A DNA stretch of 64,000 nt, taken from positions 1,327-65,326 of the forward strand of contig CAZIHS010000002.1 in the NCBI GenBank assembly GCA_964538765.1, given 5' to 3'. The notes under the pieces are model-generated. The model made no database searches and had not been told where the DNA came from. It worked only from the letters and a program-made list of their open reading frames with translations. The DNA is from an uncultured Gammaproteobacteria bacterium (GTDB lineage: Bacteria > Patescibacteriota > Microgenomatia > UBA12405). The position numbers and the translations under genes are program-made. This document shows, piece after piece, positions 1 through 64,000 of the stretch. The stretch's first letter is position 1. Each line of letters begins with the position of its first letter.

Positions 1-3
1 TTA

Positions 4-627
4 ATGCCTAAAGATCAGCTGATATTTATATCTAGCTCTGAGCATTCAGTTGTTCCTTACCACTCCAATGAAATTCTTGACCTTTCAAAACTGCCACTAA
101 AATATGTTAATTACTCTCCGTGTTTCCGGCGTGAGGCCGGAGCCTATGGCAAAGACACCCGCGGTCTTTTCAGGGTTCACTTTTTCAATAAAGTTGAGAT
201 GAATGTTTTTACCATTCCCGACATTTCCGTTTCTGACGACATGTGTCTTCAGATGTTGGCCATCGAAGAAGAAATTATGTCCGACCTCGGTTTGCCCTAC
301 CAGGTAGTGAACTGTTGCACTGGAGATTTACCTCAACCCAACCGTCGAATGTATGACATCAACACTTGGTTTCCTGGCCAAAACACCTATCGCGAAACCC
401 AGTCCTGCAGTAACTGCACTGACTACCAATCCCGTCGTTTAAACACCAAAGTTAAGCTTAACGGAGAAAGTAAATTTGTCCACGTTCTTAATGCCACCGT
501 CATCACTGATCGGGCAGTTTTGGCTATCATCGAAAACTATCAGCAAGCGGATGGGTCCGTAAATATACCCCCAGTTTTACAGTCATTAACCGGGTTTGAC
601 ACTATCAAACCGAAACCTAATTTGTAG
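4..627 (+). CDS. serS: Seryl-tRNA synthetase, C-terminal catalytic fragment (5' end lies outside the window)
   Basis: Class II aaRS motif 2 'FRREAG...DTRGLFRVHFFNKVEM' and the C-terminal region are typical of SerS. The ORF opens at the window edge. Confidence 0.85.
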   Translation: MPKDQLIFISSSEHSVVPYHSNEILDLSKLPLKYVNYSPCFRREAGAYGKDTRGLFRVHFFNKVEMNVFTIPDISVSDDMCLQMLAIEEEIMSDLGLPYQVVNCCTGDLPQPNRRMYDINTWFPGQNTYRETQSCSNCTDYQSRRLNTKVKLNGESKFVHVLNATVITDRAVLAIIENYQQADGSVNIPPVLQSLTGFDTIKPKPNL

Positions 628-636
628 AGGAGCCAC

Positions 637-690
637 CTACCCCGATCCCGCCGCCATGGCGGTGGGGTCGGGGCGGTTTGTTACTTTGTT
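637..690 (+). terminator. Rho-independent terminator after serS
   Basis: GC-rich imperfect hairpin 'ACCCCGATCCCGCCGCC-ATGG-CGGTGGGGTCGGGGCGG' at ~639-676, followed by the T-rich run 'TTTGTTACTTTGTT'. It sits between the serS stop and the secA start. Confidence 0.6.
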
Positions 691-701
691 AAAATTATCT
701 T

Positions 702-3380
702 GTGTTTTCGATAATAAAAAATCTTTTTGACGACAGCAAAAAAGTACTTGCAAAATACCAAAAAATTGTCGACCAGATAAATAAGCTGGAACCATCGGTT
801 GCCAATCTTTCAAACGATCAGCTGGCCGCTAAAACCGATTTTTTTAAACAGGAATTAGCCGACGGAAAAACCCTGGACGACATTCTTCCTCATTCGTTTG
901 CGGTTGTTCGCGAAGCAGTAAAAAGAGTAATTGGCCAACGTGCCTATGACGTCCAGCTACTGGCTGCCATCACCCTCCATTATGGTTCAATTGCCGAGCA
1001 AAAAACCGGCGAAGGCAAAACACATTCCGTTATTTTTCCCGCCTATTTAAACTCTCTTGCCGGAAATGGTGTTCATATTGTTACCCCCAACGACTATCTT
1101 ACCCGGGTCGGTGCCGGCTGGTATCCCCAGGCGTTGTCATTATTAGGTATCAAAACTGCCGCAATTGTTCACGAACAGTCGTTTTTATATGACCCCGATT
1201 ACACTGATGCTACCGAAAAATTCGACAGCCGTTTAACTCATCTTCGGCCCATCAGCCGCCAACAGGCTTATCAGGCCCACATTACTTATGGTACTAACAA
1301 CGAGTTTGGCTTTGATTATCTTCGCGATCACATGGCTCCCAGCCAAAGCCAGGTTGTTCAACGCGGCCATTACTTCGCCATAGTAGACGAAGTAGACTTT
1401 GTGTTGATTGACGAGGCCAGAACTCCTCTCATTATTTCCTCTCCCAACAATCAGCCTACTGATAAATATTATAGTTTTGCCAAAGTTGCCGCCCAGCTAC
1501 AACCAACAGATTACATTATTGATGAAAAGGCCCGCTCTGCCACCTTGTCTGAATACGGTATTAGAAAGGTCGAAAAAATACTTGGTGTTAAAAACCTTTA
1601 TGAAGAATCGTTCGAAACAATTCATTATGTTGAAAATGCCATAAAAGCCATGGCGCTTTTTCATAAAGATAAAGACTATGTTATTAAGGAGGGAGAAATA
1701 ATTATTGTCGACGAATTCACTGGCCGCCTGATGAACGGCCGCCGTTGGTCAGATGGTTTGCATCAGGCAATAGAGGCAAAAGAAAACGTTACCGTTCAAA
1801 AAGAATCCCAAACTTGGGCAACTATCACTTTTCAAAATTACTTCCGCCTCTATCAAAAACTCGCAGGCATGACAGGCACTGCCCTCACTGAAGCGGAAGA
1901 GTTTAGAAAAATTTATCGTCTAGAAGTAGTATCGATTCCTACCCACCGCCCCCTAAAAAGAATAGACACCCACGACCTTATATATAAAAGCCAGCGCTCA
2001 AAATATGCCGCCATTGCCGCCAGTGTGGCTGATCTCCATTCCAAAGGACAGCCGGTTTTAATCGGTACCACCTCGATTGAAAAAAACCAAATTATTTCAT
2101 CATTGTTAACTAAAAAAAATATTCCCCACCAGGTTTTAAACGCAAAAAATCACCGATTTGAGGCGGAAATTATTGCTAAAGCCGGCATGAAGGGTGCGGT
2201 AACGGTTGCCACCAATATGGCCGGAAGGGGAGTCGACATCATCCTTGGAGGTCCAACCGAAAATGTTGACCCTGCGCTTTGGCGCTCTGATCACGAAGAC
2301 GTTGTTGCCCTGGGAGGTCTGTATGTTATTGGTACTGAACGCCACGAGTCCCGCCGCATAGATAACCAACTTCGTGGCCGATCAGGACGTCAGGGTGATC
2401 CCGGTTACAGCAAGTTCTTTATTGCCCTAGACGACGATTTGATGAGAGTTTTTGGAGGAGAAAAAATTGCCGACTTAATGACCCGTTTCAACATGCCAGA
2501 TGATACCCCCTTAACCCACCCCCTGGTTTCAAAGGTGGTTGAGCAAATCCAAATCAAAGTTGAAGGTTATAACTTTGATGTTCGGAAAAATTTGGTTGAA
2601 TACGATGATGTTATCAACAAGCAACGCCAAATAGTCTACTCTCTTCGAGAAAAGATACTAAAAGGTTTTCCTCAGCCTTCAGACAATATAAATTTTGTCA
2701 CCAACTACCTGACCACCGAAGTTGACTATCTGGTTGAACTAAGCAAAGAACAACTCAGTCAGTCATTCGATTTTCAAAAAATGATTCTTGAATTCTGTGA
2801 AATTTTACCTCTCGATAACTCATCACGCGGCCAGCTGGTCTCCAAAATTGAGTCGGCCGAGAATCCAAAACAGCAGTTACTAAACTTACTAGTTGAACAA
2901 TGGCAGCAGCGCCTTGACTATTTCGGTCCTCAGGTTAGCAGCGAGATCCTGGTTTTTGCCGCGATTTCAACCCTAGATCCGTTGTGGGTTGACCACCTTA
3001 CAGCCCTTGATGATCTTCGTGAAGGTGTGCGGCTTCGGGGTTATGCCCAACGCGACCCCCTGATTGAATACCGCAAAGAAGGTTATGATATGTTTCAAAA
3101 ATTAATGCGCCACTTTGAATCAAATTTTGTCAGGAAACTATTTCGGCTCGAACCGGCCACCTCCTCCTCTTCATTGACTCCACAAAATGTTAATGAGATC
3201 CACGGCCCGGCTGAAACTCCTGTTGTCCAACCGACCGCGCCGGCAAACATCGACACGGGCGACTTTCCTCCAGCATTTCAACAGCCGGTTATTTCCGGAC
3301 CAACATTGGGGCGAAACGATCCGTGCTGGTGCGGCTCTGGTAAGAAATGGAAAAAGTGCCACTACCCCGAACTTAACTAG
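702..3380 (+). CDS. secA: Preprotein translocase ATPase SecA
   Basis: 892 aa. The N-terminus 'LAKYQKIVDQINKLEPSVANLSNDQL', the DEAD-like motor motifs ('GEGKTHS', 'VDEVDFVLIDEARTPLIIS') and the C-terminal zinc-binding tail 'CWCGSGKKWKKCH' are all SecA hallmarks. Confidence 0.96.
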   Translation: MFSIIKNLFDDSKKVLAKYQKIVDQINKLEPSVANLSNDQLAAKTDFFKQELADGKTLDDILPHSFAVVREAVKRVIGQRAYDVQLLAAITLHYGSIAEQKTGEGKTHSVIFPAYLNSLAGNGVHIVTPNDYLTRVGAGWYPQALSLLGIKTAAIVHEQSFLYDPDYTDATEKFDSRLTHLRPISRQQAYQAHITYGTNNEFGFDYLRDHMAPSQSQVVQRGHYFAIVDEVDFVLIDEARTPLIISSPNNQPTDKYYSFAKVAAQLQPTDYIIDEKARSATLSEYGIRKVEKILGVKNLYEESFETIHYVENAIKAMALFHKDKDYVIKEGEIIIVDEFTGRLMNGRRWSDGLHQAIEAKENVTVQKESQTWATITFQNYFRLYQKLAGMTGTALTEAEEFRKIYRLEVVSIPTHRPLKRIDTHDLIYKSQRSKYAAIAASVADLHSKGQPVLIGTTSIEKNQIISSLLTKKNIPHQVLNAKNHRFEAEIIAKAGMKGAVTVATNMAGRGVDIILGGPTENVDPALWRSDHEDVVALGGLYVIGTERHESRRIDNQLRGRSGRQGDPGYSKFFIALDDDLMRVFGGEKIADLMTRFNMPDDTPLTHPLVSKVVEQIQIKVEGYNFDVRKNLVEYDDVINKQRQIVYSLREKILKGFPQPSDNINFVTNYLTTEVDYLVELSKEQLSQSFDFQKMILEFCEILPLDNSSRGQLVSKIESAENPKQQLLNLLVEQWQQRLDYFGPQVSSEILVFAAISTLDPLWVDHLTALDDLREGVRLRGYAQRDPLIEYRKEGYDMFQKLMRHFESNFVRKLFRLEPATSSSSLTPQNVNEIHGPAETPVVQPTAPANIDTGDFPPAFQQPVISGPTLGRNDPCWCGSGKKWKKCHYPELN

Positions 3381-3420
3381 TATCAGTTTTTGACACAAAA
3401 ATTTCAGTCGTCCTTCAGTT

Positions 3421-3918
3421 TTGGCAATTAAATTTATGATAAAGTTACTAGTTATGCCAAAACTAACTCACACTTCAATTAAAAAGTTTTTAGCTGACAC
3501 AGCCGTTATGAATTTGGCTGTAATAGGCTCAAAAGGTCCAATTTCTTCGGTAATGATATTTACCCTTGATTCCAACTTTAATTTTTATGGAGCAACTCGC
3601 CGTTCCAGCTTTAAAGCCCTGGCTCTTAAGAATGACAATCGAATTAGTTTTTCTGTTTGGCAGCACCGACAAATGTTGATTCAGGCAAATGGCATCGCCG
3701 AGGAAGTAACCGATCCCAAAGAGGTAAGCTTGATTATTGATAAGCTTATTCGTTCCGTAGATAAAGTTGGCGACTTCTGGCCCCCAATTGTCCGGGCTGG
3801 AGATAAAGACTATGTAATTTATAAAATAGTCCCTTTTTGGATCCGGGCCTTAAACCTTGAAGATCCTAAAGTTGCTTTTACTGAAAATCATTTTTATGAA
3901 ATTAAAATCAAAAAGTGA
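3421..3918 (+). CDS. Pyridoxamine-5'-phosphate-oxidase-like (FMN-binding split-barrel) family protein
   Basis: The pattern 'MNLAVIGSKGPISSVMIFTLD...YGATRRSSFKALALKNDNRISFSVWQ' resembles the PNPOx/general-stress-26 fold. The start is uncertain: TTG at 3421 or ATG at 3436. Confidence 0.45.
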   Translation: MAIKFMIKLLVMPKLTHTSIKKFLADTAVMNLAVIGSKGPISSVMIFTLDSNFNFYGATRRSSFKALALKNDNRISFSVWQHRQMLIQANGIAEEVTDPKEVSLIIDKLIRSVDKVGDFWPPIVRAGDKDYVIYKIVPFWIRALNLEDPKVAFTENHFYEIKIKK

Positions 3919-4283
3919 AAAAAGTTTTAATCATTGAAGACGATATATTTTTAGTCCGGCTGTACAAGCTAAAGCTGAAAAAAGAAGGCTTTGAAGCAAG
4001 TTATCTAGCGAATACCGATAACCTAATCACCACTGCGGTTCGCGAGTTTCCCGACCTGATTGTTCTGGATTTGGTGTTGTTGCAAAACGACGGCTTTAAA
4101 GTTTTGAAAAGTCTTAAAAATAACCCTTCCACATCGTCAATTCCGGTAATTGTCCTAACTTCGCAAGACAAGCCCTCGTATGCTGCCCGGGCCTTAAAGT
4201 TTGGGGCGGCAAAATATCTTGTCAAATCCAAGGTAAGTTTTAAGGAAGTTATTGATCAGGTTAAATATTTTTCCCAAAAATAG
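3915..4283 (+). CDS. Stand-alone response regulator receiver domain (CheY-like)
   Basis: 'KVLIIEDD...DLIVLDLVLLQNDGF...IPVIVLTSQDK...K' carries the receiver motifs (acidic pocket, phospho-acceptor Asp in 'LDL', conserved Thr/Ser and Lys). There is no output domain and no histidine kinase nearby. Confidence 0.85.
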   Translation: MKKVLIIEDDIFLVRLYKLKLKKEGFEASYLANTDNLITTAVREFPDLIVLDLVLLQNDGFKVLKSLKNNPSTSSIPVIVLTSQDKPSYAARALKFGAAKYLVKSKVSFKEVIDQVKYFSQK

Positions 4284-4704
4284 TAGCGCAATACAAATAA
4301 CCGTGACCAATCCAACAGACTGTATATTTTGTCAAATAGCCAATCAGGCGGCTCCCTGTCACCAAATCTATCAAGATGAGCTTTTTATTGCATTTCTAAA
4401 CATCAGGCCTCTCGCAAAGGGTCACACTCTCCTGATTCCCAAAATTCACTATCGGTGGATCTACGACCTACCCAATATTGGCAAATATTTTGAGATTGCC
4501 CAGCTGATCGCTTTTTCTCAGCTTAACAAGCTCAAGTGCCAATTTGTTACCTTTCTTACGGTCGGCAGGCAAGTACCTCACGCTCATCTTCACCTTATAC
4601 CCCGCTATCCCAACGATCCCCACCAGGAGGGAATTGACGTTACCAAAGGAACGTCACCGACCAACGAAGAACTTTCTACAATAGCCAACAGTTTGAAACT
4701 ATGA
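4252..4704 (+). CDS. HIT (histidine triad) family hydrolase
   Basis: HIT motif 'HAHLHLIP' and an N-terminal 'CIFCQIA' zinc-finger-like motif. The ORF overlaps the upstream gene by 32 nt, so an in-frame GTG at 4303 is an alternative start. Confidence 0.8.
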   Translation: MIRLNIFPKNSSAIQITVTNPTDCIFCQIANQAAPCHQIYQDELFIAFLNIRPLAKGHTLLIPKIHYRWIYDLPNIGKYFEIAQLIAFSQLNKLKCQFVTFLTVGRQVPHAHLHLIPRYPNDPHQEGIDVTKGTSPTNEELSTIANSLKL

Positions 4705-4979
4705 TCGAAAATCAGGAGTTATTATCCGAGCTTCAAAAGATTAACCGTCGCCTTGATATTGTCAACAACCCTTTCAAAAACGCGTTTTACAATCTTATCG
4801 CCGGCTTTTTCCGGGCCATAGGTAATTTAATTGGCACCTTGGTTATCGCCTATATTGTCTATTTCTTTTTATCTCAAATTAACCTTGTAAAACCGGCTTC
4901 CCAGTTTATTGAATCTTTACTCTCCGACGTAAATTGGCAAAAAATAATCCCGACCCCGTCAATATATTCCAATGACTAA
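4701..4979 (+). CDS. Small hypothetical membrane protein
   Basis: 92 aa with one strong hydrophobic helix ('LIGTLVIAYIVYFFL'). It is translationally coupled to the HIT gene (ATGA overlap). No recognisable family. Confidence 0.4.
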   Translation: MIENQELLSELQKINRRLDIVNNPFKNAFYNLIAGFFRAIGNLIGTLVIAYIVYFFLSQINLVKPASQFIESLLSDVNWQKIIPTPSIYSND

Positions 4980-4980
4980 G

Positions 4981-6837
4981 CTACCTTTTCTTGGCCAGTC
5001 TTTCCCTTTCCGACTTATCAAGTGTCTTTTTACGCAGCCTGACCTGTTTGGGTGTCACATCAATATACTCGTCGCTGTCAATAAAGTCTAAGCCTTCCTC
5101 AATTGAATATTTTACAGCCGGTGCCAATATTATTGCCTCGTCATTGCCGGCCGACCTCATGTTTGTTAGTTGTTTACCCTTGCATATGTTCATCTCCAAA
5201 TCTCCCTCAATGGGTCTTACTCCAATGATTTGACCTTGGTAAACCTCCTCTGTCGGGTAAACAAAGGTGATTCCTCTTTTTTGTGCCAGGTTTAGGCCAT
5301 ACGACAAAGCCTTTCCTGTTTCCGAAGCAATTAACGCCCCGTTTCTTTTTTTATCAACCTCCTGTCCAAGTGGTTGATAACCGAGGAATAGCATATTAAT
5401 TGAAACCTGTCCTTTGGTTTCAGCCATCAACTTGCTTCTTAAGCCCAAAGCGTTTTTATCGGTAATTCTATAGACAAGTTTTAAACCAAAGTCACCATTT
5501 TCAACAATTTCTTTTAAAACTGCTTTCCTTTTCCCTAATTCAGCGCTAATAACACCTAAATATTGACTGGGGCTTAGTATAACCAACTCACTATACGGTT
5601 CCTCCAGGCCATGCTCGGTTTTTTTTAAAATTACTTCGGGTTTTCCAACTTCAAGTGCATATCCCTCCCTTCTTAGCTTTTCAATCAGTATCGCCAGATG
5701 TAACTCACCCCGCCCCGACACCACCATTCTGATGCTGTCTGTTGTGTCTGCCTCTACTCTTAACCCCAAATCAACTTCAACCTCTTCTAATAACCGGTTC
5801 TTTAATTCTCGGCTTGTTAAAAAACGCCCTTCCTTTTTGGCAAACAAGCTACTATTTGGACCAAAACTGGCTTTGAGTGTTGGTGGGGCAATATCTATTT
5901 CTCTCAATACCGTTTTATCATCGGCCGAACAAATTGTTTGGCCAATTTCGATCTTATCAATTCCGGAAATAAAAACAATTTCCCCGCTTTCAGCGCTTTC
6001 AACTTCTACCTTGCTAACCCCTTCATTAACATACATTTTCTCAACCTTGTAACTTCCAACCTCTTCACCATTTGGTTTTATCAGCCACACCTTATCACCG
6101 GTTTTGATTCTACCCTGATAAATTCTTCCCATCGCCAGCTTACCCAGGAAAGTATTTTTTTCAAAAGCTGAAACCATCATCTTAAACGGTTTATCTACGT
6201 CGACAATCGAGCTGGGAACAAAATCAATTATCGTTTGCAAAAGGGGCGTAATGTCACCGCCAGTTTCAGTGTCAGCCGGCAAGTCTCTAAATGCCACTCC
6301 TTTTCGTCCTATCGAGTACACCACCGGAAATTTTAAGTAATTGACATTTTCGGTCATTGATAAAAACATATCCTCAATTTCAGCCAACACCCTTTTTGGG
6401 TTAGCATCTTTTCGGTCAATTTTGTTTATCACCACCACCACTTTCAATCCATAATCCATCGCCCTTTTTAAAACAAACTTGGTTTGTGACAATGGCCCTT
6501 CAGCAGCGTCAACAATTAGCAGGGCTCCATCGGCCATATTCAAAACCCTTTCCACTTCCCCCCCAAAGTCGGCGTGGCCGGGAGTATCAATTATGTTAAT
6601 TTTTATCTGCTTGTAATACACCGACGTGTTTTTTGCCAATATCGTAATACCCTTTTCTTTTTCAAGCTCGTTACTGTCCATTATTCTTTCCTGACTCATT
6701 TCAACCTGATTATCACGAAAAGTATGGGTTTGCTTAAGCATCGCATCAACTAAGGTGGTTTTGCCATGGTCCACATGGGCAATAACGGCGACATTTCTAA
6801 TATCTGCATAATTTGACACGTTGACGATTATACACAA
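4981..6837 (-). CDS. typA: Translational GTPase TypA/BipA
   Basis: '[19 protein letters not shown]', '[14 protein letters not shown]' and 'NKIDR' G-motifs, plus the TypA-specific C-terminal domain. The start is ambiguous: TTG at 6837 or GTG at 6819. Confidence 0.93.
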
Positions 6838-6890
6838 ATTTAAAAAATATATGTCAATTTAGGCATAAACAAATAGAGTAAAATATCAAA

Positions 6891-7613
6891 ATGAGACTCT
6901 TTGTTGTATTAACAGCATTAATAGTCCCCACCATTGTCGTTGGCTTTCTTGCCTTCAATCATGTTGATACTTTTCAACCCCCGTCAGTTAAAGATGATTT
7001 GCCCAGTGCTTCGGCAACTCCAACCGCTCACCCAAAAAGGTACCTAATCAGAACAGAGTTTATTCCTCAAGCCCCAGAAAAAAACTGGGAACAGCCATGG
7101 CAGGATGCCTGTGAAGAAGCCGCCATATTAACCGTTTATTATTACTATCAAAACATCAAGCCCAGCCTGCCCGTACTGCTTTCAGACTATCAGGCACTTT
7201 TCAAGGCTGAGGCAGATCATGGCTGGGGCCACGACCTCGACCTAAATAAAATGGCGCAAATCGCCCAGGAGCAATTTAAACTTAAGCCTCTGCTGATTCT
7301 AAATCCAACGGCCGATCTCATAAAAACCCATCTTCTTTCTAATTCTCCGGTAATAATTCCGGCCAATGGCAAAATTCTTTTCCAGGAAAATAAAAATTTT
7401 ACCCACGGGGGTCCTTGGTACCACAATTTGGTTATTCTTGGATTTGACGATGTCCACCAGCAGTTTATTGTTCACGACGTTGGTACCCGCAAAGGTGCTT
7501 ATTACCGCTATTCCTATCAAACTCTAATTGATAGTATTCATGATTTTCCTTCAACCATGATCAAGGAAGACATAAACTCAGGCGCTAAACAGGCATTAGT
7601 TTTGTTAAAATAA
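6891..7613 (+). CDS. Secreted peptidase_C39-like (papain-fold) domain protein
   Basis: N-terminal TM/signal anchor. 'NWEQPWQDACEEAAILTVYYYY' fits the C39_2 catalytic Cys segment, and 'GHDL...HNLVILGFDD...HDVG' fits the His segment. Confidence 0.45.
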   Translation: MRLFVVLTALIVPTIVVGFLAFNHVDTFQPPSVKDDLPSASATPTAHPKRYLIRTEFIPQAPEKNWEQPWQDACEEAAILTVYYYYQNIKPSLPVLLSDYQALFKAEADHGWGHDLDLNKMAQIAQEQFKLKPLLILNPTADLIKTHLLSNSPVIIPANGKILFQENKNFTHGGPWYHNLVILGFDDVHQQFIVHDVGTRKGAYYRYSYQTLIDSIHDFPSTMIKEDINSGAKQALVLLK

Positions 7614-7620
7614 TCCATCC

Positions 7621-8226
7621 ATGAAATTTAAAAGGACATTTCCCCTGTTAGTTATTATATTTTTCTTTTGCGTCGCTTTTTCGGCCTGTAACCTTTTAGG
7701 TAGCCAAACAGCGCCGACATCTGTTCCAACCATGACAAGCCAAATTTCACCTTCTCCAGCGATAACAGTTTCCGACACTCCGGTCTCATCAAATCCGGTT
7801 GTAGCTCTTAATACAAGAAATGGCCAGATAGTTCTCAGGTTGTACTCTGACGTTGCCCCCAAAACAGTAGCCAATTTTATTAAAAAGGCTGATTCCGGAT
7901 TCTACAAAAATCTCACATTTCACCGTGTTATTGATGGTTTTATGGCCCAGGGTGGAGATCCAACTGGCACCGGCTCAGGTGGCGGAAGCCAAAAGTCAGA
8001 GCTCAATAACCGCCCCTTTATAAGAGGATCCATCGGTTTAGCTCGAACGCCTGCCTCAAAAGAAATCAGCAACGACAGTCAATTTTTTATCTGTTTTACC
8101 ACCGAGGGTTGTCAGCACTTAACGGGAGATTACGTAAACTTTGGAGAAGTAATCTCAGGCTTTGAAGCTTTAGACAAAATTAAACAGGGTGATTACATAT
8201 TAGATATAACAAGTAATACAAAATAA
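7621..8226 (+). CDS. Cyclophilin-type peptidyl-prolyl cis-trans isomerase, probable lipoprotein
   Basis: 'FHRVIDGFMAQGGDPTGTGSGG' is the cyclophilin signature. The N-terminal signal peptide ends in a lipobox-like 'AFSAC'. Confidence 0.88.
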   Translation: MKFKRTFPLLVIIFFFCVAFSACNLLGSQTAPTSVPTMTSQISPSPAITVSDTPVSSNPVVALNTRNGQIVLRLYSDVAPKTVANFIKKADSGFYKNLTFHRVIDGFMAQGGDPTGTGSGGGSQKSELNNRPFIRGSIGLARTPASKEISNDSQFFICFTTEGCQHLTGDYVNFGEVISGFEALDKIKQGDYILDITSNTK

Positions 8227-8227
8227 A

Positions 8228-8620
8228 ATGAAAAATCTACTTATCATTGCTCTGGTTCTCATTCTCGTCTCGGGTTTTTACTTTGGATCGCAAAAATTCT
8301 CCCTAAAGTCCGTACCAGAAAGCGAGGCTGATTTAATTCTATTTTGGGGAGACGGTTGTCCCCATTGTGAAGTAGTTAAGGAATATTTTAAAAATAACCA
8401 GATCGATAGTAAATTAAAAATTAGCTATCAGGAGGTTTGGTACAATAAAAAAAATCTTCAAAAACTTCAGGAGACAGTCAAGAATTGCCCTGAAATTAAA
8501 CCTGACCAGGGTATTGGTGTCCCGCTGGCGTGGATAGTAGCCGATAAAAAATGTTTGTCTGGTGACGCTCCTATTCTTGACTATGTCAAACAAAAAATAG
8601 CCACCAGTTCTGGGCAATAA
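8228..8620 (+). CDS. Membrane-anchored thioredoxin-fold thiol-disulfide oxidoreductase
   Basis: N-terminal TM helix followed by 'WGDGCPHCEVVKEY' (CxxC active site). Confidence 0.7.
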   Translation: MKNLLIIALVLILVSGFYFGSQKFSLKSVPESEADLILFWGDGCPHCEVVKEYFKNNQIDSKLKISYQEVWYNKKNLQKLQETVKNCPEIKPDQGIGVPLAWIVADKKCLSGDAPILDYVKQKIATSSGQ

Positions 8621-8628
8621 TAATTACT

Positions 8629-8979
8629 GTGAAAAATTCCAAGAATGATTTCCGTTTTACTCTCAACCATCTGGTGCGTATCGCCATCTTTTTTTCTCTA
8701 TTTATCTACCTTATTAATTATTTTAACCACAGATCTGGCAAGGTCGCAATTAAAAACGACATTACCCTAACTCTTGAAGAACAGTCAAAAAAAATAGACT
8801 GGAAAAAAATCATTTCTTTTCTTCCTGACCGCAGCCAGGAATTAATTAATCATGTCTCAACCGATTCTACCCTCTCCTCGGCTGATATATTAAAAAATTT
8901 TCCCCAGTCCCAGATCGAAAAAATTAAGCGCTGGCTGGTTACCTCAATTGCATCGGAAATCTTAAAAAAATACCAATAA
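8629..8979 (+). CDS. Hypothetical membrane protein
   Basis: 116 aa with one TM helix ('[15 protein letters not shown]'). No recognisable motif. Confidence 0.35.
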
Positions 8980-8980
8980 T

Positions 8981-10051
8981 ATGAATGTTTCAGACTTATC
9001 AAACACGTTAAACGGTCTTAAGCAAAAACTTGACTACACCAAAAAGCTGAGTTTATTAGATGAGCTGGTTTTGCAGTCAAAAGATCCAAAATTGTGGCAG
9101 GATCAATCAAAAGCAACCAAAATACTACAACAAATTTCTGATTTAAGTTCTCAACTGGAAACTCTCACCAGTTTGGGTCGTGAGCTGTCTACTCTAGCCG
9201 AAATTGAGGAGTTTCTTTCCAAAACGGCCGACCCTTTTCTAAGTCAAAATCTTGTCGATCAGACATTACAGATAGAAAATAAACTTAAACAGTTGGAAAT
9301 ACAAACATATTTATCGCAACCATACGACCAAAATCACGCTTTTTTGTCGATCCACTCCGGTCAGGGCGGTACTGAAGCGATGGATTGGGCCTCAATGCTT
9401 CAACGGATGTATCAAAGATATTTTGAAATAAAAAATTGGCCGTTTTCTTTGCTTGACCTGACACCCGGAGAGGAGGCTGGAATTAAGTCGGTCTATTTCC
9501 AGATAAAAGCACCTTTTGCCTATGGTTATCTGCGGGGTGAACACGGGGTTCACCGGCTGGTCAGACAATCACCTTTTAATGCTGACAACCTTCGTCAAAC
9601 GTCGTTTGCCAAGGTTGAAGTTACCCCCGTATTTGAAAATACTGCCATGGTTGACATCAATCCGCAAGACGTCGAGTTTTCTTCATATCGGGCTGGTGGC
9701 CACGGCGGCCAAAACGTCAATAAGGTAAGCACTGCCGTTCGCCTAACCCATCGTCCCACCGGCATCACTGTCAGTTGTCAAAGTCAAAGGTCTCAAGACC
9801 AAAACCGGCTAATCGCTATGCAGTTGTTACAGTCAAAAATATTTACATTAGAAGAAGAAAAACGTCAAAAACAAAAGAAGGACATAAAAGGGGAGTTGAT
9901 TGTGGCCGGTTGGGGTAGACAGATTCGGTCCTACGTACTTCACCCCTATAAAATGGTTAAAGATCTTCGCACCAGGGTCGAAACAGCAAATGCTTCCTCA
10001 GTTCTTGATGGAAAACTCGAACAGTTTATTATCGCTGAATTAAAGCTATAA
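8981..10051 (+). CDS. prfB: Peptide chain release factor 2, contiguous ORF with no programmed frameshift
   Basis: GGQ motif '[13 protein letters not shown]' and the RF2-specific 'SPF' tripeptide ('RQSPFNADN'). The full-length 356 aa protein is in one frame. Confidence 0.9.
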
Positions 10052-10057
10052 GACAAA

Positions 10058-11068
10058 ATGAAACTTGAAAAATTAAAGCGTCCGCTGGTCTATATTATCC
10101 TTGCCTCTTTAACGCTAATCCTGGTTTTAGTTTTAACCCTAAGCATTACTGTTAAGGTTTTTTTAAATATTCCTTTCCATGACCAGGTGACAATAGTCTA
10201 CCGTGCTTATATTGCCAACCATGATTTAAAAGAAAACAGAACAAATTTAATTGTATTAGGGCTTGACGAGAGAAACGACAGTTTCGAAAACACAAAAACC
10301 ACTGATACCATAATTTTTACTTCACTCAACAGTCAGTCTGGTATTATTAATCTTTTATCTTTGCCCCGGGATCTGTGGGATGACAAAAACCAGTCAAAAA
10401 TTAACCAGATCTACCAAACCGCCCTGCTTAAGCAAAACAAAAACACAATAAAGCCATATTACAGCCTAATAACCGGTCAAAGTATTGATTACTATCTGGT
10501 TGTTAACACCCAAAATTTGGTCGACATAATTAATATTTTAGGCGGTATTGACCTGTATTTAGACACCGGTTTTCGAGATCAGTTCTATCCCAATTCCGAA
10601 TATATTAAGGATCCTTCCTCAGGCGCACCAATTTATAAAACTATCGAATTTCCTGCTGGTCTAATCCATTTGGATAAAAACAATGTTACCGAGTTTGTGA
10701 GATCCCGAAAATCTTCCGATGATCCTTCAAAAGGTGGCACTGATCTTGGTCGAATAAATCGTCAACAGCTATTAATATCGGCCATCTTCGGCAAGATTCA
10801 GTTAAACATTGCCAACCTCAACTTTAAAGTTCTTTCCAAACTTTTGGATTACTACCAAAAACACATCGACACCGACCTTGGCCTGTCCGATATTGCCGCC
10901 CTGACCTCAGTTTATTTGCCAAATTATCGCCGGCTTTCTCTAAACAGGCTCGATATAACTCCTTTAATTTACCATCCCGACCGTCTTGTCAACCGCCAAT
11001 GGGTCTTTATGCCTGTTGGTGATAATTACGACAAAATCCAACAGTATATAAGTCAGGGGTTAAAATGA
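10058..11068 (+). CDS. LytR-CpsA-Psr (LCP) family cell-envelope glycopolymer ligase
   Basis: N-terminal TM helix. 'LIVLGLDERNDSF...TDTIIFTSLN...INLLSLPRDLW' is the LCP core motif. Confidence 0.8.
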   Translation: MKLEKLKRPLVYIILASLTLILVLVLTLSITVKVFLNIPFHDQVTIVYRAYIANHDLKENRTNLIVLGLDERNDSFENTKTTDTIIFTSLNSQSGIINLLSLPRDLWDDKNQSKINQIYQTALLKQNKNTIKPYYSLITGQSIDYYLVVNTQNLVDIINILGGIDLYLDTGFRDQFYPNSEYIKDPSSGAPIYKTIEFPAGLIHLDKNNVTEFVRSRKSSDDPSKGGTDLGRINRQQLLISAIFGKIQLNIANLNFKVLSKLLDYYQKHIDTDLGLSDIAALTSVYLPNYRRLSLNRLDITPLIYHPDRLVNRQWVFMPVGDNYDKIQQYISQGLK

Positions 11069-11811
11069 ATCATATCGATAGTTTAATTAACCGTTTCAGA
11101 CCATCTCTAACCGATCCGGCGTCAATAAACTACTTCAATATTCACATCGACCGCTACCGCTATTTGCTTTCAAAAATATCCAAACTCAATTTACCAAAAA
11201 ACAGTCGGGTGCTTGACATTGGTTGTTATCCGCCCCATCTCTTTTCACTTTTAAAGATGCAGGGATTTCAAGTCCATGGAATTTCCTCTCCACACGAACC
11301 GGTTATTTATCCAAAAATTCAGGTGTTGAATATCGAAAATTCAGATCTTCCTTTTTCAAAAAATCATTTTGATCTGATTTTGCTAACAGAGTTAGTTGAA
11401 CATTTGCTTCTTAATCCTGTTCCGGTTTTGAAAAATATCTGCCGGGTCTTAAAACCCGGCGGGCATTTTATATTAACTACGCCAAACGCCGCCCGCCTGC
11501 AAAATATTGTCAAACTATTAATTGGTCAAAACATTTACTTCAGCCTTGACCAACTCTACGATTCCAGTCTTAGTACCGGTTCAGTCTACCATCGTCACAA
11601 CCGGGAATATACTCTCAAAGAGTTAAAAAAGGTCATCTTTGACTCCTCTTTTAACCGTTACCAAGGCCAATATTTTTCTGCCTACACTCCGTTTCGCTCA
11701 AAAAATCAAACCGACAGTTTCTTGTTAAAAACGGCCAAGTATCTAAATTTCTATATAAGCTGTATATATCCTAGGTTTTCCGACAGTATCTATATACATG
11801 CCCAAAAATAG
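11065..11811 (+). CDS. Class I SAM-dependent methyltransferase
   Basis: 'VLDIGCYPPH' (motif I) and 'LKPGGHFILTTPN' (post-I/II motifs). It is paralogous in architecture to the gene at 54944. Confidence 0.75.
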   Translation: MNHIDSLINRFRPSLTDPASINYFNIHIDRYRYLLSKISKLNLPKNSRVLDIGCYPPHLFSLLKMQGFQVHGISSPHEPVIYPKIQVLNIENSDLPFSKNHFDLILLTELVEHLLLNPVPVLKNICRVLKPGGHFILTTPNAARLQNIVKLLIGQNIYFSLDQLYDSSLSTGSVYHRHNREYTLKELKKVIFDSSFNRYQGQYFSAYTPFRSKNQTDSFLLKTAKYLNFYISCIYPRFSDSIYIHAQK

Positions 11812-11829
11812 TTTTGTTATACTCTTTCT

Positions 11830-12321
11830 ATGGATATACCAAACCTCTCCCAAACCCCCCCCGCCGATTCCTCGCCAACCACTCCAGACAACCAGAAGAT
11901 TTTAGTCTTAATCATAATTTTCATTTCAATTGCCCTGGGATTTTGGATATCAAGAGTCGCCCCGTCCTCAACTGTTTCGACTTCTTCCCTGAAAAACGGC
12001 ACTTCATTAACTGGCCAAACTGCTGTTAACACAGAAAACATTGCCGATCCTTCCGACATAAAAATCGGAGTGGTCTATGGTAACCTGGCTAAAAATTTTA
12101 CCGATTCCGCTGTTGGAGTTATAGAGTCGGGTAGTATTAACTCGGAAGGCACCCACATTTTAGTTCGGGAAGGGGGTTTGTCCCAGCGGGCCTCTCTAAC
12201 CTCCTCGGCCGTAGACCTTGACCTATTCGTTGGCCGTAAGGTAGAAGTAAAAGGGGAAACTAATGCTTCCAACAAAACTTCTTGGCTTATGGACGTTGGT
12301 TCAGTCAAGGTTTTGGAATGA
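11830..12321 (+). CDS. Hypothetical secreted/membrane-anchored protein
   Basis: Pro/Ser/Thr-rich N-terminus, a single TM helix ('ILVLIIIFISIALGFWI'), and a Ser/Thr-rich extracellular domain. Confidence 0.4.
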   Translation: MDIPNLSQTPPADSSPTTPDNQKILVLIIIFISIALGFWISRVAPSSTVSTSSLKNGTSLTGQTAVNTENIADPSDIKIGVVYGNLAKNFTDSAVGVIESGSINSEGTHILVREGGLSQRASLTSSAVDLDLFVGRKVEVKGETNASNKTSWLMDVGSVKVLE

Positions 12322-12322
12322 A

Positions 12323-12991
12323 ATGAAAATCGACTTTCAAAAAGTATCCAAAACATATGGTCTGGTTCAGGCCCTGTCCAACGTCAGTTTTGCAGTTGAA
12401 AGTGGAGAGTTTGTTTTTATCGTCGGTCCCTCGGGAGCCGGCAAATCAACGCTTATCAAGCTTATCTTAAACCAGGTCAAGCCGGACGACGGTTCGGTAG
12501 TAATTGACAACATTGATTTGTCCAAGGCAACCCGCCGTCAGATAGACACAATCAGGCGTCAAATAGGAGTAGTCTTTCAGGACTATCAGCTTATCTCCGA
12601 CAAAACCGTTGAAGAAAATATCTCCTTAGCTCTTGACATTGCGGGTTTTCCCAATGCCCAAAGACCTGCCAAAATTAGTCAGGTAATTGAACAGGTAAAC
12701 CTAAGTTCCCGTCGTTTTCTCTTTCCCTCCCAGCTATCCGGAGGAGAGTTGCAAAGGGCGTGTTTGGCTCGGGCTTTGGCTGTAGACCCCAAGGTCATTC
12801 TTGCCGATGAACCCACCGGCAACCTTGATCCTGACAACATTGCCATTCTGATGGCCATTTTTAGAGAAATAAACAAAAAAACAAAAGCTACTGTTATTAT
12901 GACCACCCACAACCAGGACATTATCGGTTCCACCACCAAAAGAATTATTACTCTAAAAAACGGAACAATTTCCAACGATATAAAAAAATAA
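12323..12991 (+). CDS. ftsE: Cell-division ABC ATPase FtsE
   Basis: Walker A 'GPSGAGKST', ABC signature 'LSGGELQR', Walker B 'ILADEPTGNLD'. The start was moved to the ATG at 12323, directly after the upstream stop; the longer ORF from 12263 overlaps the previous gene. Confidence 0.9.
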   Translation: MKIDFQKVSKTYGLVQALSNVSFAVESGEFVFIVGPSGAGKSTLIKLILNQVKPDDGSVVIDNIDLSKATRRQIDTIRRQIGVVFQDYQLISDKTVEENISLALDIAGFPNAQRPAKISQVIEQVNLSSRRFLFPSQLSGGELQRACLARALAVDPKVILADEPTGNLDPDNIAILMAIFREINKKTKATVIMTTHNQDIIGSTTKRIITLKNGTISNDIKK

Positions 12992-12992
12992 C

Positions 12993-13865
12993 ATGACTCT
13001 TTTTCAAAACACCTGGCACCATCTTCGCCGCTCACCCTTTCAAACCATTACCGCCTTTCTGGTAATGTTCATCTGTTTTTTTTGTCTAAATACTTTCGCG
13101 ATTATAAGTCGCGGGCTTTCCACGGTCCTGCTCTACTTTGAAACCAAACCGGAAGTCACCATATTTTTAAAAGACGGACTTGATCGAAACACAATTGACG
13201 GCCTTCAAAAAGAGCTGGCTGATTATCCTAATGTTAAAGAAATTAAGTATATTTCCAAAGAAAAAGCTCTTTCAATATATAAAGAACAAAACAAAGCCAA
13301 TCCGCTTCTCACCGAGATGGTAACCTCTAGCATTCTTCCCGCTTCTTTCGAAGTCTCGGTATCCGACCCGCTTACCCTTGACCAGGTCGCCCAAAATTTT
13401 TCCGCCAAAACATCGCAAATTGATGAAATTATTTATCAGAAAGATTTAATAAACTCATTGCTTTCCTGGACCAGTCTCATACGTAAAATCGGCCTTATCA
13501 TCATAAGCACTGGGGTTTTTGTTGCTTTCCTAATCATTAGCGCGATTATCAGCCTAAAGGCAACCAACCGGCGTGACGAGGTTAAAATTAGCCGGCTTTT
13601 GGGAGCTTCTAAATTCTATGTTCACCGCCCTTTTCTTCTTGAAGGAGCCTTTTACGGTTTGTTTGGAAGTATAGCGGCCTTCTTCACTAGTGGCGGTATT
13701 TTTCTTTATTTCCGGTCTCAAATTAATTCCAGCTTTCAGCCAATCGAGTTTATTGGTTTTAATCCGAATTTTATCCTGCTTTCCTTTTCTCTCGAAGTAT
13801 TTTTTGGTTTGCTAGTTGGTTATCTGGCCAGTTGGTTTGCGGTTCGCCGTCACATTAAGTTTTAA
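12993..13865 (+). CDS. ftsX: Cell-division permease-like protein FtsX
   Basis: FtsX topology: an N-terminal TM helix, an extracellular loop domain and three C-terminal TM helices. It sits immediately downstream of ftsE. Confidence 0.85.
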   Translation: MTLFQNTWHHLRRSPFQTITAFLVMFICFFCLNTFAIISRGLSTVLLYFETKPEVTIFLKDGLDRNTIDGLQKELADYPNVKEIKYISKEKALSIYKEQNKANPLLTEMVTSSILPASFEVSVSDPLTLDQVAQNFSAKTSQIDEIIYQKDLINSLLSWTSLIRKIGLIIISTGVFVAFLIISAIISLKATNRRDEVKISRLLGASKFYVHRPFLLEGAFYGLFGSIAAFFTSGGIFLYFRSQINSSFQPIEFIGFNPNFILLSFSLEVFFGLLVGYLASWFAVRRHIKF

Positions 13866-13870
13866 ATACA

Positions 13871-14983
13871 ATGCTGAAACTAGTCGTATTTTTGCTCTGC
13901 CTATATTTTTGGCTATCTCTTCCGGTGCAACAGTTTCTTAGCGCTCGAAAATCAGACGGAGGTTGTGAAACAAGCGAGGAATGTGACTCTGATATAAAAC
14001 AATACACCCAAAAATTATCCGAACTTGAAAAAACAAAAGACAGTCTTTCAAAGCAACTCAATATTCTCAGCTCCCAAATCAGCCTAACCCTTCTAAAAAT
14101 AAATCAAACCGAGTTGCTTATCCGCCAACTGCAAGCCGAGATCGACAAACTTACCGTAAAAATTAATATTCTCGACGACAATCTGAATCAACTTTCTTCA
14201 ATCTATTTAAAGCAAATTGACCAAAATTACCGGCTTTCAAAGCGTTTTGCCAATATCCCAATTTTAGTCTTGATGGGCGGTGACTCGTTTCTAAAACAAT
14301 ACAAATACGTCACCACCCTGCAAAGATACAACCAAAGTACTCTTCTAAGTATGGAAACAACCAGGACAAATTATGACATCCAAAAATCTCAAAAACAAAA
14401 AAAGCAGGAAGAAATGGAAATACTTCAGGGTAAATTAGCCTCAGAGAAAAACAATTTGGCCAAGCAAAAAGAATCAAAATCCACCCTTCTCTCTATCACC
14501 CAAAACGATGAAAATCGCTATCAGCAACTTAAAAAAGCCGCCGAAAACGAATTGAGTTCGCTTCTAAAAGCTAAATTTGTTGGTAAAAAGGAAGTTAGGA
14601 AAGGAGACCCTCTTGGCTTAATGGGTAATACCGGTTATTCATTTGGTGACCATCTTCATTTCGGGTTATACGATCTTAAGGAGGATAACTTGGCTCAATG
14701 GTCCTACCCAAACGACGCCGACCCAATTCCCTACATAAACCAAAACCGTTGGCCAATGGATGCTCCCATTGAAATTACCCAGGATCGCGGCCGCACCAAA
14801 TATTCATATCTTTATTCCGATCATTTTCACCACGGAGTTGACATGGTCTCTGACAATAAAACGGTCAGGGCGGTAAACGATGGCGTGGCCTACATCTATC
14901 GTAACGCTGGAAGCAGCCTAGGAAATCACGTCAAACTATTTCACCCCGACGGCAAGATGACTCTGTACCTTCACCTTCAGTAG
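13871..14983 (+). CDS. EnvC-like coiled-coil protein with an M23/LytM peptidase domain whose two halves appear in reversed order
   Basis: Signal anchor and a long coiled coil. The C-terminal half of M23 ('VGKKEVRKGDPLGLMGNTGYSFGDHLHFGLY') comes before the N-terminal half ('HHGVDM...VRAVNDGVAYIY...GNHVKLFHPDGKMTLYLHLQ'), and the ORF ends there. Confidence 0.75.
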   Translation: MLKLVVFLLCLYFWLSLPVQQFLSARKSDGGCETSEECDSDIKQYTQKLSELEKTKDSLSKQLNILSSQISLTLLKINQTELLIRQLQAEIDKLTVKINILDDNLNQLSSIYLKQIDQNYRLSKRFANIPILVLMGGDSFLKQYKYVTTLQRYNQSTLLSMETTRTNYDIQKSQKQKKQEEMEILQGKLASEKNNLAKQKESKSTLLSITQNDENRYQQLKKAAENELSSLLKAKFVGKKEVRKGDPLGLMGNTGYSFGDHLHFGLYDLKEDNLAQWSYPNDADPIPYINQNRWPMDAPIEITQDRGRTKYSYLYSDHFHHGVDMVSDNKTVRAVNDGVAYIYRNAGSSLGNHVKLFHPDGKMTLYLHLQ

Positions 14984-15031
14984 TATGAAACTGTCGCCGG
15001 CAAACTCCCTGCTTTGGTGAAAAGAAATGAT

Positions 15032-15637
15032 TCAGAAACCTCGGGCCAGTTTTCTAATCACTATGGCCAATCCAATTGAAGAAAGTAGAATCAAACTTAT
15101 GGAAAAAACAGAAGTGCCGCCCGTCTCGGGAACTTCTTTGTTGCCAATAAAAAAGGAGGCGGTATCACTGTCATAAAGATCACCCACCCTTACTTCAGCT
15201 TTGTTTGTCAGCATTTTCCTGCCAAAACCGGAAGACAACTCTTCAACCTTTGCCTTAATCAGGTACTCTCTGCTTTCTCCTGGTCCCAAAGTAGAAATCT
15301 CCCAAGTAACAAGGTTTTTATCTTTTTGCCCGGGATACAAAATCAAAACTAAATATGAAGGCAAAAAGTCCTTAACCTTGATGTTTTGCAAACTTTCATT
15401 ACCTGTATTTTCTACTCTAACTTTATATTCAACTATCTCGTTTTCAAAAAAAATCTTCTGGTTATAGGAAATGTTGTCAAGATACTGGTTTATTCCCAGC
15501 TGGCCAACCTTCTTATCAATTACTATTGACTTTACGCTACCGCCTCCATATGTATATTGCGCCATCACCTTGCCGGCCAAACCAGAAAATATGGTCACTC
15601 CGGCCAAGAAATATAAGGCCACTGTTTTGAAATTCAT
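15032..15637 (-). CDS. Cell-wall-anchored surface protein: DUF11-like repeat domain plus LPXTG-type sorting signal
   Basis: N-terminal signal peptide. The C-terminus is 'VPETGG', then a hydrophobic stretch, then 'RKLARGF', which is a canonical sortase sorting signal. Confidence 0.7.
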   Translation of the reverse strand: MNFKTVALYFLAGVTIFSGLAGKVMAQYTYGGGSVKSIVIDKKVGQLGINQYLDNISYNQKIFFENEIVEYKVRVENTGNESLQNIKVKDFLPSYLVLILYPGQKDKNLVTWEISTLGPGESREYLIKAKVEELSSGFGRKMLTNKAEVRVGDLYDSDTASFFIGNKEVPETGGTSVFSISLILLSSIGLAIVIRKLARGF

Positions 15638-15721
15638 GACTTGATTATACTAAACTATAGCCTATAGTCAAGTGTTATAGAAAATAGCCAGGGATTTCTA
15701 AAATCCTGATATACTCTCTTT

Positions 15722-16450
15722 ATGACACCAAAGTTGAAAGAGCTTTCAGTCTTTTTTCCCTGTTATAACGAAGAGGCGAACCTGGAAACTACTTTTAACA
15801 AAACCCTTCCGATAATTAAAGAAATTGCCGATAAATGGGAAGTAATTATTGTTGATGATGGCTCAAAAGACAACACCGGGGCCGTGGCCCTAGGCATTCA
15901 AAATAAATATCCCGAAAACGTTAGAATTATCACCCACCGCCCCAACCGCGGCTATGGAGCAGCAATCAAAAGCGGCCTTTTTAACTCGCGCTATGAATGG
16001 GTGGTGTTTACCGACTCTGATGGTCAATTTGACTTTAACGACGTTCGGGAGCTTATCCAAAAACAGAAAATTACAAATGCCGACATGGTAATCGGCTACT
16101 ACCTAAACCGCCGCGTTCCATTATACCGGAAGATTGGGTCAAAGCTGTGGCAATTTGCCGTCGGGATATTATTTGGCCTTTGGGTTCGCGACATCGACTG
16201 CGCCTTCAAATTGATTAATCAAAAAGTAATTAAAAAGTTACCGCCCCTGACTTCCGAGCGGGGACCCTTCATTACCAGCGAATTTCTGATCTATTCCCAA
16301 AAAAATGGCTTTTCAATCGCTGAAGTCGGAGTCCACCACTTTTCCCGCCAGGCCGGTGAGGCCACCGGCGCCAAGCTAAACGTCATTCTCTCTGGCTTTA
16401 AAGATCTCTTCCGACTTTGGTTTAAGGTCACATTTTCGGCCAAAAAATGA
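15722..16450 (+). CDS. GT2 polyprenyl-phosphate sugar synthase (DPM1/GtrB/ArnC-like)
   Basis: 'LSVFFPCYNEE', 'VIIVDDGSKDNT' and 'FTDSDGQFD' match the GT-A DxD/DAD architecture of Pol-P-hexose synthases. Confidence 0.8.
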   Translation: MTPKLKELSVFFPCYNEEANLETTFNKTLPIIKEIADKWEVIIVDDGSKDNTGAVALGIQNKYPENVRIITHRPNRGYGAAIKSGLFNSRYEWVVFTDSDGQFDFNDVRELIQKQKITNADMVIGYYLNRRVPLYRKIGSKLWQFAVGILFGLWVRDIDCAFKLINQKVIKKLPPLTSERGPFITSEFLIYSQKNGFSIAEVGVHHFSRQAGEATGAKLNVILSGFKDLFRLWFKVTFSAKK

Positions 16451-16460
16451 CACATCAATT

Positions 16461-17897
16461 ATGACCCAACCAATATCAAAAAGGTTGGTTTTACTAACCC
16501 TCATCATTGTCCTCGCCGCCTTTTTCCGTCTATACCGCATCAATGATTATATGGAATACTTAGGTGATCAGGGCCGGGACCTTATTATCATCAGGGAGTT
16601 TCTAGTCAACAAAAACCTGTTTTTTATCGGTCCTCAAACCAGTGTCGGGAACATGTATTTAGGACCATGGTTTTATTATTTTATCGCTCCAAGCCTTCTG
16701 TTTGCCGGCTACAATCCGGTTGGACCGGCAATATTCACTGGACTTTTAGGAGTATTAACAATATATCTTGTCTACCATGTTGCCTCCCGGTGGTTTAGTG
16801 TACCCGTCGGGCTTGCCGCCTCCCTTTTGATGTCAATTTCGCCGGTAGTCATTAAATATTCAACTTCTTCCTGGAATCCCAACGTTATGCCCCTTTTTTC
16901 CTTGTTGTTCATCTATTTCCTATGCCAAAAACGCTATATTCCGGCCACAATTTCCTTTATTATGATAATTAATTCCCACTATTTAGGTATATTACTTTTA
17001 GCGCCGGCAATATTTATCCTCATCCACAACTATAAAACCAGCCAGCAAAAAATCCCGATATTTATCCGCCATTTAATTTTCCCGGCTATATTATTCATTA
17101 TCAGTCTTTCACCCCTGATACTATTTGATCTGAAACATCAGGGGCAAAATATCGGTGCGGTCCTACGTTTTTTTAGCCAGCGTGAAACCACCGTTAATTT
17201 AAAACCTTACAAGGCTTTTCCTTTAATTTTTCCTCTCACCAGACAAGTATTCGAAAGGTTGCTGTTGGGTAAAAACCACTTGGTGTCTCTAGTTGCCACA
17301 TTATTATTTCTCTTGGGCTCACTCATGGCCTTTATCCGTTTTCGCTTTTCCAACTATTATCTGAACCTAATATATCTTTGGATATTCACTGGCATTGTCG
17401 GTTTGGCGCTATACAAACAGCATATTTATGATCACTATTTTGGCTTTATTTTTCCGGCCATATTTATCCTAGCTGCCTACCTAATTGTCCAGGTTAAGTA
17501 CTCAACCGTCCGCTATATAATTATTGCCGTTTTAGTCATCCTTTCGTTAGTGGAAAATCCATTTCGCTGGCCGCCACCAAAACAACTCCAAACCAGTTCC
17601 CAAATCACCGACTCAATCATTGCTGACAGTCAGAACCTCCCCTTCAACTTTGCTCTTCTCGCCAAGCAAAACTATGACCCGCCCTACCGCTATCTATTTA
17701 TCCTTAAGGGCGCCCCGTTATATTCCATTGACCAAAAACTTACAAAGCAGCTATATGTTGTCTGTGAACCTTTTCAAACCGACTGCAATCCCATCAATAA
17801 TCCCGAGTGGTCTGTGGCGGCTTTTGGCTGGGGTAAGATCGCCAAGTCGTGGCAAATCAACGGCATCAGTATATACAAAATTGTCCACAATATTTAG
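16461..17897 (+). CDS. Polytopic membrane glycosyltransferase, GT-C superfamily (subfamily A)
   Basis: 478 aa with about 12 TM helices. The N-terminal loop 'RINDYMEYLGDQGRDL...IGPQTSVGNMYLGPWFYYF' is shared with 17849 and 19371. Confidence 0.6.
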   Translation: MTQPISKRLVLLTLIIVLAAFFRLYRINDYMEYLGDQGRDLIIIREFLVNKNLFFIGPQTSVGNMYLGPWFYYFIAPSLLFAGYNPVGPAIFTGLLGVLTIYLVYHVASRWFSVPVGLAASLLMSISPVVIKYSTSSWNPNVMPLFSLLFIYFLCQKRYIPATISFIMIINSHYLGILLLAPAIFILIHNYKTSQQKIPIFIRHLIFPAILFIISLSPLILFDLKHQGQNIGAVLRFFSQRETTVNLKPYKAFPLIFPLTRQVFERLLLGKNHLVSLVATLLFLLGSLMAFIRFRFSNYYLNLIYLWIFTGIVGLALYKQHIYDHYFGFIFPAIFILAAYLIVQVKYSTVRYIIIAVLVILSLVENPFRWPPPKQLQTSSQITDSIIADSQNLPFNFALLAKQNYDPPYRYLFILKGAPLYSIDQKLTKQLYVVCEPFQTDCNPINNPEWSVAAFGWGKIAKSWQINGISIYKIVHNI

Positions 17898-19369
17898 AAA
17901 TAGTGAAGAATATTAGATTATCAACCGTATTAATTGTCATCTTCTGGCTCGCAGGGTTGTTTCTTCGAACCTACCGCCAAAAAGACCTTCTTGGATTTTA
18001 CTACGACCAAGGGTGCGATGCCCAAATAGCCTCAGACATTATCCACCTTCGTAATTTACCCGCCATCGGTCCAACCACCGGAATCCCCGGTTTGCATCTT
18101 GGACCGTTTTGGTTTTATCTTTTGGCACCCTTTTATTTTATAGGTTCTGGCAGTCCGGTAATTGCCAGTTACTTCATTTCGTTTATCGACAGTTTATCAA
18201 TCATCCTGTTATACCTAATTCTCAAAAAATATCACTCGGCCTCTGCCGGTTTGGTTGGCGCCGCAACATACAGCTTCAGCCGGTACCTAATAAGCTCTTC
18301 CCGGTGGTTTTCCAATCCTTCTCCGCTACCGTTTTTTACTCTTCTGGCAATATATCTTACTCTTGAAGTATTTTCACAAAAAAAATTTAATCGGCTGCCT
18401 CTGCTTTCTTTAGTTCTAGGATTATCTCTTCAACTCGAGGCCGCCAGCGCCATTTTTTTCTACCTTTCTCTCGGAGCATATACAGTTTTGCAGCTCTCAA
18501 CAGCCAAAGCTATTCCGCTTAAATATTACCGGAATGCTTTTGGTGTATTTATTGTTCTTCTCATCCCCCAATTTGCTTTCGAGCTAAAAAATAATTACCC
18601 CACCCTAAAGACATTGATGTTGTTTACAACCGGTCGGGTTGCCTCTTCGGGTACACCTTCGTGGTCGATCCCAAACATTAATTTTATCCAAAACAGGCTT
18701 CTAACTTATTACCAGTATTTATTCAGCAAGTTTGATGTTTCTGTATCAATATATTCCACCATCGCTTTAATGGTGTTTCTTTTTGGTTTGGTTCTATTGC
18801 TAAAGCGGCAATCTGATCAGCCGCTGGTCAGGCTAACTTGCGTCTGGCTGATAGTTCCGCTGACTCTCCTGCTGTTTTTTAGTGGCAATTATGGTCGGCT
18901 ATATGACTATTATTTGACTGGTTTTTACCCAAGCTTCGTTATCATTGTCTCTTTAATTTTGTTCTTGCCAAGCAAAATAATATCAAAGACAGTCTTAATC
19001 TTGCTGTTTTTTGTATATTTTATTTTTGGAAACGAAGTTCACCTCTATCATTATCTGACAGATGGAATTGACGGGCCCACCAATGTCGTGTTTGGCAATC
19101 AGTTTGCCGCGGTTTCCAAACTTTGTTCCATGCCGGAAGACTATCGGCTTGACATCTATGTTCCGCCGATTACGCCATTATCCTATGACTATCTTTTCGA
19201 CTGGCTTTCCTCCACAGGTTGCCGACGGCCATCTTCATCAGGTCCTCTCCTCCTACTCTACGAAACCGACCTGGTAAACCCCGGCAGTTTGCAAAAATGG
19301 CTTTCTAAACAGCCAAACCGCCTGCCGGTTGCAAAATTTGGCGGAGTCACTATTGAAAAAGTCAAATAA
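17849..19369 (+). CDS. Polytopic membrane glycosyltransferase, GT-C superfamily (subfamily A paralog)
   Basis: 'YYDQGCDAQIASDIIHL...IGPTTGIPGLHLGPFWFYLL' is paralogous to 16461. Both 17849 and the non-overlapping 17903 are GTG start candidates. Confidence 0.6.
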   Translation: MANQRHQYIQNCPQYLEIVKNIRLSTVLIVIFWLAGLFLRTYRQKDLLGFYYDQGCDAQIASDIIHLRNLPAIGPTTGIPGLHLGPFWFYLLAPFYFIGSGSPVIASYFISFIDSLSIILLYLILKKYHSASAGLVGAATYSFSRYLISSSRWFSNPSPLPFFTLLAIYLTLEVFSQKKFNRLPLLSLVLGLSLQLEAASAIFFYLSLGAYTVLQLSTAKAIPLKYYRNAFGVFIVLLIPQFAFELKNNYPTLKTLMLFTTGRVASSGTPSWSIPNINFIQNRLLTYYQYLFSKFDVSVSIYSTIALMVFLFGLVLLLKRQSDQPLVRLTCVWLIVPLTLLLFFSGNYGRLYDYYLTGFYPSFVIIVSLILFLPSKIISKTVLILLFFVYFIFGNEVHLYHYLTDGIDGPTNVVFGNQFAAVSKLCSMPEDYRLDIYVPPITPLSYDYLFDWLSSTGCRRPSSSGPLLLLYETDLVNPGSLQKWLSKQPNRLPVAKFGGVTIEKVK

Positions 19370-19370
19370 A

Positions 19371-20867
19371 CTATTCCGTGTACCCAAGAAGAGGATCGAG
19401 AAAATTTGCAGAATCATTGCAATATCCGTCTGGCACCACTCCTTCAAATTTTGGATAAATCAGCCCGAATCTTCCAAAACCAACCTCGGTTTCAGAGCTG
19501 ATTGTTGGGGGGATGGCTATATTATAAATCGGCACAAATTTACTGGGTTTAACCAAATTTATACCGTTGTACCAAAAAAGGTATCTAAACCCAACTCCGA
19601 CCCCCGGCCCGGCAATATAATTTACCGCCACGCATGGATAATTGTTCATATCAATATTAGTTTTTATAGTCTCAACCAATTTCCTTCTATAAAAATAAGA
19701 TTCACTGGAGTCAGATTTGGTCACCAGCCATAAACCGTTGAAGGTCAAATATAATATGGACATTAATATTAGCAAACGGTTTCCAAATTTGCTTATAGTT
19801 CCAACTAAAAAATACATAATAACCACCAGCGTATTGCTAAAATAGTATTCCGAAACTATCCTCTTTGAAAAAAATTGAGCCACCATAATCATTACCAGCC
19901 ACAGCCCAAACCACCAAGCGTAGCCTCGTTTACTGTAAGTAAATAAACCTACGATTACCATTAAAACTATTGCCATCCCAAAGATAAAATGGTCAATTTG
20001 ATCAAAGCCAAACAATAACCGGTGTTGCCACTCGTCTCCCGAAGCATCCAAAATTTTCTGAAGTTTTTGAAGACCTCCGGGGCCGCCCTGGTCAACCTGA
20101 CTGGCTGAAATAATTTGTCTGCTTTGGCTAAAACCGTGTTTTATTTCAAACAGCCAAAACGGACTGCTAACCGCCAAAAATAATATTATCGATAAGATGA
20201 AATATCTACAAATTATCTTGGTTATAAATTCCTTTAAAAAATTTTTAACCTCCAAGTAAAAGCTATTTTGCCCAACTCGAAACCTGGAGTATTCACCAAA
20301 AATGTATGCCAAAATCGGAATCGGAAGAATCGGCAACAAGGCAATGTGTATGTGCCAGGTGAAACCAATTAAAACACCATAGCCCAAAAGCCATCTGATA
20401 TCGCCTGCCGACAACCGGTATATAACGTATAATAACCAAACAGACCACAGGATGGTAGGCATGGTTGGTACCAGCCATCTGTCAAAGTAAACCGCTCCAA
20501 ACGAAAACGAATAAATAAAAGCCGCAATCAAACCCGCCCTAAACCCGGAAATCTTTGAAAACACATAGTAAATGCTGATAATCGTTAACCCGCCAAAAAT
20601 CAAACTTACCCCCATCATCGAGAGGGGATTCATCTTCCCAAGAAAATAAAATATCGATGTCAGATAGTACCAAAATGGGCCGATAAACACCCCCTCTACG
20701 CTTGTAATTTGTCCTGCCAGCCTTAGGTGGTGATTAACAAGAATATCCTTGGCAATCCATGAATATAAATCCTGATCGTGAGCGAAAGATAAACCTTTCT
20801 CAAAATTATATAACCTGAAAAGCAATCCCAAAAAAAGCAATGTCACCACAGCGAATCTAGCTTTCAC
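19371..20867 (-). CDS. Polytopic membrane glycosyltransferase, GT-C superfamily (subfamily A paralog, opposite strand)
   Basis: 'FAHDQDLYSWIAKDIL...AGQITSVEGVFIGPFWYYL' is the same subfamily as 16461 and 17849. Confidence 0.6.
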   Translation of the reverse strand: MKARFAVVTLLFLGLLFRLYNFEKGLSFAHDQDLYSWIAKDILVNHHLRLAGQITSVEGVFIGPFWYYLTSIFYFLGKMNPLSMMGVSLIFGGLTIISIYYVFSKISGFRAGLIAAFIYSFSFGAVYFDRWLVPTMPTILWSVWLLYVIYRLSAGDIRWLLGYGVLIGFTWHIHIALLPILPIPILAYIFGEYSRFRVGQNSFYLEVKNFLKEFITKIICRYFILSIILFLAVSSPFWLFEIKHGFSQSRQIISASQVDQGGPGGLQKLQKILDASGDEWQHRLLFGFDQIDHFIFGMAIVLMVIVGLFTYSKRGYAWWFGLWLVMIMVAQFFSKRIVSEYYFSNTLVVIMYFLVGTISKFGNRLLILMSILYLTFNGLWLVTKSDSSESYFYRRKLVETIKTNIDMNNYPCVAVNYIAGPGVGVGFRYLFWYNGINLVKPSKFVPIYNIAIPPTISSETEVGFGRFGLIYPKFEGVVPDGYCNDSANFLDPLLGYTE

Positions 20868-20899
20868 AATTGGATCATAACACGTATAATCACTTATAA

Positions 20900-21685
20900 A
20901 TGAAACCCAAAATTTCGGTAATTATTCCCTGCTATAACGAAGAAAACAACATAAAGCAGGGAATCCTTGGTCAGGTATACCAGTTTTTATCAACCCAAAC
21001 ATTTGATTGGGAAGTCTTGATATGCAATGACGATTCAACCGATAACAGCCCAAAATTAATAAAGGAGCAAATTTCACATTTTCCCGGTTTTCGCCTGATT
21101 AATCTTCCCCACGGAGGTAAACCTTCCGCTCTTTTTGGTGGAATTCAACAGGCCAAGTATCCCTGGGTTCTCCTGACCGATATGGATCAGTCAACTCCTA
21201 TCAAAGAAATCCATAAGTTATTGCCATATCTCGACTCTCATGACATAGTTATCGGTTCCAGAGGTAATCTTCGCCAGGGCCACAGTATAATCCGAAAAAT
21301 AGGTTCTTATGTATTTACCAATATCCGAATGTTGATAATGCTTCACCATATTGTTGACACACAGTGTGGTTTTAAGGCTGTCAAAACCACGGTTGCCAAA
21401 AAAATCTTTCCTCTTTTGGCTGCGGTCAAAACAGCCAGTCAAACAGTTGGTTGGAGGGTTTCATCATATGATGTCGAGATGTTATACATCGCCGACAAAT
21501 GGAAGCTCAAAATTAAAGAGGTTTTGGTCAATTGGAAAAATGAGGATTTATCAACCACAAAAGGGGATTTCATTACCCGTTATCGGAAGGAATCCGTACA
21601 AATGGCCAAAGAGGTTGTTCGCGTCAAATTTAGCGACCTTAGGGGATTATACCCTGACAAATTTGCATCCGATGACTCTTCCTAA
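20900..21685 (+). CDS. GT2 polyprenyl-phosphate sugar synthase-like glycosyltransferase
   Basis: 'ISVIIPCYNEENNI', 'CNDDSTDNS' and 'LLTDMDQS' are motifs of DPM1-like GT2 enzymes. Confidence 0.75.
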   Translation: MKPKISVIIPCYNEENNIKQGILGQVYQFLSTQTFDWEVLICNDDSTDNSPKLIKEQISHFPGFRLINLPHGGKPSALFGGIQQAKYPWVLLTDMDQSTPIKEIHKLLPYLDSHDIVIGSRGNLRQGHSIIRKIGSYVFTNIRMLIMLHHIVDTQCGFKAVKTTVAKKIFPLLAAVKTASQTVGWRVSSYDVEMLYIADKWKLKIKEVLVNWKNEDLSTTKGDFITRYRKESVQMAKEVVRVKFSDLRGLYPDKFASDDSS

Positions 21686-23222
21686 TATCAAAGCCACTCT
21701 TCCTCTCGTCGCTTTCTTGTTTGTGGACATATTATATTTGGCTACCCGCGTATTATCTCTCGATGTTTTTCCCATATTTGGCGACGAGGCCATTTATGTC
21801 CGCTGGTCCCAGATAATAAAATCTGTCGAGACATTGCGCTTTATCCCTCTCACCGATGGAAAACAACCGCTATTTATGTGGGTCACCGTGCTTTTCTTCA
21901 AGCTAACGCCCGACCCCCTTGTCGCCGGCCGGCTGGTATCAGTAATTGCCGGTTTAGGAAACATATTCTGCCTTTGTTTAATTGTAAACTTAATTAACCC
22001 TAAAAATCTAAAAAATATTCCAAATAATCCACTAAAACTTGTTGTCATGTGCCAAAGCCGCTTCAGTCCTGCTGCTCTAATTGTCTCAGCTTTTTATCTT
22101 CTATCACCCTACACTCTCTTTTTTGACCGCCTGGCGTTAGCCGATAACCTTCTTACCTTTTGGGGGCTTCTTTCGTTTGTTCTGGCCGTTCTTCTTTCAC
22201 TATATCCACGATTTGATTTGTCAATTCTTCTCGGCGTAGTCCTAGGTCTTGCCTATCTTACCAAGTCACCGGCCCTATTTTTTGTGATTCTCTCATTTAT
22301 TACCTATATTTTTTTAAACCGGCCCACCTTAAAAAATTACATATATCCCTTAATTTCCGTTTCAATCGCCTACTCAATATACAACCTCCTGCGGCTCGGG
22401 CCCCAATTTCACCAAATTGCGATTCGTAACCGTGACTATATTTGGCCTTTTTCAAGTATTGTTAAACACCCTCTAGATCCATTATTTCCCCATCTGACCG
22501 ATGCAGTTTCGCTCTACCGTTCATATCTTGGTCTCCCTGTTTTGGTCACATTTATTGTTTTTCTTATATTAACTATTCGCCGGTCTCTTGCTTCAAGGCT
22601 ATATGTTCCACTGATACTTTGGTGGGGTTTCCCATTATTTGTTAATCTTGCCTTTAGCCGTGTTTTCACCGCCCGTTACATTTTATACGCCACACCCTAC
22701 TTATTCATTCTTCTGGCTTTGATGACCCAACGCCTCGCCCTTAATCTTAAGTCAAACATTATCTACCTCGTCCCGGTTATTTCGCTTATTTACACCTTTC
22801 CATTATTTTTCCAGATCCTCACCAAACCACTTTTGGCTATTTCCCGTTTACCCGGAAACGAAAGTGGCTATCTTACCGATTGGACCTCGGGCTGGGGAGT
22901 TAAACCAGTCGCCCAGTATTTAATTAACCGTGCTAAAACATATAATGTTATTGTCGGAACCGAGGGTTATTTCGGCACTCTACCCGATGGCCTTCAAGTA
23001 TATACCAATAACGTTCCAAAACTGACGGTTTTTGGTGTTGGCCTGGAAATTGAAACTGTTCCAGATAAGCTGGTTGACGCCCGAAATCATGAAGACGACG
23101 TATACCTCCTCATAAACCGCTCACGTCACCACCTCAAGCCCAGTGCCATTTCTCTCCTCGATCTTGTCTACTCGTATCCCAAGCCAAACAATGACAGCTT
23201 AGACCTTTATCGGCTACGATGA
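21672..23222 (+). CDS. ArnT/PMT-like GT-C membrane glycosyltransferase
   Basis: 'LSLDVFPIFGDEAIYVRWSQ' is the ArnT/PMT DE-loop motif. The start was set to the ATG at 21672; the ORF-track start at 21351 is an out-of-frame overlap with the previous gene. Confidence 0.65.
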   Translation: MTLPNIKATLPLVAFLFVDILYLATRVLSLDVFPIFGDEAIYVRWSQIIKSVETLRFIPLTDGKQPLFMWVTVLFFKLTPDPLVAGRLVSVIAGLGNIFCLCLIVNLINPKNLKNIPNNPLKLVVMCQSRFSPAALIVSAFYLLSPYTLFFDRLALADNLLTFWGLLSFVLAVLLSLYPRFDLSILLGVVLGLAYLTKSPALFFVILSFITYIFLNRPTLKNYIYPLISVSIAYSIYNLLRLGPQFHQIAIRNRDYIWPFSSIVKHPLDPLFPHLTDAVSLYRSYLGLPVLVTFIVFLILTIRRSLASRLYVPLILWWGFPLFVNLAFSRVFTARYILYATPYLFILLALMTQRLALNLKSNIIYLVPVISLIYTFPLFFQILTKPLLAISRLPGNESGYLTDWTSGWGVKPVAQYLINRAKTYNVIVGTEGYFGTLPDGLQVYTNNVPKLTVFGVGLEIETVPDKLVDARNHEDDVYLLINRSRHHLKPSAISLLDLVYSYPKPNNDSLDLYRLR

Positions 23223-24976
23223 AAATAGCTCAAGCAATAACCCGAAGTTTAATAAAACACCGGGTTTTGATGATATATTTAATCCTTTTTCTTGTCACCC
23301 TTCCCGCCTTTTTCTTTCTATTAAAACCTGGGGAGTATTGGAATATGCACGATGATATGCAGTTAATCCGTCAACTGGAAATGGAAAAGTGTTTTCAGGA
23401 CGGTCAGTTTCCGTGTCGCTGGTCTCCTGACCTTGGGTATGGATACGGCTATCCTCTATTCAATTTTTACCCACCCCTTCCATACTATGTCGGGCAGGTT
23501 TTTAGGCTATCCGGCCAAAGCTTTGTCACCACCGTCAAATTAACCGCCATTGCTCAAATTATTCTATCGTCGCTGGTGATGTTTGTCTTAATTACGGCGA
23601 TTTTTGGCTCCACCGCCGGCCTAATCGCTTCAGTTTTCTACACCTACGCTCCCTACCATTTAGTAAACATCTACGTCCGGGGGGCCATGAACGAAGCCTG
23701 GGCAGGAGTATTTTTTCCATTAATATTCCTTTTTATCCACCGTCTTGTAACCTCGCCAAAACTGTCCAACTCACTTTTGCTCGCCCTCTCTTTTTCACTC
23801 CTTTTACAATCCCACAATCCTATGGCTCTGATTTTTCTACCGCCAGCTTTTGCCTGGTTTCTTCTCTGTCTTTTTCTCTCCCATTCCCGCCCAAAAAACG
23901 ATTTACGAAATACGGTATTTCATTTCCTTTTTGCCCTGGTTTTTTCCCTGTCGCTTTCAGCCTATTTTACTTTGCCGGTGATCATTGAAAGTTCTTTGGT
24001 TCAAATTGAGTCAATGTTTCAAAACTATTATCATTTCACAGTTCATTTTGTCAGTATTTACCAGCTATTTTTTAGCAGTTTTTGGGGTGACGGACCTTCG
24101 GTTTGGGGACCAAACGATGGCATGTCTTTTTCTCTGGGATATCTTCACTGGATATTACCAATAATAATATTATTATTATCAGTTTATGTTTTACTTAAAA
24201 AAAAGCGATACCAAAAACAGTTTGTAATTTTTACGTTTTTCCTTGTCATGGGCGCCGTCAGTACGTTTCTTACCCACCAGCGTTCTGTTTTTATTTGGCA
24301 ACTGATTACTCCTCTTCAAAAAATACAATTTCCATGGCGCTTTTTGTCTCTTTCTGCATTTTTTCTTTCACTTTCCACCGGCTATCTCTCTGTTCTTCTT
24401 AAACAAAATTCACTACTAAACAAATATAGGTTATTCATTGTTGCCCTGATCCTTGTCATTCTTATTTTCATTAGCCTTCCCCACCTTACCCCGGTTACAC
24501 ATGGTCCGATCACCGACCGTCAAAAATTTTCTGGAATAGCCTGGACAAACCAAATCACCAGCGGTATCTATGACTATCTTCCAAAAACTGCCTCTAAAGC
24601 CGCCTCTTCACCGCCCTCTGGCCTTGTTGAAAATATTGATCCTGGCCAACAAAATTATTTAGTCGAAAATATAACCCGAGGTACCGATTGGATAAGTTTT
24701 AATATCTATTTACCCCAAAGCGGTCGAGTTACCCTGGCTCAGCTTTATTTCCCAGGTTTTAAGGCATATGTCAACGGCAAGCCGGAAAAAATTCAAAGCG
24801 AACCTTTGCTTGGTCGGATGGTTTTGGACCTGCCGGGAGGCTCAAATCAGGTGTTTATTCGTCTATTCAACACTCCAATTCGTACTATATCAAATCTAAT
24901 TTCACTGATATCATGGACAGCTCTTATCATTTATTTTTTATTTCGTTTATGGATGCGGCTTTATCACAGGAACTAA
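23219..24976 (+). CDS. YfhO-like GT-C-type polytopic membrane protein
   Basis: 585 aa, many TM helices. Conserved 'NMHDDMQLIRQLEMEKCFQDGQFPCRWSPDLGYGYGYPLFNFY' segment. It is a paralog of 43177. Confidence 0.5.
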   Translation: MKIAQAITRSLIKHRVLMIYLILFLVTLPAFFFLLKPGEYWNMHDDMQLIRQLEMEKCFQDGQFPCRWSPDLGYGYGYPLFNFYPPLPYYVGQVFRLSGQSFVTTVKLTAIAQIILSSLVMFVLITAIFGSTAGLIASVFYTYAPYHLVNIYVRGAMNEAWAGVFFPLIFLFIHRLVTSPKLSNSLLLALSFSLLLQSHNPMALIFLPPAFAWFLLCLFLSHSRPKNDLRNTVFHFLFALVFSLSLSAYFTLPVIIESSLVQIESMFQNYYHFTVHFVSIYQLFFSSFWGDGPSVWGPNDGMSFSLGYLHWILPIIILLLSVYVLLKKKRYQKQFVIFTFFLVMGAVSTFLTHQRSVFIWQLITPLQKIQFPWRFLSLSAFFLSLSTGYLSVLLKQNSLLNKYRLFIVALILVILIFISLPHLTPVTHGPITDRQKFSGIAWTNQITSGIYDYLPKTASKAASSPPSGLVENIDPGQQNYLVENITRGTDWISFNIYLPQSGRVTLAQLYFPGFKAYVNGKPEKIQSEPLLGRMVLDLPGGSNQVFIRLFNTPIRTISNLISLISWTALIIYFLFRLWMRLYHRN

Positions 24977-26406
24977 AAGACACAACCACCAAAAACATTT
25001 TTTTACTCACTTTTCGTAATTTTGGTATTCAAGCCATTTCTACGATCGGATTTTTTATTCTTACCATTATTCTTGGGCCGGCCGAAGTCGGACTTTTCGC
25101 CGTAGTTGCCGAGGCTGTCGGAATACTGGGCTATTTCTCTGATTTAGGTTTAGCCTCGGCTCTGATTCAACAAAAGGAAGAGGTTAAGAAAGAAGAGCTG
25201 CAGACAACTTTTATTATTCAGCAGATATTGGTGGCGGTTGGGATTATTCTTGCATTCTTTCTCTATCGGCGCTATTCAACCTCTAAAGGTTATGGTTATA
25301 AAGAGGAGTGGATATTTTACTCGCTTTGTTTCGCGTTTTTTGCCGCTTCTCTCAAAACAATTCCTTCTGTACTTCTTGAAAGAAAACTAAACTTTAAAGT
25401 AATTTCCTCAGTTGACATTGCTGAAAACGTTGTTTTCTACCTGGTCGCTGTCATTTTTGCCCTCCTTGGTTTCGGCGCTATTTCTTACGCCTTCGCCTCT
25501 TTTTTAAGAAGTTTTCTCGGTTTAATAATGATTTATCGGCTTCAGCCGTGGCCTTTTGGAATATCCTTTGACCCAAAAAGCGCCAAAAAACTTTTTCGTT
25601 TTGGAATTCCTTTCCAGCTTAACTCATTTATCGCTGTTGCCAAAGACCGGCTTTCCAACCTTCTTGTTGCCGCTATTTTGGGTCGCGAGTCTTTTGGGCT
25701 ATTATCATGGGCTCAAAAGGGTCCCCGGGTGCCTCTTAGTTTTATGGACGCGGTTATGAGAGTAACCTTCCCCACCTTTTCACGCATTCAAAATCAAACC
25801 GACCTTCTCAAAAGATCCCTTCAAAAAAGTCTATTTTATATATCGTTTTTTATATTTCCTTCACTGGTAATGGTTTGCTTCATTGCTCCCGATATAATCC
25901 AGATAATTCCAAAATACAATAAATGGTTTGCCGCTATTGTTCCAGTCTATTTCTATTCTATGAGTTATGCTATCGCCGCCGTCACCACCCCCATCACTAA
26001 TGCTTTTAACGCTGTCGGCAAAATTACCCTCACCACCAGGTTTATGATTATGTGGACAATTTTAACCTGGCTTTTATACCCTTGGTTAAGTTACAGGTTT
26101 TCATATATTGGCACCTCCATGGCCGTCTTAATCGTTGGCTGCAGTTCGTTTTTCGTTTGGCTCTCGGCCTATAAAGAGTTCAATGTCAACGTTTTAAAAT
26201 CGATCCTTCACCCAACAATAGGTTCGTTTATTATGTTATTGTCACTAATTTTAATCAGTTTTAGTGTAGATAATAACTATTTGGCCCTGGTTCTAAAACT
26301 AATTACTGGAACTTCGGCTTATTTGTTGTACCAGTTAACTTTTTCCCGGCGACAAATCACTTGGTTTATAAACCAAATACCATGGCTAAATTTTATAAAA
26401 CGTTAA
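24949..26406 (+). CDS. Wzx-like oligosaccharide flippase (MOP/polysaccharide-biosynthesis family)
   Basis: About 12-14 TM helices. The N-terminus 'KNIFLLTFRNFGIQAISTIGFFILTIILGPAEVGLF' is typical of Wzx proteins. Confidence 0.65.
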   Translation: MDAALSQELKDTTTKNIFLLTFRNFGIQAISTIGFFILTIILGPAEVGLFAVVAEAVGILGYFSDLGLASALIQQKEEVKKEELQTTFIIQQILVAVGIILAFFLYRRYSTSKGYGYKEEWIFYSLCFAFFAASLKTIPSVLLERKLNFKVISSVDIAENVVFYLVAVIFALLGFGAISYAFASFLRSFLGLIMIYRLQPWPFGISFDPKSAKKLFRFGIPFQLNSFIAVAKDRLSNLLVAAILGRESFGLLSWAQKGPRVPLSFMDAVMRVTFPTFSRIQNQTDLLKRSLQKSLFYISFFIFPSLVMVCFIAPDIIQIIPKYNKWFAAIVPVYFYSMSYAIAAVTTPITNAFNAVGKITLTTRFMIMWTILTWLLYPWLSYRFSYIGTSMAVLIVGCSSFFVWLSAYKEFNVNVLKSILHPTIGSFIMLLSLILISFSVDNNYLALVLKLITGTSAYLLYQLTFSRRQITWFINQIPWLNFIKR

Positions 26407-28058
26407 CCATATTATTACTGGCTGTTTTTGTTATATTCCAGGCATTGCCGCTTATTAGAAGTGGCCTAAGCTACGATTTTGGTATTGGCTACTGGGGCCC
26501 AAATGGTCACGACGCCATCTGGCATCTTGCCCTAATAAAACAGATCAATAACCCTTTTAATATCAGCCACCCTGCCATCTCGGGGCAAAAACTGACCAAC
26601 TATCATCCGGCTTTTGATGTTCTGGTAGCCTTCGTTTCCAAAACAACCGGCCTTTCTGTTGAATTTCTCTATTTCCAAATTTTCCCACTAATTTCTTCAA
26701 CCCTGTTAGTTATTCTTTCCTATAAACTTGGACTAATTTTATATCAAAAACAATTTTGGGCCGTTTTTCTAGCATTTTTAGTTTCATTTTCAGGCTCATT
26801 CGGCTGGATAATAACCTTTATCAGAAACGGTCAATTTGGTGGCGAGTCAATATTTTGGTCGATGCAATCGGCCTCTAATCAACTAAACCCGCCATTCTCT
26901 TGGTCTCTTATTCTTATTCTGGTCGGTTTGATAATCATAAGTACGCTAAGAACGGCAAATAGCCGGTACTCTTATTTGTATCTTGGCCTGATTACTCTTG
27001 TTATTCCACTTGTCAAAACATATGCCGGATTGCTCTGGTATCCCTTATTATTGTTGTTCTCTATATCGCTCCACCAATCTAAAATATTTAAAGTTCTGCT
27101 GGTTTATGGGCTGATAGGTATTTATACTTTCATCCTGTTTAATCCTTCCCCAAAAAAACTTCTCTCTTTTTCCCCCTTTTGGTTTTCTCATTCAATGATT
27201 GAGTCACCCGACCGGCTTTATTGGCCCAAAATAGCTTCATTACGATACAACCTGGCTCTTAAGCCCAATTTTGACAAACGTCTTGTTCTCATCGAGTTGG
27301 CTCTGGTAGTTGTTTTTTTTATCGGCAATTTTGGTTTCAGGACACTCGGACTTTTATCAATTAAAAGACTGATAAACGACACCTTCTATCTGCCGATACT
27401 TATCGTTTCATTTTTAGCCTTTCTTATTCCGCTTATTTTTATTCAAAAAGGAACCGCCTGGAACACCATTCAGTTCCTGTATTACTCAGTGTTTCTGTTT
27501 AACCTATTTTTAACAAAACACCTTTCGTCAATAAAATCAAAAAATATGGCGTTATTCCTTGCCTTCCTAATTTCTATCCTGTCCATACTTGGAAACCTAA
27601 CCAATTATCAAAATTATTTCGGCTATCCACCTCCTTCAGCTGTTTTGAAAGAGGAAATTTCCGGCCTTAAATTTTTGAAAAATCAACCCGCGGGAGTTGT
27701 TCTGTCGTATCCCTACGATCCCTATCTTAAAAAGTCATTTACCCGCACCCCCATTCCTCTTTATGCCTACGAAACCACTGCCTATCTTTCAGCATTTACA
27801 GGAAAGATTTCATATCTTGCCGACGAAATGAATCTTGATATTTCAGGCTATGACTGGCAGTCTAGACGTCAACAGTCATTAATATTTTTTAATCAACAAA
27901 ACCCTATCGAAAATCGCGGCTTTCTCGTAAATAATCAAATAGACTATATTTATCTTGCTGGAAATCAGGTTGAATTTAACCCGACAAACCTTAAATATTT
28001 GTCCCTGGCCAAAATTTATGATAACGGCTATTCCATAATTTATAAAGTAAACCGCTAA
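26361..28058 (+). CDS. Polytopic membrane protein of unknown family (possible GT-C or polymerase)
   Basis: 565 aa and more than 12 TM helices. The conserved-looking loop 'GYWGPNGHDAIWHLAL' could not be assigned to a family. The start is either 26361 or the ATG at 26382. Confidence 0.4.
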   Translation: MVYKPNTMAKFYKTLTILLLAVFVIFQALPLIRSGLSYDFGIGYWGPNGHDAIWHLALIKQINNPFNISHPAISGQKLTNYHPAFDVLVAFVSKTTGLSVEFLYFQIFPLISSTLLVILSYKLGLILYQKQFWAVFLAFLVSFSGSFGWIITFIRNGQFGGESIFWSMQSASNQLNPPFSWSLILILVGLIIISTLRTANSRYSYLYLGLITLVIPLVKTYAGLLWYPLLLLFSISLHQSKIFKVLLVYGLIGIYTFILFNPSPKKLLSFSPFWFSHSMIESPDRLYWPKIASLRYNLALKPNFDKRLVLIELALVVVFFIGNFGFRTLGLLSIKRLINDTFYLPILIVSFLAFLIPLIFIQKGTAWNTIQFLYYSVFLFNLFLTKHLSSIKSKNMALFLAFLISILSILGNLTNYQNYFGYPPPSAVLKEEISGLKFLKNQPAGVVLSYPYDPYLKKSFTRTPIPLYAYETTAYLSAFTGKISYLADEMNLDISGYDWQSRRQQSLIFFNQQNPIENRGFLVNNQIDYIYLAGNQVEFNPTNLKYLSLAKIYDNGYSIIYKVNR

Positions 28059-28088
28059 CCGCCCAAATTCAGTACCATATAACCAAAT

Positions 28089-29528
28089 ATGGCTATTTTT
28101 TCAAGCCAAACAGCTAGATACATTTCTATCATTGTATTTTCTCTTCTGACAATTACATTTTTTTCTTACCGGCTTCTTAATGTTCCTATGGGATTAACTG
28201 TCGACGAAACCGCCTTTGGATACAACGCTGCTCTTCTAGCTCACTCGGGTTTCGACGAAAATGGTCGCTTTATGCCTCTTTTTGTGTTGTCAGTTAATGG
28301 CCAGGATTGGCGCCAGCCAATTACCCAATATTATCTGGCCCTTCTGTTTAAAATCTTTGGCCCTTCAGTCTATCTTCTTCGTTTTAGCTCAGTCCTAATA
28401 ACCCTTCTATCGTCAATTTTTCTTTATTACTTTGCCAAAAAAATCAGCGGGCTATTATTTGCCTTGATTACGGCAATTGTTTATATTACCACCCCTCTTA
28501 TTATGATCCAAAGCCACTTGGGTCTGGACAACATCATGCCGATTCCCTTCACCATGTTTTGGCTTTTTGGTCTTTATCAATATGGTCAGACCAAGAAAAT
28601 TAAATATGTTATTTTTTCGGCCGTATCTTTAGGCGTCTCCTTCTATTCATATAAGGGCATGAGGGCAGTTGTGCCTGTTTGGTCTGCCCTCTCTGTGCTC
28701 TACCTGCTGACATCAAGAATTAATCCACTCAAATCAATTATTCTATTTGCTTTATCAATTTCTCCATTTCTTCTGGCCGTTCCTTATCTTCATCATCTGT
28801 ATCCTGGCGCCATCCTTGGTGGGGCCAGGCCAAAATTTGCATCGGTATACGACTTTTTCCTTCCTTACTTATCAAGTTTTGACCCGACTTTTCTATATAT
28901 TAAAGGCGACGACACTCCCTACCACTCAACCGGCCGTCACGGCATGATGCTTCTTTCTACACTACCCATATTTGTCATTGGAATAATTTCCTCTATAAAT
29001 TCAAAGAAGCCATTTCAAAGGTTTATCCTTCTGTCATTTTTTTCTGCACCGCTTTTGTATGGTCTTGTTGATTCGGTCCACCGGGCCAGCCGTTTAATGT
29101 GTCTCATTCCAGCCTACTCTCTTATTTGCGCTTTTGGAATAACTTACATCCTCAAAAATAAATCAAAATTCAACCTTCCTGTAATAATTATACTTTCTGT
29201 CATCGCAGTTTGTAATTATGGCGACTTTCTTAACTATTATTGGAATGACTATGCTAAATATACCCAAAATTTTCTAGGCGACCTTAGGCCCTATTTATCA
29301 TATAAACAGCTAAGAATTAAATCAGAGACCCTAGGGTTGAATCCCTACATCGACAGCAACATAAACAACCATTTTTTTGAGTCGATATATTTCCCAAACG
29401 GGTTAAATAAAATTCAGGGAGACCAAGTTCCTCCGTCAGGGTCCATACTGATGACAAATCGGGATAACATTCCGGGCATGCAAAAAACAGTTGACAAGCT
29501 CCTCCATTATTATTTCCAAACCAATTAA
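28089..29528 (+). CDS. PMT_2/ArnT-like GT-C glycosyltransferase
   Basis: 'LNVPMGLTVDETAFGYNAALLAHSG' is the (D/N)E + GYNA loop motif shared with the 36860-49735 paralogs. Multi-TM. Confidence 0.65.
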   Translation: MAIFSSQTARYISIIVFSLLTITFFSYRLLNVPMGLTVDETAFGYNAALLAHSGFDENGRFMPLFVLSVNGQDWRQPITQYYLALLFKIFGPSVYLLRFSSVLITLLSSIFLYYFAKKISGLLFALITAIVYITTPLIMIQSHLGLDNIMPIPFTMFWLFGLYQYGQTKKIKYVIFSAVSLGVSFYSYKGMRAVVPVWSALSVLYLLTSRINPLKSIILFALSISPFLLAVPYLHHLYPGAILGGARPKFASVYDFFLPYLSSFDPTFLYIKGDDTPYHSTGRHGMMLLSTLPIFVIGIISSINSKKPFQRFILLSFFSAPLLYGLVDSVHRASRLMCLIPAYSLICAFGITYILKNKSKFNLPVIIILSVIAVCNYGDFLNYYWNDYAKYTQNFLGDLRPYLSYKQLRIKSETLGLNPYIDSNINNHFFESIYFPNGLNKIQGDQVPPSGSILMTNRDNIPGMQKTVDKLLHYYFQTN

Positions 29529-29720
29529 ACAACATTTTCCGACCCCGTCGTTTCAAGTATTGAAGCTGAAAGTCACAAACCGGCTAAATCCAAAATTAAT
29601 CTAAGTTATCATCACCATCATATAAAAAATATCGAAATCAAAAACATTTTCTGGTAAATTACCATAAAACTTACCAGCTGATGCGACAATGAGTCAACAG
29701 GTGATAAACTTAACCAGCTT

Positions 29721-30656
29721 ATGTTAAAGAAATCAACAATTTCGGCAGTTATCAATGTTCACAACGAGGCCGAATATTTGGAAAAATGCCTAAAATCAAT
29801 AAAAGGCTTTGTTGATGAAATTTTTGTTGTCGACATGGAATCAACCGACAATAGCGCCGAAATCGCCGCTTCCTTTGGCGCCAAAATATATTCGCACAAG
29901 CACCTCAAAGTAGTCGAACCGGCCAGAAATTTTGGTATCTCCAAAGTAACCAGTAAGTGGGTCCTTCTCCTTGATCCGGATGAATATCTAAACAAGACCC
30001 TTAAAAAAGAATTAAAAAAAATTACTAAAAGAACCGATATCGACTATGTCAAAATTCCAAGAAAAAACATTATTTTTGGCAAATGGCTGCGATATTCAAA
30101 CACCTGGCCGGACTACCTGATCCGCTTCTTTAAAAAAGGAGCGGTTGTTTGGAAAAAAGAAATTCACAGCCAACCTGAAGCTAAAGGCAATGGATACACT
30201 CTATTAGATGTTGAAAAGCTGGCAATCCGTCACCTAAATTATCCAACTGTCACCCAGTTTATTACCCGAGCTCTCCGATATAGCAGTGTCCAGGCCGTAG
30301 AATTAAAAAACTCAGACTATAGACTTAAAACCAGCGACTTTTTTTTAAAACCTGTTCAGGAGTTTAACAGCAGATTTTTTAAAAGCGGCGGTTACAAAGA
30401 CGGATACCATGGCCTTATCTTTTGCCTTTTGCAGGCATTTGCAGTTGGGCTGGTTTACATCAGACTTTGGGAAAAAACCGGCTCTCAGGACAAACCTCTC
30501 ATAAAAGAATCCCTGGTTTCGGCCAGTCAAGAGGCCACTTATGAATACGATCACTGGTTTAGTCAATTTTTCCAAAAAGAATATTCGCCAAATATTTTTA
30601 AAAAACTAATTGTTAAGATACGCCATTTTCTATTTAGGTTGACAAAAAATTTTTAA
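29721..30656 (+). CDS. GT2 glycosyltransferase (subfamily with C-terminal amphipathic/TM tail)
   Basis: 'ISAVINVHNEAEYL', 'VVDMESTDNS' and 'LLLDPDE' motifs. 31560 and 49732 are paralogous. Confidence 0.75.
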   Translation: MLKKSTISAVINVHNEAEYLEKCLKSIKGFVDEIFVVDMESTDNSAEIAASFGAKIYSHKHLKVVEPARNFGISKVTSKWVLLLDPDEYLNKTLKKELKKITKRTDIDYVKIPRKNIIFGKWLRYSNTWPDYLIRFFKKGAVVWKKEIHSQPEAKGNGYTLLDVEKLAIRHLNYPTVTQFITRALRYSSVQAVELKNSDYRLKTSDFFLKPVQEFNSRFFKSGGYKDGYHGLIFCLLQAFAVGLVYIRLWEKTGSQDKPLIKESLVSASQEATYEYDHWFSQFFQKEYSPNIFKKLIVKIRHFLFRLTKNF

Positions 30657-30657
30657 G

Positions 30658-31575
30658 ATGAACTCGGTGGCCATCATCATCGTCAACTGGAATCAACCGG
30701 CTCTTACCCTTAAAACTCTAGACTCACTTTTCAATATTGATTACCCGGACTATAAAATTTTTCTAGTCGACAACCATTCCGGCGACAATTCTTATAAAAC
30801 CTTTACAAAGGCTCTCAATAATAATCAGAAAGTAGATATAATAAGCTCGCCGACCAATTCTGGCTACGTTGGTGGCAACAACCTTGGTCTTTCTATTGCC
30901 GATCAACAAGGTTTTGAATACTTCCTGCTTCTCAATAATGATGTCCTGGTCAAAAAAGACTTTCTAACTCATCTTGTAAACGAGGCCAAAAGGTCACCGA
31001 CGGTTGGAATTTTAGGTCCAAAAATCTATTTTGCCCCCGGCCACGAGTTTCATTCCGGCTACCATAAAAATGAAATTGGAAAAGTCATTTGGTCAGCTGG
31101 AGGACAAATGGATTGGCGCAATATCCTTGGAAGCAACCGCGGAGTAGATGAAGTTGACCGGGGTCAATATGACCAGTCAACCTCCAAATTAGATTTTCTC
31201 ACCGGCTGCTGCCTTCTTATCAAAAAAAGCCTTTATCAAAAAATAGGTGGGCTTGACCAAAAATATTTTATGTATCTTGAAGATTTTGATTATTGTCAAA
31301 GAGCAAAAAGAGCCGGTTACCGTCTTTTATACGTCCCGAAATCAGTTATCTGGCATATTAATTCGGGATCATCAAGAAGCGGAGGATCATTGCATGACTA
31401 TTTTATTATCCGAAACCGTCTTCTCACGGGTACTCGGTACGCATCGCTCCGGACTAAAATTGCACTTTATCGGGAATCAGTTCAATTTCTTTTCCAATCA
31501 AATATTTGGAAAAGAAAAGCGGTTATTGATTTTTACCTAGGTCGCCTCGGCCGCGGTTCATGGCCCAAAATATAA
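30658..31575 (+). CDS. GT2 glycosyltransferase (rhamnosyl/glucosyl-transferase-like)
   Basis: 'VAIIIVNWNQ', 'LVDNHSGDNS' and 'LLLNNDV' are GT2 motifs. Confidence 0.8.
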   Translation: MNSVAIIIVNWNQPALTLKTLDSLFNIDYPDYKIFLVDNHSGDNSYKTFTKALNNNQKVDIISSPTNSGYVGGNNLGLSIADQQGFEYFLLLNNDVLVKKDFLTHLVNEAKRSPTVGILGPKIYFAPGHEFHSGYHKNEIGKVIWSAGGQMDWRNILGSNRGVDEVDRGQYDQSTSKLDFLTGCCLLIKKSLYQKIGGLDQKYFMYLEDFDYCQRAKRAGYRLLYVPKSVIWHINSGSSRSGGSLHDYFIIRNRLLTGTRYASLRTKIALYRESVQFLFQSNIWKRKAVIDFYLGRLGRGSWPKI

Positions 31576-32366
31576 AAAGACCATCACTGACGATAATAAT
31601 TATCGCCGCCAACGAACAGGATGTTATATCAAACTGTCTAAAAACGGCCCATTTCGCCGACCAAATCTTGCTGGTTAGTTCTAACTGTACCGATAATACA
31701 ATTTCTATCGCCAAAAAAACAAATCCCTCTGTTCAAGTTGTTGTCCTCGATAGCCAAAAAGACACCAGCTTTTCCTACCGGCGGACAAAATCTCTTGAAT
31801 ACGCCAACTCCCAGTGGATTCTATACCTTGACGCCGACGAAAGAATTACCCAAAAATTGCAAAAAGAGATAGTCACCGTAATTTCCAAAAAACCAGATAA
31901 AAACAGACCATCCTGGTACGTTATTCCCCGGGCCAACTATCATCTGGGAAAACGGGTTAGATATGGCGGCACGTATCCCGATTTTGTAAAGCGGCTGTTC
32001 TGGAACGAAAATATCAAAGGCTGGCGGGGAGATGTCCACGAAGAACCAGTTGTTGAGGGTAAAATGGGAATTTTAAAAAATGACCTTCTACATTTTACGC
32101 ATCGGCAACTGTCCACCATGGTCGACAAAACCATTAGATGGACCAAGCATGAGTCAGACCTTTTATATTCAAGCCAACACCCTCCGGTTTACTGGTGGCG
32201 GTTTCCGCGGATGATGTTTACTACCCTTTATCATCGGCTGATAAAACAACAAATTTGGCGCGACGGCATAGTCGGCTGGATATCAGTTATTTTTGAAATG
32301 TACAATACATTTATTATCTACGCCCGGCTATGGGAACAACAACATGAAAAACGCCGCCATCTATGA
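31560..32366 (+). CDS. GT2 glycosyltransferase (paralog of 29721/49732)
   Basis: 'LTIIIIAANEQDVI', 'LVSSNCTDNT' and 'LYLDADE' motifs. Confidence 0.75.
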   Translation: MAQNIKRPSLTIIIIAANEQDVISNCLKTAHFADQILLVSSNCTDNTISIAKKTNPSVQVVVLDSQKDTSFSYRRTKSLEYANSQWILYLDADERITQKLQKEIVTVISKKPDKNRPSWYVIPRANYHLGKRVRYGGTYPDFVKRLFWNENIKGWRGDVHEEPVVEGKMGILKNDLLHFTHRQLSTMVDKTIRWTKHESDLLYSSQHPPVYWWRFPRMMFTTLYHRLIKQQIWRDGIVGWISVIFEMYNTFIIYARLWEQQHEKRRHL

Positions 32367-33423
32367 TCCATATCTCGACACGCTTGGAGGAGGGGAGAGA
32401 TACTGCCTGACATTGGCCGAGTTCCTGGCTGACAACCACTTCCTGGTTGATATCCTCTTTCAGCCGCATAGCCAGCTTCTTGGCCTGGCTTCAAACCGCT
32501 TTTCACTTAACCTAAACCGTCCCGAAATTCGTATTAAATCACCACTTCCCTTGCACAACATTGTCAGCCGATATCAGCTTTTATCAAAATACGATTTCTG
32601 TTTCTACATATCAGACGGTAGTATTCCTTCTTTATTTTCAGCTAAAAACATTCTCCATTTTCAGGTTCCGTTCATAGCTTCCAATAATTCGTTTAAAAAA
32701 ATATTAAACTCGCTGAAACTAAAGCTGATTAGTGCTGTAGTTTGCAATTCAAATTTTACTGCCGGAGTAATTCAGCGCCAATATCATTACCGCCCAACCG
32801 TTATCTATCCGCCAGTAGATATCAATAAATTTAAATATCAACCAGATCTAAAGGAAAAAATGATTTTGGCTGTTGGCAGATTTGACAATGTTCTAAATGC
32901 CAAACGTCAGGATGTTTTAATAGAGGCATTTTCTCAATTCTACGCCAAAAATCCTAAATGGCGCCTTGTCTTGGCTGGAGGTAGCCTTGAAAAGGAAAAA
33001 AACAATTCTTACTTGAATCAATTAAAGAATCATTCCAAAAACCTGCCGGTAACCTATTTTGTTAATCCTTCATTTGACTCGATCAAAGATCTATATCAAA
33101 GATCGACCCTGTTTTGGCACGCCGCTGGTTACCAGATAAATCAACTGCTTGAACCGCATAAAACCGAGCACTTTGGCATGTCTACAGTCGAGGCAATGGC
33201 CTCGGGTTCAATCCCCCTTGTCTACGGTGCCGGAGGTCTTCCGGAAATCATAAACCACCAAAAAAACGGTTATTTATGGAAAACAGTTGAAGAATTGTTG
33301 CTTTACTCCAATAAATCAGTTATTAGATCAAAACAGAATTTGAAAATAATTAACCAGGCACTAAAAGATTGCCAGCACTTTTCAAAAAATAGATTTAACC
33401 GTCAATTTTCCCATTTATTATGA
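32344..33423 (+). CDS. GT4 (GT-B fold) glycosyltransferase
   Basis: C-terminal 'EHFGMSTVEAMASGSIPLV' E-x7-E motif. The start was set to the ATG at 32344 ('MKNAAIYDPYLDTLGGGE'). Confidence 0.8.
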   Translation: MKNAAIYDPYLDTLGGGERYCLTLAEFLADNHFLVDILFQPHSQLLGLASNRFSLNLNRPEIRIKSPLPLHNIVSRYQLLSKYDFCFYISDGSIPSLFSAKNILHFQVPFIASNNSFKKILNSLKLKLISAVVCNSNFTAGVIQRQYHYRPTVIYPPVDINKFKYQPDLKEKMILAVGRFDNVLNAKRQDVLIEAFSQFYAKNPKWRLVLAGGSLEKEKNNSYLNQLKNHSKNLPVTYFVNPSFDSIKDLYQRSTLFWHAAGYQINQLLEPHKTEHFGMSTVEAMASGSIPLVYGAGGLPEIINHQKNGYLWKTVEELLLYSNKSVIRSKQNLKIINQALKDCQHFSKNRFNRQFSHLL

Positions 33424-34304
33424 CAAATTTAAATATTTCAGTCATTGTTACCAACTTTAACACTGTCAATTTGCTTTCCCGATACCTAGAAGAGGTAATT
33501 ATCCGCTCCGAAATTGCCAATGAAATTATTTTGTCGGACGACGCCTCAACCGACGGCAGCGTTAGTTACGCCACTGAATTGTCAAAAAAGCACCCAAAGT
33601 TAAAAGTAATAAAAAATAAACAAAATATTGGCTTTGCAAAAAACTCAAATAATGCAGTAAAGCATTCTAAAGGAGACTTCGTTGTTCTTTTAAACAGCGA
33701 TATTAGACCACATCCCAACTATATTGAAAACAGTTTGTCCCACTTTAATAATTCAAACAACATTTTTGGCGTTAGTTTTGCCGAAAAAGGACATGAAAAC
33801 TGGGCCAAAATATTTTGGAAAAACGGTTATATTCAACACCTGCCAGGACTTGAGGTTGACTTGCCTCATATTACCGGTTGGCTTTCAGGAGGCAGCTCAA
33901 TAATTAATAAAAATTATTTTACCAGCCTTGGGGGCTTTGATGCGGTTTATGAACCTTTTTATTCAGAAGACCTTGACCTAGGATACCGTGCCTGGAAGTC
34001 GGGTTACCGGCTTTTATGGACTCCCTCGTCCGTAGTCGAACACCGTCACGAGTCGACAACATCCAAATTCCCCAAGCGTTTTTCTGATTATGTTAAGGAA
34101 CGAAATCGTCTCTTAAATGTTTGGAGGAACATATCCGACCCTTCCTACATTTTCCAAAATAAACTCGCTCTAATCGGCAGGGTCGCCTTTGGCCCAAATT
34201 ACCTGAAAATTATTCTTGCTGCTAAACGGCAAATGAAACGTTATCCTCCACCTTTGGTCTTTCCAAAAATTACCGACCGCCAAATATTTGAAAAATTTTT
34301 ATGA
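33420..34304 (+). CDS. GT2 glycosyltransferase
   Basis: 'ISVIVTNFN', 'LSDDASTDGS' and 'LLNSDI' are GT2 motifs. Confidence 0.8.
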   Translation: MTNLNISVIVTNFNTVNLLSRYLEEVIIRSEIANEIILSDDASTDGSVSYATELSKKHPKLKVIKNKQNIGFAKNSNNAVKHSKGDFVVLLNSDIRPHPNYIENSLSHFNNSNNIFGVSFAEKGHENWAKIFWKNGYIQHLPGLEVDLPHITGWLSGGSSIINKNYFTSLGGFDAVYEPFYSEDLDLGYRAWKSGYRLLWTPSSVVEHRHESTTSKFPKRFSDYVKERNRLLNVWRNISDPSYIFQNKLALIGRVAFGPNYLKIILAAKRQMKRYPPPLVFPKITDRQIFEKFL

Positions 34305-35107
34305 AAAAGCCCTTGCTTTCTATAATAATCGTAACCTGGAACACTGCCGCAACTACAAAGAAATGCATTGATTCGATAATTGAACATACTAAAAACATTC
34401 AACTTCCCCAAATAATTGTTGTTGACAATAATTCAACCGACAACACCCCCGATATTATCTCAAATCTGCCCAAAGTCGACTATCTCAGGCTACCAAAAAA
34501 TTTCGGGTATGCAACTGCCTGCAACCGTGGGGCCAACCTGTCTAAGGCAGATCACCTCCTGTTTCTTAATTCAGATATGGAAATGATTGACTCAACGGTT
34601 TTCAACATGCTGTCATATTTTCAAAAACATCCTACCTGTGGACTTATTGGCCCGGCTTTTCTAAACCCCGACAAATCCCGGCAAGGCTCGGTTCTCCCTC
34701 CCCAAACTCTCGCAAACGCCTTCAGACAGTTTTATTTAAACCAGCCTGTCTATTTAAAATTTTCTCCAAAAGGCAATTCCCCCAAAAAGGTTTGGGCAAT
34801 TTCAGGAGGAGCCATCCTGACCTCTACCAAAATATTTTCTCGTCTTGGTGGTTGGGACGAGAGATATCATATGTATTACGAAGATCTTGAATTATGTCGT
34901 CAGGCCAGAAAAAAACAACTCGATATTGTCTATTTTCCTCGCTGCCGGTTTATCCATCGTCACGGCGTTAGTGGATCAAAGCTTGCCGACAACGCCAATC
35001 AGTGGCGGCGGCTTATTAAAAGCAGTCTTATTTACCATGGAACTATATACCATCATCTAATTAACCTAATCATTTATACAGGTCAAAAGTGGCAAAACCT
35101 AAAATAG
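34301..35107 (+). CDS. GT2 glycosyltransferase
   Basis: 'LSIIIVTWN', 'VVDNNSTDNT' and 'LFLNSDME' are GT2 motifs. Confidence 0.8.
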   Translation: MKKPLLSIIIVTWNTAATTKKCIDSIIEHTKNIQLPQIIVVDNNSTDNTPDIISNLPKVDYLRLPKNFGYATACNRGANLSKADHLLFLNSDMEMIDSTVFNMLSYFQKHPTCGLIGPAFLNPDKSRQGSVLPPQTLANAFRQFYLNQPVYLKFSPKGNSPKKVWAISGGAILTSTKIFSRLGGWDERYHMYYEDLELCRQARKKQLDIVYFPRCRFIHRHGVSGSKLADNANQWRRLIKSSLIYHGTIYHHLINLIIYTGQKWQNLK

Positions 35108-36279
35108 CCTCACTTGGTAAACTCGCCCTTTTATCATTACTGATAAAGCTATTACTGATTCCGTGGTTTTATCACCCCGACCTAAAAAGCCAGCATTTTC
35201 ATTTCCAGTACCTAAGTCAGGGAATAGTTAATATTTATAGTTATCTCCAAGAGAATAGGTTAAATCTACCCAACAAAGACACCTTTAACTATCTTCCTTT
35301 AACCTATTTCACCTTTGGGTTTACCCACTCGCTTACCCGGCTTGTCGCACCTTCCGATTTTACTATTTGGGTAAACGATTGGGGTCCAGATCAAAATAAA
35401 TATCCCAATCTGCCAATATTTATTTTGCTACTGAAAATACCCTACGTTATTGCTGATTTCGCCATCGCTTATATCCTATTCAGGATATCGAGATCAAAAA
35501 TTCTTAGTCTTCTGTGGCTATTTAATCCTTTTGTATTTTATCTTATATACATTTTGGGCAATTTTGACATAGTTCCGGCTGCCCTTGTTCTACTCTCGTA
35601 TTTTCTTCTGACAAATAATAAATACCACCTTTCGGCACTAACCCTGGGTATTTCAGTAGCCATAAAGTTCTATCCCCTTCTGTTTTTTCCATTTTTCCTG
35701 CTATCACTAAAGTCTTCCTATAAAAACATGATTATCTACCTGCTATATTTTCTAATCGTACCCATAGTATCGACTTTGCCGTTCTTGGGCGATAAATATT
35801 TACTATCGTCCTTTATCGGTTCGGGATTAACCCAAAAACTTTTTCAACTTACTGTTTTCTACATACCATTGTTTCCGGCTGTTTATATTTTCCTTCTTGT
35901 CCGATATCTAATAAACCGGCAGACGCTTATAAAATCACTTTGCTTTCTATTTTTACTCTTTGTCTCAACCGTTTCATTCCATCCTCAATGGCTTATCTGG
36001 TTTCTACCCTTTCTTTTTATATGGCCCAACCGTCAAAACCAAACCTCAATCATTATATTCTCATTCCTGACGGTTTTGCTGGTTATTTTCATATTGTTGT
36101 TTGATGACCAGTATTTATCGTGGGGTCATTTAATTCCCCTCAACCTTCAATTTGCCACGCTAACAACTCCCTACAATTTTCTCCGTTACCGGTTATATTT
36201 AAATCCACAAACCATCCAAAACCAGATTAAAGTGCTTTTGGCCGCAATTTCCCTAATTATATTTCTAAAGAATAAATAG
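35089..36279 (+). CDS. DUF2029/GT87-like (PimE-type) GT-C membrane mannosyltransferase-like protein
   Basis: Polytopic. 'VIADFAIAYILF', 'WLFNPFVFY' and 'AIKFYPLLFFPFFLL' resemble the conserved helices of polyprenol-P-Man-dependent GT87/PIG-M-like enzymes. Confidence 0.45.
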   Translation: MAKPKIASLGKLALLSLLIKLLLIPWFYHPDLKSQHFHFQYLSQGIVNIYSYLQENRLNLPNKDTFNYLPLTYFTFGFTHSLTRLVAPSDFTIWVNDWGPDQNKYPNLPIFILLLKIPYVIADFAIAYILFRISRSKILSLLWLFNPFVFYLIYILGNFDIVPAALVLLSYFLLTNNKYHLSALTLGISVAIKFYPLLFFPFFLLSLKSSYKNMIIYLLYFLIVPIVSTLPFLGDKYLLSSFIGSGLTQKLFQLTVFYIPLFPAVYIFLLVRYLINRQTLIKSLCFLFLLFVSTVSFHPQWLIWFLPFLFIWPNRQNQTSIIIFSFLTVLLVIFILLFDDQYLSWGHLIPLNLQFATLTTPYNFLRYRLYLNPQTIQNQIKVLLAAISLIIFLKNK

Positions 36280-36879
36280 ATGCTAAAAAAATTGGTTGCC
36301 GTTAACCTGTCACTTCTTATAATAATGGTGTTTTTACTGGTCATTATCCCCTCGGCTGTTATCACTAGATATCCAGGCCCGTCAAACCTTATTGGGGAAA
36401 CGATCCTGCCGCTCACTTCATCGTCCCCTCTGGTAATAAATATTGACCCGCCCAAATATCTAAATTCAATTAGTGTATTTTTAAAAAATCCACTAATTCA
36501 AGACAACCATTACATCTATTTTCAGTTAATTCAAAACGGGTTGACAATCAGAAACCTTGTTTTTAACGGCCAGAACGTCGGCGATCCCAGCTGGCTTACG
36601 GCCAAATTCGAGCCGTTATCGGCCCAGCAACCAATAACCATAACGTTTACCACCGAAAACAAAAACGACCAATCTCTTTACTACTATTCAGGTCCCGATT
36701 ATCTCCCCCTATATTCCAGCACCTTCCAAATTCCTAGCTTTAAAGACAGGTTAATCTACCAAACAAAGTTAAAACAAAACCAACTTTTGGCCCTTAACAA
36801 ACAATTTCTATTTGCCTATCTGTTTTTATTATCAATCATCGAGTACCTGTTATTAAAAAATGATCGTAAGACATATTAA
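36280..36879 (+). CDS. Hypothetical membrane-anchored protein with extracytoplasmic domain
   Basis: One N-terminal TM helix, about 150 aa of non-hydrophobic domain, and a C-terminal hydrophobic segment. Confidence 0.35.
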   Translation: MLKKLVAVNLSLLIIMVFLLVIIPSAVITRYPGPSNLIGETILPLTSSSPLVINIDPPKYLNSISVFLKNPLIQDNHYIYFQLIQNGLTIRNLVFNGQNVGDPSWLTAKFEPLSAQQPITITFTTENKNDQSLYYYSGPDYLPLYSSTFQIPSFKDRLIYQTKLKQNQLLALNKQFLFAYLFLLSIIEYLLLKNDRKTY

Positions 36880-38584
36880 AAACCACCTGCTACTAGTAAT
36901 CATCGCCCTGTCTGTATTTATGCGTTATATCTATCTTGACCGCTTTCCAACGGGCATTACTAATGATGAGCTCCATTTTGTTCTAAATGCAAAAGCCGTT
37001 TTTTACCGTTTTAGCGATATGTCTTCAAGATGGTTTCCGCTTTCGTTTTCCACCATCCCCAACGAATCAAGCTCCGAGCTTACCTATATTTTACTCTCTC
37101 CATTTATAGGCCCTCTTCAAACCAACTTATTTACTGCCAGATTTCCATTTGCATTGGCTGGAACCATATCAGTATTGGTTATTTATTTATTAGTACTCCA
37201 AATAACCAAAAGCAAGACTATGTCAATTGCTTCCTCGTTTGTAGCCGCTATCAATCCGTGGTTTATCTATGTTAATCGCACCTCATTTGATGCTCCTGTT
37301 TCTCTTCTATTCTTTTTAATTTCAATACTGCTAATTCTACAAAAACGGGCCGTCTACACCTATGTTTCAATTATTTCTTTAACTTTGGCCTTCTACACCT
37401 ATATCGGATCAAAGGTTATATTTATTCCCTTTGTCCTGATTACTATATACTTTTCTCACCGTTTCCAGCCTACAAAATCAAAGGCCTCATCCATTATTGT
37501 CATCCTTTTTTCCTTTTTTCTTTTTTTTAATTTCGTCATAAAAACACTTCCTTCTGCTTCCCGCACTTCCGAGCTGTGGTTTCCCGGCTCTCAAGAAATT
37601 TCAAGCCAGGTAAAAATTGAAAAAAATCAGTCACTCCAAAATCCACTAAAACCAATTCTAACCAATAATTACACTATATATTTCCGAAACTTTATCACAA
37701 AATACTTAAATAGTTTTTCCTCCGACGTTCTTTTCACAACCGGGGATCATACATTTATGGTTTCGCTTTGGAAACATGGCTATTTTTATATTTTTGAAGC
37801 TCCGCTGCTAATCTTTGGCCTGTTATATGTGTATAACTATTATCGCCGATTATTTTGGTATTTAATTTCTATATTATTAATTTCCCCGCTTCCTGAAGCA
37901 TTTAGAAAAGACGTTATCCCGGCCTATGCGTTTCACAGCTTTCTCCAATATCCGTTTCTTGTAATAATTATCGCCAGTGGTATTTTATTTACTCTTAAAA
38001 CCTTAAAAAACACAACGTTCTCACGAGCATTTATAATTTCACTCTATATTTTTGGTGTAATAAATTTTGCGGACACATACTTTTTTAAGTATCCTGTTTA
38101 TCAGCCCGAAGGTTTTGGTTTCAGTCGGCGGCTCCTTTCACGTTTTCTATATTTTGAATCTTTTAGCCAAAAACCAATTGTTGTTTTCACCAAAGAGCCG
38201 GACACCCTTTTTAGAAGTTATCTTTTTTATAACAATCTCTATTTGAATTCTACGTTTGATCGGGTTAAATCTGTATACAGCCAAAACCGAGATCTGATAA
38301 AGTTTAACAATCTGACTTTTACCTCACAGGATCGCCAGCTCGAACCAACCACCCAAAGTGTTGTCGTTGTTGACCGGCAAGTAACCAACCGTCAATATTC
38401 GGCTCTTAAATTATCAATTAATCATCTTGGCGATAATCATGAGCTTTATTCATTTTTTAATGCTGCCACCTGCTCTGACGTTGTATTAGAGCCGTTTTCA
38501 CACAACTTAAACCTCTTTGATCTTTCTATCGAATCATTATCTAAAAAAGATTTTTGCCGGCTATATATAACCAAAACATTTTAA
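36860..38584 (+). CDS. PMT_2/ArnT-like GT-C glycosyltransferase
   Basis: 'DRFPTGITNDELHFVLNAKA' loop motif, multi-TM, about 570 aa. Confidence 0.6.
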   Translation: MIVRHIKNHLLLVIIALSVFMRYIYLDRFPTGITNDELHFVLNAKAVFYRFSDMSSRWFPLSFSTIPNESSSELTYILLSPFIGPLQTNLFTARFPFALAGTISVLVIYLLVLQITKSKTMSIASSFVAAINPWFIYVNRTSFDAPVSLLFFLISILLILQKRAVYTYVSIISLTLAFYTYIGSKVIFIPFVLITIYFSHRFQPTKSKASSIIVILFSFFLFFNFVIKTLPSASRTSELWFPGSQEISSQVKIEKNQSLQNPLKPILTNNYTIYFRNFITKYLNSFSSDVLFTTGDHTFMVSLWKHGYFYIFEAPLLIFGLLYVYNYYRRLFWYLISILLISPLPEAFRKDVIPAYAFHSFLQYPFLVIIIASGILFTLKTLKNTTFSRAFIISLYIFGVINFADTYFFKYPVYQPEGFGFSRRLLSRFLYFESFSQKPIVVFTKEPDTLFRSYLFYNNLYLNSTFDRVKSVYSQNRDLIKFNNLTFTSQDRQLEPTTQSVVVVDRQVTNRQYSALKLSINHLGDNHELYSFFNAATCSDVVLEPFSHNLNLFDLSIESLSKKDFCRLYITKTF

Positions 38585-40248
38585 TCCAACGTCACCAGCA
38601 TCCCCGAGTTGTATTTTGAGATAGCTGAAGGTAAATAATATAGTGTTGAATAAGGCACCGAATAAATTTCCTCTCTTGCCGTATTGTCCTGCATCCACAA
38701 AATTGTTTTACGAAGATACTTGTCTTCAACGTAGTTAATTTTTCTGAATTCAAATTTCCCAAAGTCAAAATCTAAGTTACCATCTTTTGACCCTATCAGC
38801 TCACGATAATTTGCCAGTTTCTGGATGTAAAAAGGATTATATCTTAAATAAAAAAGCATAAAAATATAATTTTGAGCCTGCGGAGAATCAATTATTACAC
38901 GATCATAGTTATTCAGTATGGGCATAATTATTTTCAATCCTTGTCTATATCCTCCAGGCTGAAACTCGCCATTATTTTCCCAAATCGAATAAACATATTC
39001 GCTGTTAACTACAAACGCCAACTGCCACAAAACAAACACGGTAAACAGGATTTTAATAATCAACCGTTTGTTCTCTAAAAAAGAAAATGTTGCCAGCACT
39101 ACAGCCAACTCAACTACCGGCACCATGTTTAAAGACCTTAAGTGATGAAACCAGTTCCAGGTTAACGCGGCAGGAAGAACACCTGCCAAAAACCAATAAA
39201 TCAAAAACCGAAACTTTTTTGTACCCAGCCTTTTTAGTACGTAAATAATGCCAGGCAGTAACATTATGTATTCCCAAAAACCCAGTAGTGAAAAATCAGG
39301 GGTATACTGCACTGACTTTCTAATCCAATGATACGCGGTTGAGCCAAAGTTAGCCACCGAGACGTAAGACAAAATATGTCCGGCCAGATACTCCATTAAG
39401 TAATAGGCCGGATTAATTCTTAGCCATTCCATCAATCCTTCCTTATACAATTCTTTAGGAGAAAAAGGGTAATATCTGCTAAATATATTTTCTTGTCTAA
39501 ACCTTTGCAGCGCACCGATAGATTTACCTGAGACCATCATTGGAGCTAAAACCAGCATTGTCAAAAAACATATCAAAAACAACCTTCTAAACAGGTCGCT
39601 GGATACAAAAAAACGTTTTTTAAGTTCAATAAAACGTCTCAACGGGTCTGTCGTTAAAAGCACCATCAAGACCGGAAAAGCCAATCTGGCCGAGTGGTAA
39701 CTATATGCCGCCCCGGCCATAAACAAAAACCCTGCCAAAAAGTTTAATTTTCGTTTGTTACCTAAAAACCATCTTAACAAAAAATACACTCCCCAGCTAA
39801 ATAAAGCCATTGAAACATTAGTTTCAAGCGCAATCCTTGAAAAATGGATTCGCCACGGCTCAAATGAAATCAATAGGCTAAATATAAATGAAACCATCGG
39901 CCTATTCGTAAATAAATTCAATATTAAAAAGAAAGCGACAATACTTAGCGAACCAAACACCGCCGAGGGCAATCTAACAGTTGACTGGTTTAACCCAAAA
40001 ATTTTAATAAACGGAATTGTGGTATAAGCGTAAAGAGCAGGCTTATAATCGTTAAAAGACCTGATATTTATTGGATACAAATTTCCCCATTCATCTTTAC
40101 CGTTGGTAGCAATTGAATAGGCGTTATAGCCAAGAGATGCCTCGTCCCAATTTAACGAATAAGGTGACTTATCTAACCACACCGATCTAAATATAAGCGA
40201 TACTAAGAACAACATTGTGGAAAATATCAATAAACCCGATTTAGTCAT
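38581..40248 (-). CDS. PMT_2/ArnT-like GT-C glycosyltransferase (close paralog of 44883/46480/48113)
   Basis: 'SLNWDEASLGYNAYSIATNGKDEWGNLYPINIRSFNDYKPALYAYTTIPFIKIFGLNQSTVRLPSAVFGS' is nearly colinear with the three tandem paralogs. Confidence 0.7.
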   Translation of the reverse strand: MTKSGLLIFSTMLFLVSLIFRSVWLDKSPYSLNWDEASLGYNAYSIATNGKDEWGNLYPINIRSFNDYKPALYAYTTIPFIKIFGLNQSTVRLPSAVFGSLSIVAFFLILNLFTNRPMVSFIFSLLISFEPWRIHFSRIALETNVSMALFSWGVYFLLRWFLGNKRKLNFLAGFLFMAGAAYSYHSARLAFPVLMVLLTTDPLRRFIELKKRFFVSSDLFRRLFLICFLTMLVLAPMMVSGKSIGALQRFRQENIFSRYYPFSPKELYKEGLMEWLRINPAYYLMEYLAGHILSYVSVANFGSTAYHWIRKSVQYTPDFSLLGFWEYIMLLPGIIYVLKRLGTKKFRFLIYWFLAGVLPAALTWNWFHHLRSLNMVPVVELAVVLATFSFLENKRLIIKILFTVFVLWQLAFVVNSEYVYSIWENNGEFQPGGYRQGLKIIMPILNNYDRVIIDSPQAQNYIFMLFYLRYNPFYIQKLANYRELIGSKDGNLDFDFGKFEFRKINYVEDKYLRKTILWMQDNTAREEIYSVPYSTLYYLPSAISKYNSGMLVTLD

Positions 40249-41501
40249 TCAATAAGCCCAAATACTATATAATCGCCATAACCATAGGCTATTGTGTCTC
40301 TAAGTTTAATCCAGTCAAGCACTTTTACCCCTTTCCCCTCTAATATGCTCTGCCAGTTATCATCAAAACTATTACCACTGTGCCTTCCAATAAACTCACC
40401 CACAAACCCGATATATACACCTCTGCTTACGTCTCCATCATTTTTCATATCAAAACCAGCAACACGAACACCGCTGCAGTTTGCAATATAGTATCGACAA
40501 AAACTCTCTCCCTTTCCAAGTCTTCCCGAAACCGTTATCTCCCCGGGTACTAAAGATTTTGCCTCTATAGCTTTTTCAAACATATACCGGTAAGCAAGCG
40601 GACGATTATCAAGCCAATGGTCTGGTCGGCTAGTCAGATCAAAATAAAAGGCCTGAAACCCGTAAACATAAAGAAATAATGTTAACAATCCAAACGACCG
40701 GCCAGACATGTTTCGCAAATACAATGAACTTGTATATGCAACCAGCCAAAGCGTCAGGCTGTGCCGGTTCCACCACTCACTACCGCCTACCAAATAGTTA
40801 ATTAATGCCACTGTCATTAAAAACAAAACTAGTTTGACTTCTTTTTCACTTTTCCGTACGTAAACGATTGCCAAAATTAGCCAAAATACTGCCGGCCAAA
40901 ATAAAATCGGCATCTCTTTTTTCATGTTCGGATGTATTTCAGCAAAATAAATATCTTCCAGGCTAAAAAATGACATCACCTCCTTGATTTCGTCCCTAAT
41001 GATCAAACCGTACTTGTTATTCGCTACTCTTCTAAAAATCATTGGTAGTCTAATCCTGTTGTCAATTTCATCCTCACGACTAAATCTCTCAATCGCAATT
41101 ATTTGAGCCCTTTTTAAAGAAAGATTATCCAAAATAACCGGTTTGGCTCCGTCCCTGTAATATTGACCAAAAAAATATAAAATCATAATGGCGAAAAGAG
41201 CGGTAATTAGCAAATATGTTCTATTTTTATATTTATTAGAAACCAGCCAAAAAATAAAGGCAAAAATAAGCCATTTTATGGCTTCAACGGGATAACACCA
41301 CCCTATTACAAAACTGACCGGAGAGGAAATGATAAGCAGAATCGAAAATAATGCCACCTTTCGATCGTATTTAAGTGTTCGGTAAGTCAAAAACAGCACC
41401 AGACACAATAACCCAAGCGTAACTAACCTTACAAAAGACGTACCTCCCCAAAGCTGATAAGCAGTTGGCGGATAGTTCCACCATCCTATTTGACCACTCA
41501 C
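40245..41501 (-). CDS. Hypothetical polytopic membrane protein with C-terminal soluble domain
   Basis: 418 aa. Several N-terminal TM helices and a roughly 150 aa C-terminal non-hydrophobic domain. No family recognised. Co-directional with 38581. Confidence 0.35.
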   Translation of the reverse strand: MSGQIGWWNYPPTAYQLWGGTSFVRLVTLGLLCLVLFLTYRTLKYDRKVALFSILLIISSPVSFVIGWCYPVEAIKWLIFAFIFWLVSNKYKNRTYLLITALFAIMILYFFGQYYRDGAKPVILDNLSLKRAQIIAIERFSREDEIDNRIRLPMIFRRVANNKYGLIIRDEIKEVMSFFSLEDIYFAEIHPNMKKEMPILFWPAVFWLILAIVYVRKSEKEVKLVLFLMTVALINYLVGGSEWWNRHSLTLWLVAYTSSLYLRNMSGRSFGLLTLFLYVYGFQAFYFDLTSRPDHWLDNRPLAYRYMFEKAIEAKSLVPGEITVSGRLGKGESFCRYYIANCSGVRVAGFDMKNDGDVSRGVYIGFVGEFIGRHSGNSFDDNWQSILEGKGVKVLDWIKLRDTIAYGYGDYIVFGLIE

Positions 41502-41546
41502 CGACCTATTATAAACCTCCTGCCAAAAGTATAAAATACCTCTATA

Positions 41547-43187
41547 ATGCCTCGAACGCTGACTTTGGCCTTGATTGTTGTAATCGCCTTATTTATCCGA
41601 ACCTTTAATCTTTCCTCAATCCCTCCGGCTCTTTTTTCAGACGAAATCGATGCCGGCTATCAGGCCATGGTGTTTAACCGCTTTGGTTCAGACTATTTCG
41701 GAAACAAGTTTCCGGTTCATTTCCATTCTTTTTCCGACTGGCGAACCCCGCTTTACATATATTCTGTTGCCATTTTTCAAAAAATCGGTTTCAGCCCCGA
41801 AACCTCTATCAGGCTACCATCAGTGTTTTATAGTCTGCCGTGCCTGTTGTTTTTATATTTATTAACCAAATCATTAATTCCTCCGTTTATGTTTTCTTTA
41901 TCACCGTGGGCTGTTCACTACGGTCGAACAGGCTTTGAAGTCAGTGGTATGCTTTTTTGTCAAATAGCCTCGATAGTTTTTCTGCAAAATGGTTTAAAAA
42001 ATCGCTCTACTATTAAGCTTGCCGTCAGCCAACTTCTCCTAATATCATCTATCTATTTTTATAGCACTGCCAAACTCTTTGTTCCGTTTATTATACTTGC
42101 CGAAATTTATATCTACAGGCAGGCCCTGCGCAAATTTAGCAATAAAAGTCTTTTTATTGTTGGCCTCATTAGCCTGGTATTCATAGTCCCGCTAGTAAGA
42201 GACACCCTTCTTCGCCGAACCGGTTTTCGTTTTTCATACATCAGCATTATTACCGACCCGCAAGTTAAAAATCAGGTTGATTATCAACGTTATCAGGACA
42301 TTATCCTAAGCCATCAAAATCAAATTGGCGTAAGCCCTACTATATTTTCAAAAATAATTCATAACCGTTACACAAAAATTATCCAAACATTCCTGTTAAA
42401 CTACACCTCCTCTTTTTCTACTCAATTCCTGATTACAACCGGCGACACCAACCTTCGCCATGGTTTTGGAAACCGCGGCTATCTATACATCATCGACTTA
42501 TTACTTATAGCAACGGCAATTTTTACAATTTATAGATCACCCTCAAAGTTGTCCCTACTGTTCCTTATTTCACTTATTATTGCCCCCATCCCCTTTTCGC
42601 TTACCCGTGATTCAACTTCTCCTCATGCCACGAGATTAATTCTGATGCTTCCATCCTTAATATACCTTTCATACTTCGGCTTTGCCAAACTAGTTTCCCG
42701 TTATCAAATATTGGGGCCATTAATTATTATCGTGTATACAACCTCTTTTCTCCTGTTTTGGCACGATTATCAACTTCATTACCCTTTGGTATCGGCCCGA
42801 TATTGGCATTATGGTATTAAAGAGGCCGTTTTAGCCGCCACCCAAAATAATCCTTCTTCAATATATTTTTCAAACTCAGCCGAACCCTTTTTGCCATTCT
42901 TTCTTTTCTACCACCGCTATCTTCCTGCCTCATCAAAAGGAAACATTGCCTCGCAATTAACCAGCTACCGCGATAGCCGGTTTGACGGAAAGCAACTAGA
43001 AAGTAAGTACTATTTTGGCAATTTCACCTCAAACCTTACTGGTTTCCCTCCGGGCTCCTTACTTGTCCTGCCCCGGCTTGAGTATTATTCCAATCAAAAT
43101 TTTGCCTCTTTTAAAATCGTCCACCAAACACCTTTAAAATACCCTGAACAAGATCAGTTTTTTGTTTTAAATCCAAATGAAACATAA
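41547..43187 (+). CDS. PMT_2/ArnT-like GT-C glycosyltransferase
   Basis: 'IPPALFSDEIDAGYQAMVF...IRLPSVFY' loop motif, multi-TM. Confidence 0.65.
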   Translation: MPRTLTLALIVVIALFIRTFNLSSIPPALFSDEIDAGYQAMVFNRFGSDYFGNKFPVHFHSFSDWRTPLYIYSVAIFQKIGFSPETSIRLPSVFYSLPCLLFLYLLTKSLIPPFMFSLSPWAVHYGRTGFEVSGMLFCQIASIVFLQNGLKNRSTIKLAVSQLLLISSIYFYSTAKLFVPFIILAEIYIYRQALRKFSNKSLFIVGLISLVFIVPLVRDTLLRRTGFRFSYISIITDPQVKNQVDYQRYQDIILSHQNQIGVSPTIFSKIIHNRYTKIIQTFLLNYTSSFSTQFLITTGDTNLRHGFGNRGYLYIIDLLLIATAIFTIYRSPSKLSLLFLISLIIAPIPFSLTRDSTSPHATRLILMLPSLIYLSYFGFAKLVSRYQILGPLIIIVYTTSFLLFWHDYQLHYPLVSARYWHYGIKEAVLAATQNNPSSIYFSNSAEPFLPFFLFYHRYLPASSKGNIASQLTSYRDSRFDGKQLESKYYFGNFTSNLTGFPPGSLLVLPRLEYYSNQNFASFKIVHQTPLKYPEQDQFFVLNPNET

Positions 43188-44886
43188 ATTTTTTAAAGGA
43201 TATTTGGTAACTCTTGCGTTGTTTTTACTTTTTATATTTTCTTCCTGGCGGCTACTTCGGCCGGGATACTATTCGATGCAAGACGACATCCATGTTTTCC
43301 GGCTTTGGCAGTATCACCAATGTTTTAAGGACCATCAACTGCCATGCCGGTATGTTCCCGACGCTGGTTTTGGATACGGATATCCTCTGTTTAATTTTTA
43401 TTCACCGTTTTTCTATCAGGGCAGCCATCTTTTTTACCTTCTCGGCTTCTCACTTATTAATAGCATCAAAATTATGGTGGTTACTTCCAATGCCCTAATG
43501 GTCATCGGCATCTTTCTTTTAGCCGGCTTTCTATTTAACACCCCCGCCGCTGTTATTGTTTCGGCACTTTACACTTTAGCCCCCTACCACGCCCTTAACG
43601 TTTACGTACGTGGCGCCTTCTCTGAAAACCTGTCGCTCTCAATTCTGCCTATTTTAATTTATCTGACCCTGAAGTTTATCAAAATCACTTCCTTTTCAAC
43701 CGGCATCATCTTTACACTCTTCTTCACAACATATTTACTATCACACAACCTTTCAATAATTTATGGTCTACCCCTAATAGTTCTGTTCATAATAGTAATT
43801 TACTATAAACAGCCAGACCTAAAAAAAAGACTAATTAAATTTTCTATTTTCCCCATAATCTCGTTAGGAATTTCCTCATACTTTCTTATACCGGCAATTT
43901 TTGAAAAACGATTTACCACAGTTACAACCATGACCCAGGGGTATTTCAGCTTTATAAACCACTTCGTAACTCTTAAGCAGTTATTTACAGATCGAAACTG
44001 GAGTTATGGCGCCTCTCTTTGGGGTCCCAACGACGACATGTCTTTTCAAGTTGGAATTATTCATTGGATTGTCCCATTAATTTTTCTTCTAATTTTAACT
44101 GTAAAATATCTTACATCAAAAAATATTTCCTTTCCGTTTCATCAAGACCGTCTGGCATTATACCTATGCCTGATATCAATCCTGTTTATGTTTCTTACCC
44201 ACAACAGGTCAACTCCTCTTTGGCAATTGTTTCCCTTTATGCCATATTTTCAATTTCCCTGGCGCTTCTTAGGCCCTCTTTCCTTAACCCTGTCTTTGCT
44301 ATCCGGATATCTCTACTACCGGCTATTTTCATCCCATCCTCACCCAGTGACTATCTTGGTAATAATCATATCTTTGGTCACTTATCTAAACCTGCCATAT
44401 TTTAAAGAAGACATTTGGTATCCGGGTTACACCGATAAAGACAGGCTGACACCCTCTGAAATAGTTCGCCAAAGTGGGGCAGGTTTAAAAGATTACTGGC
44501 CAAACTATGGCACCAAGTTTCCGGATACTTATTCAAACAATACTCCTAAAATAGAAGCGGGAAAAGTCAAAACACTCGATTTTAAGAAAAATTCAACATC
44601 AGCAACCGCCTCCTTTCTTGTTATTTCTGATTCAGCCACTATTGTCTTGCCAGTTGTATTTTTTCCTAAAATGTCAACCTATGTTGACGGCAAACCAATT
44701 CAATTCTTCATCGACCCAGAGTATGGACTTATCAAAGTTAACCTTCCCAACGGCTCCCATCAATTGCTAGTTGAACTAAAAAATACCCCGGTTCGAATTT
44801 TTTCTAATATTATCTCCGGATTAAGTTTAATTGCCCTTTTCTGGCTAATACTATCCCACTCTATTCGAAAAGAATTCCGCCTATGA
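43177..44886 (+). CDS. YfhO-like GT-C-type polytopic membrane protein (paralog of 23219)
   Basis: 'SMQDDIHVFRLWQYHQCFKDHQLPCRYVPDAGFGYGYPLFNFY' is colinear with the 23219 protein, and the two share motifs along their whole length. Confidence 0.5.
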   Translation: MKHKFFKGYLVTLALFLLFIFSSWRLLRPGYYSMQDDIHVFRLWQYHQCFKDHQLPCRYVPDAGFGYGYPLFNFYSPFFYQGSHLFYLLGFSLINSIKIMVVTSNALMVIGIFLLAGFLFNTPAAVIVSALYTLAPYHALNVYVRGAFSENLSLSILPILIYLTLKFIKITSFSTGIIFTLFFTTYLLSHNLSIIYGLPLIVLFIIVIYYKQPDLKKRLIKFSIFPIISLGISSYFLIPAIFEKRFTTVTTMTQGYFSFINHFVTLKQLFTDRNWSYGASLWGPNDDMSFQVGIIHWIVPLIFLLILTVKYLTSKNISFPFHQDRLALYLCLISILFMFLTHNRSTPLWQLFPFMPYFQFPWRFLGPLSLTLSLLSGYLYYRLFSSHPHPVTILVIIISLVTYLNLPYFKEDIWYPGYTDKDRLTPSEIVRQSGAGLKDYWPNYGTKFPDTYSNNTPKIEAGKVKTLDFKKNSTSATASFLVISDSATIVLPVVFFPKMSTYVDGKPIQFFIDPEYGLIKVNLPNGSHQLLVELKNTPVRIFSNIISGLSLIALFWLILSHSIRKEFRL

Positions 44887-46490
44887 CAAAATTTTATCAA
44901 AAATTCCTGTTTATTCTAATCCTTTTTCTTGCAATATTTCTGCGGTTTTACCGCCTTGGCTCGCTGATGCCATCCCTAAATTGGGACGAAATATCTCACG
45001 GTTATAACGCCTACAGCCTGCTTAAAACCGGAAAAGACCAATGGAACCAACCCTTTCCAGTATTTAACTTTCGTGCCTATGGAGACTACCCGATGGCCGC
45101 GAATCTCTACCTAACCCTTCCCTTTATTAAAGTTTTCGGTCTAAACAATTATTCTGTGCGACTACCCTCCGCGGTCCTTGGCTCCATATTCGTAGTTATA
45201 ATTTACCTGTTTGTCTACAAGGTAACTCGAAACCAGCTGCTTTCCTTGGTTATTATGACTGCTTCTGCCATCATTCCATGGACTCTATTTCCTTCAAGAG
45301 CGGTTTTTCAATCAAACCTGGCTCAGTTGTTTTTACTGCTCAGCTTACTGCTCCTGATTATTTCTAGGTCAAAAATACGGTTCTTTCCCTTTTCAATATT
45401 ATTCCTGGTTGTCTCAAGCTATTGTTATCACAACACCCGTTTTTTAAGTCCGTTTTTAATAGTCGCTTACTTCACCCATTATTGTTACTACCACCATCAT
45501 CTTCAAAATTTTAAAAAAATTCTATTAACATCGTCGCTAATACTGCTCCTTTACCTCCCAAATTTTTTTAATATCTTTCAACCTGAAAGCTGGGCTCGGA
45601 CTCAATGGGTTGGAGTTCTTGGCCAAAACTCCATCAATATTATCAACGAAAAAAGACGCCTTTTTAACGGACCACAATTTGTTAGCCGCATCGTCTACAA
45701 CAAAGCTTCATTCCTGGGCAATGTACTGGTAAAAAACTATCTTAGCTTTTTTAATCCTTCCTATATATTTTTCAGAGGCAGTCAAAATTACCAGTTTAAC
45801 CCGCCCCAAACCCCGTTAATATTTTCAGTATTTCTCCCGTTCTTTTATATTGGAATTTACCCGTTACTTAAAAAATATCCTTTCCTGTTTTTTATGTGGA
45901 TGCTTACGCTTCTGCCGGCAGCTCTCACAATTGGCGACTATCCCTCAATAAGGATGACAATAGCTGTTCCATTTTATCTTTTATCTATTGCTCTCGGTAT
46001 TTCAGCCACAATAAAAGTTCTAAAAAGCTCATATCCTGCATACCTGTTTATTGTTATCGTTTCTCTAATTCAACTTAACTTCTGGTGGCAACGCTATTCC
46101 ACAGATTACGCAACAAACTATTCTCAAGCGTGGCAATATGGCTACCAGCCGGCTGTCGACTATATCAGAGCTGTATATAAAAAATACGACCATGTTGTCT
46201 TTACTAAAAAATATGGTGAACCGCACCAATTTATTTTATTTTATTGGCCATGGGAACCTGCCATCTACCAGTCGTCTCCTGTTTTGTGGGATTTTCATTC
46301 TGGATGGTACTGGGTAAACTCATTTGATAAGTTTACTTTTATAGACGACTGGCAAATAAAAGATCAGACATTTTATCCCAAAACGCTCCTGATTACCTCG
46401 CCTGACAATGTTCCAAATATCAATTTAACTAAACTGAAAACCATATATTATCCAAACAGCAAACCCGTATTCGAAATATATGAAAACTAA
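44883..46490 (+). CDS. PMT_2/ArnT-like GT-C glycosyltransferase (tandem paralog 1)
   Basis: 'SLNWDEISHGYNAYSLLKTGKDQW...YSVRLPSAVLGS' loop motif, multi-TM. Confidence 0.7.
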   Translation: MTKFYQKFLFILILFLAIFLRFYRLGSLMPSLNWDEISHGYNAYSLLKTGKDQWNQPFPVFNFRAYGDYPMAANLYLTLPFIKVFGLNNYSVRLPSAVLGSIFVVIIYLFVYKVTRNQLLSLVIMTASAIIPWTLFPSRAVFQSNLAQLFLLLSLLLLIISRSKIRFFPFSILFLVVSSYCYHNTRFLSPFLIVAYFTHYCYYHHHLQNFKKILLTSSLILLLYLPNFFNIFQPESWARTQWVGVLGQNSINIINEKRRLFNGPQFVSRIVYNKASFLGNVLVKNYLSFFNPSYIFFRGSQNYQFNPPQTPLIFSVFLPFFYIGIYPLLKKYPFLFFMWMLTLLPAALTIGDYPSIRMTIAVPFYLLSIALGISATIKVLKSSYPAYLFIVIVSLIQLNFWWQRYSTDYATNYSQAWQYGYQPAVDYIRAVYKKYDHVVFTKKYGEPHQFILFYWPWEPAIYQSSPVLWDFHSGWYWVNSFDKFTFIDDWQIKDQTFYPKTLLITSPDNVPNINLTKLKTIYYPNSKPVFEIYEN

Positions 46491-48132
46491 ACATAAAACC
46501 ACTCTCTTGCTGATTATCATTACTATTATTTCACTAATATTAAGATTGCACTCACTAAACTCATATCCGCCTCTTCTCTGGGACGAAGCCTCACTTGGAT
46601 ACAATGCCTACTCAATATTAACTACCGGAAAGGACGAACATGGCGCTGTTTTACCTATATTTTTTAAATCATTTGGTGACTACAAGCCTGGTCTATATGT
46701 ATATTTAACTATCCCGTTTGTCTATATTTTCGGTCTAAACACTTTATCAGTAAGACTCCCCTCAGCTCTACTTGGATCACTCCTTCCGCTTGTGTTCTAC
46801 TTATTGGTCAAACGCCTCACCGGCAATAGAAAACTATCTTTAATTTGCGCCTTAGTTTTAGCTTTTAACCCCTACAACCTTCATTATTCAAAAGGAGCCT
46901 GGGAAACAAACCTTTTATTATTCGAGCTGTGCCTTGCCTCATTACTCTACTACCATAATAAATATAATCTGGCCGCGGTTATTCTCGGCCTAACAATATA
47001 TTCATACCAAAGCGGAAAAATATTTAGCCTGATCCTCATCCTGGTCATATTTCTATCAAAACTATCCAGCATTAAAAATAATAAGCCGGCCGTCAAAGCA
47101 TTACTCCAAGTTTTCCCGGCCAGCTTTATGTTAATATTTCTGACTTTCTCCATTCCGGCAATTTTGGGGCTTATCTTTTCCCCTCAGGGGGACCGTTTGA
47201 AAGTCTTAAGCCTGTTTTCCTACCATCGGAGTATTCAGGAAACCGCTGAAATAAAAAAGGAATCTTTTGGACCTCTTGACTACAATTTATTTCACTCTGA
47301 AGCGATTTATTTTCTAAGGAATTTTATTCTGCGATACTTTAACAACTTTAGCCCGAAATTTCTAATTTTTGAAGGAGACTGGCAAAACCCCCGGCACAGT
47401 GCCCCCTACGCCGGCGTAATATTAATCCCTTCGTTTGCATTTCTAATAATCGGTCTTTTCGTTCGAAAAACAGTAAAAAGCACCAAAGCTTTCATATTTT
47501 TCATTCTTCTGCTTTTGCTTTCACCAATCCCGGCTTCTCTCACCCGTGATACTATCCAAGCCACCCGAAGCTTACCATTTTCCCTTCCACTGGTATATTT
47601 TACCTCACTCGGGTTATACCAGGCACTAAAACTGTGCCAAAAGCTCCTGATGTTACCAAGATATTTCTCTTTCGCCCTGGTATGCATTATCTACCTGTTC
47701 GCATTTATATATTATCAAGACTTATATTATAGCCATATGATTAAAAAGTCGCCAAAGGACTGGTTGTATGGTTACCAACAGGCCATCGAATACATTAAAC
47801 ACAACCGCATTCCAGAAACCAAAGTATACTTAACCAACTTTTACGGACAGCCCTACATATTTTACCTGTTTTTTAACAAATTCCCCCCAACTTTATATCA
47901 ACAGCAATCAAAGCTGATTTCAACCGGTCCGGATGTTGGACAAATTTATTCGATTAAAAGTGACAACATAATTTTTACCAGTCCCGATTTTAATAACCTT
48001 AAATATCAACCAAATACCCTGATCGTCATCTCGGACGACGAGGTTTTAAGGCAGGGGATAGACAAAAACCTGCTAACCCCGCTTTCCCAGATCGGCGGAA
48101 TTTCAACATTTTATGGCTACAAAACATACTAA
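46480..48132 (+). CDS. PMT_2/ArnT-like GT-C glycosyltransferase (tandem paralog 2)
   Basis: 'PLLWDEASLGYNAYSILTTGKDEHG...LSVRLPSALLGS' loop motif, multi-TM. Confidence 0.7.
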   Translation: MKTKHKTTLLLIIITIISLILRLHSLNSYPPLLWDEASLGYNAYSILTTGKDEHGAVLPIFFKSFGDYKPGLYVYLTIPFVYIFGLNTLSVRLPSALLGSLLPLVFYLLVKRLTGNRKLSLICALVLAFNPYNLHYSKGAWETNLLLFELCLASLLYYHNKYNLAAVILGLTIYSYQSGKIFSLILILVIFLSKLSSIKNNKPAVKALLQVFPASFMLIFLTFSIPAILGLIFSPQGDRLKVLSLFSYHRSIQETAEIKKESFGPLDYNLFHSEAIYFLRNFILRYFNNFSPKFLIFEGDWQNPRHSAPYAGVILIPSFAFLIIGLFVRKTVKSTKAFIFFILLLLLSPIPASLTRDTIQATRSLPFSLPLVYFTSLGLYQALKLCQKLLMLPRYFSFALVCIIYLFAFIYYQDLYYSHMIKKSPKDWLYGYQQAIEYIKHNRIPETKVYLTNFYGQPYIFYLFFNKFPPTLYQQQSKLISTGPDVGQIYSIKSDNIIFTSPDFNNLKYQPNTLIVISDDEVLRQGIDKNLLTPLSQIGGISTFYGYKTY

Positions 48133-49735
48133 TATCATTTTATCGATAATACTTTTGCTGGCTCTTGTTATTCGCGGCTGGCATCTCTCCTCCGTTCCAG
48201 CCTTAAATCCTGACGAAGCCTCGCTCGGCTACAATGCTTTTTCAATCATCAACACCTTAAAAGACGAGCATGGTTCACTTCTTCCAATTCATTTTAAATC
48301 CTTTGGTGACTTTAAGCCGGGAGGATATGTTTACCTGTCCATCCCCTTTATTAAAATATTCGGGCTAAATCCTTTGGCCGTAAGACTACCCAATCTGATA
48401 TTTTCTATTCTGGCGATATATATATTCTCCAAACTGATCCTGCTTCTTTCTGCTAACCAAACTTTAGCACTTATCTCCGCCGTCTTTTTATCAATTTCTC
48501 CCTGGCACATTCACTTTTCGCGCGGCGCCTGGGAAAGCAATGTCGCTCTCACTTTAATACTGGTAGCAAACTATTATTTTCTATTATTTGTTCGTCAGTC
48601 TAAAAATCGTTATCTATACTATTCTCTGGCCTTATTTTCAACCTCCCTCTATTTTTATCATTCAGCCCGCATTTTAGCTCCAACCTTACTGCTTTTCTTA
48701 TTAATCTCAAACTACAAAAAACTTGCAGATCATAAAATAACAGTTTTCACGGCTATTGCTTTATTTTTACTAATCGCTGGCCCGGTTACCATATCTTTTA
48801 TTACAAACGGTGGCAGTTCGAGATTTTCAGGAGTTGGCCTGTTGGCTGATCCCGGTCCGCTTTCCCGATCAGAGGAGTTATTAAACCACCACTCAAGTAC
48901 CCTTCTTGGCTACAGAACCATCCACAACCGCCGTTTGCTATACCTGCTATCATGGTCAGAAAAATATCTATCCCATTTCAGTCCCAACTTTTTATTCGTT
49001 ACCGGCGATGAAGTCCCCAGATCAAAATCTCCGGAGGTCGGCCAGCTAAACCTTATCGATTTCCCTTTGATTATAGTCGGCGCCTATATAATTTTTTCCA
49101 CCTCTTCATCTCTTGTTATTAAGAATTTTTATCTTTCCTGGTTCATTCTCGCCCCTTTGGCCTCTTCATTAACATTCCAATCACCGTCCGCACTACGTTC
49201 CCTGCCTCTGGTAATTCCCTTTATTGGGCTTTCTTCCACTGGCTTCTACTACATAGCCACAACCGTTCGGCGCAAAATTCCCGGTCTATTCGAAATCATA
49301 TCAATTATCGCCATTGCCGCCATCGTCTATTTCCATATATATTATTTAGACGCCTATTTTATTCACTCACCAAAAAGGTATCCATTTGCCTGGAACACGT
49401 CTGCCGACAAAATAGTCTCGGTTATAAACCAAAATAAGGATAAATACAATCAAGTATATCTTACAACTAAATATGACCAGCCATACATCCTATATTTATT
49501 TTATAGTCACTATCCACCGGCCCAAATTCAATCTCAAATAAAACTAACCCCAAAAGATCAGTTTGGCTTCTCGACGGTGTCCAAAATTGACAATATCTAT
49601 TTTGAAAAAATCAACTGGTCAAATATCCCGGCCAACTCTTTAGTTATAGCCGCAGACGAACCCGTGCCTCAAGGGCCTGCTAAGGTGCTAAATTTTCCAA
49701 ACGGTTCACCCGGTTATAATATATACATCAAATGA
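48113..49735 (+). CDS. PMT_2/ArnT-like GT-C glycosyltransferase (tandem paralog 3)
   Basis: 'ALNPDEASLGYNAFSIINTLKDEHG...LAVRLPNLIFS' loop motif, multi-TM. Confidence 0.7.
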   Translation: MATKHTNIILSIILLLALVIRGWHLSSVPALNPDEASLGYNAFSIINTLKDEHGSLLPIHFKSFGDFKPGGYVYLSIPFIKIFGLNPLAVRLPNLIFSILAIYIFSKLILLLSANQTLALISAVFLSISPWHIHFSRGAWESNVALTLILVANYYFLLFVRQSKNRYLYYSLALFSTSLYFYHSARILAPTLLLFLLISNYKKLADHKITVFTAIALFLLIAGPVTISFITNGGSSRFSGVGLLADPGPLSRSEELLNHHSSTLLGYRTIHNRRLLYLLSWSEKYLSHFSPNFLFVTGDEVPRSKSPEVGQLNLIDFPLIIVGAYIIFSTSSSLVIKNFYLSWFILAPLASSLTFQSPSALRSLPLVIPFIGLSSTGFYYIATTVRRKIPGLFEIISIIAIAAIVYFHIYYLDAYFIHSPKRYPFAWNTSADKIVSVINQNKDKYNQVYLTTKYDQPYILYLFYSHYPPAQIQSQIKLTPKDQFGFSTVSKIDNIYFEKINWSNIPANSLVIAADEPVPQGPAKVLNFPNGSPGYNIYIK

Positions 49736-50517
49736 ACAAAATAACAAAACAACCTCCCTCCTTATCGGTGGCCATTGCCACCTACAATGAACAAAACAAT
49801 ATCAAGCGCTGCCTTGACAGCGTCAAAATGCTAGCCAGCGAAATCATAATCGTCGACGGTCAATCAACCGACGGCACCATCTCTATTGCCAAAAAATATA
49901 AAAACACCAAAATAATATCTACAACAAATAAGCCAAACTTTCACCTCAACAAACAACTGGCAATAGACAATTGCACCTCAGATTGGATTCTGCAGCTTGA
50001 TGCGGACGAATCAGTTTCGCGAGAGTTAGCAAATGAAATAACAAAAACAATTGCTTCGACTCACCTTGATGGTTTCTGGATAAAACGCAAAAACTTTTTT
50101 CTGGGTAGATTTATCACCAAAGGCGGATTTTATCCTGATCCAACACTAAGGCTGTATCGTCGTGGAAAAGCCAGACTACCCTGTCAAGATGTCCACGAAC
50201 AGGCCGAAGTTAACGGACAAGTGGGTTGGTTGACAAATGATCTTCTCCATTTTTCCGACCCAACTTTCTCTCGCTACCTTCTCAGAAACGACCGGTACAC
50301 CTCTCTAATTGCCACAAAACTTTATGAAAATGGCGTCCGGGCAAATATTTTAAATTTTGTTAAGTATTTTTTTCTAAGGCCGACAATCACCTTTATATCT
50401 ACATATTTTCGACATCGAGGCTATGTTGACGGCTTTCCCGGCTTTGTCTTTTGTTTTTTTTCGGCACTTAGATTTCCAATATCTTTCGTCAAACTATGGG
50501 AACTGTCCAAAACATAA
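49732..50517 (+). CDS. GT2 glycosyltransferase (paralog of 29721/31560)
   Basis: 'LSVAIATYNEQNNI', 'IVDGQSTDGT', 'LQLDADE' and 'GGFYPD' motifs. Confidence 0.75.
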   Translation: MNKITKQPPSLSVAIATYNEQNNIKRCLDSVKMLASEIIIVDGQSTDGTISIAKKYKNTKIISTTNKPNFHLNKQLAIDNCTSDWILQLDADESVSRELANEITKTIASTHLDGFWIKRKNFFLGRFITKGGFYPDPTLRLYRRGKARLPCQDVHEQAEVNGQVGWLTNDLLHFSDPTFSRYLLRNDRYTSLIATKLYENGVRANILNFVKYFFLRPTITFISTYFRHRGYVDGFPGFVFCFFSALRFPISFVKLWELSKT

Positions 50518-51590
50518 AAAAACCAAAAAATATCGCCATTGATATTAGTCCACTTCAAGACTCCAACTCAAAAAGGGGAGTCGGCTTTTATACCCGACTA
50601 CTTATAGACTCTCTTCATACTGAAATTAAGTTAAATCCAGATTTTTCCCGATTTAAAATATCGCTGGTTACAAACAATATTTTTCCGGCCAAAACAAGTT
50701 TAATCCATTACCCGTTTTTCAATCCTTTCCAAAAAACATTACCGGCCAAAACATATTGCCCCACCATAGTTACAATTCACGACCTGATCCCAAGACAACT
50801 TAAAAAATATTATCCGGTTGGCCTAAAAGGAGAAATTAATTGGCTTTTCCAAAAACACCGCCTAAAAAACATTGACTATATTATCACCGATTCTCACACT
50901 TCTAAATATGAAATTCATCGCCACACCGGCTATCCTCTGGACCGCATGTATGTTATCTATCTGGCCGCGGCCGACTACATTAAACCCGTAAAAAACACGG
51001 CGATTCTAAAAAAAATACAAAAAAAGTATCACCTTCCCGATAAATTTGTACTCTACGTTGGCGATATTAATTACAATAAAAATATCCCCCTGCTGGTTAA
51101 CACCTGTCTCGATCTCAAGTATCCTTTAGTAATTATCGGTGACTCAGCCAAAAGTCAAGATGTTCCCACGCACCCCTGGACCAAAGACCTCCTCTGGCTT
51201 CAGTCCAAAGCCAAAACTACCCCTGCCAGCCAGCTGATTTTAACCGGTTTTGTTCCAGACTCTGAAATATCGGCCATCTATTCGCTTGCCACTATCTATT
51301 GCCAACCGTCTTTTGCTGAGGGTTTTGGGCTTCCTTTAGTTGAAGCCATGCAGGCCGGCTGTCCAACCGTTTACAGCTCGGAATCGTGTTTAGAAGAAAT
51401 TAGCCAAAATTCAGGCATATCGTTTTCGCCCTACTCTGCCCAAGAGCTATCGTTAGCTCTAAAACAAATTTGGACATCTCCACTTATAGCCAACAAACTA
51501 ATAAAACTTGGTCTTAAAAGAGCCAAATACTTCAGTTGGTCATTCACCGCCAAACAAACACTTTCTGTTTATCAACTCGCCCTACTATAA
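50496..51590 (+). CDS. GT4 (GT-B fold) glycosyltransferase
   Basis: 'FAEGFGLPLVEAMQAGCPTV' is the E-x7-E region of the GT4 family. Confidence 0.8.
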   Translation: MGTVQNIKKPKNIAIDISPLQDSNSKRGVGFYTRLLIDSLHTEIKLNPDFSRFKISLVTNNIFPAKTSLIHYPFFNPFQKTLPAKTYCPTIVTIHDLIPRQLKKYYPVGLKGEINWLFQKHRLKNIDYIITDSHTSKYEIHRHTGYPLDRMYVIYLAAADYIKPVKNTAILKKIQKKYHLPDKFVLYVGDINYNKNIPLLVNTCLDLKYPLVIIGDSAKSQDVPTHPWTKDLLWLQSKAKTTPASQLILTGFVPDSEISAIYSLATIYCQPSFAEGFGLPLVEAMQAGCPTVYSSESCLEEISQNSGISFSPYSAQELSLALKQIWTSPLIANKLIKLGLKRAKYFSWSFTAKQTLSVYQLALL

Positions 51591-52394
51591 ATGCCACCGA
51601 CAAAACATTTTTTATCGGTAATTATTCCTGTTTACAAACAGGAAAAAACAATTTCCAAAGATGTCGAAAACATCACCAGTACCTTAAACAACATTCGCTA
51701 TCCTTACGAAGTAATCGCGGTAGTTGATGGCACTTCAGCCGATAATTCCTACAATATTCTTAAAAAACTAAAACTGCCAAACCTAAAAGTATATGGCTAT
51801 CAAACAAACCATGGTAAAGGTTACGCCATCCGCTTTGGCATGGCCAAAACAAAAGGGGATTATATTGCCTTTATTGACTCGGGGATGGAAATAGACCCAA
51901 ATGGCATTTCGCTTTTAATAGAACACCTGGAATGGTATCAGGCCGATATAATTGTCGGTTCAAAACACCATCCCGCCTCAAAGGTTCACTACCCTTTTTT
52001 CCGTCAGCTACTTAGCTATATCTCCTGGCTCTACTCAAAGATATTTCTCGGAATAAACGTTAGAGACACCCAGGCGGGACTAAAACTTTTTCGGCGGCCG
52101 GTTTTAGTCACCATCCTGCCCAGGCTTCTAATCAAAAGTTTTGCCTTCGATATGGAAATATTATCTGTTGCTTCTCGGCTTGGTTATAATCGAATTTACG
52201 AGGCACCGATAAAACTTACCTACGTTTTCGAGGGTCTTCATCTCAACGGACGTTTTTACCACACATTGTTTAAAATAGGGCTAGATTCGCTGGCAATTTT
52301 TTATCGACTGCGTCTCCTGAAATACTATGACGACCGAAACCATCGTCGCTGGCGGTATGACCCCGAGCTTAGAATGAGAATAAACATTGGGTAA
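51591..52394 (+). CDS. GT2 polyprenyl-phosphate sugar synthase-like glycosyltransferase
   Basis: 'LSVIIPVYKQEKTI', 'VIAVVDGTSADNS' and 'IAFIDSGMEID' are DPM1/GtrB-like motifs. Confidence 0.75.
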   Translation: MPPTKHFLSVIIPVYKQEKTISKDVENITSTLNNIRYPYEVIAVVDGTSADNSYNILKKLKLPNLKVYGYQTNHGKGYAIRFGMAKTKGDYIAFIDSGMEIDPNGISLLIEHLEWYQADIIVGSKHHPASKVHYPFFRQLLSYISWLYSKIFLGINVRDTQAGLKLFRRPVLVTILPRLLIKSFAFDMEILSVASRLGYNRIYEAPIKLTYVFEGLHLNGRFYHTLFKIGLDSLAIFYRLRLLKYYDDRNHRRWRYDPELRMRINIG

Positions 52395-52398
52395 ACTT

Positions 52399-53412
52399 AT
52401 GAATAACCGCCTATTATTTTCTATAATTATTCCTGTTCGTATTGAAAACAGCTACCTTAAGGAAACCATTAAACACCTAAACAACCAAAGTGAAAAAAGC
52501 TTTGAGTTATTGGTAATAACCGATAAGCTGGCGTCTTTATTATCACTCAGTTCAAAATATAATATAGGACCATCGGCCAAACGCAACCTTGGAGCTAAAA
52601 TCGCCAAAGGAAAATACCTGGCCTTTATCGACGACGACTCCTACCCAAACCAGAATTGGTTAAAAAACGCCCTTATCCACCTAAACTCAGCCGCCGATAT
52701 TTCAGCAGTGTGTGGACCATCTCTCACCCCACCCTCCGACAATGTCTATCAACAGGCCTCTGGCCTCGTCTGGTCGTCCTGGTTTGGAGCAGGTGGCGCC
52801 GGGATATATCGAAATCGTATTAGCAAACCACGTTTTGTTGATGATTTTCCCTCAGTAAACTTAATTGTAAACAAGGCCGATTTCGACAAAATCGGTGGTT
52901 TCAACGAAAAATATTGGCCAGGTGAAGACACCCTTCTTTGTTTATCCATAGTTAACAGTTTAAATAAAAAAATCTATTATCATCCCTCAATCGTTGTATA
53001 CCATCATCGCCGCCAGGTCATTATTCCCCATCTTCAGCAAATCCGCCGCTACGCTATTCATCGCGGTTATTTTGCTAAAAAATACCCAAAAAACAGCCTG
53101 AAAATAGGGTATATAACTCCCTCAATATTTGTTATCTACCTGCTTCTAATCCTACCTATTTTATATCTTTTTCCCGCATTTCGCCTCCCAATTTTAATGC
53201 CCCTTGCAACCTACATAATTATACTGATATCCAACTTTGTCTACTCACTGCACCAGAATCGTAATCTGCCTTTATCTATCTATTTTGTGATCTCACTTCC
53301 GCTTACTCATATTTACTATGGAATCTTTTTTCCACTGGGTTACTTCAGTTCCGACCTGTCTTTAAAACTTCACAAAGTTAACACTAAAACCGGAAACTAT
53401 CTTGGCGGTTGA
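52399..53412 (+). CDS. GT2 glycosyltransferase with C-terminal transmembrane domain
   Basis: 'FSIIIPVRIENSYL' and 'FIDDDSYP' GT2 motifs, plus 3-4 C-terminal TM helices. The start was set at the ATG at 52399 (no overlap); a TTG at 52387 is also possible. Confidence 0.7.
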   Translation: MNNRLLFSIIIPVRIENSYLKETIKHLNNQSEKSFELLVITDKLASLLSLSSKYNIGPSAKRNLGAKIAKGKYLAFIDDDSYPNQNWLKNALIHLNSAADISAVCGPSLTPPSDNVYQQASGLVWSSWFGAGGAGIYRNRISKPRFVDDFPSVNLIVNKADFDKIGGFNEKYWPGEDTLLCLSIVNSLNKKIYYHPSIVVYHHRRQVIIPHLQQIRRYAIHRGYFAKKYPKNSLKIGYITPSIFVIYLLLILPILYLFPAFRLPILMPLATYIIILISNFVYSLHQNRNLPLSIYFVISLPLTHIYYGIFFPLGYFSSDLSLKLHKVNTKTGNYLGG

Positions 53413-53448
53413 TTTTTATACTCCTACTATATTAGTATTAGTTATCAG

Positions 53449-54981
53449 ATGAGCAAAACAAAACCCACAATTTCCATTTCCTATCCTCCACTTTCAAATC
53501 AAAAAGGCCAGCCTTTTCTATCCCAAAATCGGCAGTTTCAATGGACCAACACTGGAAATGTAATTTACCCCGTTATTCCCGCCTACGGCGCCTCACTGTT
53601 AAAACAATCCGGCTACCAGGTGTTTTGGGACGATGCAATCTCAGAAAAAATTTCCTACTCCGATTGGCTGTCCCGTCTTAAAGACCGTAAACCAGAAGTA
53701 ATTTTTTTTGAAGCCAAAACTCCCACCATCAAAACACATTGGAAAATAATAAATGAAATAAAGGATCTAAACTTGACATCATGGAAACCCGTCATTGTGT
53801 TAATGGGAGATCACGTTACCGCTCTTCCGGCCGAATCCTTAAAACAATCAAAAGTTGATTTTGTCATAACCGGAGGAGATTACGATTTTATGATGCACAA
53901 CCTGGTTTCACATCTCTTCCTTTCCCAAAAACTTGAACCGGGTTTTTACTATAAAAGTAAAAGTCAAAACGGCAAGCACAAGATCGTCAATACCGGCCCT
54001 TTTGCCCTCAAACATCACCAACTTGACAGTCTTCCGTTTATCGACCGGAAACTGACCCGATGGGAATTATACGCCTACGACAATACAAACTATAAATACA
54101 CGCCAGGAACATATTTAATGTCGGGGCGGGATTGCTGGTGGGGAAAGTGTACTTTTTGCTCATGGACCACCACCCACCCGGCAGGGACATTCCGCTTTTT
54201 CTCCCCAAAAAGACTTCTGGATGAAATTGACAAAATATCCGCCGAATACGGAGTCAAAGAAATTTTCGATGATGCCGGAACACTTCCGATAGGTCCATGG
54301 CTTTCTCAATTCTGCCAGGGACTCATAAGCCGGGGTCTGAACAAAAAACTACGCTATGGATGCAACATGCGTTTTTCGGCGTTAAACCAATCACAATATT
54401 ACCAAATGGGCCAGGCTGGCTTCCGGTTTATTCTCTATGGTCTTGAGTCAAATAACCAAAGTACATTAGACAAAATCAAAAAAAACACCAAAGTAGAAGA
54501 GGCAAGAAAAACATTAATAATGGCAAAAAAGGCCAATTTAGAGCCGCACCTGACTATTATGATTGGCTACCCCTGGGAAACCATAAATGACGCCACCAAC
54601 ACTTTAAACGAGGCTCGCCGGCTATTTCTTGATGGTTTGGCCGACACCATGCAAGCCACCCGGATAATTCCTTATCCCGGCACGCCGCTATTCGAACAAT
54701 GCCGAAAAAACGGTTGGCTTCTTACCGAAAACTGGGATGATTACGATATGCGCCAGCCAGTAATGAAGTCACCCATCAGTCACCTGGATCAAGAAAAGCT
54801 CATCCAGGATTTATTCAAAGGGATACTAACCCCAAAGTTTATTTATCGAAAAATATCAACCATCAGGAATCTAGACGACATAGTTTTCCTTTCCCGCTAC
54901 GCCATCAAATACCTTAAAAAGTTATCAGACTTCAGCATTAACAATGCCAAATCTCAAATCAAAACTCCAAAACTTCAATAA
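53449..54981 (+). CDS. B12-binding-domain radical SAM enzyme (class-B-like)
   Basis: N-terminal Rossmann-like B12-binding region ('VIVLMGDHVTALP...DFVITGGDYDF') followed by the cysteine triad 'CWWGKCTFC', which has CX4CX2C spacing. Confidence 0.7.
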   Translation: MSKTKPTISISYPPLSNQKGQPFLSQNRQFQWTNTGNVIYPVIPAYGASLLKQSGYQVFWDDAISEKISYSDWLSRLKDRKPEVIFFEAKTPTIKTHWKIINEIKDLNLTSWKPVIVLMGDHVTALPAESLKQSKVDFVITGGDYDFMMHNLVSHLFLSQKLEPGFYYKSKSQNGKHKIVNTGPFALKHHQLDSLPFIDRKLTRWELYAYDNTNYKYTPGTYLMSGRDCWWGKCTFCSWTTTHPAGTFRFFSPKRLLDEIDKISAEYGVKEIFDDAGTLPIGPWLSQFCQGLISRGLNKKLRYGCNMRFSALNQSQYYQMGQAGFRFILYGLESNNQSTLDKIKKNTKVEEARKTLIMAKKANLEPHLTIMIGYPWETINDATNTLNEARRLFLDGLADTMQATRIIPYPGTPLFEQCRKNGWLLTENWDDYDMRQPVMKSPISHLDQEKLIQDLFKGILTPKFIYRKISTIRNLDDIVFLSRYAIKYLKKLSDFSINNAKSQIKTPKLQ

Positions 54982-55615
54982 CTACCGATATGGCTACCAA
55001 AACACTGCCATAAACAACCGTCTTGCTATCATAAAAGACCTTATCGATCCAAACGGTTACCTTCTTGATTTAGGTTGCGGCCGCGGTCACTTCCTAAAAT
55101 ACCTTGGACCCCAATATCGCTCGTTAGGCTATGACATTTCGACAACATCCATCAAACATTGCCTTTCTAAAAAAATAAATGCCAAGGTTGTTAACCTTGA
55201 AGAATCTTTTCCCGACAGCGCTAACACCTTTGATACCATCGTAGCAGGAGAAATTATTGAACACATTTTTGATACAGATAGTTTTCTCTCAGAAATTAAA
55301 AGAGTTCTAAAACCAAACGGTTCATTAATTCTATCTACCCCAAACCTGGCCTCTTTAGGCCGCCGACTACTTCTTATGATTGGCCGTAACCCATTGATTG
55401 AAGATAGTCTTGGTCCTCAAAATGCCGGCCACGTCCGATATTTCACCTTTCCACTCTTAAAACAGCTTCTAACCCGTCATGGTTTTGAAATTGAAATACA
55501 CAAAACCGACCAGATCAACTTTGATAACCAAGGCCGGCACTTTTCTACCTTCCTTTCTAATCTTTTTCCAAAATTAGGAGCCTCAATTATTCTAAAATGC
55601 AAAAACACAAAGTAA
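54944..55615 (+). CDS. Class I SAM-dependent methyltransferase
   Basis: 'LLDLGCGRGHF' motif I and 'LKPNGSLILSTPN'. Architecture is like the gene at 11065. Confidence 0.75.
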   Translation: MPNLKSKLQNFNNYRYGYQNTAINNRLAIIKDLIDPNGYLLDLGCGRGHFLKYLGPQYRSLGYDISTTSIKHCLSKKINAKVVNLEESFPDSANTFDTIVAGEIIEHIFDTDSFLSEIKRVLKPNGSLILSTPNLASLGRRLLLMIGRNPLIEDSLGPQNAGHVRYFTFPLLKQLLTRHGFEIEIHKTDQINFDNQGRHFSTFLSNLFPKLGASIILKCKNTK

Positions 55616-56613
55616 ATACGGTTTCCTTCTGCATTCCAACATATAACGCCGGCAAAGTTTTGGAACCGTGCCTTAATTCTATTCGTTCGCAAAAATATGA
55701 TCAATCAAAAATTGAAATAATAATAATAGACGCGGGTTCAACCGATAATACTCTGAATATTGCGCACCAATTTAACGCCCTCATATTTTCAAATCCTCTA
55801 AAAACCGGGGAAGCTGGTAAATCAATCGGCATCTCAAAAGCTAAGGGTGAATATATTGCTCTAATAGACTCAGACAACATACTTCCACACCGGTTATGGT
55901 TGCGAAGTATGATCAGACCCTTAATCAATGGCTCTAAAATAGTTGGAAGTGAACCAAAATATTTTACATATCGTCCAAAAGCCGGCTTCATTGAGCGTTA
56001 CTCGTCACTGCTTGGAGCCAACGATCCATACGCCTTCTTTTGCGGGCTATATGACCGGTATTCATATTTAACCAAACGCTGGACAAACCTGCCGCTAAAC
56101 ATAAAAGTTAAAAATAAATATTCCCAAATCTTAATTAAACCCGGCCAATCCATACCAACTATCGGGGCAAATGGAACTATATTTAGAAGCCGGTTTTTAA
56201 AAAAATACCACCAAGGAAGCTATTACTTCGACATCGATATCATCAACCGCGCCCTAACTCAACTTTCAAAGCCAATCTACTTTTCCAAAACAAACCAGTC
56301 AATTATCCACACCTATTGCGAAAACTCAATTGCCAAATTTTATATCAAGCAAACACGACGGGTTAATGACTATTTATTTTACCTTCCTCTAAGATCATTT
56401 GACTGGAAAAAAGCCAACTCCATTTCAATGTATATTTTCCCTCTCTATTCAATTAGCCTCATATTCCCGCTCTACCACTCTATAAAAGGATATCTTTCAA
56501 AACCCGATTTGGCCTGGTTTTTTCACCCAATAGCTTGTTTAATTACCTCCTTCGTCTATATTAAAGGCTACCTGTTTCGTCATCCCACTGACAGGTCAAC
56601 ATGGCATCAATAA
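55597..56613 (+). CDS. GT2 glycosyltransferase
   Basis: 'VSFCIPTYNAGKVL', 'IIIDAGSTDNT' and 'ALIDSDN' are GT2 motifs. Confidence 0.75.
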   Translation: MQKHKVNTVSFCIPTYNAGKVLEPCLNSIRSQKYDQSKIEIIIIDAGSTDNTLNIAHQFNALIFSNPLKTGEAGKSIGISKAKGEYIALIDSDNILPHRLWLRSMIRPLINGSKIVGSEPKYFTYRPKAGFIERYSSLLGANDPYAFFCGLYDRYSYLTKRWTNLPLNIKVKNKYSQILIKPGQSIPTIGANGTIFRSRFLKKYHQGSYYFDIDIINRALTQLSKPIYFSKTNQSIIHTYCENSIAKFYIKQTRRVNDYLFYLPLRSFDWKKANSISMYIFPLYSISLIFPLYHSIKGYLSKPDLAWFFHPIACLITSFVYIKGYLFRHPTDRSTWHQ

Positions 56614-57608
56614 AAAATAAAACCAACGTCAGCATTCTTATTCCAACCTATAACGGCGCGGCCTTCATAAAAAATACTCTTCAATCAATTTTCAATCAAA
56701 CATATCCTCACTATGAAATAATAATTTGTGACGATGCCTCAACCGACGAAACAATAAAAATAATAGAAAGCATATCCAATCCGAAAATAAGAGTTTATCG
56801 TCACAGCACAAATCTTGGATATCCCGGTAATCTCGAACGGGGTCGTCAATATTGCCGTTTACCATATCTTTACTTAGTCGGCCAGGACGATATACTCTCC
56901 CGAAACGCCCTCGAGTTAACCATCAAAGCTTTTTTCGAAAACCCAGAAATTGGAGCTGCTTCCAGACACTACTATTGGTTCCATAAAAACCCCGAAAAGC
57001 CTGTCCGCGCCAAGAAAAAACTTAACAGCCAAATCACTGTAATCTCAACTAAAAGTAATAAACAAAATATTATTAGACTTTTTGACAGTCTCGACCAGCT
57101 TACCGGTCTTTGTTACAAAAGAGACTATATTAGAATTCCATTCCACCCCGACATCTTTCCCTGTCACATCTATCCTTTCGCCGATATTTTTATTAATCAC
57201 CCGGTAGCTTTCCTGCCAAATTACACCGTCGCTGTCAGAATCGCCAGTAGTCAAACCCGCCAGCTTTCCTCCATATATAACAAGTCGCCAATATTAAGCT
57301 GGTGTCAGATGATAGATCATATTTTTTCTCTACCAAAATACAAAAATATAAAAAATTACCTTGTAAAAGACTTTATCGCTACAAATTATGTTGGCCTAAT
57401 TCAAATACGCAACTACTCAACCTATAAAAATCTTTTCAGAGAAATATATTATCTGTTGCGTTTTCGCTGGCAAAATATAGTTTCTCCAGGGTTTTGGCTA
57501 TTTTCCTTGGGATCGGCAATTCTGCCTCCAAGTGTCCTGATACCACTTGTCGATTGGTATAAAGAAAATATCTACAGCCAAACCATCACCAACATCAAGC
57601 TTGACTAA
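56601..57608 (+). CDS. GT2 glycosyltransferase
   Basis: 'VSILIPTYNGAAFI', 'IICDDASTDET' and 'YLVGQDD' are GT2 motifs. Confidence 0.75.
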   Translation: MASIKNKTNVSILIPTYNGAAFIKNTLQSIFNQTYPHYEIIICDDASTDETIKIIESISNPKIRVYRHSTNLGYPGNLERGRQYCRLPYLYLVGQDDILSRNALELTIKAFFENPEIGAASRHYYWFHKNPEKPVRAKKKLNSQITVISTKSNKQNIIRLFDSLDQLTGLCYKRDYIRIPFHPDIFPCHIYPFADIFINHPVAFLPNYTVAVRIASSQTRQLSSIYNKSPILSWCQMIDHIFSLPKYKNIKNYLVKDFIATNYVGLIQIRNYSTYKNLFREIYYLLRFRWQNIVSPGFWLFSLGSAILPPSVLIPLVDWYKENIYSQTITNIKLD

Positions 57609-57652
57609 CAACAATATATGAATATTACACACTCTTAAGATAAAATACCTAA

Positions 57653-59311
57653 ATGATAGTACTAGGTCTAACTGCTCCAATTTCATGGAACCCCGCTGCC
57701 GCCATATTCAAAGATCAAAAACTTTTGGCTGCGGTTGAAGAGGAGCGGTTTCTTGGCTTGAAACATGCCCCTCGCCTCCTGCCTCTTAAATCAATTGATT
57801 ATTGTCTTATATCAAGCAAAATTAATGCCCAAGATGTCGACGCAATCGTTTTTGGCTATCGTCAACCGCTTGACTACTATCTTCGTTCACTAATTGAAAA
57901 TTTTAAATATAAAGACCTCAAAAGAGCCGCTCGGGAAGCGGGGGCTTTTGCTGAATACTATGTTGGGTTAATCCGCCTTTACGATTGGCTGAAAATTAGA
58001 GGATTCAAGCTGGAAGGCGATAATCCTGTCAAAATTAAATTTTACCCCCATCACCTGGCTCATGCCGCCTCAGCCTTTCGATGCTCTGGCTTCAAATCGG
58101 CCAATACTATCACCCTTGATGGTCAGGGAGAAGATGATTCGGGGTCAGTATGGTACTCCAGCAACCGTAATCTAAAACTTCTAACTAAAATATCAAGCCA
58201 TCAAAGCCTAGGCTGGCTATATAGCGACACCACCGACATTCTCGGGTTCAAAGTTCACAGTCACGAAGGAAAAACTATGGGTTTATCCGCCTGGGGGAAA
58301 AAAAACCTTAAATTGGGCGATTTATTTTCGATTACACCCCAAGGGTATGTTTTAAAACACAACTGGAACAACAAACTATGGCAGCGTTTTGGTCCAAGAC
58401 GTGACAAAAACACTCCACTGTCCAACACCAACCGAAATTTAGCCCTGACAATTCAAACTTTTACCCAGGAGGCCGGCGTTTCTCTGGCCAAAAATGTCTT
58501 TTCCAAAACCAGGAACGGAAACTTTTGCCTTTCCGGTGGAGTGGCCTTAAATTGCGATATGAACTCTCACATATGGCTCCAGGATTTTATTGAAAATATC
58601 TACATTCAACCTGCCTCAAACGATGCCGGAACGGCCATAGGTGCCGCGCTGGAGTTTTTAAACGAGTCTGGATTAAACTCCGACTTTACAATGGATCACC
58701 CCTATTGGGGCCCAGAATATCAAAATGACGAAATTGAAAACTACTTAAAAGAATCAAAGATAAACTATCAAAAAGTCAGAGATATAGAAAAGGTAGTTTC
58801 TAAAAAATTGTCTCAGGGAAAAATTGTTGGCTGGTTTCAAGGCAGATTAGAAATTGGCCCCCGAGCTCTCGGCAACCGTTCAATTCTTGGCCATCCAGGA
58901 CTAAAAGGCATGAAAGACAAAATTAACCGTGAAGTAAAACACCGGGAAACATGGAGACCGTTTGCCCCGTCAGTACTGCACGAAGCTGGCCCTGATTACT
59001 TCCAAAAATACTGTTTCCATCCATTTATGGTTCTTGGTTTTAATACAAACAAAAAAGCCCAAAAAGATCTTTCACAGGCCATTCACATCGACAACACTGC
59101 ACGCATTCAAAGCGTCACTTCCGCTACCAACCCGAGGTACTATCGTTTAATTAAAAACTTTGCCTCAATCACTGGCATTCCTGCCCTTCTAAACACCTCT
59201 TTCAACGATGCCGAACAACCCCTCGTTCTTTCACCCAAAGAAGCAATCAAAACTTATTTTGGCACCGGGCTTGATTTATTAGCCATCGGCGATTTTATTT
59301 TGGAAAAATAA
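57653..59311 (+). CDS. Carbamoyltransferase, NodU/CmcH/TobZ family
   Basis: N-terminus 'MIVLGLTAPISWNPAAAIFKDQKLLAAVEEERF' and a later 'YPHHLAHAASAF' His motif are typical of O-carbamoyltransferases. Confidence 0.75.
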   Translation: MIVLGLTAPISWNPAAAIFKDQKLLAAVEEERFLGLKHAPRLLPLKSIDYCLISSKINAQDVDAIVFGYRQPLDYYLRSLIENFKYKDLKRAAREAGAFAEYYVGLIRLYDWLKIRGFKLEGDNPVKIKFYPHHLAHAASAFRCSGFKSANTITLDGQGEDDSGSVWYSSNRNLKLLTKISSHQSLGWLYSDTTDILGFKVHSHEGKTMGLSAWGKKNLKLGDLFSITPQGYVLKHNWNNKLWQRFGPRRDKNTPLSNTNRNLALTIQTFTQEAGVSLAKNVFSKTRNGNFCLSGGVALNCDMNSHIWLQDFIENIYIQPASNDAGTAIGAALEFLNESGLNSDFTMDHPYWGPEYQNDEIENYLKESKINYQKVRDIEKVVSKKLSQGKIVGWFQGRLEIGPRALGNRSILGHPGLKGMKDKINREVKHRETWRPFAPSVLHEAGPDYFQKYCFHPFMVLGFNTNKKAQKDLSQAIHIDNTARIQSVTSATNPRYYRLIKNFASITGIPALLNTSFNDAEQPLVLSPKEAIKTYFGTGLDLLAIGDFILEK

Positions 59312-60822
59312 TGAAAATTGTTTTTGTCGGTATTGCTGTCGAAAGCCTCGCCATTGAATTTCTAAGCAGCTATCTAAAAGAACGTGGGCATGACGTTCAT
59401 CTGGTTTTTGACCCAAACAGTTTCTCTACCGAAGTTATAAATCAGCCGCTTTTAGCCAAATTTTTCGATACCAAAAACCCGATTGTCAATCAAATCAAAA
59501 AAATAAACCCAGACCTGATCGGATTTTCTGTTTTTACCCTAAACTATCAACGATCACTCACCCTTTCCCGGCTTATCAAAAGTCAACTACCCGACATTCC
59601 GATTATTTTTGGAGGAATCCATCCAACATCTGTCCCTGAAATAGTCATAAAAGAACCATCGGTAGATATGGTTTGTATTGGCGAGGGAGAAGAAGCCCTG
59701 GACGAATTACTTCAAAACCCCGAAAAAACCGGTATAAAAAATATCTGGTTTAAAAAAAATAACAAAATAATTAAAAATCCCTGTCGGCCATTAATCAAAA
59801 ATCTTGACACCCTGCCCTTTCCCGACAAAGACTTATACTGGAAAATCTACAAAGGGTTTTTCCGGGATTATTACACCATCAGCAGCCGGGGCTGTCCTTT
59901 CGCCTGCACTTATTGTGCAAATAATGTTATCCGCCGTATCTATCAAGGTCTAGGTCCACCCATCCGCCGTCGAAGCCCAGAAAACATTGTCGAGGAGCTG
60001 TCTCTTGCCAAAAAAAAATATCACCTAAAGCTAGTAACTTTTGTTGATGACGTATTCGTTCAGGATTTGGGGTGGTTAAAAGAATTTGCCAAGTTATACA
60101 AAAAAAACGTCAACCTTCCCTATGCCATGCTAACCCACCCAAAATTTATAAACAAGGAAATAGCCAAAACTCTGGTTAAATCAGGTTGCTATTTCCTGCT
60201 TTTTGGAATCCAATCAGCCTCGGAAAAAATTCGCACTTCAGTTTTAGAGCGATTTGAAACTAACGCCGAAATTGAAAATGCCGCCAAAAGCTGTCACCAG
60301 GCCGGCCTGCGTTTTTCAATCGACCACATCTTCAATATCCCCGGTGAAACAGTTACCGAGTATGTTCAGGCCATGAGATTTTACAATAAGCTTCGGCCCT
60401 CGGTTATCAATGCCTATTGGCTTCAATATTTTCCAAAAACTAAAATTATCGATCACGCTCTAAAGCTAGGAATTCTTACTCGAGAGGATGTTTTAAAAAT
60501 TGAAAATGGTCAGGCCTCTTCTTCTTTAGTTCTCGGCTTTGGCAACAAAGACAGCGTCAACCCCAATCAGATATATTCACACATCCAACTATTTTTTATG
60601 ATTCTGCCATTTCTTTCACAAAACATTACCAATAAAATAATTAACACTCGCTTCTATTTAAAACCGGTCAAAATACCAATGATCATTGCAGTATCAATAA
60701 AATTCCTACTTATTTTTATTAACAAACGGGCCGAGGTATACATAGGCATCATCAGAAGTATTATCTATTTTTCCTTTTACAGTCTCTGGTCAAAATTAGT
60801 TTATGGAAAAAGCCAAACCTAA
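59311..60822 (+). CDS. B12-binding-domain radical SAM enzyme (class-B-like)
   Basis: N-terminal B12-binding-like domain ('KIVFVGIAVE...IPIIFGGIHPTS...CIGEGE') plus the canonical 'GCPFACTYC' CX3CX2C triad. Confidence 0.75.
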   Translation: MKIVFVGIAVESLAIEFLSSYLKERGHDVHLVFDPNSFSTEVINQPLLAKFFDTKNPIVNQIKKINPDLIGFSVFTLNYQRSLTLSRLIKSQLPDIPIIFGGIHPTSVPEIVIKEPSVDMVCIGEGEEALDELLQNPEKTGIKNIWFKKNNKIIKNPCRPLIKNLDTLPFPDKDLYWKIYKGFFRDYYTISSRGCPFACTYCANNVIRRIYQGLGPPIRRRSPENIVEELSLAKKKYHLKLVTFVDDVFVQDLGWLKEFAKLYKKNVNLPYAMLTHPKFINKEIAKTLVKSGCYFLLFGIQSASEKIRTSVLERFETNAEIENAAKSCHQAGLRFSIDHIFNIPGETVTEYVQAMRFYNKLRPSVINAYWLQYFPKTKIIDHALKLGILTREDVLKIENGQASSSLVLGFGNKDSVNPNQIYSHIQLFFMILPFLSQNITNKIINTRFYLKPVKIPMIIAVSIKFLLIFINKRAEVYIGIIRSIIYFSFYSLWSKLVYGKSQT

Positions 60823-61972
60823 ACTACTTTTTATTTTTAACCAGCTTCTATTTCCCTGTTTAATGAGCGGCGGTGATGTTAAAGGTCACCAAGTCTACAC
60901 GCTGGTATGCCAATCAAAAATATTCGACCCGTCAGTGGTCACCCCCTCATCCAGCCAAAATCTCTTTCCCCAAAACCCAAAAAATAACGTTAAGGTAATC
61001 GGCAATCCTGTCGGCAAACCATATTTAGTTAACCGTTTCTGGGTTACCTTGTATTACATACTTCGTGCTTTCCACACCATCCCCAAAATTATTACCAGAA
61101 ATTTTGATTCCATCTACACCACCGGCGATTTCTTTTGCAACACCTTCCCGGCCTATATCTATAAAATTACCCATCCAAAGTGCCGTTGGAATGCCTGCGT
61201 TTTCCACTTAAATCCAAAGCCAAGCAACAGGCAAAATACCTATTTTAATAGCCTGTTTTCCTACATTTTTCAAAAAGTAGGCATATTCTTTATTAATTCA
61301 AAAGCCGACAATGTTTTTCTTCTAAACCACCAAATCCGCCACCAGTTGGTTATTCAAAATTTTCGTCCAAATATGGTAGTTTCGGGGGCAGGTATCGATT
61401 CAAGCCACATATTAGCAAACACCCCTAAAATAACCTCTCCCCAGCCCCATTCCTTGCTTTTTCTGGGTCGGATCTGCCAAACCAAAGGAGCTCTAGACTT
61501 GCCCCTTATCTTAAGCAAAATTAAAAATATATATCCGGATACCCACCTAAACATGGTCGGCACTCCAGACATGTCAATATTAAATAAACTTAAAGACTCA
61601 TTTAATTCACTCGGCCTGAATAGCAACTACACCCTCCACAACTATGTAGCCGACAAAACTAAATACCGGTTAATAAAAGAATCAGAAGTGTGTATTTTCC
61701 CTTCATATGAGGAAGGCTGGAACATCTCGCTATTTGAATGCTTGTTTTTAAAAAGATTTTCCCTCGTTTACAAACTTAATTTTTACCGCCCGATTTTTAA
61801 AACGAATTTAATCCAAGTCCCTCTCGGAAACAAAAATCAATTTTCCAAAACTGTTGTCGATTATTTTATCAACCCTTCGTCTTTTGCTAAAAACATTTCT
61901 GCCTGCCACCGCATTTCACGTCAATACCAATGGCGCAACGTCTATAACAAAGAACTCCCTTTTCTTTTCTAG
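60803..61972 (+). CDS. GT4-like (GT-B fold) glycosyltransferase
   Basis: C-terminal 'LLFLGRICQTKG...CIFPSYEEGWNISLFECLF' resembles the GT4 EX7E region. The N-terminal domain is divergent. Confidence 0.5.
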   Translation: MEKAKPKLLFIFNQLLFPCLMSGGDVKGHQVYTLVCQSKIFDPSVVTPSSSQNLFPQNPKNNVKVIGNPVGKPYLVNRFWVTLYYILRAFHTIPKIITRNFDSIYTTGDFFCNTFPAYIYKITHPKCRWNACVFHLNPKPSNRQNTYFNSLFSYIFQKVGIFFINSKADNVFLLNHQIRHQLVIQNFRPNMVVSGAGIDSSHILANTPKITSPQPHSLLFLGRICQTKGALDLPLILSKIKNIYPDTHLNMVGTPDMSILNKLKDSFNSLGLNSNYTLHNYVADKTKYRLIKESEVCIFPSYEEGWNISLFECLFLKRFSLVYKLNFYRPIFKTNLIQVPLGNKNQFSKTVVDYFINPSSFAKNISACHRISRQYQWRNVYNKELPFLF

Positions 61973-63678
61973 CTTCCCCCAACCTGTTTACTAATTTCAA
62001 CCATTGCTCCCAATGCTGACTGGTTTTTTGGATCCAATTCTAGCGATTTTTTAAACGACCTTATTGCCTCATCTCTTTGGCCAAGCCTTGACAAAACCAC
62101 TCCATAAACAAACCAAGACTGGGAACTGTTCGGCGTTTTTTGAACTAAAGTCACCACATGTTTTACCGCCTGCTCGGCATTTTTTTCAATGAGATCAATC
62201 TGTACTAAACTCATATATGTTTGATAGAGATCAGGATTGAAACTTATTGCGGTTTCATAGCTTTGCCTGGCCAAATCGTATCGGCCCATTTTAAAAAATA
62301 TATTGGCCCGGTTATGATACGCATCAGCATAGTTACTCTTAACCACCGTTGATTGGGTAAAACCCTTTACAGCACTTTCTAAATCATTAAGTTTGTCATA
62401 GTCATCGCCTATATTATTCCACGCATTATGACTATTCGGAGACACCTGTACCGTATTCACCCAAAGCTTATGGTTTGTTTGCCAATCGATGTTTCTCAAA
62501 AATATTCTGTATCCATAAAACCCGCAAACAACAATCAGCGCCCCCAACGCCAAACGCGCACTTCGTTTCTCCAACGCCTCAAATATGATTCCAACCAGCA
62601 TTGCCGCACCCAAAGAACCCAAAAACATGTATCTCTCGGCTACTAACCAGCTAACTTTTAACGGGGTCATTGAGGGAGCCGCCGCCAAAAATATAAATAC
62701 CAGTGCAAAAAACATCCTTTTATTCTTAAAAAGAAAATATCCCGCCGCTGACAAATATGTAATCAAAATAGACCAGTTCAACCAAGAAGGGATAACAAAC
62801 AGAGTGTGATATAAAGTTAAATCAACCGGAAAAAATATTAACTGGAGATATTTAGAAACAGATAAAGGATATTGGAAAAAAGGGCTATAAAGCATATCTC
62901 CAAGGCCGCTGACACCACCGTTGACTGCCTGGATTCTAAATTTAATTAGAGGATACATGATCAAAGAAAACAAAAAAACCATCAAAAGCGAAACCAGAGC
63001 AACCCTAGCAAAACTAAAATTCTTACGTATTCTAACCCCGAATAAAAATATATACGCCAAACCTATCAAAACCGCTGAACCAAATCTTGTTTTTTCCGCT
63101 AAAAAATTAATTGGAAATAAAAGTACAACCAACTTCAGGTATCGTTTATTTCCAGTCCTTTCATATAAAGATAGAAAAATCAGCTCTAATAATACAAAAA
63201 AGGCATTAAGTAAATATGGCTTACCGGACACCCAGCTAACCGCTTCAACATGAATTGGAAAAAAACTAAATACCAGAATTGTATAAAACACAGCTCTGCT
63301 GTCAGAAATTATACGTAACCAGATAAACGCTAAAGTTATTACCACCAAGTAAAGGCAAAGACTGAAAATATGGTAAGGAACTGGGTTTTGGTTTCCAAAA
63401 AACGAAGCGATAAACGCATTAATCGTTAAGGGCAAGCTAATCTGCTTTATGGCGCCAACCACGTTACCCGCTTCAGGGTTCTGACTGATAGTCGCGTAAT
63501 CATCTGAAACAAAATGACCCCAAAGACCGTTCACATAAACAACAGATACTAAAAAGTACAATACCATCAAAAACCTTAAATTCCGCCTGACAACTCCAAT
63601 AACATCAAAATTGACAACATTTTCAGTCACCAAAACACTTTTTTTTTCAATTCTTTTAAGCTTATTTTTCTTGGACAT
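61969..63678 (-). CDS. TMTC-like GT-C membrane glycosyltransferase with C-terminal TPR repeats
   Basis: N-terminal polytopic domain with a 'GLWGHFVSDDYATISQ' loop (DD variant of the DE motif) and about 10 TM helices. The last ~170 aa contain 3-4 TPR units ('AWNNIGDDY...AYHNRANIFFKMGRYDLARQSYETAISFNPD...'). Confidence 0.6.
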   Translation of the reverse strand: MSKKNKLKRIEKKSVLVTENVVNFDVIGVVRRNLRFLMVLYFLVSVVYVNGLWGHFVSDDYATISQNPEAGNVVGAIKQISLPLTINAFIASFFGNQNPVPYHIFSLCLYLVVITLAFIWLRIISDSRAVFYTILVFSFFPIHVEAVSWVSGKPYLLNAFFVLLELIFLSLYERTGNKRYLKLVVLLFPINFLAEKTRFGSAVLIGLAYIFLFGVRIRKNFSFARVALVSLLMVFLFSLIMYPLIKFRIQAVNGGVSGLGDMLYSPFFQYPLSVSKYLQLIFFPVDLTLYHTLFVIPSWLNWSILITYLSAAGYFLFKNKRMFFALVFIFLAAAPSMTPLKVSWLVAERYMFLGSLGAAMLVGIIFEALEKRSARLALGALIVVCGFYGYRIFLRNIDWQTNHKLWVNTVQVSPNSHNAWNNIGDDYDKLNDLESAVKGFTQSTVVKSNYADAYHNRANIFFKMGRYDLARQSYETAISFNPDLYQTYMSLVQIDLIEKNAEQAVKHVVTLVQKTPNSSQSWFVYGVVLSRLGQRDEAIRSFKKSLELDPKNQSALGAMVEISKQVGGS

Positions 63679-63738
63679 ACCAACAGCTATAATCTTACCA
63701 AATCGTTTTACCTAATTTCCAACCCCAATCATTTCAAA

Positions 63739-63996
63739 TCAAAACATATCTCTAAAAAATCCTGCCACCTTATGGGCACTGTGCCTCAATCTGAAATTTA
63801 AATCGTCAACAATAATTAAGTCAGCCACAACGGTACTAATATCACAATTAACATCGTGTTTTATTGGAAAAGAATGTTCCATGCTATATAACTTCAAAAC
63901 CTCAGTAAGCAGTTTCCTATCAAGTTTTGACAGATCAGCCATAACAATCATATCTAACCTTAATTTAGCCCCCAGATATTTTTTCAAAAGTTTCAC
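63739..63996 (-). CDS. Hypothetical small protein
   Basis: 85 aa ORF adjacent to the window edge. No recognisable motif. Confidence 0.25.
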   Translation of the reverse strand: MKLLKKYLGAKLRLDMIVMADLSKLDRKLLTEVLKLYSMEHSFPIKHDVNCDISTVVADLIIVDDLNFRLRHSAHKVAGFFRDMF

Positions 63997-64000
63997 ATAG

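Follow-up and report, generated by a model that had tools for sequence, protein, structure and literature searches.

A 48-kb island dominated by GT-C-type membrane glycosyltransferases, probably for envelope-glycan biosynthesis, in a Shapirobacteria-type bacterium

Gene content and borders of the island

The window analysed in this study, a 64,000-nucleotide stretch of DNA from an uncultured bacterium, carries at positions 15722-63678 an island of about 48 kb comprising 38 tightly packed, operon-like genes (ORF list of the window). Genes cover essentially 100% of this interval, the largest intergenic gap is 192 nt, and the majority of neighbouring genes overlap, by 1-74 nt; the start/stop codon overlaps and the tight packing suggest co-transcription. 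The island probably makes up about 5% of the host genome. Its genes and two flanking genes are given below, with the strand in brackets; in the text, genes are named by their first position, followed by a minus sign on the reverse strand.

10058-11068 (+): LCP (LytR-CpsA-Psr) glycopolymer ligase; PF03816 82 bits
15032-15637 (-): small secreted DUF11 protein with sortase-type signal, left border; PF01345 47 bits
15722-16450 (+): soluble GT2, polyprenyl-phosphate-sugar synthase-like; PF00535 101 bits; no TM segment by hydropathy
16461-17897 (+): GT-C family B; PMT_2 28.2 bits, above cut-off; loop-1 GDQGRD
17849-19369 (+): GT-C family B; PMT_2 26.9 bits, PMT 26.0 bits; paralogue of 16461 and 19371-
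19371-20867 (-): GT-C family B; PMT_2 29.2 bits; paralogy
20900-21685 (+): soluble GT2, polyprenyl-phosphate-sugar synthase-like; PF00535 80 bits
21672-23222 (+): divergent PMT_2-like GT-C, 516 aa; hhalign to family A profiles 97-98%; loop-1 GDEAIY
23219-24976 (+): GT-C family C (PTPS_related); PF10131 33.4 bits; loop-1 HDD
24913-26406 (+): Wzx-type (MOP) flippase for lipid-linked oligosaccharide; PF13440 (Polysacc_synt_3) 152 bits, PF01943 92 bits
26382-28058 (+): GT-C-fold protein, called 26361 after its mechanical ORF start; assigned by structure; overlaps the wzx end
28089-29528 (+): GT-C family A; PMT_2 43.8 bits; paralogy; loop-1 VDE
29721-30656 (+): GT2 with one predicted C-terminal TM segment; PF00535 75 bits
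30658-31575 (+): GT2; PF00535 72 bits
31560-32366 (+): GT2, paralogue of 29721 and 49732 (BLASTP); PF00535 44 bits
32293-33423 (+): GT4 (GT-B fold); PF00534 87 bits
33420-34304 (+): GT2; PF00535 80 bits
34301-35107 (+): GT2; PF00535 90 bits
35089-36279 (+): GT-C of GT87 (PimE/DUF2029) type; PF09594 31.5 bits, cut-off 25; loop-1 HPD
36280-36879 (+): small membrane protein, 199 aa; no family match
36860-38584 (+): GT-C family A; no Pfam match; BLASTP to 46480 E 2e-19 over 522 aa; loop-1 NDE
38581-40248 (-): GT-C family A; PMT_2 31.2 bits; loop-1 WDE; L001 orthologue 44% identity
40245-41501 (-): truncated family-A-like GT-C paralogue, 418 aa; lacks TM1 and the loop-1 DE motif
41547-43187 (+): GT-C family A; PMT_2 18 bits, below cut-off; BLASTP to 48113 E 4e-27; loop-1 SDE
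43177-44886 (+): GT-C family C; BLASTP to 23219 E 1e-92; loop-1 QDD
44883-46490 (+): GT-C family A; no Pfam match; BLASTP to 46480 E 6e-43; loop-1 WDE
46480-48132 (+): GT-C family A; PMT 47 bits, PMT_2 30 bits
48113-49735 (+): GT-C family A; PMT_2 45.8 bits; loop-1 PDE, kept in 6 orthologues
49732-50517 (+): GT2, paralogue of 29721; PF00535 76 bits
50496-51590 (+): GT4; PF00534 76 bits
51591-52394 (+): soluble GT2, polyprenyl-phosphate-sugar synthase-like; PF00535 81 bits
52387-53412 (+): GT2 with C-terminal TM segments (hydropathy); PF00535 54 bits
53449-54981 (+): radical SAM enzyme; PF04055 46.5 bits; weak PF02310 25.3 bits, below the 32.1-bit cut-off
54944-55615 (+): SAM-dependent methyltransferase; PF13489 80 bits
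55597-56613 (+): GT2; PF00535 84 bits
56601-57608 (+): GT2; PF00535 100 bits
57653-59311 (+): carbamoyltransferase, NodU/CmcH type; PF16861 215 bits, PF02543 172 bits
59311-60822 (+): B12-binding radical SAM enzyme; PF04055 71 bits, PF02310 70 bits
60803-61972 (+): GT4-like (GT-B) glycosyltransferase; PF13692 36 bits, PF00534 36 bits
61969-63678 (-): polytopic domain with C-terminal TPR, candidate TMTC-like GT-C; TPR_1 75 bits, residues 420-565

Glycosyltransferases account for 31-32 of the 38 genes, and 16-17 among these are membrane GT-Cs: 16 supported GT-Cs and one TPR-fused candidate stand beside 12 GT2s (PF00535 matches) and three GT4s (GT4/GT1 matches). The remaining genes encode one Wzx, two radical SAM enzymes, a methyltransferase, a carbamoyltransferase and one small membrane protein. 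A previous sequence-only reading of this DNA, whose coordinates all correspond to real ORFs, had placed at least 14 GT-Cs in one block; this was an under-count, as its list lacked 26361 and 40245-. The three GT4s, the Wzx flippase and the sugar-tailoring enzymes that it named were all found by Pfam, and its 'about 10 further GT2s' are nine beside the three of synthase type.

The synthase assignment of those three agrees with their best solved relatives, which are ArnC (E 3e-16), GtrB and DPMS for 15722, GtrB (E 7e-11), DPMS and ArnC for 20900, and DPMS (E 1e-10), with ArnC also matched, for 51591. The radical SAM enzyme 53449 is presumed to act in sugar tailoring. In two relatives the GT87 gene is likewise followed by a gene similar in size to 36280 (195 aa in L008, 202 aa in L009); 36280 aligned only with the former (34% identity over 151 aa), and no match passed a stricter filter.

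Both candidate anchoring genes named by the sequence-only reading are present. The stop of the LCP ligase gene lies within the beginning of the next gene (11065-11811), which encodes a SAM methyltransferase. The DUF11 protein, transcribed divergently from the island, ends in VPETG, then a hydrophobic stretch and finally a basic RK tail; the same divergent DUF11 gene adjoins the first GT2 in L010, showing that this border is conserved. Pfam searches of the window detected neither a priming phosphoglycosyl transferase of WecA/MraY or WbaP type nor a GtrA-type flippase that would carry polyprenyl-phosphate sugars, and genes for making nucleotide sugars were likewise missing; we count this against the interpretation favoured below. 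Among the island proteins, the same searches gave no match to the Emb/Aft families PF04602 and PF12250 and no MIR domain.

The membrane glycosyltransferases

All GT-C candidates are polytopic in a hydropathy scan, as had been read from the sequence, and they span at least five sequence families. An acidic loop-1 motif lies immediately past TM1 in 16 of the 17 and is kept in orthologues. Six island membrane proteins had no Pfam or NCBIfam match; GT-Cs lacking a Pfam match were assigned by full-length BLASTP, by hhalign against family A profiles, by their orthologue's match or by structure. Among the proteins previously called PMT_2/ArnT-like, 28089, 38581-, 46480 and 48113 reached the PMT_2 or PMT gathering score and 41547 fell below it, while 36860, 44883 and 21672 have no Pfam match of their own and are linked by BLASTP or hhalign. 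Of these last, 36860 and 44883 align over their full length with 46480/48113 (E 1e-19 to 1e-43), 36860 scores 100% against family A in hhalign, and the L007 orthologue of 21672 matches PMT_2. Orthologue alignment and the public 516-aa gene call place the true start of the latter gene at 21672 rather than at the 21351 of a longer ORF. The proposed second subfamily (16461, 17849 and 19371-) was confirmed, its members being mutually paralogous and at or above the PMT_2/PMT gathering score; 16461 aligns with family A at 98-99% in hhalign.

The loop-1 motifs withstood comparison with orthologues. W34-D35-E36 of 46480, a protein with 2493 homologues, is invariant across 27 aligned orthologues, H43-D44 of 26361 is invariant among 41 homologues, and the motifs of nine further GT-C genes are invariant or conserved. 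GDQGRD of 16461 is kept in the L007 orthologue, GDEAIY of 21672 was confirmed in the orthologue alignment, HPD of 35089 is kept in L008 and L009 and SDE of 41547 in four orthologues, and the orthologues of 44883 (44-51% identity) retain WDEISHGYNAYS. The truncated 40245- may be non-catalytic; its lack of the catalytic loop is also counted against the favoured interpretation. The family A profile, built on orthologues, gave no sequence-level match to solved GT-Cs, Pmt and ArnT included; homology is therefore no guide to donor or acceptor specificity, which likewise counts against the favoured interpretation.

Two family labels had to be revised. The proteins 23219 and 43177, which share 32% identity over their full length (BLASTP), had been called YfhO-like; neither matches PF09586, and the family is instead PF10131, for which 43177 is below cut-off (PTPS_related 17.8 bits; PMT_2 23.5 bits, likewise below). 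In hhalign, 23219 aligns with family A at 95-96.6%. The DUF2029-like assignment of 35089 stands, with PF09594 above cut-off. For 61969-, described as a TMTC/TPR fusion, the TPR repeats were confirmed and the TMTC label was not: residues 1-420, which form a membrane domain of about 9-11 TM segments, have no family or PDB match, and hhalign was not significant; this candidate too is counted against the favoured interpretation. This protein alone resembles TMTC1-4 in its N-terminal polytopic domain, a DD past TM1 (residues 59-60), an AER(Y) before a late TM segment (AERY, 347-350) and the C-terminal TPR, but it differs in having no PF08409 (DUF1736) match and none of the SHKSYRP, KE(T/Q)xxT and DW motifs (PMC7801869).

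No Pfam or NCBIfam model covers the sequence family of 26361, a protein of about 13 TM helices that ends in an extracytoplasmic alpha/beta domain. Structure modelling of the two most doubtful orphan membrane proteins, 26361 among them, gave GT-C folds rather than transporters, with best structural matches that include ALG12, ALG9, ALG3, ALG6 and STT3; the fold of 26361 is predicted to be STT3/DPY19/PMT-like. In a 1639-aa homologue from another lineage (P0294), Wzx is fused to a 26361-like domain. Given its fold, its place after Wzx and this fusion, 26361 is the best candidate for a step acting on the flipped oligosaccharide.

Conservation in related genomes

The gene order of the island is found again in five or more independent assemblies of Shapirobacteria type, with protein identities of 44-66%. 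Inside the island, identity between paralogues is only 22-34% (BLASTP), whereas in independent assemblies each paralogue has an orthologue of its own, 44-66% identical and at the corresponding place in the gene order. These values indicate that the duplications are old and that each copy has been kept separately, as would be expected for non-redundant steps. In the four longest relatives sampled (L001, L002, L007 and L008, the last two of which overlap and sample one genome), 17849, 19371-, 28089 and 36860 have no match of at least 40% identity; L001 matches 38581- at 44% and 40245- at 31%, and L007/L008 carry other extra genes, so that GT-C content varies among relatives. The closest homologues carry the names Candidatus Shapirobacteria or Patescibacteria and come from contigs 0.57-0.87 Mb long, in agreement with the CPR-like host proposed earlier. 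None of the outcomes that the sequence-only reading had named beforehand as refuting it (transporter folds, loss of the loop motifs, a mis-assembled collapse) was found, and its view of a contiguous, GT-C-dominated glycosylation island in a CPR bacterium, with enzymes that would draw on polyprenyl-phosphate sugars outside the membrane, is supported.

Possible function and relation to known systems

We consider that the island, a conserved and operon-like locus, probably serves envelope-glycan biosynthesis in a bacterium of Shapirobacteria type (Microgenomates/CPR). With 31-32 of 38 genes encoding glycosyltransferases, 16-17 of them extracytoplasmic, in a tiny genome, the product is most likely a large, complex surface glycan. 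The LCP ligase and the sortase-type substrate beside the island, and the overlap and fusion of 26361 with Wzx, also support this interpretation. From gene content and order, we infer the following scheme. The soluble GT2s and GT4s (29721-35107, 49732-53412, 55597-57608 and 60803) would assemble a polyprenyl-linked oligosaccharide on the cytoplasmic side of the membrane, and Wzx would move it to the outer face, where 26361 may transfer, ligate or polymerise it. The short GT2s 15722, 20900 and 51591 would load polyprenyl phosphate with single sugars, like ArnC, GtrB and DPM1. After translocation, the GT-Cs would spend such lipid-linked sugars outside the membrane, each perhaps adding one particular residue or linkage as the glycan grows, in the manner of a serial assembly line. 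The radical SAM enzymes, the methyltransferase and the carbamoyltransferase would modify the sugars, and the product may be placed on the cell wall, an LCP ligase being encoded nearby, and/or on surface proteins.

It is unlikely, though worth weighing, that the island serves mainly protein O-glycosylation, in which PMT-like GT-Cs would glycosylate Ser/Thr of secreted proteins (pilins, S-layer or sortase-anchored proteins) from polyprenyl-phosphate donors, the paralogues acting on different targets or adding sugars in succession. Such a system would overlap with the favoured interpretation, under which the acceptor may be either protein or a wall polymer. PF02366 (PMT) matches in 46480, 17849, 48113 and 38581-, the public name 'glycosyltransferase family 39 protein' among orthologues, the conserved DUF11 neighbour, and the GT2 paralogues 29721, 31560 and 49732, whose nearest solved relatives are the protein/peptide glycosyltransferases GmaR (E 3e-21 for 29721) and SunS, are consistent with it. 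However, the PMT and PMT_2 models also take in lipid- and glycan-modifying enzymes such as ArnT, the orthologue profile matches neither solved Pmt nor ArnT, the MIR domain is missing, and the twelve GT2s, three GT4s and Wzx, with an LCP ligase nearby, point to synthesis of an oligosaccharide or polymer in lipid-linked form.

Less probable still are parallel Gtr-like three-component modules (a synthase GT2 plus a GT-C), each attaching a single side-branch to a shared polymer and making the surface variable, whether against phages or in host recognition. Synthase-like GT2 genes do immediately precede runs of GT-C genes (15722 before 16461/17849/19371-; 20900 before 21672/23219), and the varying GT-C content of relatives, a point against the favoured interpretation, fits such modules; but most paralogues have orthologues in conserved order, the duplications are ancient, and the island holds no internal DNA repeats, phase-variation tracts or mobile elements. 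A chimeric assembly, or membrane proteins that are transporters or other non-glycosyltransferases, might be suspected from the six proteins without a family match. Synteny in independent assemblies and the absence of repeats show that the block did not arise by collapsing unrelated contigs; the window is moreover uniform in composition with gene calls that agree with the public ones, the two orphans that were modelled have GT-C folds, and the others tie to PMT_2 families by BLASTP or hhalign. We regard this explanation as refuted for practical purposes.

An envelope-glycan locus of this kind shares features with several known systems. In Gtr-type glycosylation (GtrA/GtrB/GtrC; CsbB-YfhO; GtlA-GtlB), which acts on O-antigen and teichoic acids, a GT2 synthase likewise makes a polyprenyl-phosphate sugar that a GT-C passes to a polymer outside the cell, and synthase genes likewise directly precede GT-C genes. 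The island differs in its many GT-Cs as against one per module, in lacking a GtrA-like gene and any YfhO or GtrC-type match, and in synthases that lack the TM helices with which GtrB and ArnC end (hydropathy). Protein O-mannosylation in actinobacteria and eukaryotes (GT39 Pmt with Ppm1/DPM1) has in common with it PF02366, PF13231, the loop-1 D-E and the GT39 annotation, but in place of a single enzyme the island has at least seven diverged paralogues, and it shows no MIR domain and no profile match to a solved Pmt.

The eukaryotic ER N-glycan pathway (ALG GT-A/GT-B enzymes, RFT1, DPM1/ALG5, lumenal ALG3/9/12/6/8/10 and OST/STT3) similarly brings together cytoplasmic GT2/GT4-type enzymes, a MOP flippase, DPM1-like synthases and a GT-C series on the far side, and in the island an STT3/DPY19-like GT-C adjoins the flippase. 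The resemblance appears to be one of pathway logic only: no island protein belongs by sequence to the ALG families or STT3, the WWDYG motif is missing, and the window has no priming GlcNAc-1-P transferase.

In arabinogalactan and lipomannan/LAM assembly of Mycobacterium and Corynebacterium (GT-Cs EmbA/B/C, AftA-D, MptA-C and PimE; synthase Ppm1; ligase Lcp1), many GT-Cs use polyprenyl-phosphate monosaccharides to elongate and branch a wall- or lipid-linked glycan outside the membrane. The island shares a GT87 (PimE-type) member and GT2s resembling polyprenyl-phosphate-sugar synthases, with an LCP ligase nearby, but belongs to a CPR bacterium rather than an actinobacterium, has PMT_2-, PTPS_related- and GT87-type GT-Cs and a new family in place of Emb and Aft, and carries Wzx and many GT2s in the same block. 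Our searches of the searchable literature found no description of such an island, and it is on these negative searches that we agree with the earlier statement that this GT-C density is not described in a CPR-like bacterium. To our knowledge, the densest GT-C clustering so far is the embCAB-aftA-aftB region, with roughly five GT-Cs; mycobacteria spread a number similar to that of the island over 4.4 Mb, whereas the island packs its 16-17 into 48 kb of a genome smaller than 1 Mb.

Layout and surroundings of the island

The block at 15722–63678 holds 38 genes in an operon-like packing, 27 of the 37 junctions overlapping by 1–74 nt and the largest gap measuring 192 nt. Only four of the genes, which are named here by their start in the window, lie on the minus strand (suffix "-"). 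Promoter and terminator scans of the two largest gaps gave no informative signal. No tRNA or Rfam match was found, and DNA repeats beyond 32 nt are absent. The G+C content is about 40% throughout the window, with no compositional break. Despite the mostly plus-strand genes, each 2-kb window of 1–64000 has a negative GC skew (−0.04 to −0.32), and across the GT-C stretches the AT skew is negative as well. The probable reason is the codon usage of hydrophobic proteins, yet the GC skew also occurs in the housekeeping part. The genes to the left of the island are as follows.

Genes between the left end of the window and the island
1–15.6 kb: housekeeping and envelope genes (class II aminoacyl-tRNA synthetase fragment, SecA, response regulator, HIT protein, BipA, cyclophilin, peptide-chain release factor, FtsE/FtsX, M23 peptidase)
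10058–11068: LCP ligase, whose stop overlaps the start of the SAM methyltransferase gene 11065–11811
15032–15637, minus strand: small DUF11 protein with a signal peptide and a C-terminus of VPETG, a hydrophobic stretch and RKLARGF (sortase-type sorting signal)

The LCP ligase and the sortase-anchored protein that the sequence-only reading had placed near the island are thus both real. FtsE/FtsX and the M23 peptidase lie between the LCP/methyltransferase pair (10058–11811) and the island, which brings the attachment of wall polymers and the control of cell-division hydrolases into one neighbourhood. The DUF11 protein may be either the acceptor of the glycan or a co-regulated surface protein; a small DUF11 gene (1–553, minus strand) is likewise the divergent left neighbour of the island at locus L010 of another assembly. 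At the other end, a minus-strand gene at 63700–64000 continues past the window on a source contig of 69,119 bp, so the right border of the island is not fixed by the window.

Membrane proteins of the GT-C type

A hydropathy scan found 6–13 hydrophobic segments in every one of the 17 GT-C candidates, which are therefore all polytopic. Nine of them passed a Pfam cut-off (PMT/PMT_2 in seven, GT87 in one, PTPS_related in one), and seven further candidates were tied to recognised GT-C families by BLASTP or hhalign at 91–100% probability. With 16–17 GT-Cs in 48 kb, the first count of at least 14 enzymes in one block was slightly low. All-against-all BLASTP of the island membrane proteins gave three paralogue families.

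Paralogue families of the island membrane proteins
Family A (PMT_2-like): 28089, 36860, 38581-, 41547, 44883, 46480, 48113; full-length alignment at 22–34% identity
Family B (second PMT_2-like group): 16461, 17849, 19371-; grouped by BLASTP
Family C (PTPS_related): 23219, 43177; 32% identity

Family B, forming a BLASTP group of its own, bears out the second subfamily of the earlier reading. When profiles built from the window proteins and their orthologues from fetched loci were compared by hhalign, family A was matched by family B at 98–99%, by 21672 at 97–98% and by family C at 95–96.6%, and weakly (52–75%) by the GT87 protein 35089.

PMT_2 and/or PMT reached the curated cut-off in 16461, 17849, 19371-, 28089, 38581-, 46480 and 48113; PF02366 (PMT, the model for GT39 protein O-mannosyltransferases) itself passed with 47 bits in 46480 and 26 bits in 17849, other genes giving weaker scores. 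The scores of 41547 and 43177 fell below threshold, and 21672, 26361, 36280, 36860, 40245-, 44883 and the membrane half of 61969- had no match in Pfam or NCBIfam. The description of 35089 as DUF2029-like holds, as GT87 (PF09594) scored 31.5 bits against a cut-off of 25, with partial coverage (profile positions 35–146 of 237). That of 23219 and 43177 as YfhO-like had to be abandoned: neither matched PF09586, and both instead matched PTPS_related (PF10131; 33.4 and 17.8 bits), which reaches its cut-off in 23219. Directly after 35089 lies 36280–36879, encoding a 199-aa membrane protein without a family. Genes of like size occupy its position at loci L008 (195 aa) and L009 (202 aa) of other assemblies, with sequence likeness to the L008 gene only (34% over 151 aa), and it is possible that the protein is a partner of GT87.

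Sequence searches of the PDB with profile A1 (27 orthologues of 46480), a second profile A2 and the membrane domain of 61969- found nothing; at E ≤ 1, no solved Pmt was among the matches of A1 and no ArnT (GT83) among those of A1 or A2, so that the likeness to ArnT is at fold level only. Of the 17 candidates, the two that were modelled have a predicted GT-C fold. The putative use of polyprenyl-phosphate-linked sugar donors outside the membrane has indirect support only, from three ArnC/GtrB/DPMS-like GT2 genes in the island.

An acidic motif stands right after TM1 in every candidate except 40245-: DE in eight genes, DD in three, DQ in three, HD in 26361 and HPD in 35089. The catalytic Asp is aligned across ArnT, Pmt1 and EmbA (PMC7801869). 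Orthologues keep these loop motifs, with W34-D35-E36 invariant in 27 orthologues of 46480, H43-D44 invariant in 41 homologues of 26361, and conservation in nine further genes (16461, 21672, 23219, 43177, 35089, 38581-, 41547, 44883 and 48113).

The exception, 40245- (40245–41501), aligned with family A at 96.5–97.4% by hhalign, but the alignment starts only near family A residue 67, which marks it as a truncated paralogue that lacks TM1 and loop 1. At a site where most of 13 homologues have YPPTEDQL, it has YPPTAYQL, and 14 homologues were found for it versus thousands for the neighbouring genes. The protein could be a pseudo-enzyme, or could serve as a non-catalytic partner or accessory subunit.

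The proposal that 61969- is a TMTC/TPR-fused protein stood in part. TMTCs have DD and ERxxY motifs, which have been aligned to the catalytic Asp known from ArnT, Pmt1 and EmbA; further TMTC motifs are M2 (SHKSYRP), M4 (KE(T/Q)xxT) and M5 (DW) (PMC7801869). The TPR repeats of 61969- at residues 420–565 are certain, a DD lies at residues 59–60, five residues past the predicted TM1, and a late TM segment is preceded by an AERY that resembles TMTC motif M7. However, PF08409 (DUF1736) did not match even at E ≤ 10, a pattern search did not find M2, M4 or M5, and in hhalign the membrane domain reached none of the island families significantly (best probability 16.6%). We therefore count it as a candidate TMTC-like GT-C only.

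Flippase, family 26361 and soluble enzymes

The remaining island genes encode a flippase, the protein 26361 (gene 26382–28058) and soluble enzymes, assigned mainly by Pfam.

Flippase, soluble glycosyltransferases and tailoring enzymes
24913: Wzx flippase (MOP superfamily); PF13440 152 bits, PF01943 92 bits; about 11–12 hydrophobic segments
15722, 20900, 29721, 30658, 31560, 33420, 34301, 49732, 51591, 52387, 55597, 56601: GT2 (12 genes)
32293, 50496, 60803: GT4-type (three genes)
53449–54981, 59311–60822: radical SAM enzymes; B12-binding domain above cut-off only in 59311
54944: SAM methyltransferase
57653: carbamoyltransferase

The Wzx flippase, with its Polysacc_synt models and hydrophobic segments, and the three GT4s agree with what had been read from the sequence, as do three synthase-type GT2s. 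The latter (15722, 20900 and 51591) are short, soluble and mutual paralogues by BLASTP, and their best PDB relatives are the polyprenyl-phosphate glycosyltransferases ArnC (3e-16), GtrB (7e-11) and DPMS (1e-10), respectively. Hydropathy revealed no hydrophobic segment in any of the three, and thus none of the C-terminal TM helices of GtrB, ArnC and archaeal DPMS; this fits the soluble DPM1/Ppm1-D2 type, which needs a membrane partner. The other GT2s tested differ. GalT1 was the relative of 52387, and the best solved relatives of the group 29721–30656, 31560–32366 and 49732–50517 were GmaR, which is the flagellin O-GlcNAc transferase of Listeria (E 3e-21), and SunS, an S-glycosyltransferase. 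This hints at direct glycosylation of proteins or peptides by some of the cytoplasmic GT2s. The B12-binding domain of 53449 scored 25.3 bits against a cut-off of 32.1, while 59311 is clearly cobalamin-binding. As little cofactor biosynthesis is expected in this lineage, a radical SAM pair with at least one cobalamin-binding member implies cobalamin scavenging for glycan tailoring.

The 558-aa protein 26361 was modelled with about 13 TM helices and a C-terminal soluble domain. More than 550 close homologues were found, all of them unnamed, without a Pfam domain and from Shapirobacteria or Patescibacteria, and an exhaustive profile search gave 1461 clusters at E ≤ 1e-3. By sequence, the family reached the 36860 and 48113 profiles at no more than 91–92% (hhalign), and no solved structure. 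Its model compared with known GT-Cs as follows.

Comparison of the 26361 model with solved structures (the column of these figures carries no label)
Pmt4: 18.6
STT3B: 18.2
ALG12: 18.2
AftA: 18.0
Pmt2: 16.9
AglB: 16.7
PglB: 16.6
ArnT: 15.7

Foldseek agreed, returning DPY19, STT3, AglB, PglB and AftA at probability 1.0 and TM-scores of 0.45–0.54. Since a GT-C fold in the model goes together with no sequence match to solved structures, 26361 represents, on a high-confidence model, a new sequence family with a predicted GT-C fold. We rejected its identification as an N-oligosaccharyltransferase (STT3/AglB/PglB, GT66), because it lacks the WWDYG motif and has no STT3 match. The start of the gene overlaps the end of wzx, and in another lineage a single 1639-aa homologue (P0294) combines Wzx, a secreted domain and a 26361-like domain, which argues that 26361 handles the flipped substrate. 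Many family members are longer, at 900–1160 aa (P0261, P0269, P0277, P0288 and others), and carry an N-terminal signal peptide and a soluble domain of about 430–590 aa that is absent from the window; this domain has no Pfam match and contains the conserved stretches NPVRGxEFW, TWLLRxD and ADQFSTDxYQxWG.

Conservation, proposed pathway and comparison with known systems

The 46480 protein has an identical NCBI entry on the 69,119-bp contig, and nine of ten submitted window proteins were found by exact look-up, all as singletons at 90% identity and with matching public gene calls. The best relatives of 46480 (about 50–55% identity) are named Candidatus Shapirobacteria, with one Woesebacteria and some Patescibacteria, and several of their contigs measure 0.57–0.87 Mb. 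A profile search of genome contigs gave five loci. The same gene order recurs in five contexts from independent assemblies (L001 in GCA_028685145.1, L007, L008, L009 and L010), of which L007 and L008 overlap and together cover at least 39.8 kb of the island on an 865-kb contig. Orthologues are 44–66% identical across loci, each paralogue being separately conserved, and at L010 the left border is alike, a divergent DUF11 gene again preceding the first GT2. A more compact version occurs at L002 on a 470-kb contig, and the GT-C gene set differs between genomes. The island is a conserved scaffold with gained and lost paralogues. Loci L002, L003 and L005, on GTDB representative contigs, carry Shapirobacteria-type island genes (49–51% identity to 46480) in like synteny, yet are recorded as "uncultured Gammaproteobacteria bacterium"; this record taxonomy is probably wrong.

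These data also bear on how the block arose. Recent tandem duplication and assembly collapse, the latter named at the outset as a possible artefact, are ruled out by the 22–34% identity among paralogues and the lack of any DNA repeat beyond 32 nt, and the recurring gene order in independent assemblies likewise speaks against a mis-assembled block. A mobile or viral origin was rejected as well: the borders have no integrase, tRNA or repeats, and the genes upstream are housekeeping ones.

We infer a pathway, in both order and roles, in which the cytoplasmic GT2 and GT4 enzymes would build a lipid-linked oligosaccharide that Wzx would flip; the three synthase-type GT2s would supply polyprenyl-phosphate monosaccharides, from which the GT-Cs would add residues outside the membrane. 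The tailoring enzymes would add methyl and carbamoyl groups, and the product would end up on the wall (LCP) or on proteins. Among the parts to be expected, the window lacks a priming phosphoglycosyl transferase, a GtrA-type flippase and nucleotide-sugar genes. A protein O-glycosylation system and a parallel Gtr-like decoration are live alternatives, both compatible with this pathway. A bolder reading, which we consider unlikely, makes the island a bacterial counterpart of the ER-lumenal N-glycan pathway, with a flipped oligosaccharide, at least a dozen GT-Cs, three polyprenyl-phosphate donors and en bloc transfer (or polymerisation/ligation) by the 26361 family, whose fold is STT3/DPY19-like and which other Patescibacteria have fused to Wzx and a secreted domain. 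If it were true, a very large conserved glycan would be a central and costly cell-surface feature of ultra-small episymbionts.

CPR bacteria (Patescibacteria) have genomes below 1 Mb and lack most biosynthetic pathways. The block of about 40–48 kb, nearly all glycosyltransferases and half of it encoding GT-Cs, amounts to at least 4.6% of the 865-kb relative contig. That relatives with only about 50% protein identity all keep up such an investment implies an essential role for a complex surface glycan in their lifestyle; it could serve host attachment, envelope integrity or phage defence. The locus provides a defined gene set to seek in metatranscriptomes and proteomes, and a compact set of naturally diverged GT-C paralogues in which structure and specificity can be studied.

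The kinds of enzyme are already known, public annotation calling many island genes "phospholipid carrier-dependent glycosyltransferase". What is new is the density of GT-Cs, the fact that the block is conserved in an uncultivated CPR lineage with such small genomes, and a Pfam-less GT-C family physically coupled to Wzx. In literature searches on glycosyltransferases of CPR, Patescibacteria, Shapirobacteria and Microgenomates we found no description of such an island; one CPR paper mentions "20 glycosyltransferases" in general terms only (PMC5220378). No island protein matched the Emb, Aft, ALG or STT3 families. The island resembles mycobacterial arabinogalactan/LAM assembly and ER-lumenal N-glycan precursor synthesis in its logic, although not in its enzyme families.

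Follow-up and report, generated by a model that had tools for sequence, protein, structure and literature searches.

Three old, diverged ArnT/PMT-like GT-C glycosyltransferases encoded between two GT2 genes in a Microgenomates genome

What does a Microgenomates bacterium with a small genome do with three related membrane-protein genes placed side by side between two GT2 glycosyltransferase genes? Are they redundant copies or do they have different functions? The genes come from an uncultured Shapirobacteria-type member of this group and lie in a 64-kb stretch of contig CAZIHS010000002.1 (64,000 nucleotides, hereafter the window), at 16461..17897 (plus strand, 478 aa), 17849..19369 (plus strand, 506 aa if started at GTG 17849, 488 aa if at a possible alternative GTG, 17903) and 19371..20867 (minus strand, inverted relative to its neighbours, 498 aa; the public record of this gene, P0121, is six codons shorter, at 492 aa). 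All three ORFs are full length and free of frameshifts. BLASTP against the 53 ORFs of the window links 16461 to 17849 (E 5e-14, 33% over 165 aa), 17849 to 19371(-) (E 1.7e-14, 32% over 129 aa) and 16461 to 19371(-) (E 7e-7), and full-length identity among the three proteins is about 20%.

Two motifs are common to the trio. The D-Q motif has one form per protein: YLGDQGRD in 16461, YYDQGCD in 17849 and AHDQDLYS, followed by W, in 19371(-). The second, 'IGPxTS..G..LGP(F/W)(W/F)(Y/F)Y', appears as IGPQTSVGNMYLGPWFYY, IGPTTGIPGLHLGPFWFY and AGQITSVEGVFIGPFWYY, respectively. In a three-way alignment the residues D36, Q37, G57, T60, G68, P69 and Y73 (16461 numbering) are invariant. The first-pass annotation had described these genes as a paralog group with such motifs; that observation is confirmed, and its interpretation as a whole is partly supported, as set out below.

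To which family do the proteins belong? Each scores above the 26.1-bit cut-off of Pfam PMT_2 (PF13231), by narrow margins of 1-3 bits (16461, 28.2; 17849, 26.9; 19371(-), 29.2), and 17849, at 26 bits with Pfam PMT, exceeds that cut-off too. No NCBIfam model, the ArnT models included, matches the trio at E<=0.1, and PDB sequence searches with single sequences and with a profile gave no match. An AF2 model of 16461 (pLDDT 88, pTM 0.90) has as its top Foldseek matches the ArnT structures 5f15 and 5ezm (E 1e-6, TM 0.60, sequence identity about 11-12%), with other significant matches to ALG12, STT3, AglB, ALG9, PMT (spanning only ~270 columns), AftA and EmbA-EmbB. In the model TM1 leads into an extracytoplasmic loop that begins with the conserved Asp and contains a pair of short helices, and the protein ends in a small alpha/beta domain. 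Neither Pfam, with the trio, nor Foldseek, with the 16461 model, gave a significant match to any non-glycosyltransferase family, in keeping with the GT-C membership first proposed. The trio are old, diverged copies of an ordinary ArnT/PMT-like membrane sugar transferase of the GT-C class. The 16461 protein has 1513 homologs, the best (52-58% identity) in Shapirobacteria/Microgenomates, and the trio profile recovers 782 cluster representatives at E<=1e-30, matched over their full length and with the motifs kept.

The window also encodes a DE-type GT-C group with seven members (28089, 36860, 38581-, 41547, 44883, 46480 and 48113), from which the trio had been set apart on account of a 'distinctive' loop. 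The separation holds: BLAST and HMM clusters keep the two apart, with just one weak BLASTP link (16461 vs 38581-, E 5e-4, among the 53 window ORFs), and the trio family, unlike the DE group, occupies the place directly behind the first GT2. The idea of a different kind of loop does not. By hhalign the two families are homologous over their full length (99.1% probability, E 6.7e-19, 425 columns). The Asp of the catalytic loop matches up, with D36-Q37 opposite the D-E motif, and so does the aromatic motif further downstream, with 'LGPWFYY' opposite 'YKPGLYVY'. Moreover, the residue after D36 alternates between Q and E across the clades described below, and 29 of the 47 clade A members have the D-E form, GDEGRD. 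The trio pattern, 'GD(Q/E)GRD ... GPxTSxGxxYLGPxYYY', is thus no new loop type but the equivalent of the 'WDExSxGYNA ... DYKPxLYxY' loop of the DE group.

The flanking genes, described at first pass as polyprenyl-phosphate sugar synthase-like, bear that description out. The first GT2 (15722..16450, plus strand, 242 aa) has a GT-A fold and matches Pfam Glycos_transf_2 at E 8e-29; its closest PDB relatives are ArnC (9bhc/8vxh, E 3e-16, residues 5-217), GtrB (5ekp) and DPMS (5mlz). Among NCBIfam models it is nearest to ArnC (66 bits, where the cut-off is 529), Dol-P-hexose transferase and PpgS, and falls well short of the cut-off in each case. The second GT2 (20900..21685, plus strand, 261 aa; Glycos_transf_2 E 2.5e-22) is 30% identical to the first and is closest in the PDB to GtrB 5ekp (E 7e-11), DPMS 5mlz and ArnC. 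No TM segment was found in 15722, and neither GT2 has the C-terminal TM helices present in GtrB and ArnC. By homology, 15722 is likely a polyprenyl-phosphate sugar synthase making the donor for the trio, and 20900 likely one serving the downstream GT-C genes. Next after the second GT2, in an order that is conserved, comes a GT-C gene at 21672..23222 (plus strand, 516 aa from ATG 21672, a re-derived start) with the motif 'FGDEAIY'. HMM typing assigns it to the DE group, both in the window and in the majority of loci; the ORF as originally listed, 21351-23222, gives no Pfam match.

Gene linkage supports the pairing of 15722 with the trio. A GT2 lies immediately 5' of the clade A gene (the 16461 subfamily) in 70 of 75 loci, mostly with overlapping stop and start, and a second GT2 follows the A/B/C block in almost every locus. 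Furthermore, natural fusions in which a 15722 ortholog (40-46% identity) continues into a GT-C of clade A (33-42% identity) occur on several independent contigs from Daviesbacteria, Beckwithbacteria and others (P0129, P0153, P0185 and P0220). Such fusions imply that the N-terminus of the GT-C is cytoplasmic and hence that loop 1 is outside.

How is the donor flipped? The first-pass annotation saw here the classic three-component Gtr layout of synthase, flippase and GT-C. That layout is not borne out by the window, where no GtrA-like small multi-TM ORF occurs anywhere in the 64 kb and where the only flippase candidate is a Wzx/MOP-family protein (24913..26406, plus strand; Pfam Polysacc_synt_3 E 3.5e-44, NCBIfam MOP flippase E 1e-33), kept downstream in two related loci (L001 and L003). 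Gram-positive multi-component systems divide the work among a GT-A enzyme, which forms a C55-P-sugar, a flippase, which translocates it, and a GT-C, which passes the sugar on outside the cell; in the GacI/GacK/GacL variant the GT-A is cytoplasmic and without TM helices, and the flippase is of the Wzx type (PMC8035078). With TM-less GT2s, no GtrA-type flippase and only Wzx, the window fits this variant better than classic Gtr, and an LCP ligase near the trio adds a likeness to wall-polysaccharide systems. There are differences from the Gac system: the window lacks a GacJ-like small membrane partner, one GT2 is followed by three distinct GT-C subfamilies, these are of PMT_2 type with no YfhO match in Pfam, and their relatives include the GT2::GT-C fusions.

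A second parallel comes from mycobacteria and corynebacteria. There Ppm1, a GT2 polyprenyl-phosphate sugar synthase devoid of TM helices, supplies a number of GT-Cs (PimE, MptA/B/C, Emb and Aft), and each of these makes its own type of linkage in an envelope glycan outside the cytoplasm. The fold matches of the 16461 model include AftA and EmbA-EmbB, and a GT87-like gene lies at 35089 in the same island. No sequence relationship is detectable past the fold, and the trio genes, unlike the mycobacterial ones, are tightly clustered in one cassette.

We accordingly favour, with a probability of about 0.8, the reading that A, B and C are ArnT/PMT_2-like GT-C subfamilies that use a lipid-linked sugar made by 15722 on an envelope glycan at the outer face. 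The analysis demonstrates the fold, the family, the motif conservation, the gene linkage and the fusions, whereas donor type, flipping, the catalytic role of D36 and the acceptor are inferred. At the cytoplasmic face 15722 would transfer sugar from a nucleotide sugar to polyprenyl phosphate; the lipid-linked monosaccharide would be flipped outward by the Wzx-type 24913 protein or by a flippase encoded elsewhere; and A, B and C would each put the sugar on a different position or acceptor. D36, which opens the first extracytoplasmic loop, would be the catalytic acid/base, like the D of the DE/DxD motifs of other GT-Cs. The acceptor that we prefer is a wall-linked polysaccharide or lipoglycan. 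Within this envelope-glycan island, the 20900 gene and the downstream DE-type GT-Cs would constitute a second module of donor synthase and transferases. Several points count against this scheme. With TM-less GT2s and no GtrA-type or GacJ-like partner in the window, it does not account for how the donor would be made at the membrane and flipped; the PMT_2 margins are narrow, with neither NCBIfam nor the PDB giving a sequence match; and, as described below, many loci lack B and C, and the window B copy has Cys for a near-invariant loop Arg.

Could the acceptors be proteins instead? The trio would then be protein O-glycosyltransferases of the bacterial PMT or streptococcal PgfM type, acting on secreted or surface proteins, for instance the neighbouring DUF11 protein, rather than polysaccharide. 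The Pfam matches are to PMT_2 and PMT, and directly upstream of the cassette, in the window and in L003, is a gene for a DUF11/CLIPPER surface protein (15032-15637, minus strand) with a signal peptide and a sortase-type C-terminal tail ('VPETGG', hydrophobic stretch, basic end). Also, 20900 scores 48 bits with the model for streptococcal PgfS, far under the cut-off, and PMC12041528 describes a PgfS/GT-C protein glycosylation system. This is possible but doubtful. Loci L001 and L002 retain the cassette without the DUF11 gene, ArnT is a better fold match than PMT, and three conserved subfamilies on one donor synthase better suit several glycan linkages. Genes for an LCP ligase, for FtsEX and for an M23 peptidase are kept upstream, and Wzx and many further cytoplasmic GT2/GT4 genes lie downstream in the window; of these, the LCP ligase, Wzx and the cytoplasmic GTs point to a polysaccharide pathway.

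Are all three enzymes active? Conservation of the acidic residue in the first loop is nearly complete: Asp occupies the D36 position in every sequence of clade A (47/47) and clade B (22/22) and in 28/31 of clade C, where the remaining three have E. Clade C has its own signature, the first 'GP' being replaced by G-Q in 31/31 sequences. The anomaly is 17849. DQGRD is found in 39 of 40 clade B ORFs, and the sole exception is the window copy, with DQGCD (Cys codon TGC at 18014-18016). With Cys for a near-invariant loop Arg, this copy may be impaired, and one or more of the trio, B above all, might be non-catalytic acceptor-binding or scaffold partners of an active GT-C; a review has raised the idea that sugar transfer perhaps needs a second protein for acceptor recognition (PMC8035078). 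We think this improbable, since all three full-length proteins retain the Asp at the catalytic position and the GP..Y motif, and the Cys is a single-genome peculiarity, possibly a sequencing error, and no feature of the clade.

Orthology to ArnT itself (GT83), with aminoarabinose or a similar sugar being added to a membrane lipid, lipid A-like or otherwise, is far less probable still. It is suggested by public annotations ('ArnT family', '4-amino-4-deoxy-L-arabinose transferase-like') and by real likenesses: the GT-C fold with ArnT as best match, PMT_2 membership, TM1 with a two-helix loop starting in Asp, the C-terminal domain, and a partner GT2 whose best sequence match is ArnC. Set against these are the low identity, the unmatched NCBIfam ArnT models, the weak ArnC score of 15722 and its lack of TM helices, and the absence from the window of other arn genes (ArnA/B/D/E/F). 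The trio loop, (G/Y/H)D(Q/E)(G/D)(R/L)D, is moreover followed by a family-specific G(P/Q)xT(S/G)xxGxx(L/I)GPxxYY. The Microgenomates envelope is Gram-positive-like and not known to contain LPS.

The same cassette, GT2-A-(B)-(C)-GT2-GT-C, is found repeatedly in Microgenomates. The order A-B-C is found in 25 loci, mainly of Woese-, Ames- and related groups; B and C are missing from many Shapirobacteria-like loci, which means that a strict three-step line does not hold everywhere. Each trio gene has orthologs nearer to it than its paralogs in the window. Those of clade A share 36-58% identity with 16461; the window B protein scores 555 bits against the clade B HMM and the window C protein 688 bits against the trio profile. 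Clade-specific motifs are conserved within A, B and C, which are three old subfamilies, one per trio gene. Clade C is on the minus strand in 10 Shapirobacteria-like loci (minus-strand loci: L001-L005, L007, L008, L011, L015, L020, L021, L025, L032 and L081) and on the plus strand in 24, 23 of them more distant. The inversion, first taken as a local rearrangement, is therefore a conserved Shapirobacteria-like state and no evidence of recent rearrangement in this genome. In L001 and L002 an IS200-like Y1 transposase ORF fills the B position beside the inverted C, and mobile elements have thus acted at this junction in some relatives. That the trio are redundant copies from recent local duplication and rearrangement, as three adjacent paralogs, one on the opposite strand, and this transposase might suggest, is refuted by their low mutual identity, their closer orthologs, the clade-specific motifs and the shared order and inversion.

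C and the second GT2 are divergently oriented and separated by a spacer of 32 bp. A promoter scan overall gave no enrichment (20 found vs 16.7 expected); the spacer holds a promoter-like element, TTCACA-16-TATAAT (20863..20890, plus strand), which matches 11 of 12 positions and is joint best in the region.

Three ORFs encoding GT-C paralogs lie side by side in the window, exactly where the first-pass annotation had placed them: clade A (16461-17897, + strand, 478 aa), clade B (17849-19369, + strand; 506 aa from the GTG at 17849, or 488 aa from the GTG at 17903) and clade C (19371-20867, - strand, 498 aa). Pfam confirms that the block is bordered by GT2 genes at 15722-16450 (+) and 20900-21685 (+). 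All-against-all BLASTP among the 53 long ORFs of the window bears out the treatment of the trio as a paralog group: the three are mutually linked through their N-terminal 100-165 residues (E 5e-14, 1.7e-14 and 7e-7; 29-33% identity), and there is one weak match (E 5e-4) to the larger GT-C group of the window, here called DE-type after its 'WDE' loop motif. B and C run towards each other and stop one base apart (19369-19371); no terminator-like hairpin lies between their stop codons, so that read-through from A-B would be antisense to C. The starts of C and of the 20900 GT2 diverge across just 32 bp (20867-20900). This spacer carries an 11/12 sigma-70-like match on the + strand at 20863-20890; no comparable promoter-like site was found for C. 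We set aside a 134-aa ORF antisense to C (19329-19733, +) for want of a credible family match.

Both bordering GT2 proteins have polyprenyl-phosphate glycosyltransferases as their nearest solved relatives. The 15722 protein matches ArnC best (E 3e-16, residues 5-217), then GtrB (5ekp) and DPMS (5mlz); the 20900 protein matches GtrB best (E 7e-11), then DPMS and ArnC. Their best NCBIfam matches (ArnC, Dol-P-hexose transferase, PpgS, AglJ and PgfS) all fall far under the equivalog cut-offs. We surveyed one genome per GTDB species with a clade A alignment as query, so that loci are anchored on clade A. This gave at least 559 loci, and the ORFs of the best 80 were typed with clade-specific HMMs. 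The GT2 linkage is widespread: of the 75 loci among these best 80 that include upstream sequence, 70 have a GT2 immediately 5' of clade A, and in most of them the GT2 stop overlaps the clade A start (the gap between 15722 and 16461 in the window is 10 nt).

In some lineages the two genes are fused. Four of the 150 best family representatives are natural fusions, 717-733 aa long, in which an N-terminal Glycos_transf_2 domain is joined to a PMT_2 domain at the C-terminus: P0129, P0153 (OGE72423.1, Daviesbacteria), P0185 (PIS09412.1, Beckwithbacteria) and P0220 (MFC1711812.1). In a further protein (P0128, 629 aa) the GT2 part is truncated. The GT2 part of the fusions is 40-46% identical to 15722 over ~232 residues, and the GT-C part belongs to clade A (33-42% identity to 16461). 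Single assembly errors are an unlikely source, since the fusions occur on four Daviesbacteria contigs (with a 729-aa sister sequence besides), on two from Beckwithbacteria and in other Patescibacteria. As Rosetta-stone evidence, they point to a joint function of 15722 and 16461. They also imply that the GT-C N-terminus is cytoplasmic, and hence that loop 1, with its conserved aspartate (D36 in 16461 numbering), is predicted to be outside the cell. From the relatedness of the adjacent or fused GT2 to ArnC, GtrB and DPMS, we infer that the donor of A, B and C would be a polyprenyl-phosphate-linked sugar.

How would such a donor cross the membrane? The block had been read as the classic three-component Gtr layout of synthase, flippase and GT-C. 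The part of this that stands is the pairing of a GT-C with a synthase-like GT2; the flippase and the membrane anchor do not. Classic GtrB has a GT-A domain followed by two C-terminal TM helices, whereas the window GT2s (242 and 261 aa) resemble the GT-A domains of GtrB 5ekp and ArnC but have no hydrophobic C-terminal segment. No window ORF scanned has a GtrA Pfam match, and when the 64 ORFs of 70-300 aa in the 64-kb window were all scanned for hydropathy, no small multi-TM ORF of GtrA or GacJ type emerged, the only matches being FtsX, the DUF11 protein described below, the 36280 ORF and two out-of-frame ORFs. The sole flippase-type gene in the window is a Wzx/MOP gene (24913-26406), kept downstream in the related loci L001 and L003. 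A cytoplasmic GT-A (GacI) working with a Wzx-type flippase (GacK) and a GT-C (GacL) is a known variant (PMC8035078). The window likewise has TM-less GT2s, a Wzx/MOP gene and GT-Cs in one locus and so fits this variant better than GtrA/GtrB/GT-C, except that the small 3-TM GacJ partner of the GT-A is absent.

The surroundings are those of an envelope-glycan locus. Glycan genes take up nearly 50 kb of the 64-kb window and include more than a dozen GT-C enzymes; from 21672 to 63678 they form mostly one large biosynthesis island. It opens with a DE-type GT-C of 516 aa ('FGDEAIY', 21672-23222, +) whose probable true start is the ATG at 21672, a 14-nt overlap with the GT2; the mechanically called ORF (21351-23222, +) begins at a TTG and would overlap the GT2 gene by 335 nt. 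Beyond it are seven DE-type GT-C paralogs (28089, 36860, 38581 on the - strand, 41547, 44883, 46480 and 48113), two PTPS_related-like membrane proteins (23219 and 43177, 33% mutual identity), a GT87-like gene (35089), about a dozen GT2/GT4 genes, two B12-binding radical SAM enzymes (53449 and 59311), a methyltransferase (54944), a carbamoyltransferase (57653) and a 569-aa protein with C-terminal TPR repeats (61969-63678, -). Four ORFs have no significant Pfam match: 26361-28058 (+, 565 aa), 40245-41501 (-, 418 aa), 36280-36879 (+, 199 aa) and 11830-12321 (+, 163 aa). In L001 and L003, too, Wzx is followed and FtsE preceded by a gene-sized ORF, in the positions that 26361 and 11830 take in the window.

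In the mechanism judged most likely, the 15722 protein would make a polyprenyl-phosphate monosaccharide; Wzx, or a flippase encoded elsewhere, may flip the lipid-linked sugar; and A, B and C, working at the outer face, would each transfer it to a separate site or acceptor of an envelope glycan. A bolder proposal, at a probability of about 0.3, is that A, B and C are successive enzymes of a Microgenomates-specific extracytoplasmic line that builds or branches an envelope glycopolymer, drawing on one polyprenyl-phosphate sugar made by a TM-less GT2 that is fused to the first transferase in some lineages, with no GtrA-type flippase. In the likelier mechanism the second GT2 (20900), with its own promoter-like element, would feed the DE-type GT-C at 21672-23222 and possibly others. 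A wall-linked polysaccharide or lipoglycan is favoured as the acceptor because of the LCP ligase, Wzx and many GT2/GT4 genes nearby; the GT87-like gene, the carbamoyl- and methyltransferases and the B12-radical SAM enzymes also speak for it.

Protein O-glycosylation by the trio is a real alternative, and it has a candidate substrate in the adjacent DUF11 protein with its sortase-type signal, which is possibly glycosylated. Directly upstream of the cassette, 15032-15637 (-) encodes this DUF11/CLIPPER-repeat protein; it has an N-terminal signal peptide, and its C-terminus ('VPETGG', a hydrophobic stretch, then 'RKLARGF') forms an LPXTG-like sorting signal. The gene is present in L003 and absent from L001.

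Genome size in Microgenomates and other CPR bacteria is ~1 Mb, and to our knowledge their envelope chemistry is essentially unknown. The proposed line of glycopolymer transferases, if real, would parallel in CPR the Ppm1/Mpt/Emb logic of mycobacteria and open a way into the cell envelope of these episymbiotic bacteria. In the searchable library, nothing relevant was found on CPR or Patescibacteria together with GT-C, GT39 or ArnT. Public records already label these proteins 'glycosyltransferase family 39' or 'ArnT-like'. New here are the three conserved subfamilies with their signatures, which would refine that blanket annotation, the cassette conserved across Microgenomates, the C inversion common to Shapirobacteria-like genomes and the natural GT2::GT-C fusions. 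The known logic of polyprenyl-phosphate-dependent extracytoplasmic glycosylation holds, and knowledge of GT-C enzymes is unchanged. Through the conserved GT2-A-(B)-(C)-GT2-GT-C cassette and the fusions, a specific donor/transferase pair can be put to the test by heterologous reconstitution.

Did the trio arise by recent tandem duplication? This is rejected, since the window proteins are only ~20% identical to one another over full length, against 52-58% between 16461 and its homologs in Shapirobacteria (of more than 1,500 homologs in total), and since the A-B-C order is conserved. Within the best 80 of the at least 559 loci, A is followed by B in 41 and the order A-B-C is found in 25; nearly all loci continue with a second GT2 and a DE-type GT-C, in that order. 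Nearly all of the 80 with a lineage in the title belong to Microgenomates (Shapiro-, Woese-, Ames-, Blackburn- and Collierbacteria). The same cassette picture is seen on two long contigs (Shapirobacteria and Microgenomates), which share with the window the upstream neighbours release factor, LCP ligase, FtsE, FtsX and M23 peptidase. Judged by this order and divergence, the trio is an old three-subfamily set. Many Shapirobacteria-like loci retain just GT2-A-GT2, so B and C are accessory.

The minus-strand copy had been taken as a sign of local rearrangement or duplication. A recent event here does not fit the comparison, because C is on the minus strand in 10 of the best 80 loci, all Shapirobacteria-like and 48-55% identical to 16461; it is on the plus strand in 24, all but one of them more distant (36-46%). 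The arrangement is, on this distribution, a conserved single-gene inversion in Shapirobacteria-like genomes. Two Shapirobacteria loci without clade B (L001, 9423-9875, +, and likewise L002) have a 150-aa ORF between A and the inverted C; in L001 it matches an IS200-like Y1 transposase at 26.1 bits (cut-off 23), which hints that a mobile element acted at this junction.

As to family, all three proteins pass the Pfam PMT_2 (PF13231) cut-off of 26.1 bits by a narrow margin (28.2, 26.9 and 29.2 bits); the scores of diverse family members are higher and reach 51.6 bits. Searches of PDB chain sequences gave nothing with the three proteins, even at E 10, and no significant match with a 103-sequence family profile; known GT-Cs are linked to the family by fold and profile-profile comparison only. 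An AlphaFold2 model of the 16461 protein, built from a 41-sequence alignment, is confident (pLDDT 88.1, pTM 0.90). It has TM1 (residues 7-24), then a loop that contains short helices at 33-50 and 70-81, and in all ~13 long helices, TM1 included, with a small C-terminal alpha/beta domain. Foldseek places ArnT first in the PDB (5f15/5ezm; E 1.3e-6, TM 0.60), followed by ALG12, STT3/OST, AglB, ALG9, Pmt4/Pmt1-Pmt2, AftA and EmbA-EmbB, and the first 23 matches are all GT-C-fold entries. With three PMT_2 scores above cut-off and a model that superposes on GT-C structures, the GT-C fold had been correctly assigned. The trio differs from eukaryote-type PMTs (GT39): only 17849 reaches PF02366 (26 bits, cut-off 22.7), Pfam finds no MIR domain, and PMT structures align to the 16461 model over just ~270 columns. 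ArnT proper (GT83, the lipid A L-Ara4N transferase) is rejected because none of the three proteins matches any NCBIfam model at E<=0.1; no arnA/B/D/E/F-like genes were found among the window ORFs scanned. A non-glycosyltransferase membrane family is rejected as well, the 16461 model having no significant Foldseek match to one.

The motifs first noticed in the trio are real: the three-way alignment has an invariant D-Q, then G-x-x-T, then G-P-x-x-x-Y. Among 1.84 billion cluster representatives, the trio profile matches 9,374 at E<=1e-3, roughly 4,400 at E<=1e-10 and 782 at E<=1e-30, along their full length, and their N-termini fall into three recurrent signatures, one per window gene: '(E/T)FLGD(Q/E)GRD ... 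IGPxTSxGNMYLGPxYYY' for clade A, 'GFYYDQGRDA ... IGPTTGIEGIFLGPFYYY' for clade B and 'F(G/A/E)HD(Q/E)DLxSW ... LIGQxTSxxGVFIGPxxYY' for clade C. The acidic residue of loop 1 is conserved, as Asp in 47/47 (A), 22/22 (B) and 28/31 (C) sequences, the remaining three in C having Glu; D36 is nearly invariant among the 103 diverse family sequences. Clade A also has invariant G68-P69, Y73 and W138-N139-P140. What did not hold is that the loop is of a separate kind. Compared profile to profile, the 103-sequence family and the seven DE-type GT-Cs of the window (99.1% probability, E 6.7e-19, 425 columns) have D36-Q37 paired with the D-E of 'WDE', and 'LGPWFYY' with 'YKPGLYVY', which makes the conserved Asp homologous to that of the DE motif, and clade A itself has Glu (29) or Gln (18) after the Asp. 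This pairing and alternation indicate that the D-Q loop is an ordinary GT-C catalytic-loop motif with common E/Q alternation, serving as a subfamily signature.

The window copy of clade B reads DQGCD (codon TGC at 18014-18016, codon 56 of ORF 17849-19369). Clade B ORFs of related loci read DQGRD in 39 of 40 cases, and the same Arg is invariant in clade A (47/47); the Cys may reflect a genuine change or loss of function, or else an error in sequencing. It is of note that L006, L009, L010, L012 and ~30 other loci titled 'uncultured Gammaproteobacteria' or 'Pseudomonadales' carry a Microgenomates-type cassette at 40-55% identity, as does L028, titled 'Candidatus Methanoperedens'. The titles of these GTDB species-representative records appear to be wrong, their gene content being the same as in Microgenomates loci.

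Follow-up and report, generated by a model that had tools for sequence, protein, structure and literature searches.

The window, meaning the whole 64,000-nucleotide stretch analysed here, holds a tandem triplet of PMT_2-like GT-C genes (44883, 46480 and 48113) and a related gene in inverted orientation (38581m) (Table 1). All four open reading frames are present as an earlier, sequence-only reading had placed and sized them. The run is co-directional and tightly packed, and the 4-20 nt overlaps between adjacent genes described in that reading were confirmed, measuring 4, 11, 20 and 4 nt with the preceding gene at 44883, 46480, 48113 and 49732, respectively. With such overlaps, the run 41547-61972 may well be co-transcribed and its genes translationally coupled. 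No Shine-Dalgarno-like sequences were evident upstream of starts in the overlapping run, and operon structure and translational coupling are predicted from gene spacing.

Table 1 Features of the GT-C array and its surroundings, in window coordinates.
Feature	Position	Strand	Length and evidence
GT-C paralog, orthogroup 44883	44883..46490	+	ORF, 535 aa; blastp E 2e-44 to 46480
44883 DE pair, D35-E36	codons 44985-44990	+	
GT-C paralog, orthogroup 46480	46480..48132	+	ORF, 550 aa; Pfam PMT and PMT_2 above cutoff
46480 DE pair, D35-E36	codons 46582-46587	+	
GT-C paralog, orthogroup 48113	48113..49735	+	ORF, 540 aa; Pfam PMT_2 45.8 bits
48113 DE pair, D34-E35	codons 48212-48217	+	
Inverted GT-C paralog, orthogroup 38581m	38581..40248	-	ORF, 555 aa; Pfam PMT_2 31.2 bits
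38581m DE pair	codons 40146-40141	-	
Fifth family member, opens long plus-strand run	41547..43187	+	546 aa; blastp 27%, E 1e-28, to 46480/48113
Sixth member, most divergent	36860..38584	+	574 aa; blastp 22-25%; E 6e-21 to 46480
Seventh member	28089..29528	+	479 aa; Pfam PMT_2 43.8 bits; blastp ~24%, E 1e-11, to 48113
Polytopic protein, family not assigned	40245..41501	-	418 aa; 4-nt overlap with 38581m; conserved putative operon partner
GT-C of different subfamily (PTPS_related/PMT_2-like), interleaved in array	43177..44886	+	569 aa; sub-cutoff Pfam: PMT_2 23.5 bits, PTPS_related 17.8 bits
Conserved downstream block: GT2 (49732), GT4 (50496), GT2 (51591), GT2 (52387)	49732..53412	+	Pfam
B12-binding radical SAM enzyme, 3' of GT block in every locus	53449..54981	+	Pfam; synteny, 55-68% identity
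Candidate Wzx-type (Polysacc_synt_3) flippase inside island	24913..26406	+	Pfam PF13440, E 3.5e-44
LytR-CpsA-Psr (LCP) protein just left of island	10058..11068	+	Pfam PF03816, E 5e-23

The GT-C array and its glycan island

The family extends beyond the triplet and single inverted copy originally recognized. At least seven members lie in the window (28089, 36860 and 41547 in addition to the four above), within a glycan-assembly island of ~48 kb (about 15722-63678) that encodes at least 14 GT-C-type proteins. The 41547 protein forms its own orthogroup with 100% bootstrap and conserves the Asp-Glu (DE) pair described below; 36860 retains it as well (NDELHF). The 28089 protein is without most of the C-terminal domain and has orthologues at 50-54% identity in comparison loci L008 and L011. 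The interleaved GT-C of a different subfamily (43177..44886) is a paralog of the protein encoded at 23219-24976 (o23219; 32.5% identity over 575 aa), and its orthologues (44-46%) occupy the same position in L007, L008, L011 and L012. The polytopic protein at 40245..41501 matched neither Pfam nor NCBIfam and showed no relation to the GT-C paralogs by hhalign; its orthologues (~30%) adjoin that of 38581m in L001 and L008, and that of 41547 in L009.

The downstream GT2-GT4-GT2-GT2 block is found in the same order at 51-68% identity in all comparable loci. One of its products, o51591, is a Dpm1/ArnC/PpgS-like GT2 and candidate lipid-P-sugar synthase that keeps its synteny with the array in every locus. 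Over their full lengths, o51591, o15722 and o20900 align with the NCBIfam models for ArnC, dolichyl-P-hexose transferase and PpgS, but their scores of 28-66 bits fall far short of the 370-529 bits set as cutoffs. On its left side the island is bordered by a gene for a DUF11 surface protein, and it also contains a carbamoyltransferase gene; the LCP protein is by family a candidate ligase for attaching glycopolymer to peptidoglycan. No GtrA-type flippase or initiating phosphoglycosyltransferase was found among the scanned ORFs (o21351, o26361, o33420 and o34301 fell outside the Pfam/NCBIfam scan).

Similarity, fold and conserved residues

The four proteins are colinear over their full length and have in common an N-terminal loop, 'WDE..GYNA...GKDE...FGDYKP...FGLN..VRLP'. 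In translation it reads LNWDEISHGYNAYSLLKTGKDQW...AYGDYPM...LPFIKVFGLNNYSVRLPSAVLGS in 44883, LLWDEASLGYNAYSILTTGKDEHG...SFGDYKPGLYVYLTIPFVYIFGLNTLSVRLPSALLGS in 46480, LNPDEASLGYNAFSIINTLKDEHG...SFGDFKPGGYVYLSIPFIKIFGLNPLAVRLPNLIFS in 48113 and LNWDEASLGYNAYSIATNGKDEWG...SFNDYKPALYAY..IPFIKIFGLNQSTVRLPSAVFGS in 38581m. The C-terminal motif proposed for all four is clear in the triplet (YGEPHQFILFY, YGQPYIFYLFF and YDQPYILYLFY) and weaker in 38581m (SPQAQNYIFMLFY). By blastp, 46480 and 48113 are 34% identical over 550 aa (E 1e-81), 44883 and 46480 28.9% over 516 aa (E 2e-44), and 44883 and 48113 26.3% over 528 aa (E 1e-39); 38581m is 28% identical to 46480 and 48113 over ~510 aa (E 1e-37 and 1e-40), a higher value of 37.5% being limited to its N-terminal 168 aa. 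This similarity is full-length, goes beyond motifs and far exceeds chance. Between orthogroups, identity reaches 57% at residues 41-80 versus 15-23% at 241-320 and 481-550. These values support a predicted N-terminal catalytic module that is conserved, with a central loop and C-terminal domain that diverged paralog by paralog, as the sequence-only reading had suggested.

Family profiles capture the group unevenly. Pfam PMT_2 (PF13231, gathering threshold 26.1 bits) matched 38581m (31.2), 46480 (30.0), 48113 (45.8) and 28089 (43.8); 41547 scored below threshold (18.3), and 44883 and 36860 gave no match. By blastp, 44883, 41547 and 36860 are nonetheless full-length homologues of the PMT_2-scoring copies. 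Pfam PMT (PF02366, threshold 22.7 bits) matched 46480 at 47 bits, with sub-cutoff scores for 48113 (20.7) and 38581m (17.6) and none for 44883, which has no Pfam match of any kind despite clear family membership. Neither MIR nor PMT_4TMC domains were detected by Pfam at E<=0.01 in nine scanned GT-C proteins. The NCBIfam ArnT equivalog PRK13279 (cutoff 567 bits) matched none of the four genes, leaving only a trace of 16.9 bits in 28089.

AF2 models of 46480 and 44883 (pLDDT 90.9 and 91.0) had as their best PDB matches in Foldseek STT3, AglB, PglB, ArnT, ALG9/12, Pmt4 and AftD/Emb (probability 1.00, E 1e-6 to 1e-3, TM ~0.5). ArnT 5f15/5ezm reached TM 0.52-0.53 on both lengths; at TM ~0.5, these structural matches do not separate ArnT-like, OST-like and PMT-like proteins. 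Solved structures gave no sequence-level match, profile search included. Hydropathy counts for the paralogs were 6-9 hydrophobic segments. Defining the GT-C_A fold as polytopic, with 7-13 TM helices and a fold like that of solved GT-C enzymes, the models predict it for both proteins. The PMT_2-like GT-C assignment is supported by Pfam PMT_2 and/or PMT scores above cutoff in 38581m, 46480 and 48113 and by the GT-C models of 46480 and 44883.

In an alignment of 51 sequences, D35, E36 and D52 never vary. All seven orthogroups retain the DE pair without exception, along with an F(S/N)PxFLFxxGD...R motif, a basic amino acid at position 180 and, preceding a TM helix, R363. In both AF2 models the DE pair lies 6-12 residues past TM1, in a loop with a helix and a hairpin; a lysine-rich N-terminus, together with analogy, suggests that this loop faces outward. 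Residues of these classes bind metal and lipid phosphate in ArnT, OST and TMTC (PMC7801869), and the positional conservation of residue 180 and R363 is consistent with a lipid-phosphate-linked donor on the outer face.

The duplications predate the divergence of sampled Shapirobacteria

Synonymous sites are saturated in all six pairs of the four genes (pS = 0.75-0.84), so dN/dS is not computable for the paralogs. Identical amino acids share the same codon in only 34-37% of cases, about chance level, and surviving DNA similarity is confined to 180 nt at 72% in catalytic-loop codons. The sequence-only reading had called the genes recently duplicated, taking overall identity below about 25% as a sign of ancient paralogy. 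Alignment gave 26-34%, just above that line, but recent duplication fails all the same on synonymous saturation and chance-level codon identity.

The phylogeny that reading had called for, built with orthologues by NJ with 100 bootstraps, places the window's copies in separate orthogroups, not together: 48113, 46480, 44883, 38581m, 41547 and 28089 form separate clades, each with genes from other genomes and 100% bootstrap, and the 46480 and 48113 clades group as sisters (bootstrap 79). Identity is 45-60% within orthogroups versus 20-33% between them. Positional orthologues elsewhere in Shapirobacteria are 35-56% identical, compared with 26-34% among the window's paralogs, and because of this distance the other loci are not from the same population. 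Orthologues of 46480 fall into more than 120 90%-identity clusters (48-55% identity, mostly Ca. Shapirobacteria), named 'phospholipid carrier-dependent glycosyltransferase' and at NCBI also 'glycosyltransferase family 39 protein'. Those of 44883 are 35-50% identical across nine loci and those of 48113 51-56% in all comparable loci, while 38581m has orthologues at 42-43% in L001 and L008, likewise inverted in position. The order 44883, 46480, 48113, GT2, GT4, GT2, GT2, radical SAM is kept in nine of ten comparable loci (L001-L004, L007-L009, L011 and L012), and the 46480 and 48113 genes overlap by 17-20 nt in five of the seven loci with called genes. The proposed lineage-specific expansion is contradicted by these orthologues, their clades and their conserved order.

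The tandem duplication giving rise to the paralogs therefore predates the divergence of sampled Shapirobacteria, its taxonomic depth bounded by ~11 sampled loci, few of which carry reliable taxonomy. Every copy has persisted since then as a distinct orthogroup at a fixed place in the gene order, maintained by purifying selection and carrying paralog-specific conserved residues. Given this ancient split and the gene order conserved across Shapirobacteria, the array belongs to a large surface-glycan cluster as a long-standing and ordinary component.

A younger duplication was observed in the 46480 orthogroup of another genome (L007_10001 and L007_11523, bootstrap 99), indicating that tandem duplication is still active in the family.

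Proposed function and comparison with known systems

We consider it likely that the triplet and its inverted relative are anciently diverged, non-redundant PMT_2/ArnT-like GT-C paralogs within a conserved envelope-glycan island of Candidatus Shapirobacteria (CPR/Patescibacteria). From the GT-C fold and family, a mechanism can be proposed. Each paralog would be membrane-embedded, its N-terminus on the inner side, and would present the invariant Asp-Glu pair and a K/GDYKP element in the first extracytoplasmic loop. Neighbouring Dpm1/ArnC-like GT2 enzymes would make a polyprenyl-phosphate-linked sugar on the cytoplasmic side; after flipping, a paralog would bind it and transfer the sugar onto an outer-face acceptor. 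The Wzx-like protein may instead be a flippase for the main repeat unit. The N-terminal module would provide catalysis and lipid-phosphate binding, and the central loop (~residues 240-320) and C-terminal soluble domain would govern the choice of acceptor or linkage. Because catalysis would be conserved and these other regions paralog-specific, the paralogs would be non-redundant, performing successive or parallel steps that build or decorate one complex surface glycan. With a Wzx-like flippase and a putative LCP ligase nearby, a glycopolymer linked to the wall is its most likely identity. With three paralogous Dpm1/ArnC/PpgS-like GT2 genes in the island, more than one lipid-linked donor is as possible as the shared donor with differing acceptors proposed in the sequence-only reading.

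Bacterial multi-component (three-component) transmembrane glycosylation is known from Listeria GtlB, B. subtilis YkcB and Shigella Gtr* (PMC8035078; PMC11127046). Those systems resemble the array in having a polytopic GT-C that bears the Pfam PMT_2 signature and, in its first outer loop, an acidic motif; in the array the adjoining GT-A (GT2) enzymes resemble polyprenyl-P-sugar synthases, and a candidate Wzx-type flippase and an LCP protein lie nearby. They differ in comprising one GT-C and one GT-A, as opposed to at least seven same-subfamily paralogs and at least 14 GT-C-type proteins; no GtrA flippase was found among the ORFs scanned here. ArnT (GT83; C. metallidurans 5EZM/5F15) is the best size-matched structure (TM 0.52-0.53, ~540 residues, C-terminal soluble domain). 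It shares a DE-type motif in the first periplasmic loop, and the paralogs carry basic residues where ArnT binds undecaprenyl-phosphate, but sequence identity is only 9-13% and no paralog reaches the cutoff of the NCBIfam equivalog for ArnT. We also take the host to be a monoderm-like CPR bacterium, presumably without a lipid A acceptor, unlike the ArnT setting.

It is unlikely, though worth weighing, that the paralogs are PMT-like protein O-glycosyltransferases moving mannose or hexose from a polyprenyl-P carrier onto secreted or surface proteins (S-layer, pilins, DUF11-type) and not onto polysaccharide. The Pfam PMT score of 46480, located in its N-terminal 150 residues, points towards GT39 protein O-mannosyltransferases (fungal Pmt1/2/4, actinobacterial Pmt), as do Pmt4 and Pmt1/2 among the fold matches, the DUF11 gene at the island's edge and the NCBI family 39 name of orthologues. 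The DE loop resembles the loop-1 DE pair of PMTs, and fungal PMTs form paralog families with distinct acceptor specificities. However, MIR and PMT_4TMC went undetected by Pfam in every copy, and PMT structures superpose on the N-terminal half only (~270 columns; alignments of ~265-300 columns, TM ~0.3), whereas ArnT and OST align full-length. The Wzx, many GT2/GT4, LCP, carbamoyltransferase and radical SAM genes also look like polysaccharide assembly.

Adjacency and overlap could alternatively reflect stoichiometric co-production of one complex, with neighbouring paralogs acting as obligate hetero-oligomers like Pmt1-Pmt2. Conserved order, the retained 46480/48113 overlap, the sister relationship of these two orthogroups and the heterodimers and homodimers known in the PMT family (titles of PDB 6p25 and 9i5k) would suit such a complex. 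We nevertheless find it improbable, as the full catalytic-type residue set is present in all orthogroups, so none looks non-catalytic. We know of no requirement for paralog partners in ArnT or the bacterial PMT_2 enzymes described to date.

We give very little credence to the idea that some copies share the GT-C fold but serve as accessories instead of transferases, as Agl23-like flippase-associated proteins or acceptor-binding partners would. The 46480 N-terminus does match NCBIfam TIGR03663 'flippase activity-associated protein Agl23' (E 4e-11), and it has been speculated that small GT-C systems perhaps need a second, acceptor-binding protein (PMC8035078). The TIGR03663 match, however, is far below cutoff (42.5 bits against 126) and confined to the generic GT-C N-terminal module, and every orthogroup retains the DE pair and other conserved polar residues. 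Finally, the view that a PMT_2 gene was recently triplicated in tandem in this lineage, with one further inverted copy, and that the copies are now diversifying, is suggested by adjacent, co-oriented, colinear genes of similar length with strong common N-terminal motifs, and by the younger duplication in L007, but has next to no chance of being correct given 26-34% identity, saturated synonymous sites and closer orthologues elsewhere, and is refuted by the orthogroup tree and synteny.

Returning to diverged, non-redundant paralogs in a glycan island, a functional analogy can be drawn with mycobacterial EmbA/B/C, AftA-D, PimE and Mpt, in which many GT-Cs each form one linkage from a polyprenyl-P-sugar donor on an LCP-attached wall glycan. 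AftD, EmbC, AftB and PimE are among the weaker fold matches of the paralogs. The analogy is functional only: the mycobacterial enzymes belong to other GT-C families with no detectable sequence relationship, and their genes are dispersed, not tandem. As a tentative and rather doubtful extension, the ultra-small, reduced-genome Shapirobacteria may assemble their main envelope glycopolymer mostly outside the membrane, via a dozen or more GT-C enzymes encoded in one ~48 kb island. If so, this would be a functional analogue of mycobacterial arabinogalactan/LAM synthesis that arose from an unrelated, CPR-expanded PMT_2 subfamily, with one specific linkage per ancient paralog and with the radical-SAM methylation and carbamoylation genes supplying unusual decorations.

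Age and conservation of the GT-C array

The array centres on four GT-C genes, named here by coordinate: 44883, 46480 and 48113 are neighbours on the plus strand, and 38581m is an inverted copy on the minus strand. The ORF listing bears out the coordinates and lengths given for them in the sequence-only reading, and the N-terminal loop described there is present in all four translations, where it reads WDE/PDE-x-S-x-GYNA…GKDE/Q…(F/Y)(G/N)D(Y/F)(K/P)…PF(I/V)K(I/V)FGLN…VRLP. The C-terminal motif claimed for the same proteins, Y(G/D)(Q/E)P(Y/H)…LF(Y/F), holds for the triplet and is weaker in 38581m. Similarity extends beyond common motifs. By blastp, it is colinear and full-length, with 34% identity over 550 aa between 46480 and 48113 (E 1e-81), 28.9% over 516 aa between 44883 and 46480 (E 2e-44), 26.3% over 528 aa between 44883 and 48113 (E 1e-39), and about 28% over about 510 aa between 38581m and either 46480 or 48113; 38581m and 44883 align at 37.5% over the N-terminal 168 aa only. 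All-against-all blastp of the window ORFs uncovered three more members, 41547, 36860 and 28089, bringing the family to at least seven paralogs, more than the three plus one originally proposed.

We compared these genes with eleven related loci from other genomes (L001-L004 and L006-L012), drawing on a genome-contig search with one protein, which yielded five loci, and on encoding contigs, which yielded seven more. A neighbour-joining tree of loci L001-L009 (526 trimmed columns, 100 bootstraps) placed 48113, 46480, 44883, 38581m, 41547 and 28089 each in its own clade with genes of other genomes at 100% support, and no window copy grouped with its own neighbour. Mean identity is 45-60% within orthogroups versus 20-33% between them, and the window genes share 35-56% identity with their orthologues. 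Gene order tells the same story: the series 44883, 46480, 48113, GT2 (49732), GT4 (50496), GT2 (51591), GT2 (52387) and radical SAM (53449) is kept in nine of the ten loci with enough flank, 41547 and then 43177 lie upstream of the array in L007, L008 and L011, and the inverted pair of 38581m with its neighbour 40245m recurs in L001 and L008. Across all six pairs of the four genes, Nei-Gojobori estimates are 0.75-0.84 for pS and 0.71-0.86 for dN, and because such pS values represent saturation, dN/dS between paralogs is not computable. Where two paralogs share an amino acid, they also share its codon in 34-37% of cases, about the codon-usage expectation.

The duplications are older than the divergence of the sampled Shapirobacteria. 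The copies had been read as recently duplicated and lineage-specific; the orthogroup tree, the identities, with closer relatives in other genomes than next door, the conserved gene order and the saturated synonymous sites together refute both descriptions, leaving a recent duplication next to no chance of being correct. We also considered, and rejected, local gene conversion of the loop, since codon identity there (15/30) is likewise near the codon-usage expectation. The only DNA repeats are a 180-nt direct repeat encoding the loop (72%) and a 37-nt inverted match, and both merely reflect conserved loop codons. Only another genome (L007, JGI 3300037608) contains a truly younger duplication: in its copy of the array, two tandem members of the 46480 orthogroup, L007_10001 and L007_11523, occupy 10001-13214 and group with a bootstrap of 99. 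This pair shows what a recent event looks like here.

Neighbouring frames overlap as had been claimed, by 4, 11, 20 and 4 nt at the 44883, 46480, 48113 and 49732 junctions, which suggests a translationally coupled operon. Promoter and terminator scans gave counts just modestly above those of shuffles, with no convincing plus-strand terminator within the array.

Predicted fold and conserved residues

Pfam PMT_2 and/or PMT profiles match 38581m, 46480, 48113 and 28089 above threshold, and are below threshold or absent in 44883, 41547 and 36860. In NCBIfam, Agl23, ArnT and the LA_3751 family gave only far sub-threshold traces, and PDB sequence searches returned no match up to E=10, whether the query was a single sequence or a 51-sequence profile. 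AlphaFold2 models of 46480 (51-sequence alignment; pLDDT 90.9, pTM 0.91) and of 44883, which is without a Pfam match (pLDDT 91.0, pTM 0.90), both adopt a predicted GT-C fold, matching STT3/AglB/PglB, ArnT (5F15/5EZM), ALG9/12, Pmt4, DPY19 and AftD/Emb in Foldseek searches of the PDB at no more than 17% identity. The best match in size for both is ArnT 5F15/5EZM (TM 0.52-0.53 on both lengths). Helix order in the two models is alike up to about residue 430, and the modelled C-terminal soluble domains differ, that of 46480 being mixed alpha/beta and that of 44883 more strand-rich.

D35, E36 and D52 (46480 numbering) are invariant in 51 of 51 sequences. Per-orthogroup consensus sequences retain the DE pair, a basic residue at position 180, an F(S/N)PxFLFxxGD…R motif at residues 290-305 and an arginine, R363, directly before a TM helix in all seven orthogroups. 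In ArnT, OST and TMTC, metal and the phosphate of the lipid-linked donor are bound by an acidic pair and a Lys/His in EL1 together with a Lys of EL3 and an Arg preceding TM10 (PMC7801869); by position, we infer that the conserved residues of the paralogs correspond to these. The reported divergence of the central and C-terminal regions was upheld: it peaks between orthogroups at residues 241-320 and 481-550 (15-23% identity). Within orthogroups the same segments are 49-65% identical and are therefore constrained in a paralog-specific manner, the pattern that would be expected of specificity-determining regions.

A glycan-assembly island

The right three-quarters of the window (~15722-63678) is a single glycan-assembly island of ~48 kb. 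It encodes at least 14 GT-C-type polytopic proteins, 12 GT2 and 3 GT4 enzymes, nearly all on the plus strand in abutting or overlapping frames, together with one or more methyltransferases. To its left lie the housekeeping genes SecA, BipA, RF2, FtsE/FtsX and an M23 peptidase. No tRNA or Rfam family was detected in the 64-kb window.

Features of the GT-C family, the island and its left flank
Feature	Position	Strand	Basis or remark
44883 gene	44883-46490	+	ORF listing, 535 aa
46480 gene	46480-48132	+	ORF listing, 550 aa
48113 gene	48113-49735	+	ORF listing, 540 aa
38581m gene	38581-40248	-	ORF listing, 555 aa
41547, family member	41547-43187		blastp identity 22-27%
36860, family member	36860-38584		blastp identity 22-25%
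28089, family member	28089-29528		blastp identity about 24%
PMT_2 GT-C trio	16461, 17849, 19371m (region 16461-20867)	+, +, -	PMT_2
PTPS_related/YfhO-like GT-C pair	23219-24976, 43177-44886		Pfam; different GT-C subfamily
GT87 protein	35089
Distant GT-C	21351		hhalign probability 82%, 356 columns
Polytopic proteins of unknown family	26361, 40245m, 61969m		hhalign: not detectably related to GT-C family
Wzx-like flippase	24913
B12-binding radical SAM enzymes	53449-54981, 59311-60822		among glycosyltransferases
NodU/CmcH-type carbamoyltransferase	57653-59311
LCP (LytR-CpsA-Psr) gene	10058-11068		left flank of island; candidate ligase
DUF11 surface-protein gene	15032-15637	-	left flank of island; candidate glycosylation target

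Several island genes merit separate mention. The PMT_2 trio shares about 30% mutual identity in the N-terminal region only and is distant kin of the main family (hhalign 64-96%). The PTPS_related/YfhO-like genes are a second ancient paralog pair (32.5% over 575 aa); 43177 is interleaved in the studied array and has orthologues at the equivalent position in L007, L008, L011 and L012. The 418-aa polytopic protein 40245m (40245-41501, minus strand) overlaps 38581m by 4 nt and has no match in Pfam or NCBIfam; where the two genes are paired elsewhere, identity is about 30%, and a 40245m orthologue is also found in L009. The 569-aa product of 61969-63678 (minus strand) combines about 9 hydrophobic segments with TPR repeats at its C-terminus, an architecture reminiscent of TMTC-like or O-antigen-ligase-like proteins. 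The radical SAM enzyme 53449 has syntenic counterparts in every related locus (55-68% identity), and both it and 59311 may carry out C-methylation or another unusual sugar modification. Two plus-strand ORFs are probably spurious or mis-started: 19329-19733 runs antisense into the 3' end of 19371m, and 44019-44405 is nested out of frame within 43177. For 21351, the TTG start gives a 335-nt overlap with 20900-21685, and the real start is probably further downstream.

Database relatives are plentiful. The 46480 protein has an identical entry (NCBI contig) and orthologues in more than 120 clusters at 48-55% identity, overwhelmingly from Candidatus Shapirobacteria MAGs; where a name is given, it is 'phospholipid carrier-dependent glycosyltransferase', 'ArnT-like glycosyltransferase' or 'GT39 family protein'. 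A 50%-identity library contains 1,674 family clusters at E<=1e-30, and those examined, ten distant representatives, are all environmental sequences with no taxonomy attached. The proteins already carry generic annotation in public databases, and neither their fold nor the kind of system to which they belong is new. Literature searches on glycosyltransferases, GT-C proteins and mannosyltransferases of Shapirobacteria, Microgenomates or CPR bacteria found nothing relevant, and no paper on Patescibacteria surface glycosyltransferases appeared relevant from titles and abstract openings.

Proposed role and significance

Most likely, the paralogs act as non-redundant GT-C transferases. Each would move a sugar from a polyprenyl-phosphate carrier onto a surface acceptor at the outer face of the membrane, with Dpm1/ArnC/PpgS-like GT2 enzymes making the donor. 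A lipid-linked glycan would be assembled in the cell, flipped over the membrane, elaborated outside by the GT-C set and then attached to peptidoglycan, a route suggested by the Wzx-like flippase, the many cytoplasmic GT2 and GT4 enzymes and the adjoining candidate LCP ligase. The analysis itself establishes paralogy, age, synteny, fold and residue conservation; it is in the above terms that we infer the donor type, topology and acceptor of the paralogs. The paralogs may share one donor and differ in acceptor, as first proposed; the three paralogous candidate donor synthases (15722, 20900 and the syntenic 51591, with scores far below curated cutoffs) point to the possible use of more than one.

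Protein O-glycosylation by PMT-like enzymes would agree with the PMT Pfam match, but the MIR and PMT_4TMC modules are absent and the gene context is polysaccharide-like, making this reading unlikely. That neighbouring paralogs form obligate hetero-oligomers is a still more doubtful proposal, for which it can be cited that 46480 and 48113 overlap by 17-20 nt in five of seven loci. We give very little credence to non-catalytic accessory roles, given the universally kept DE pair.

The tandem array is an ancient, conserved group of syntenic orthogroups within one GT-C subfamily. It gives no evidence of ongoing gene-family innovation, and the appeal of fresh duplication and diversification is lost. 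Its residual value lies in how many GT-C enzymes a small CPR genome encodes and in the clean orthogroup structure: a common catalytic module joined to paralog-specific loops and C-terminal domains offers a natural experiment for mapping GT-C acceptor or linkage specificity. That a small-genome CPR bacterium devotes a contiguous ~48 kb and at least 14 GT-C-type enzymes to surface-glycan assembly is consistent with surface glycans being important for the episymbiotic lifestyle of CPR organisms.
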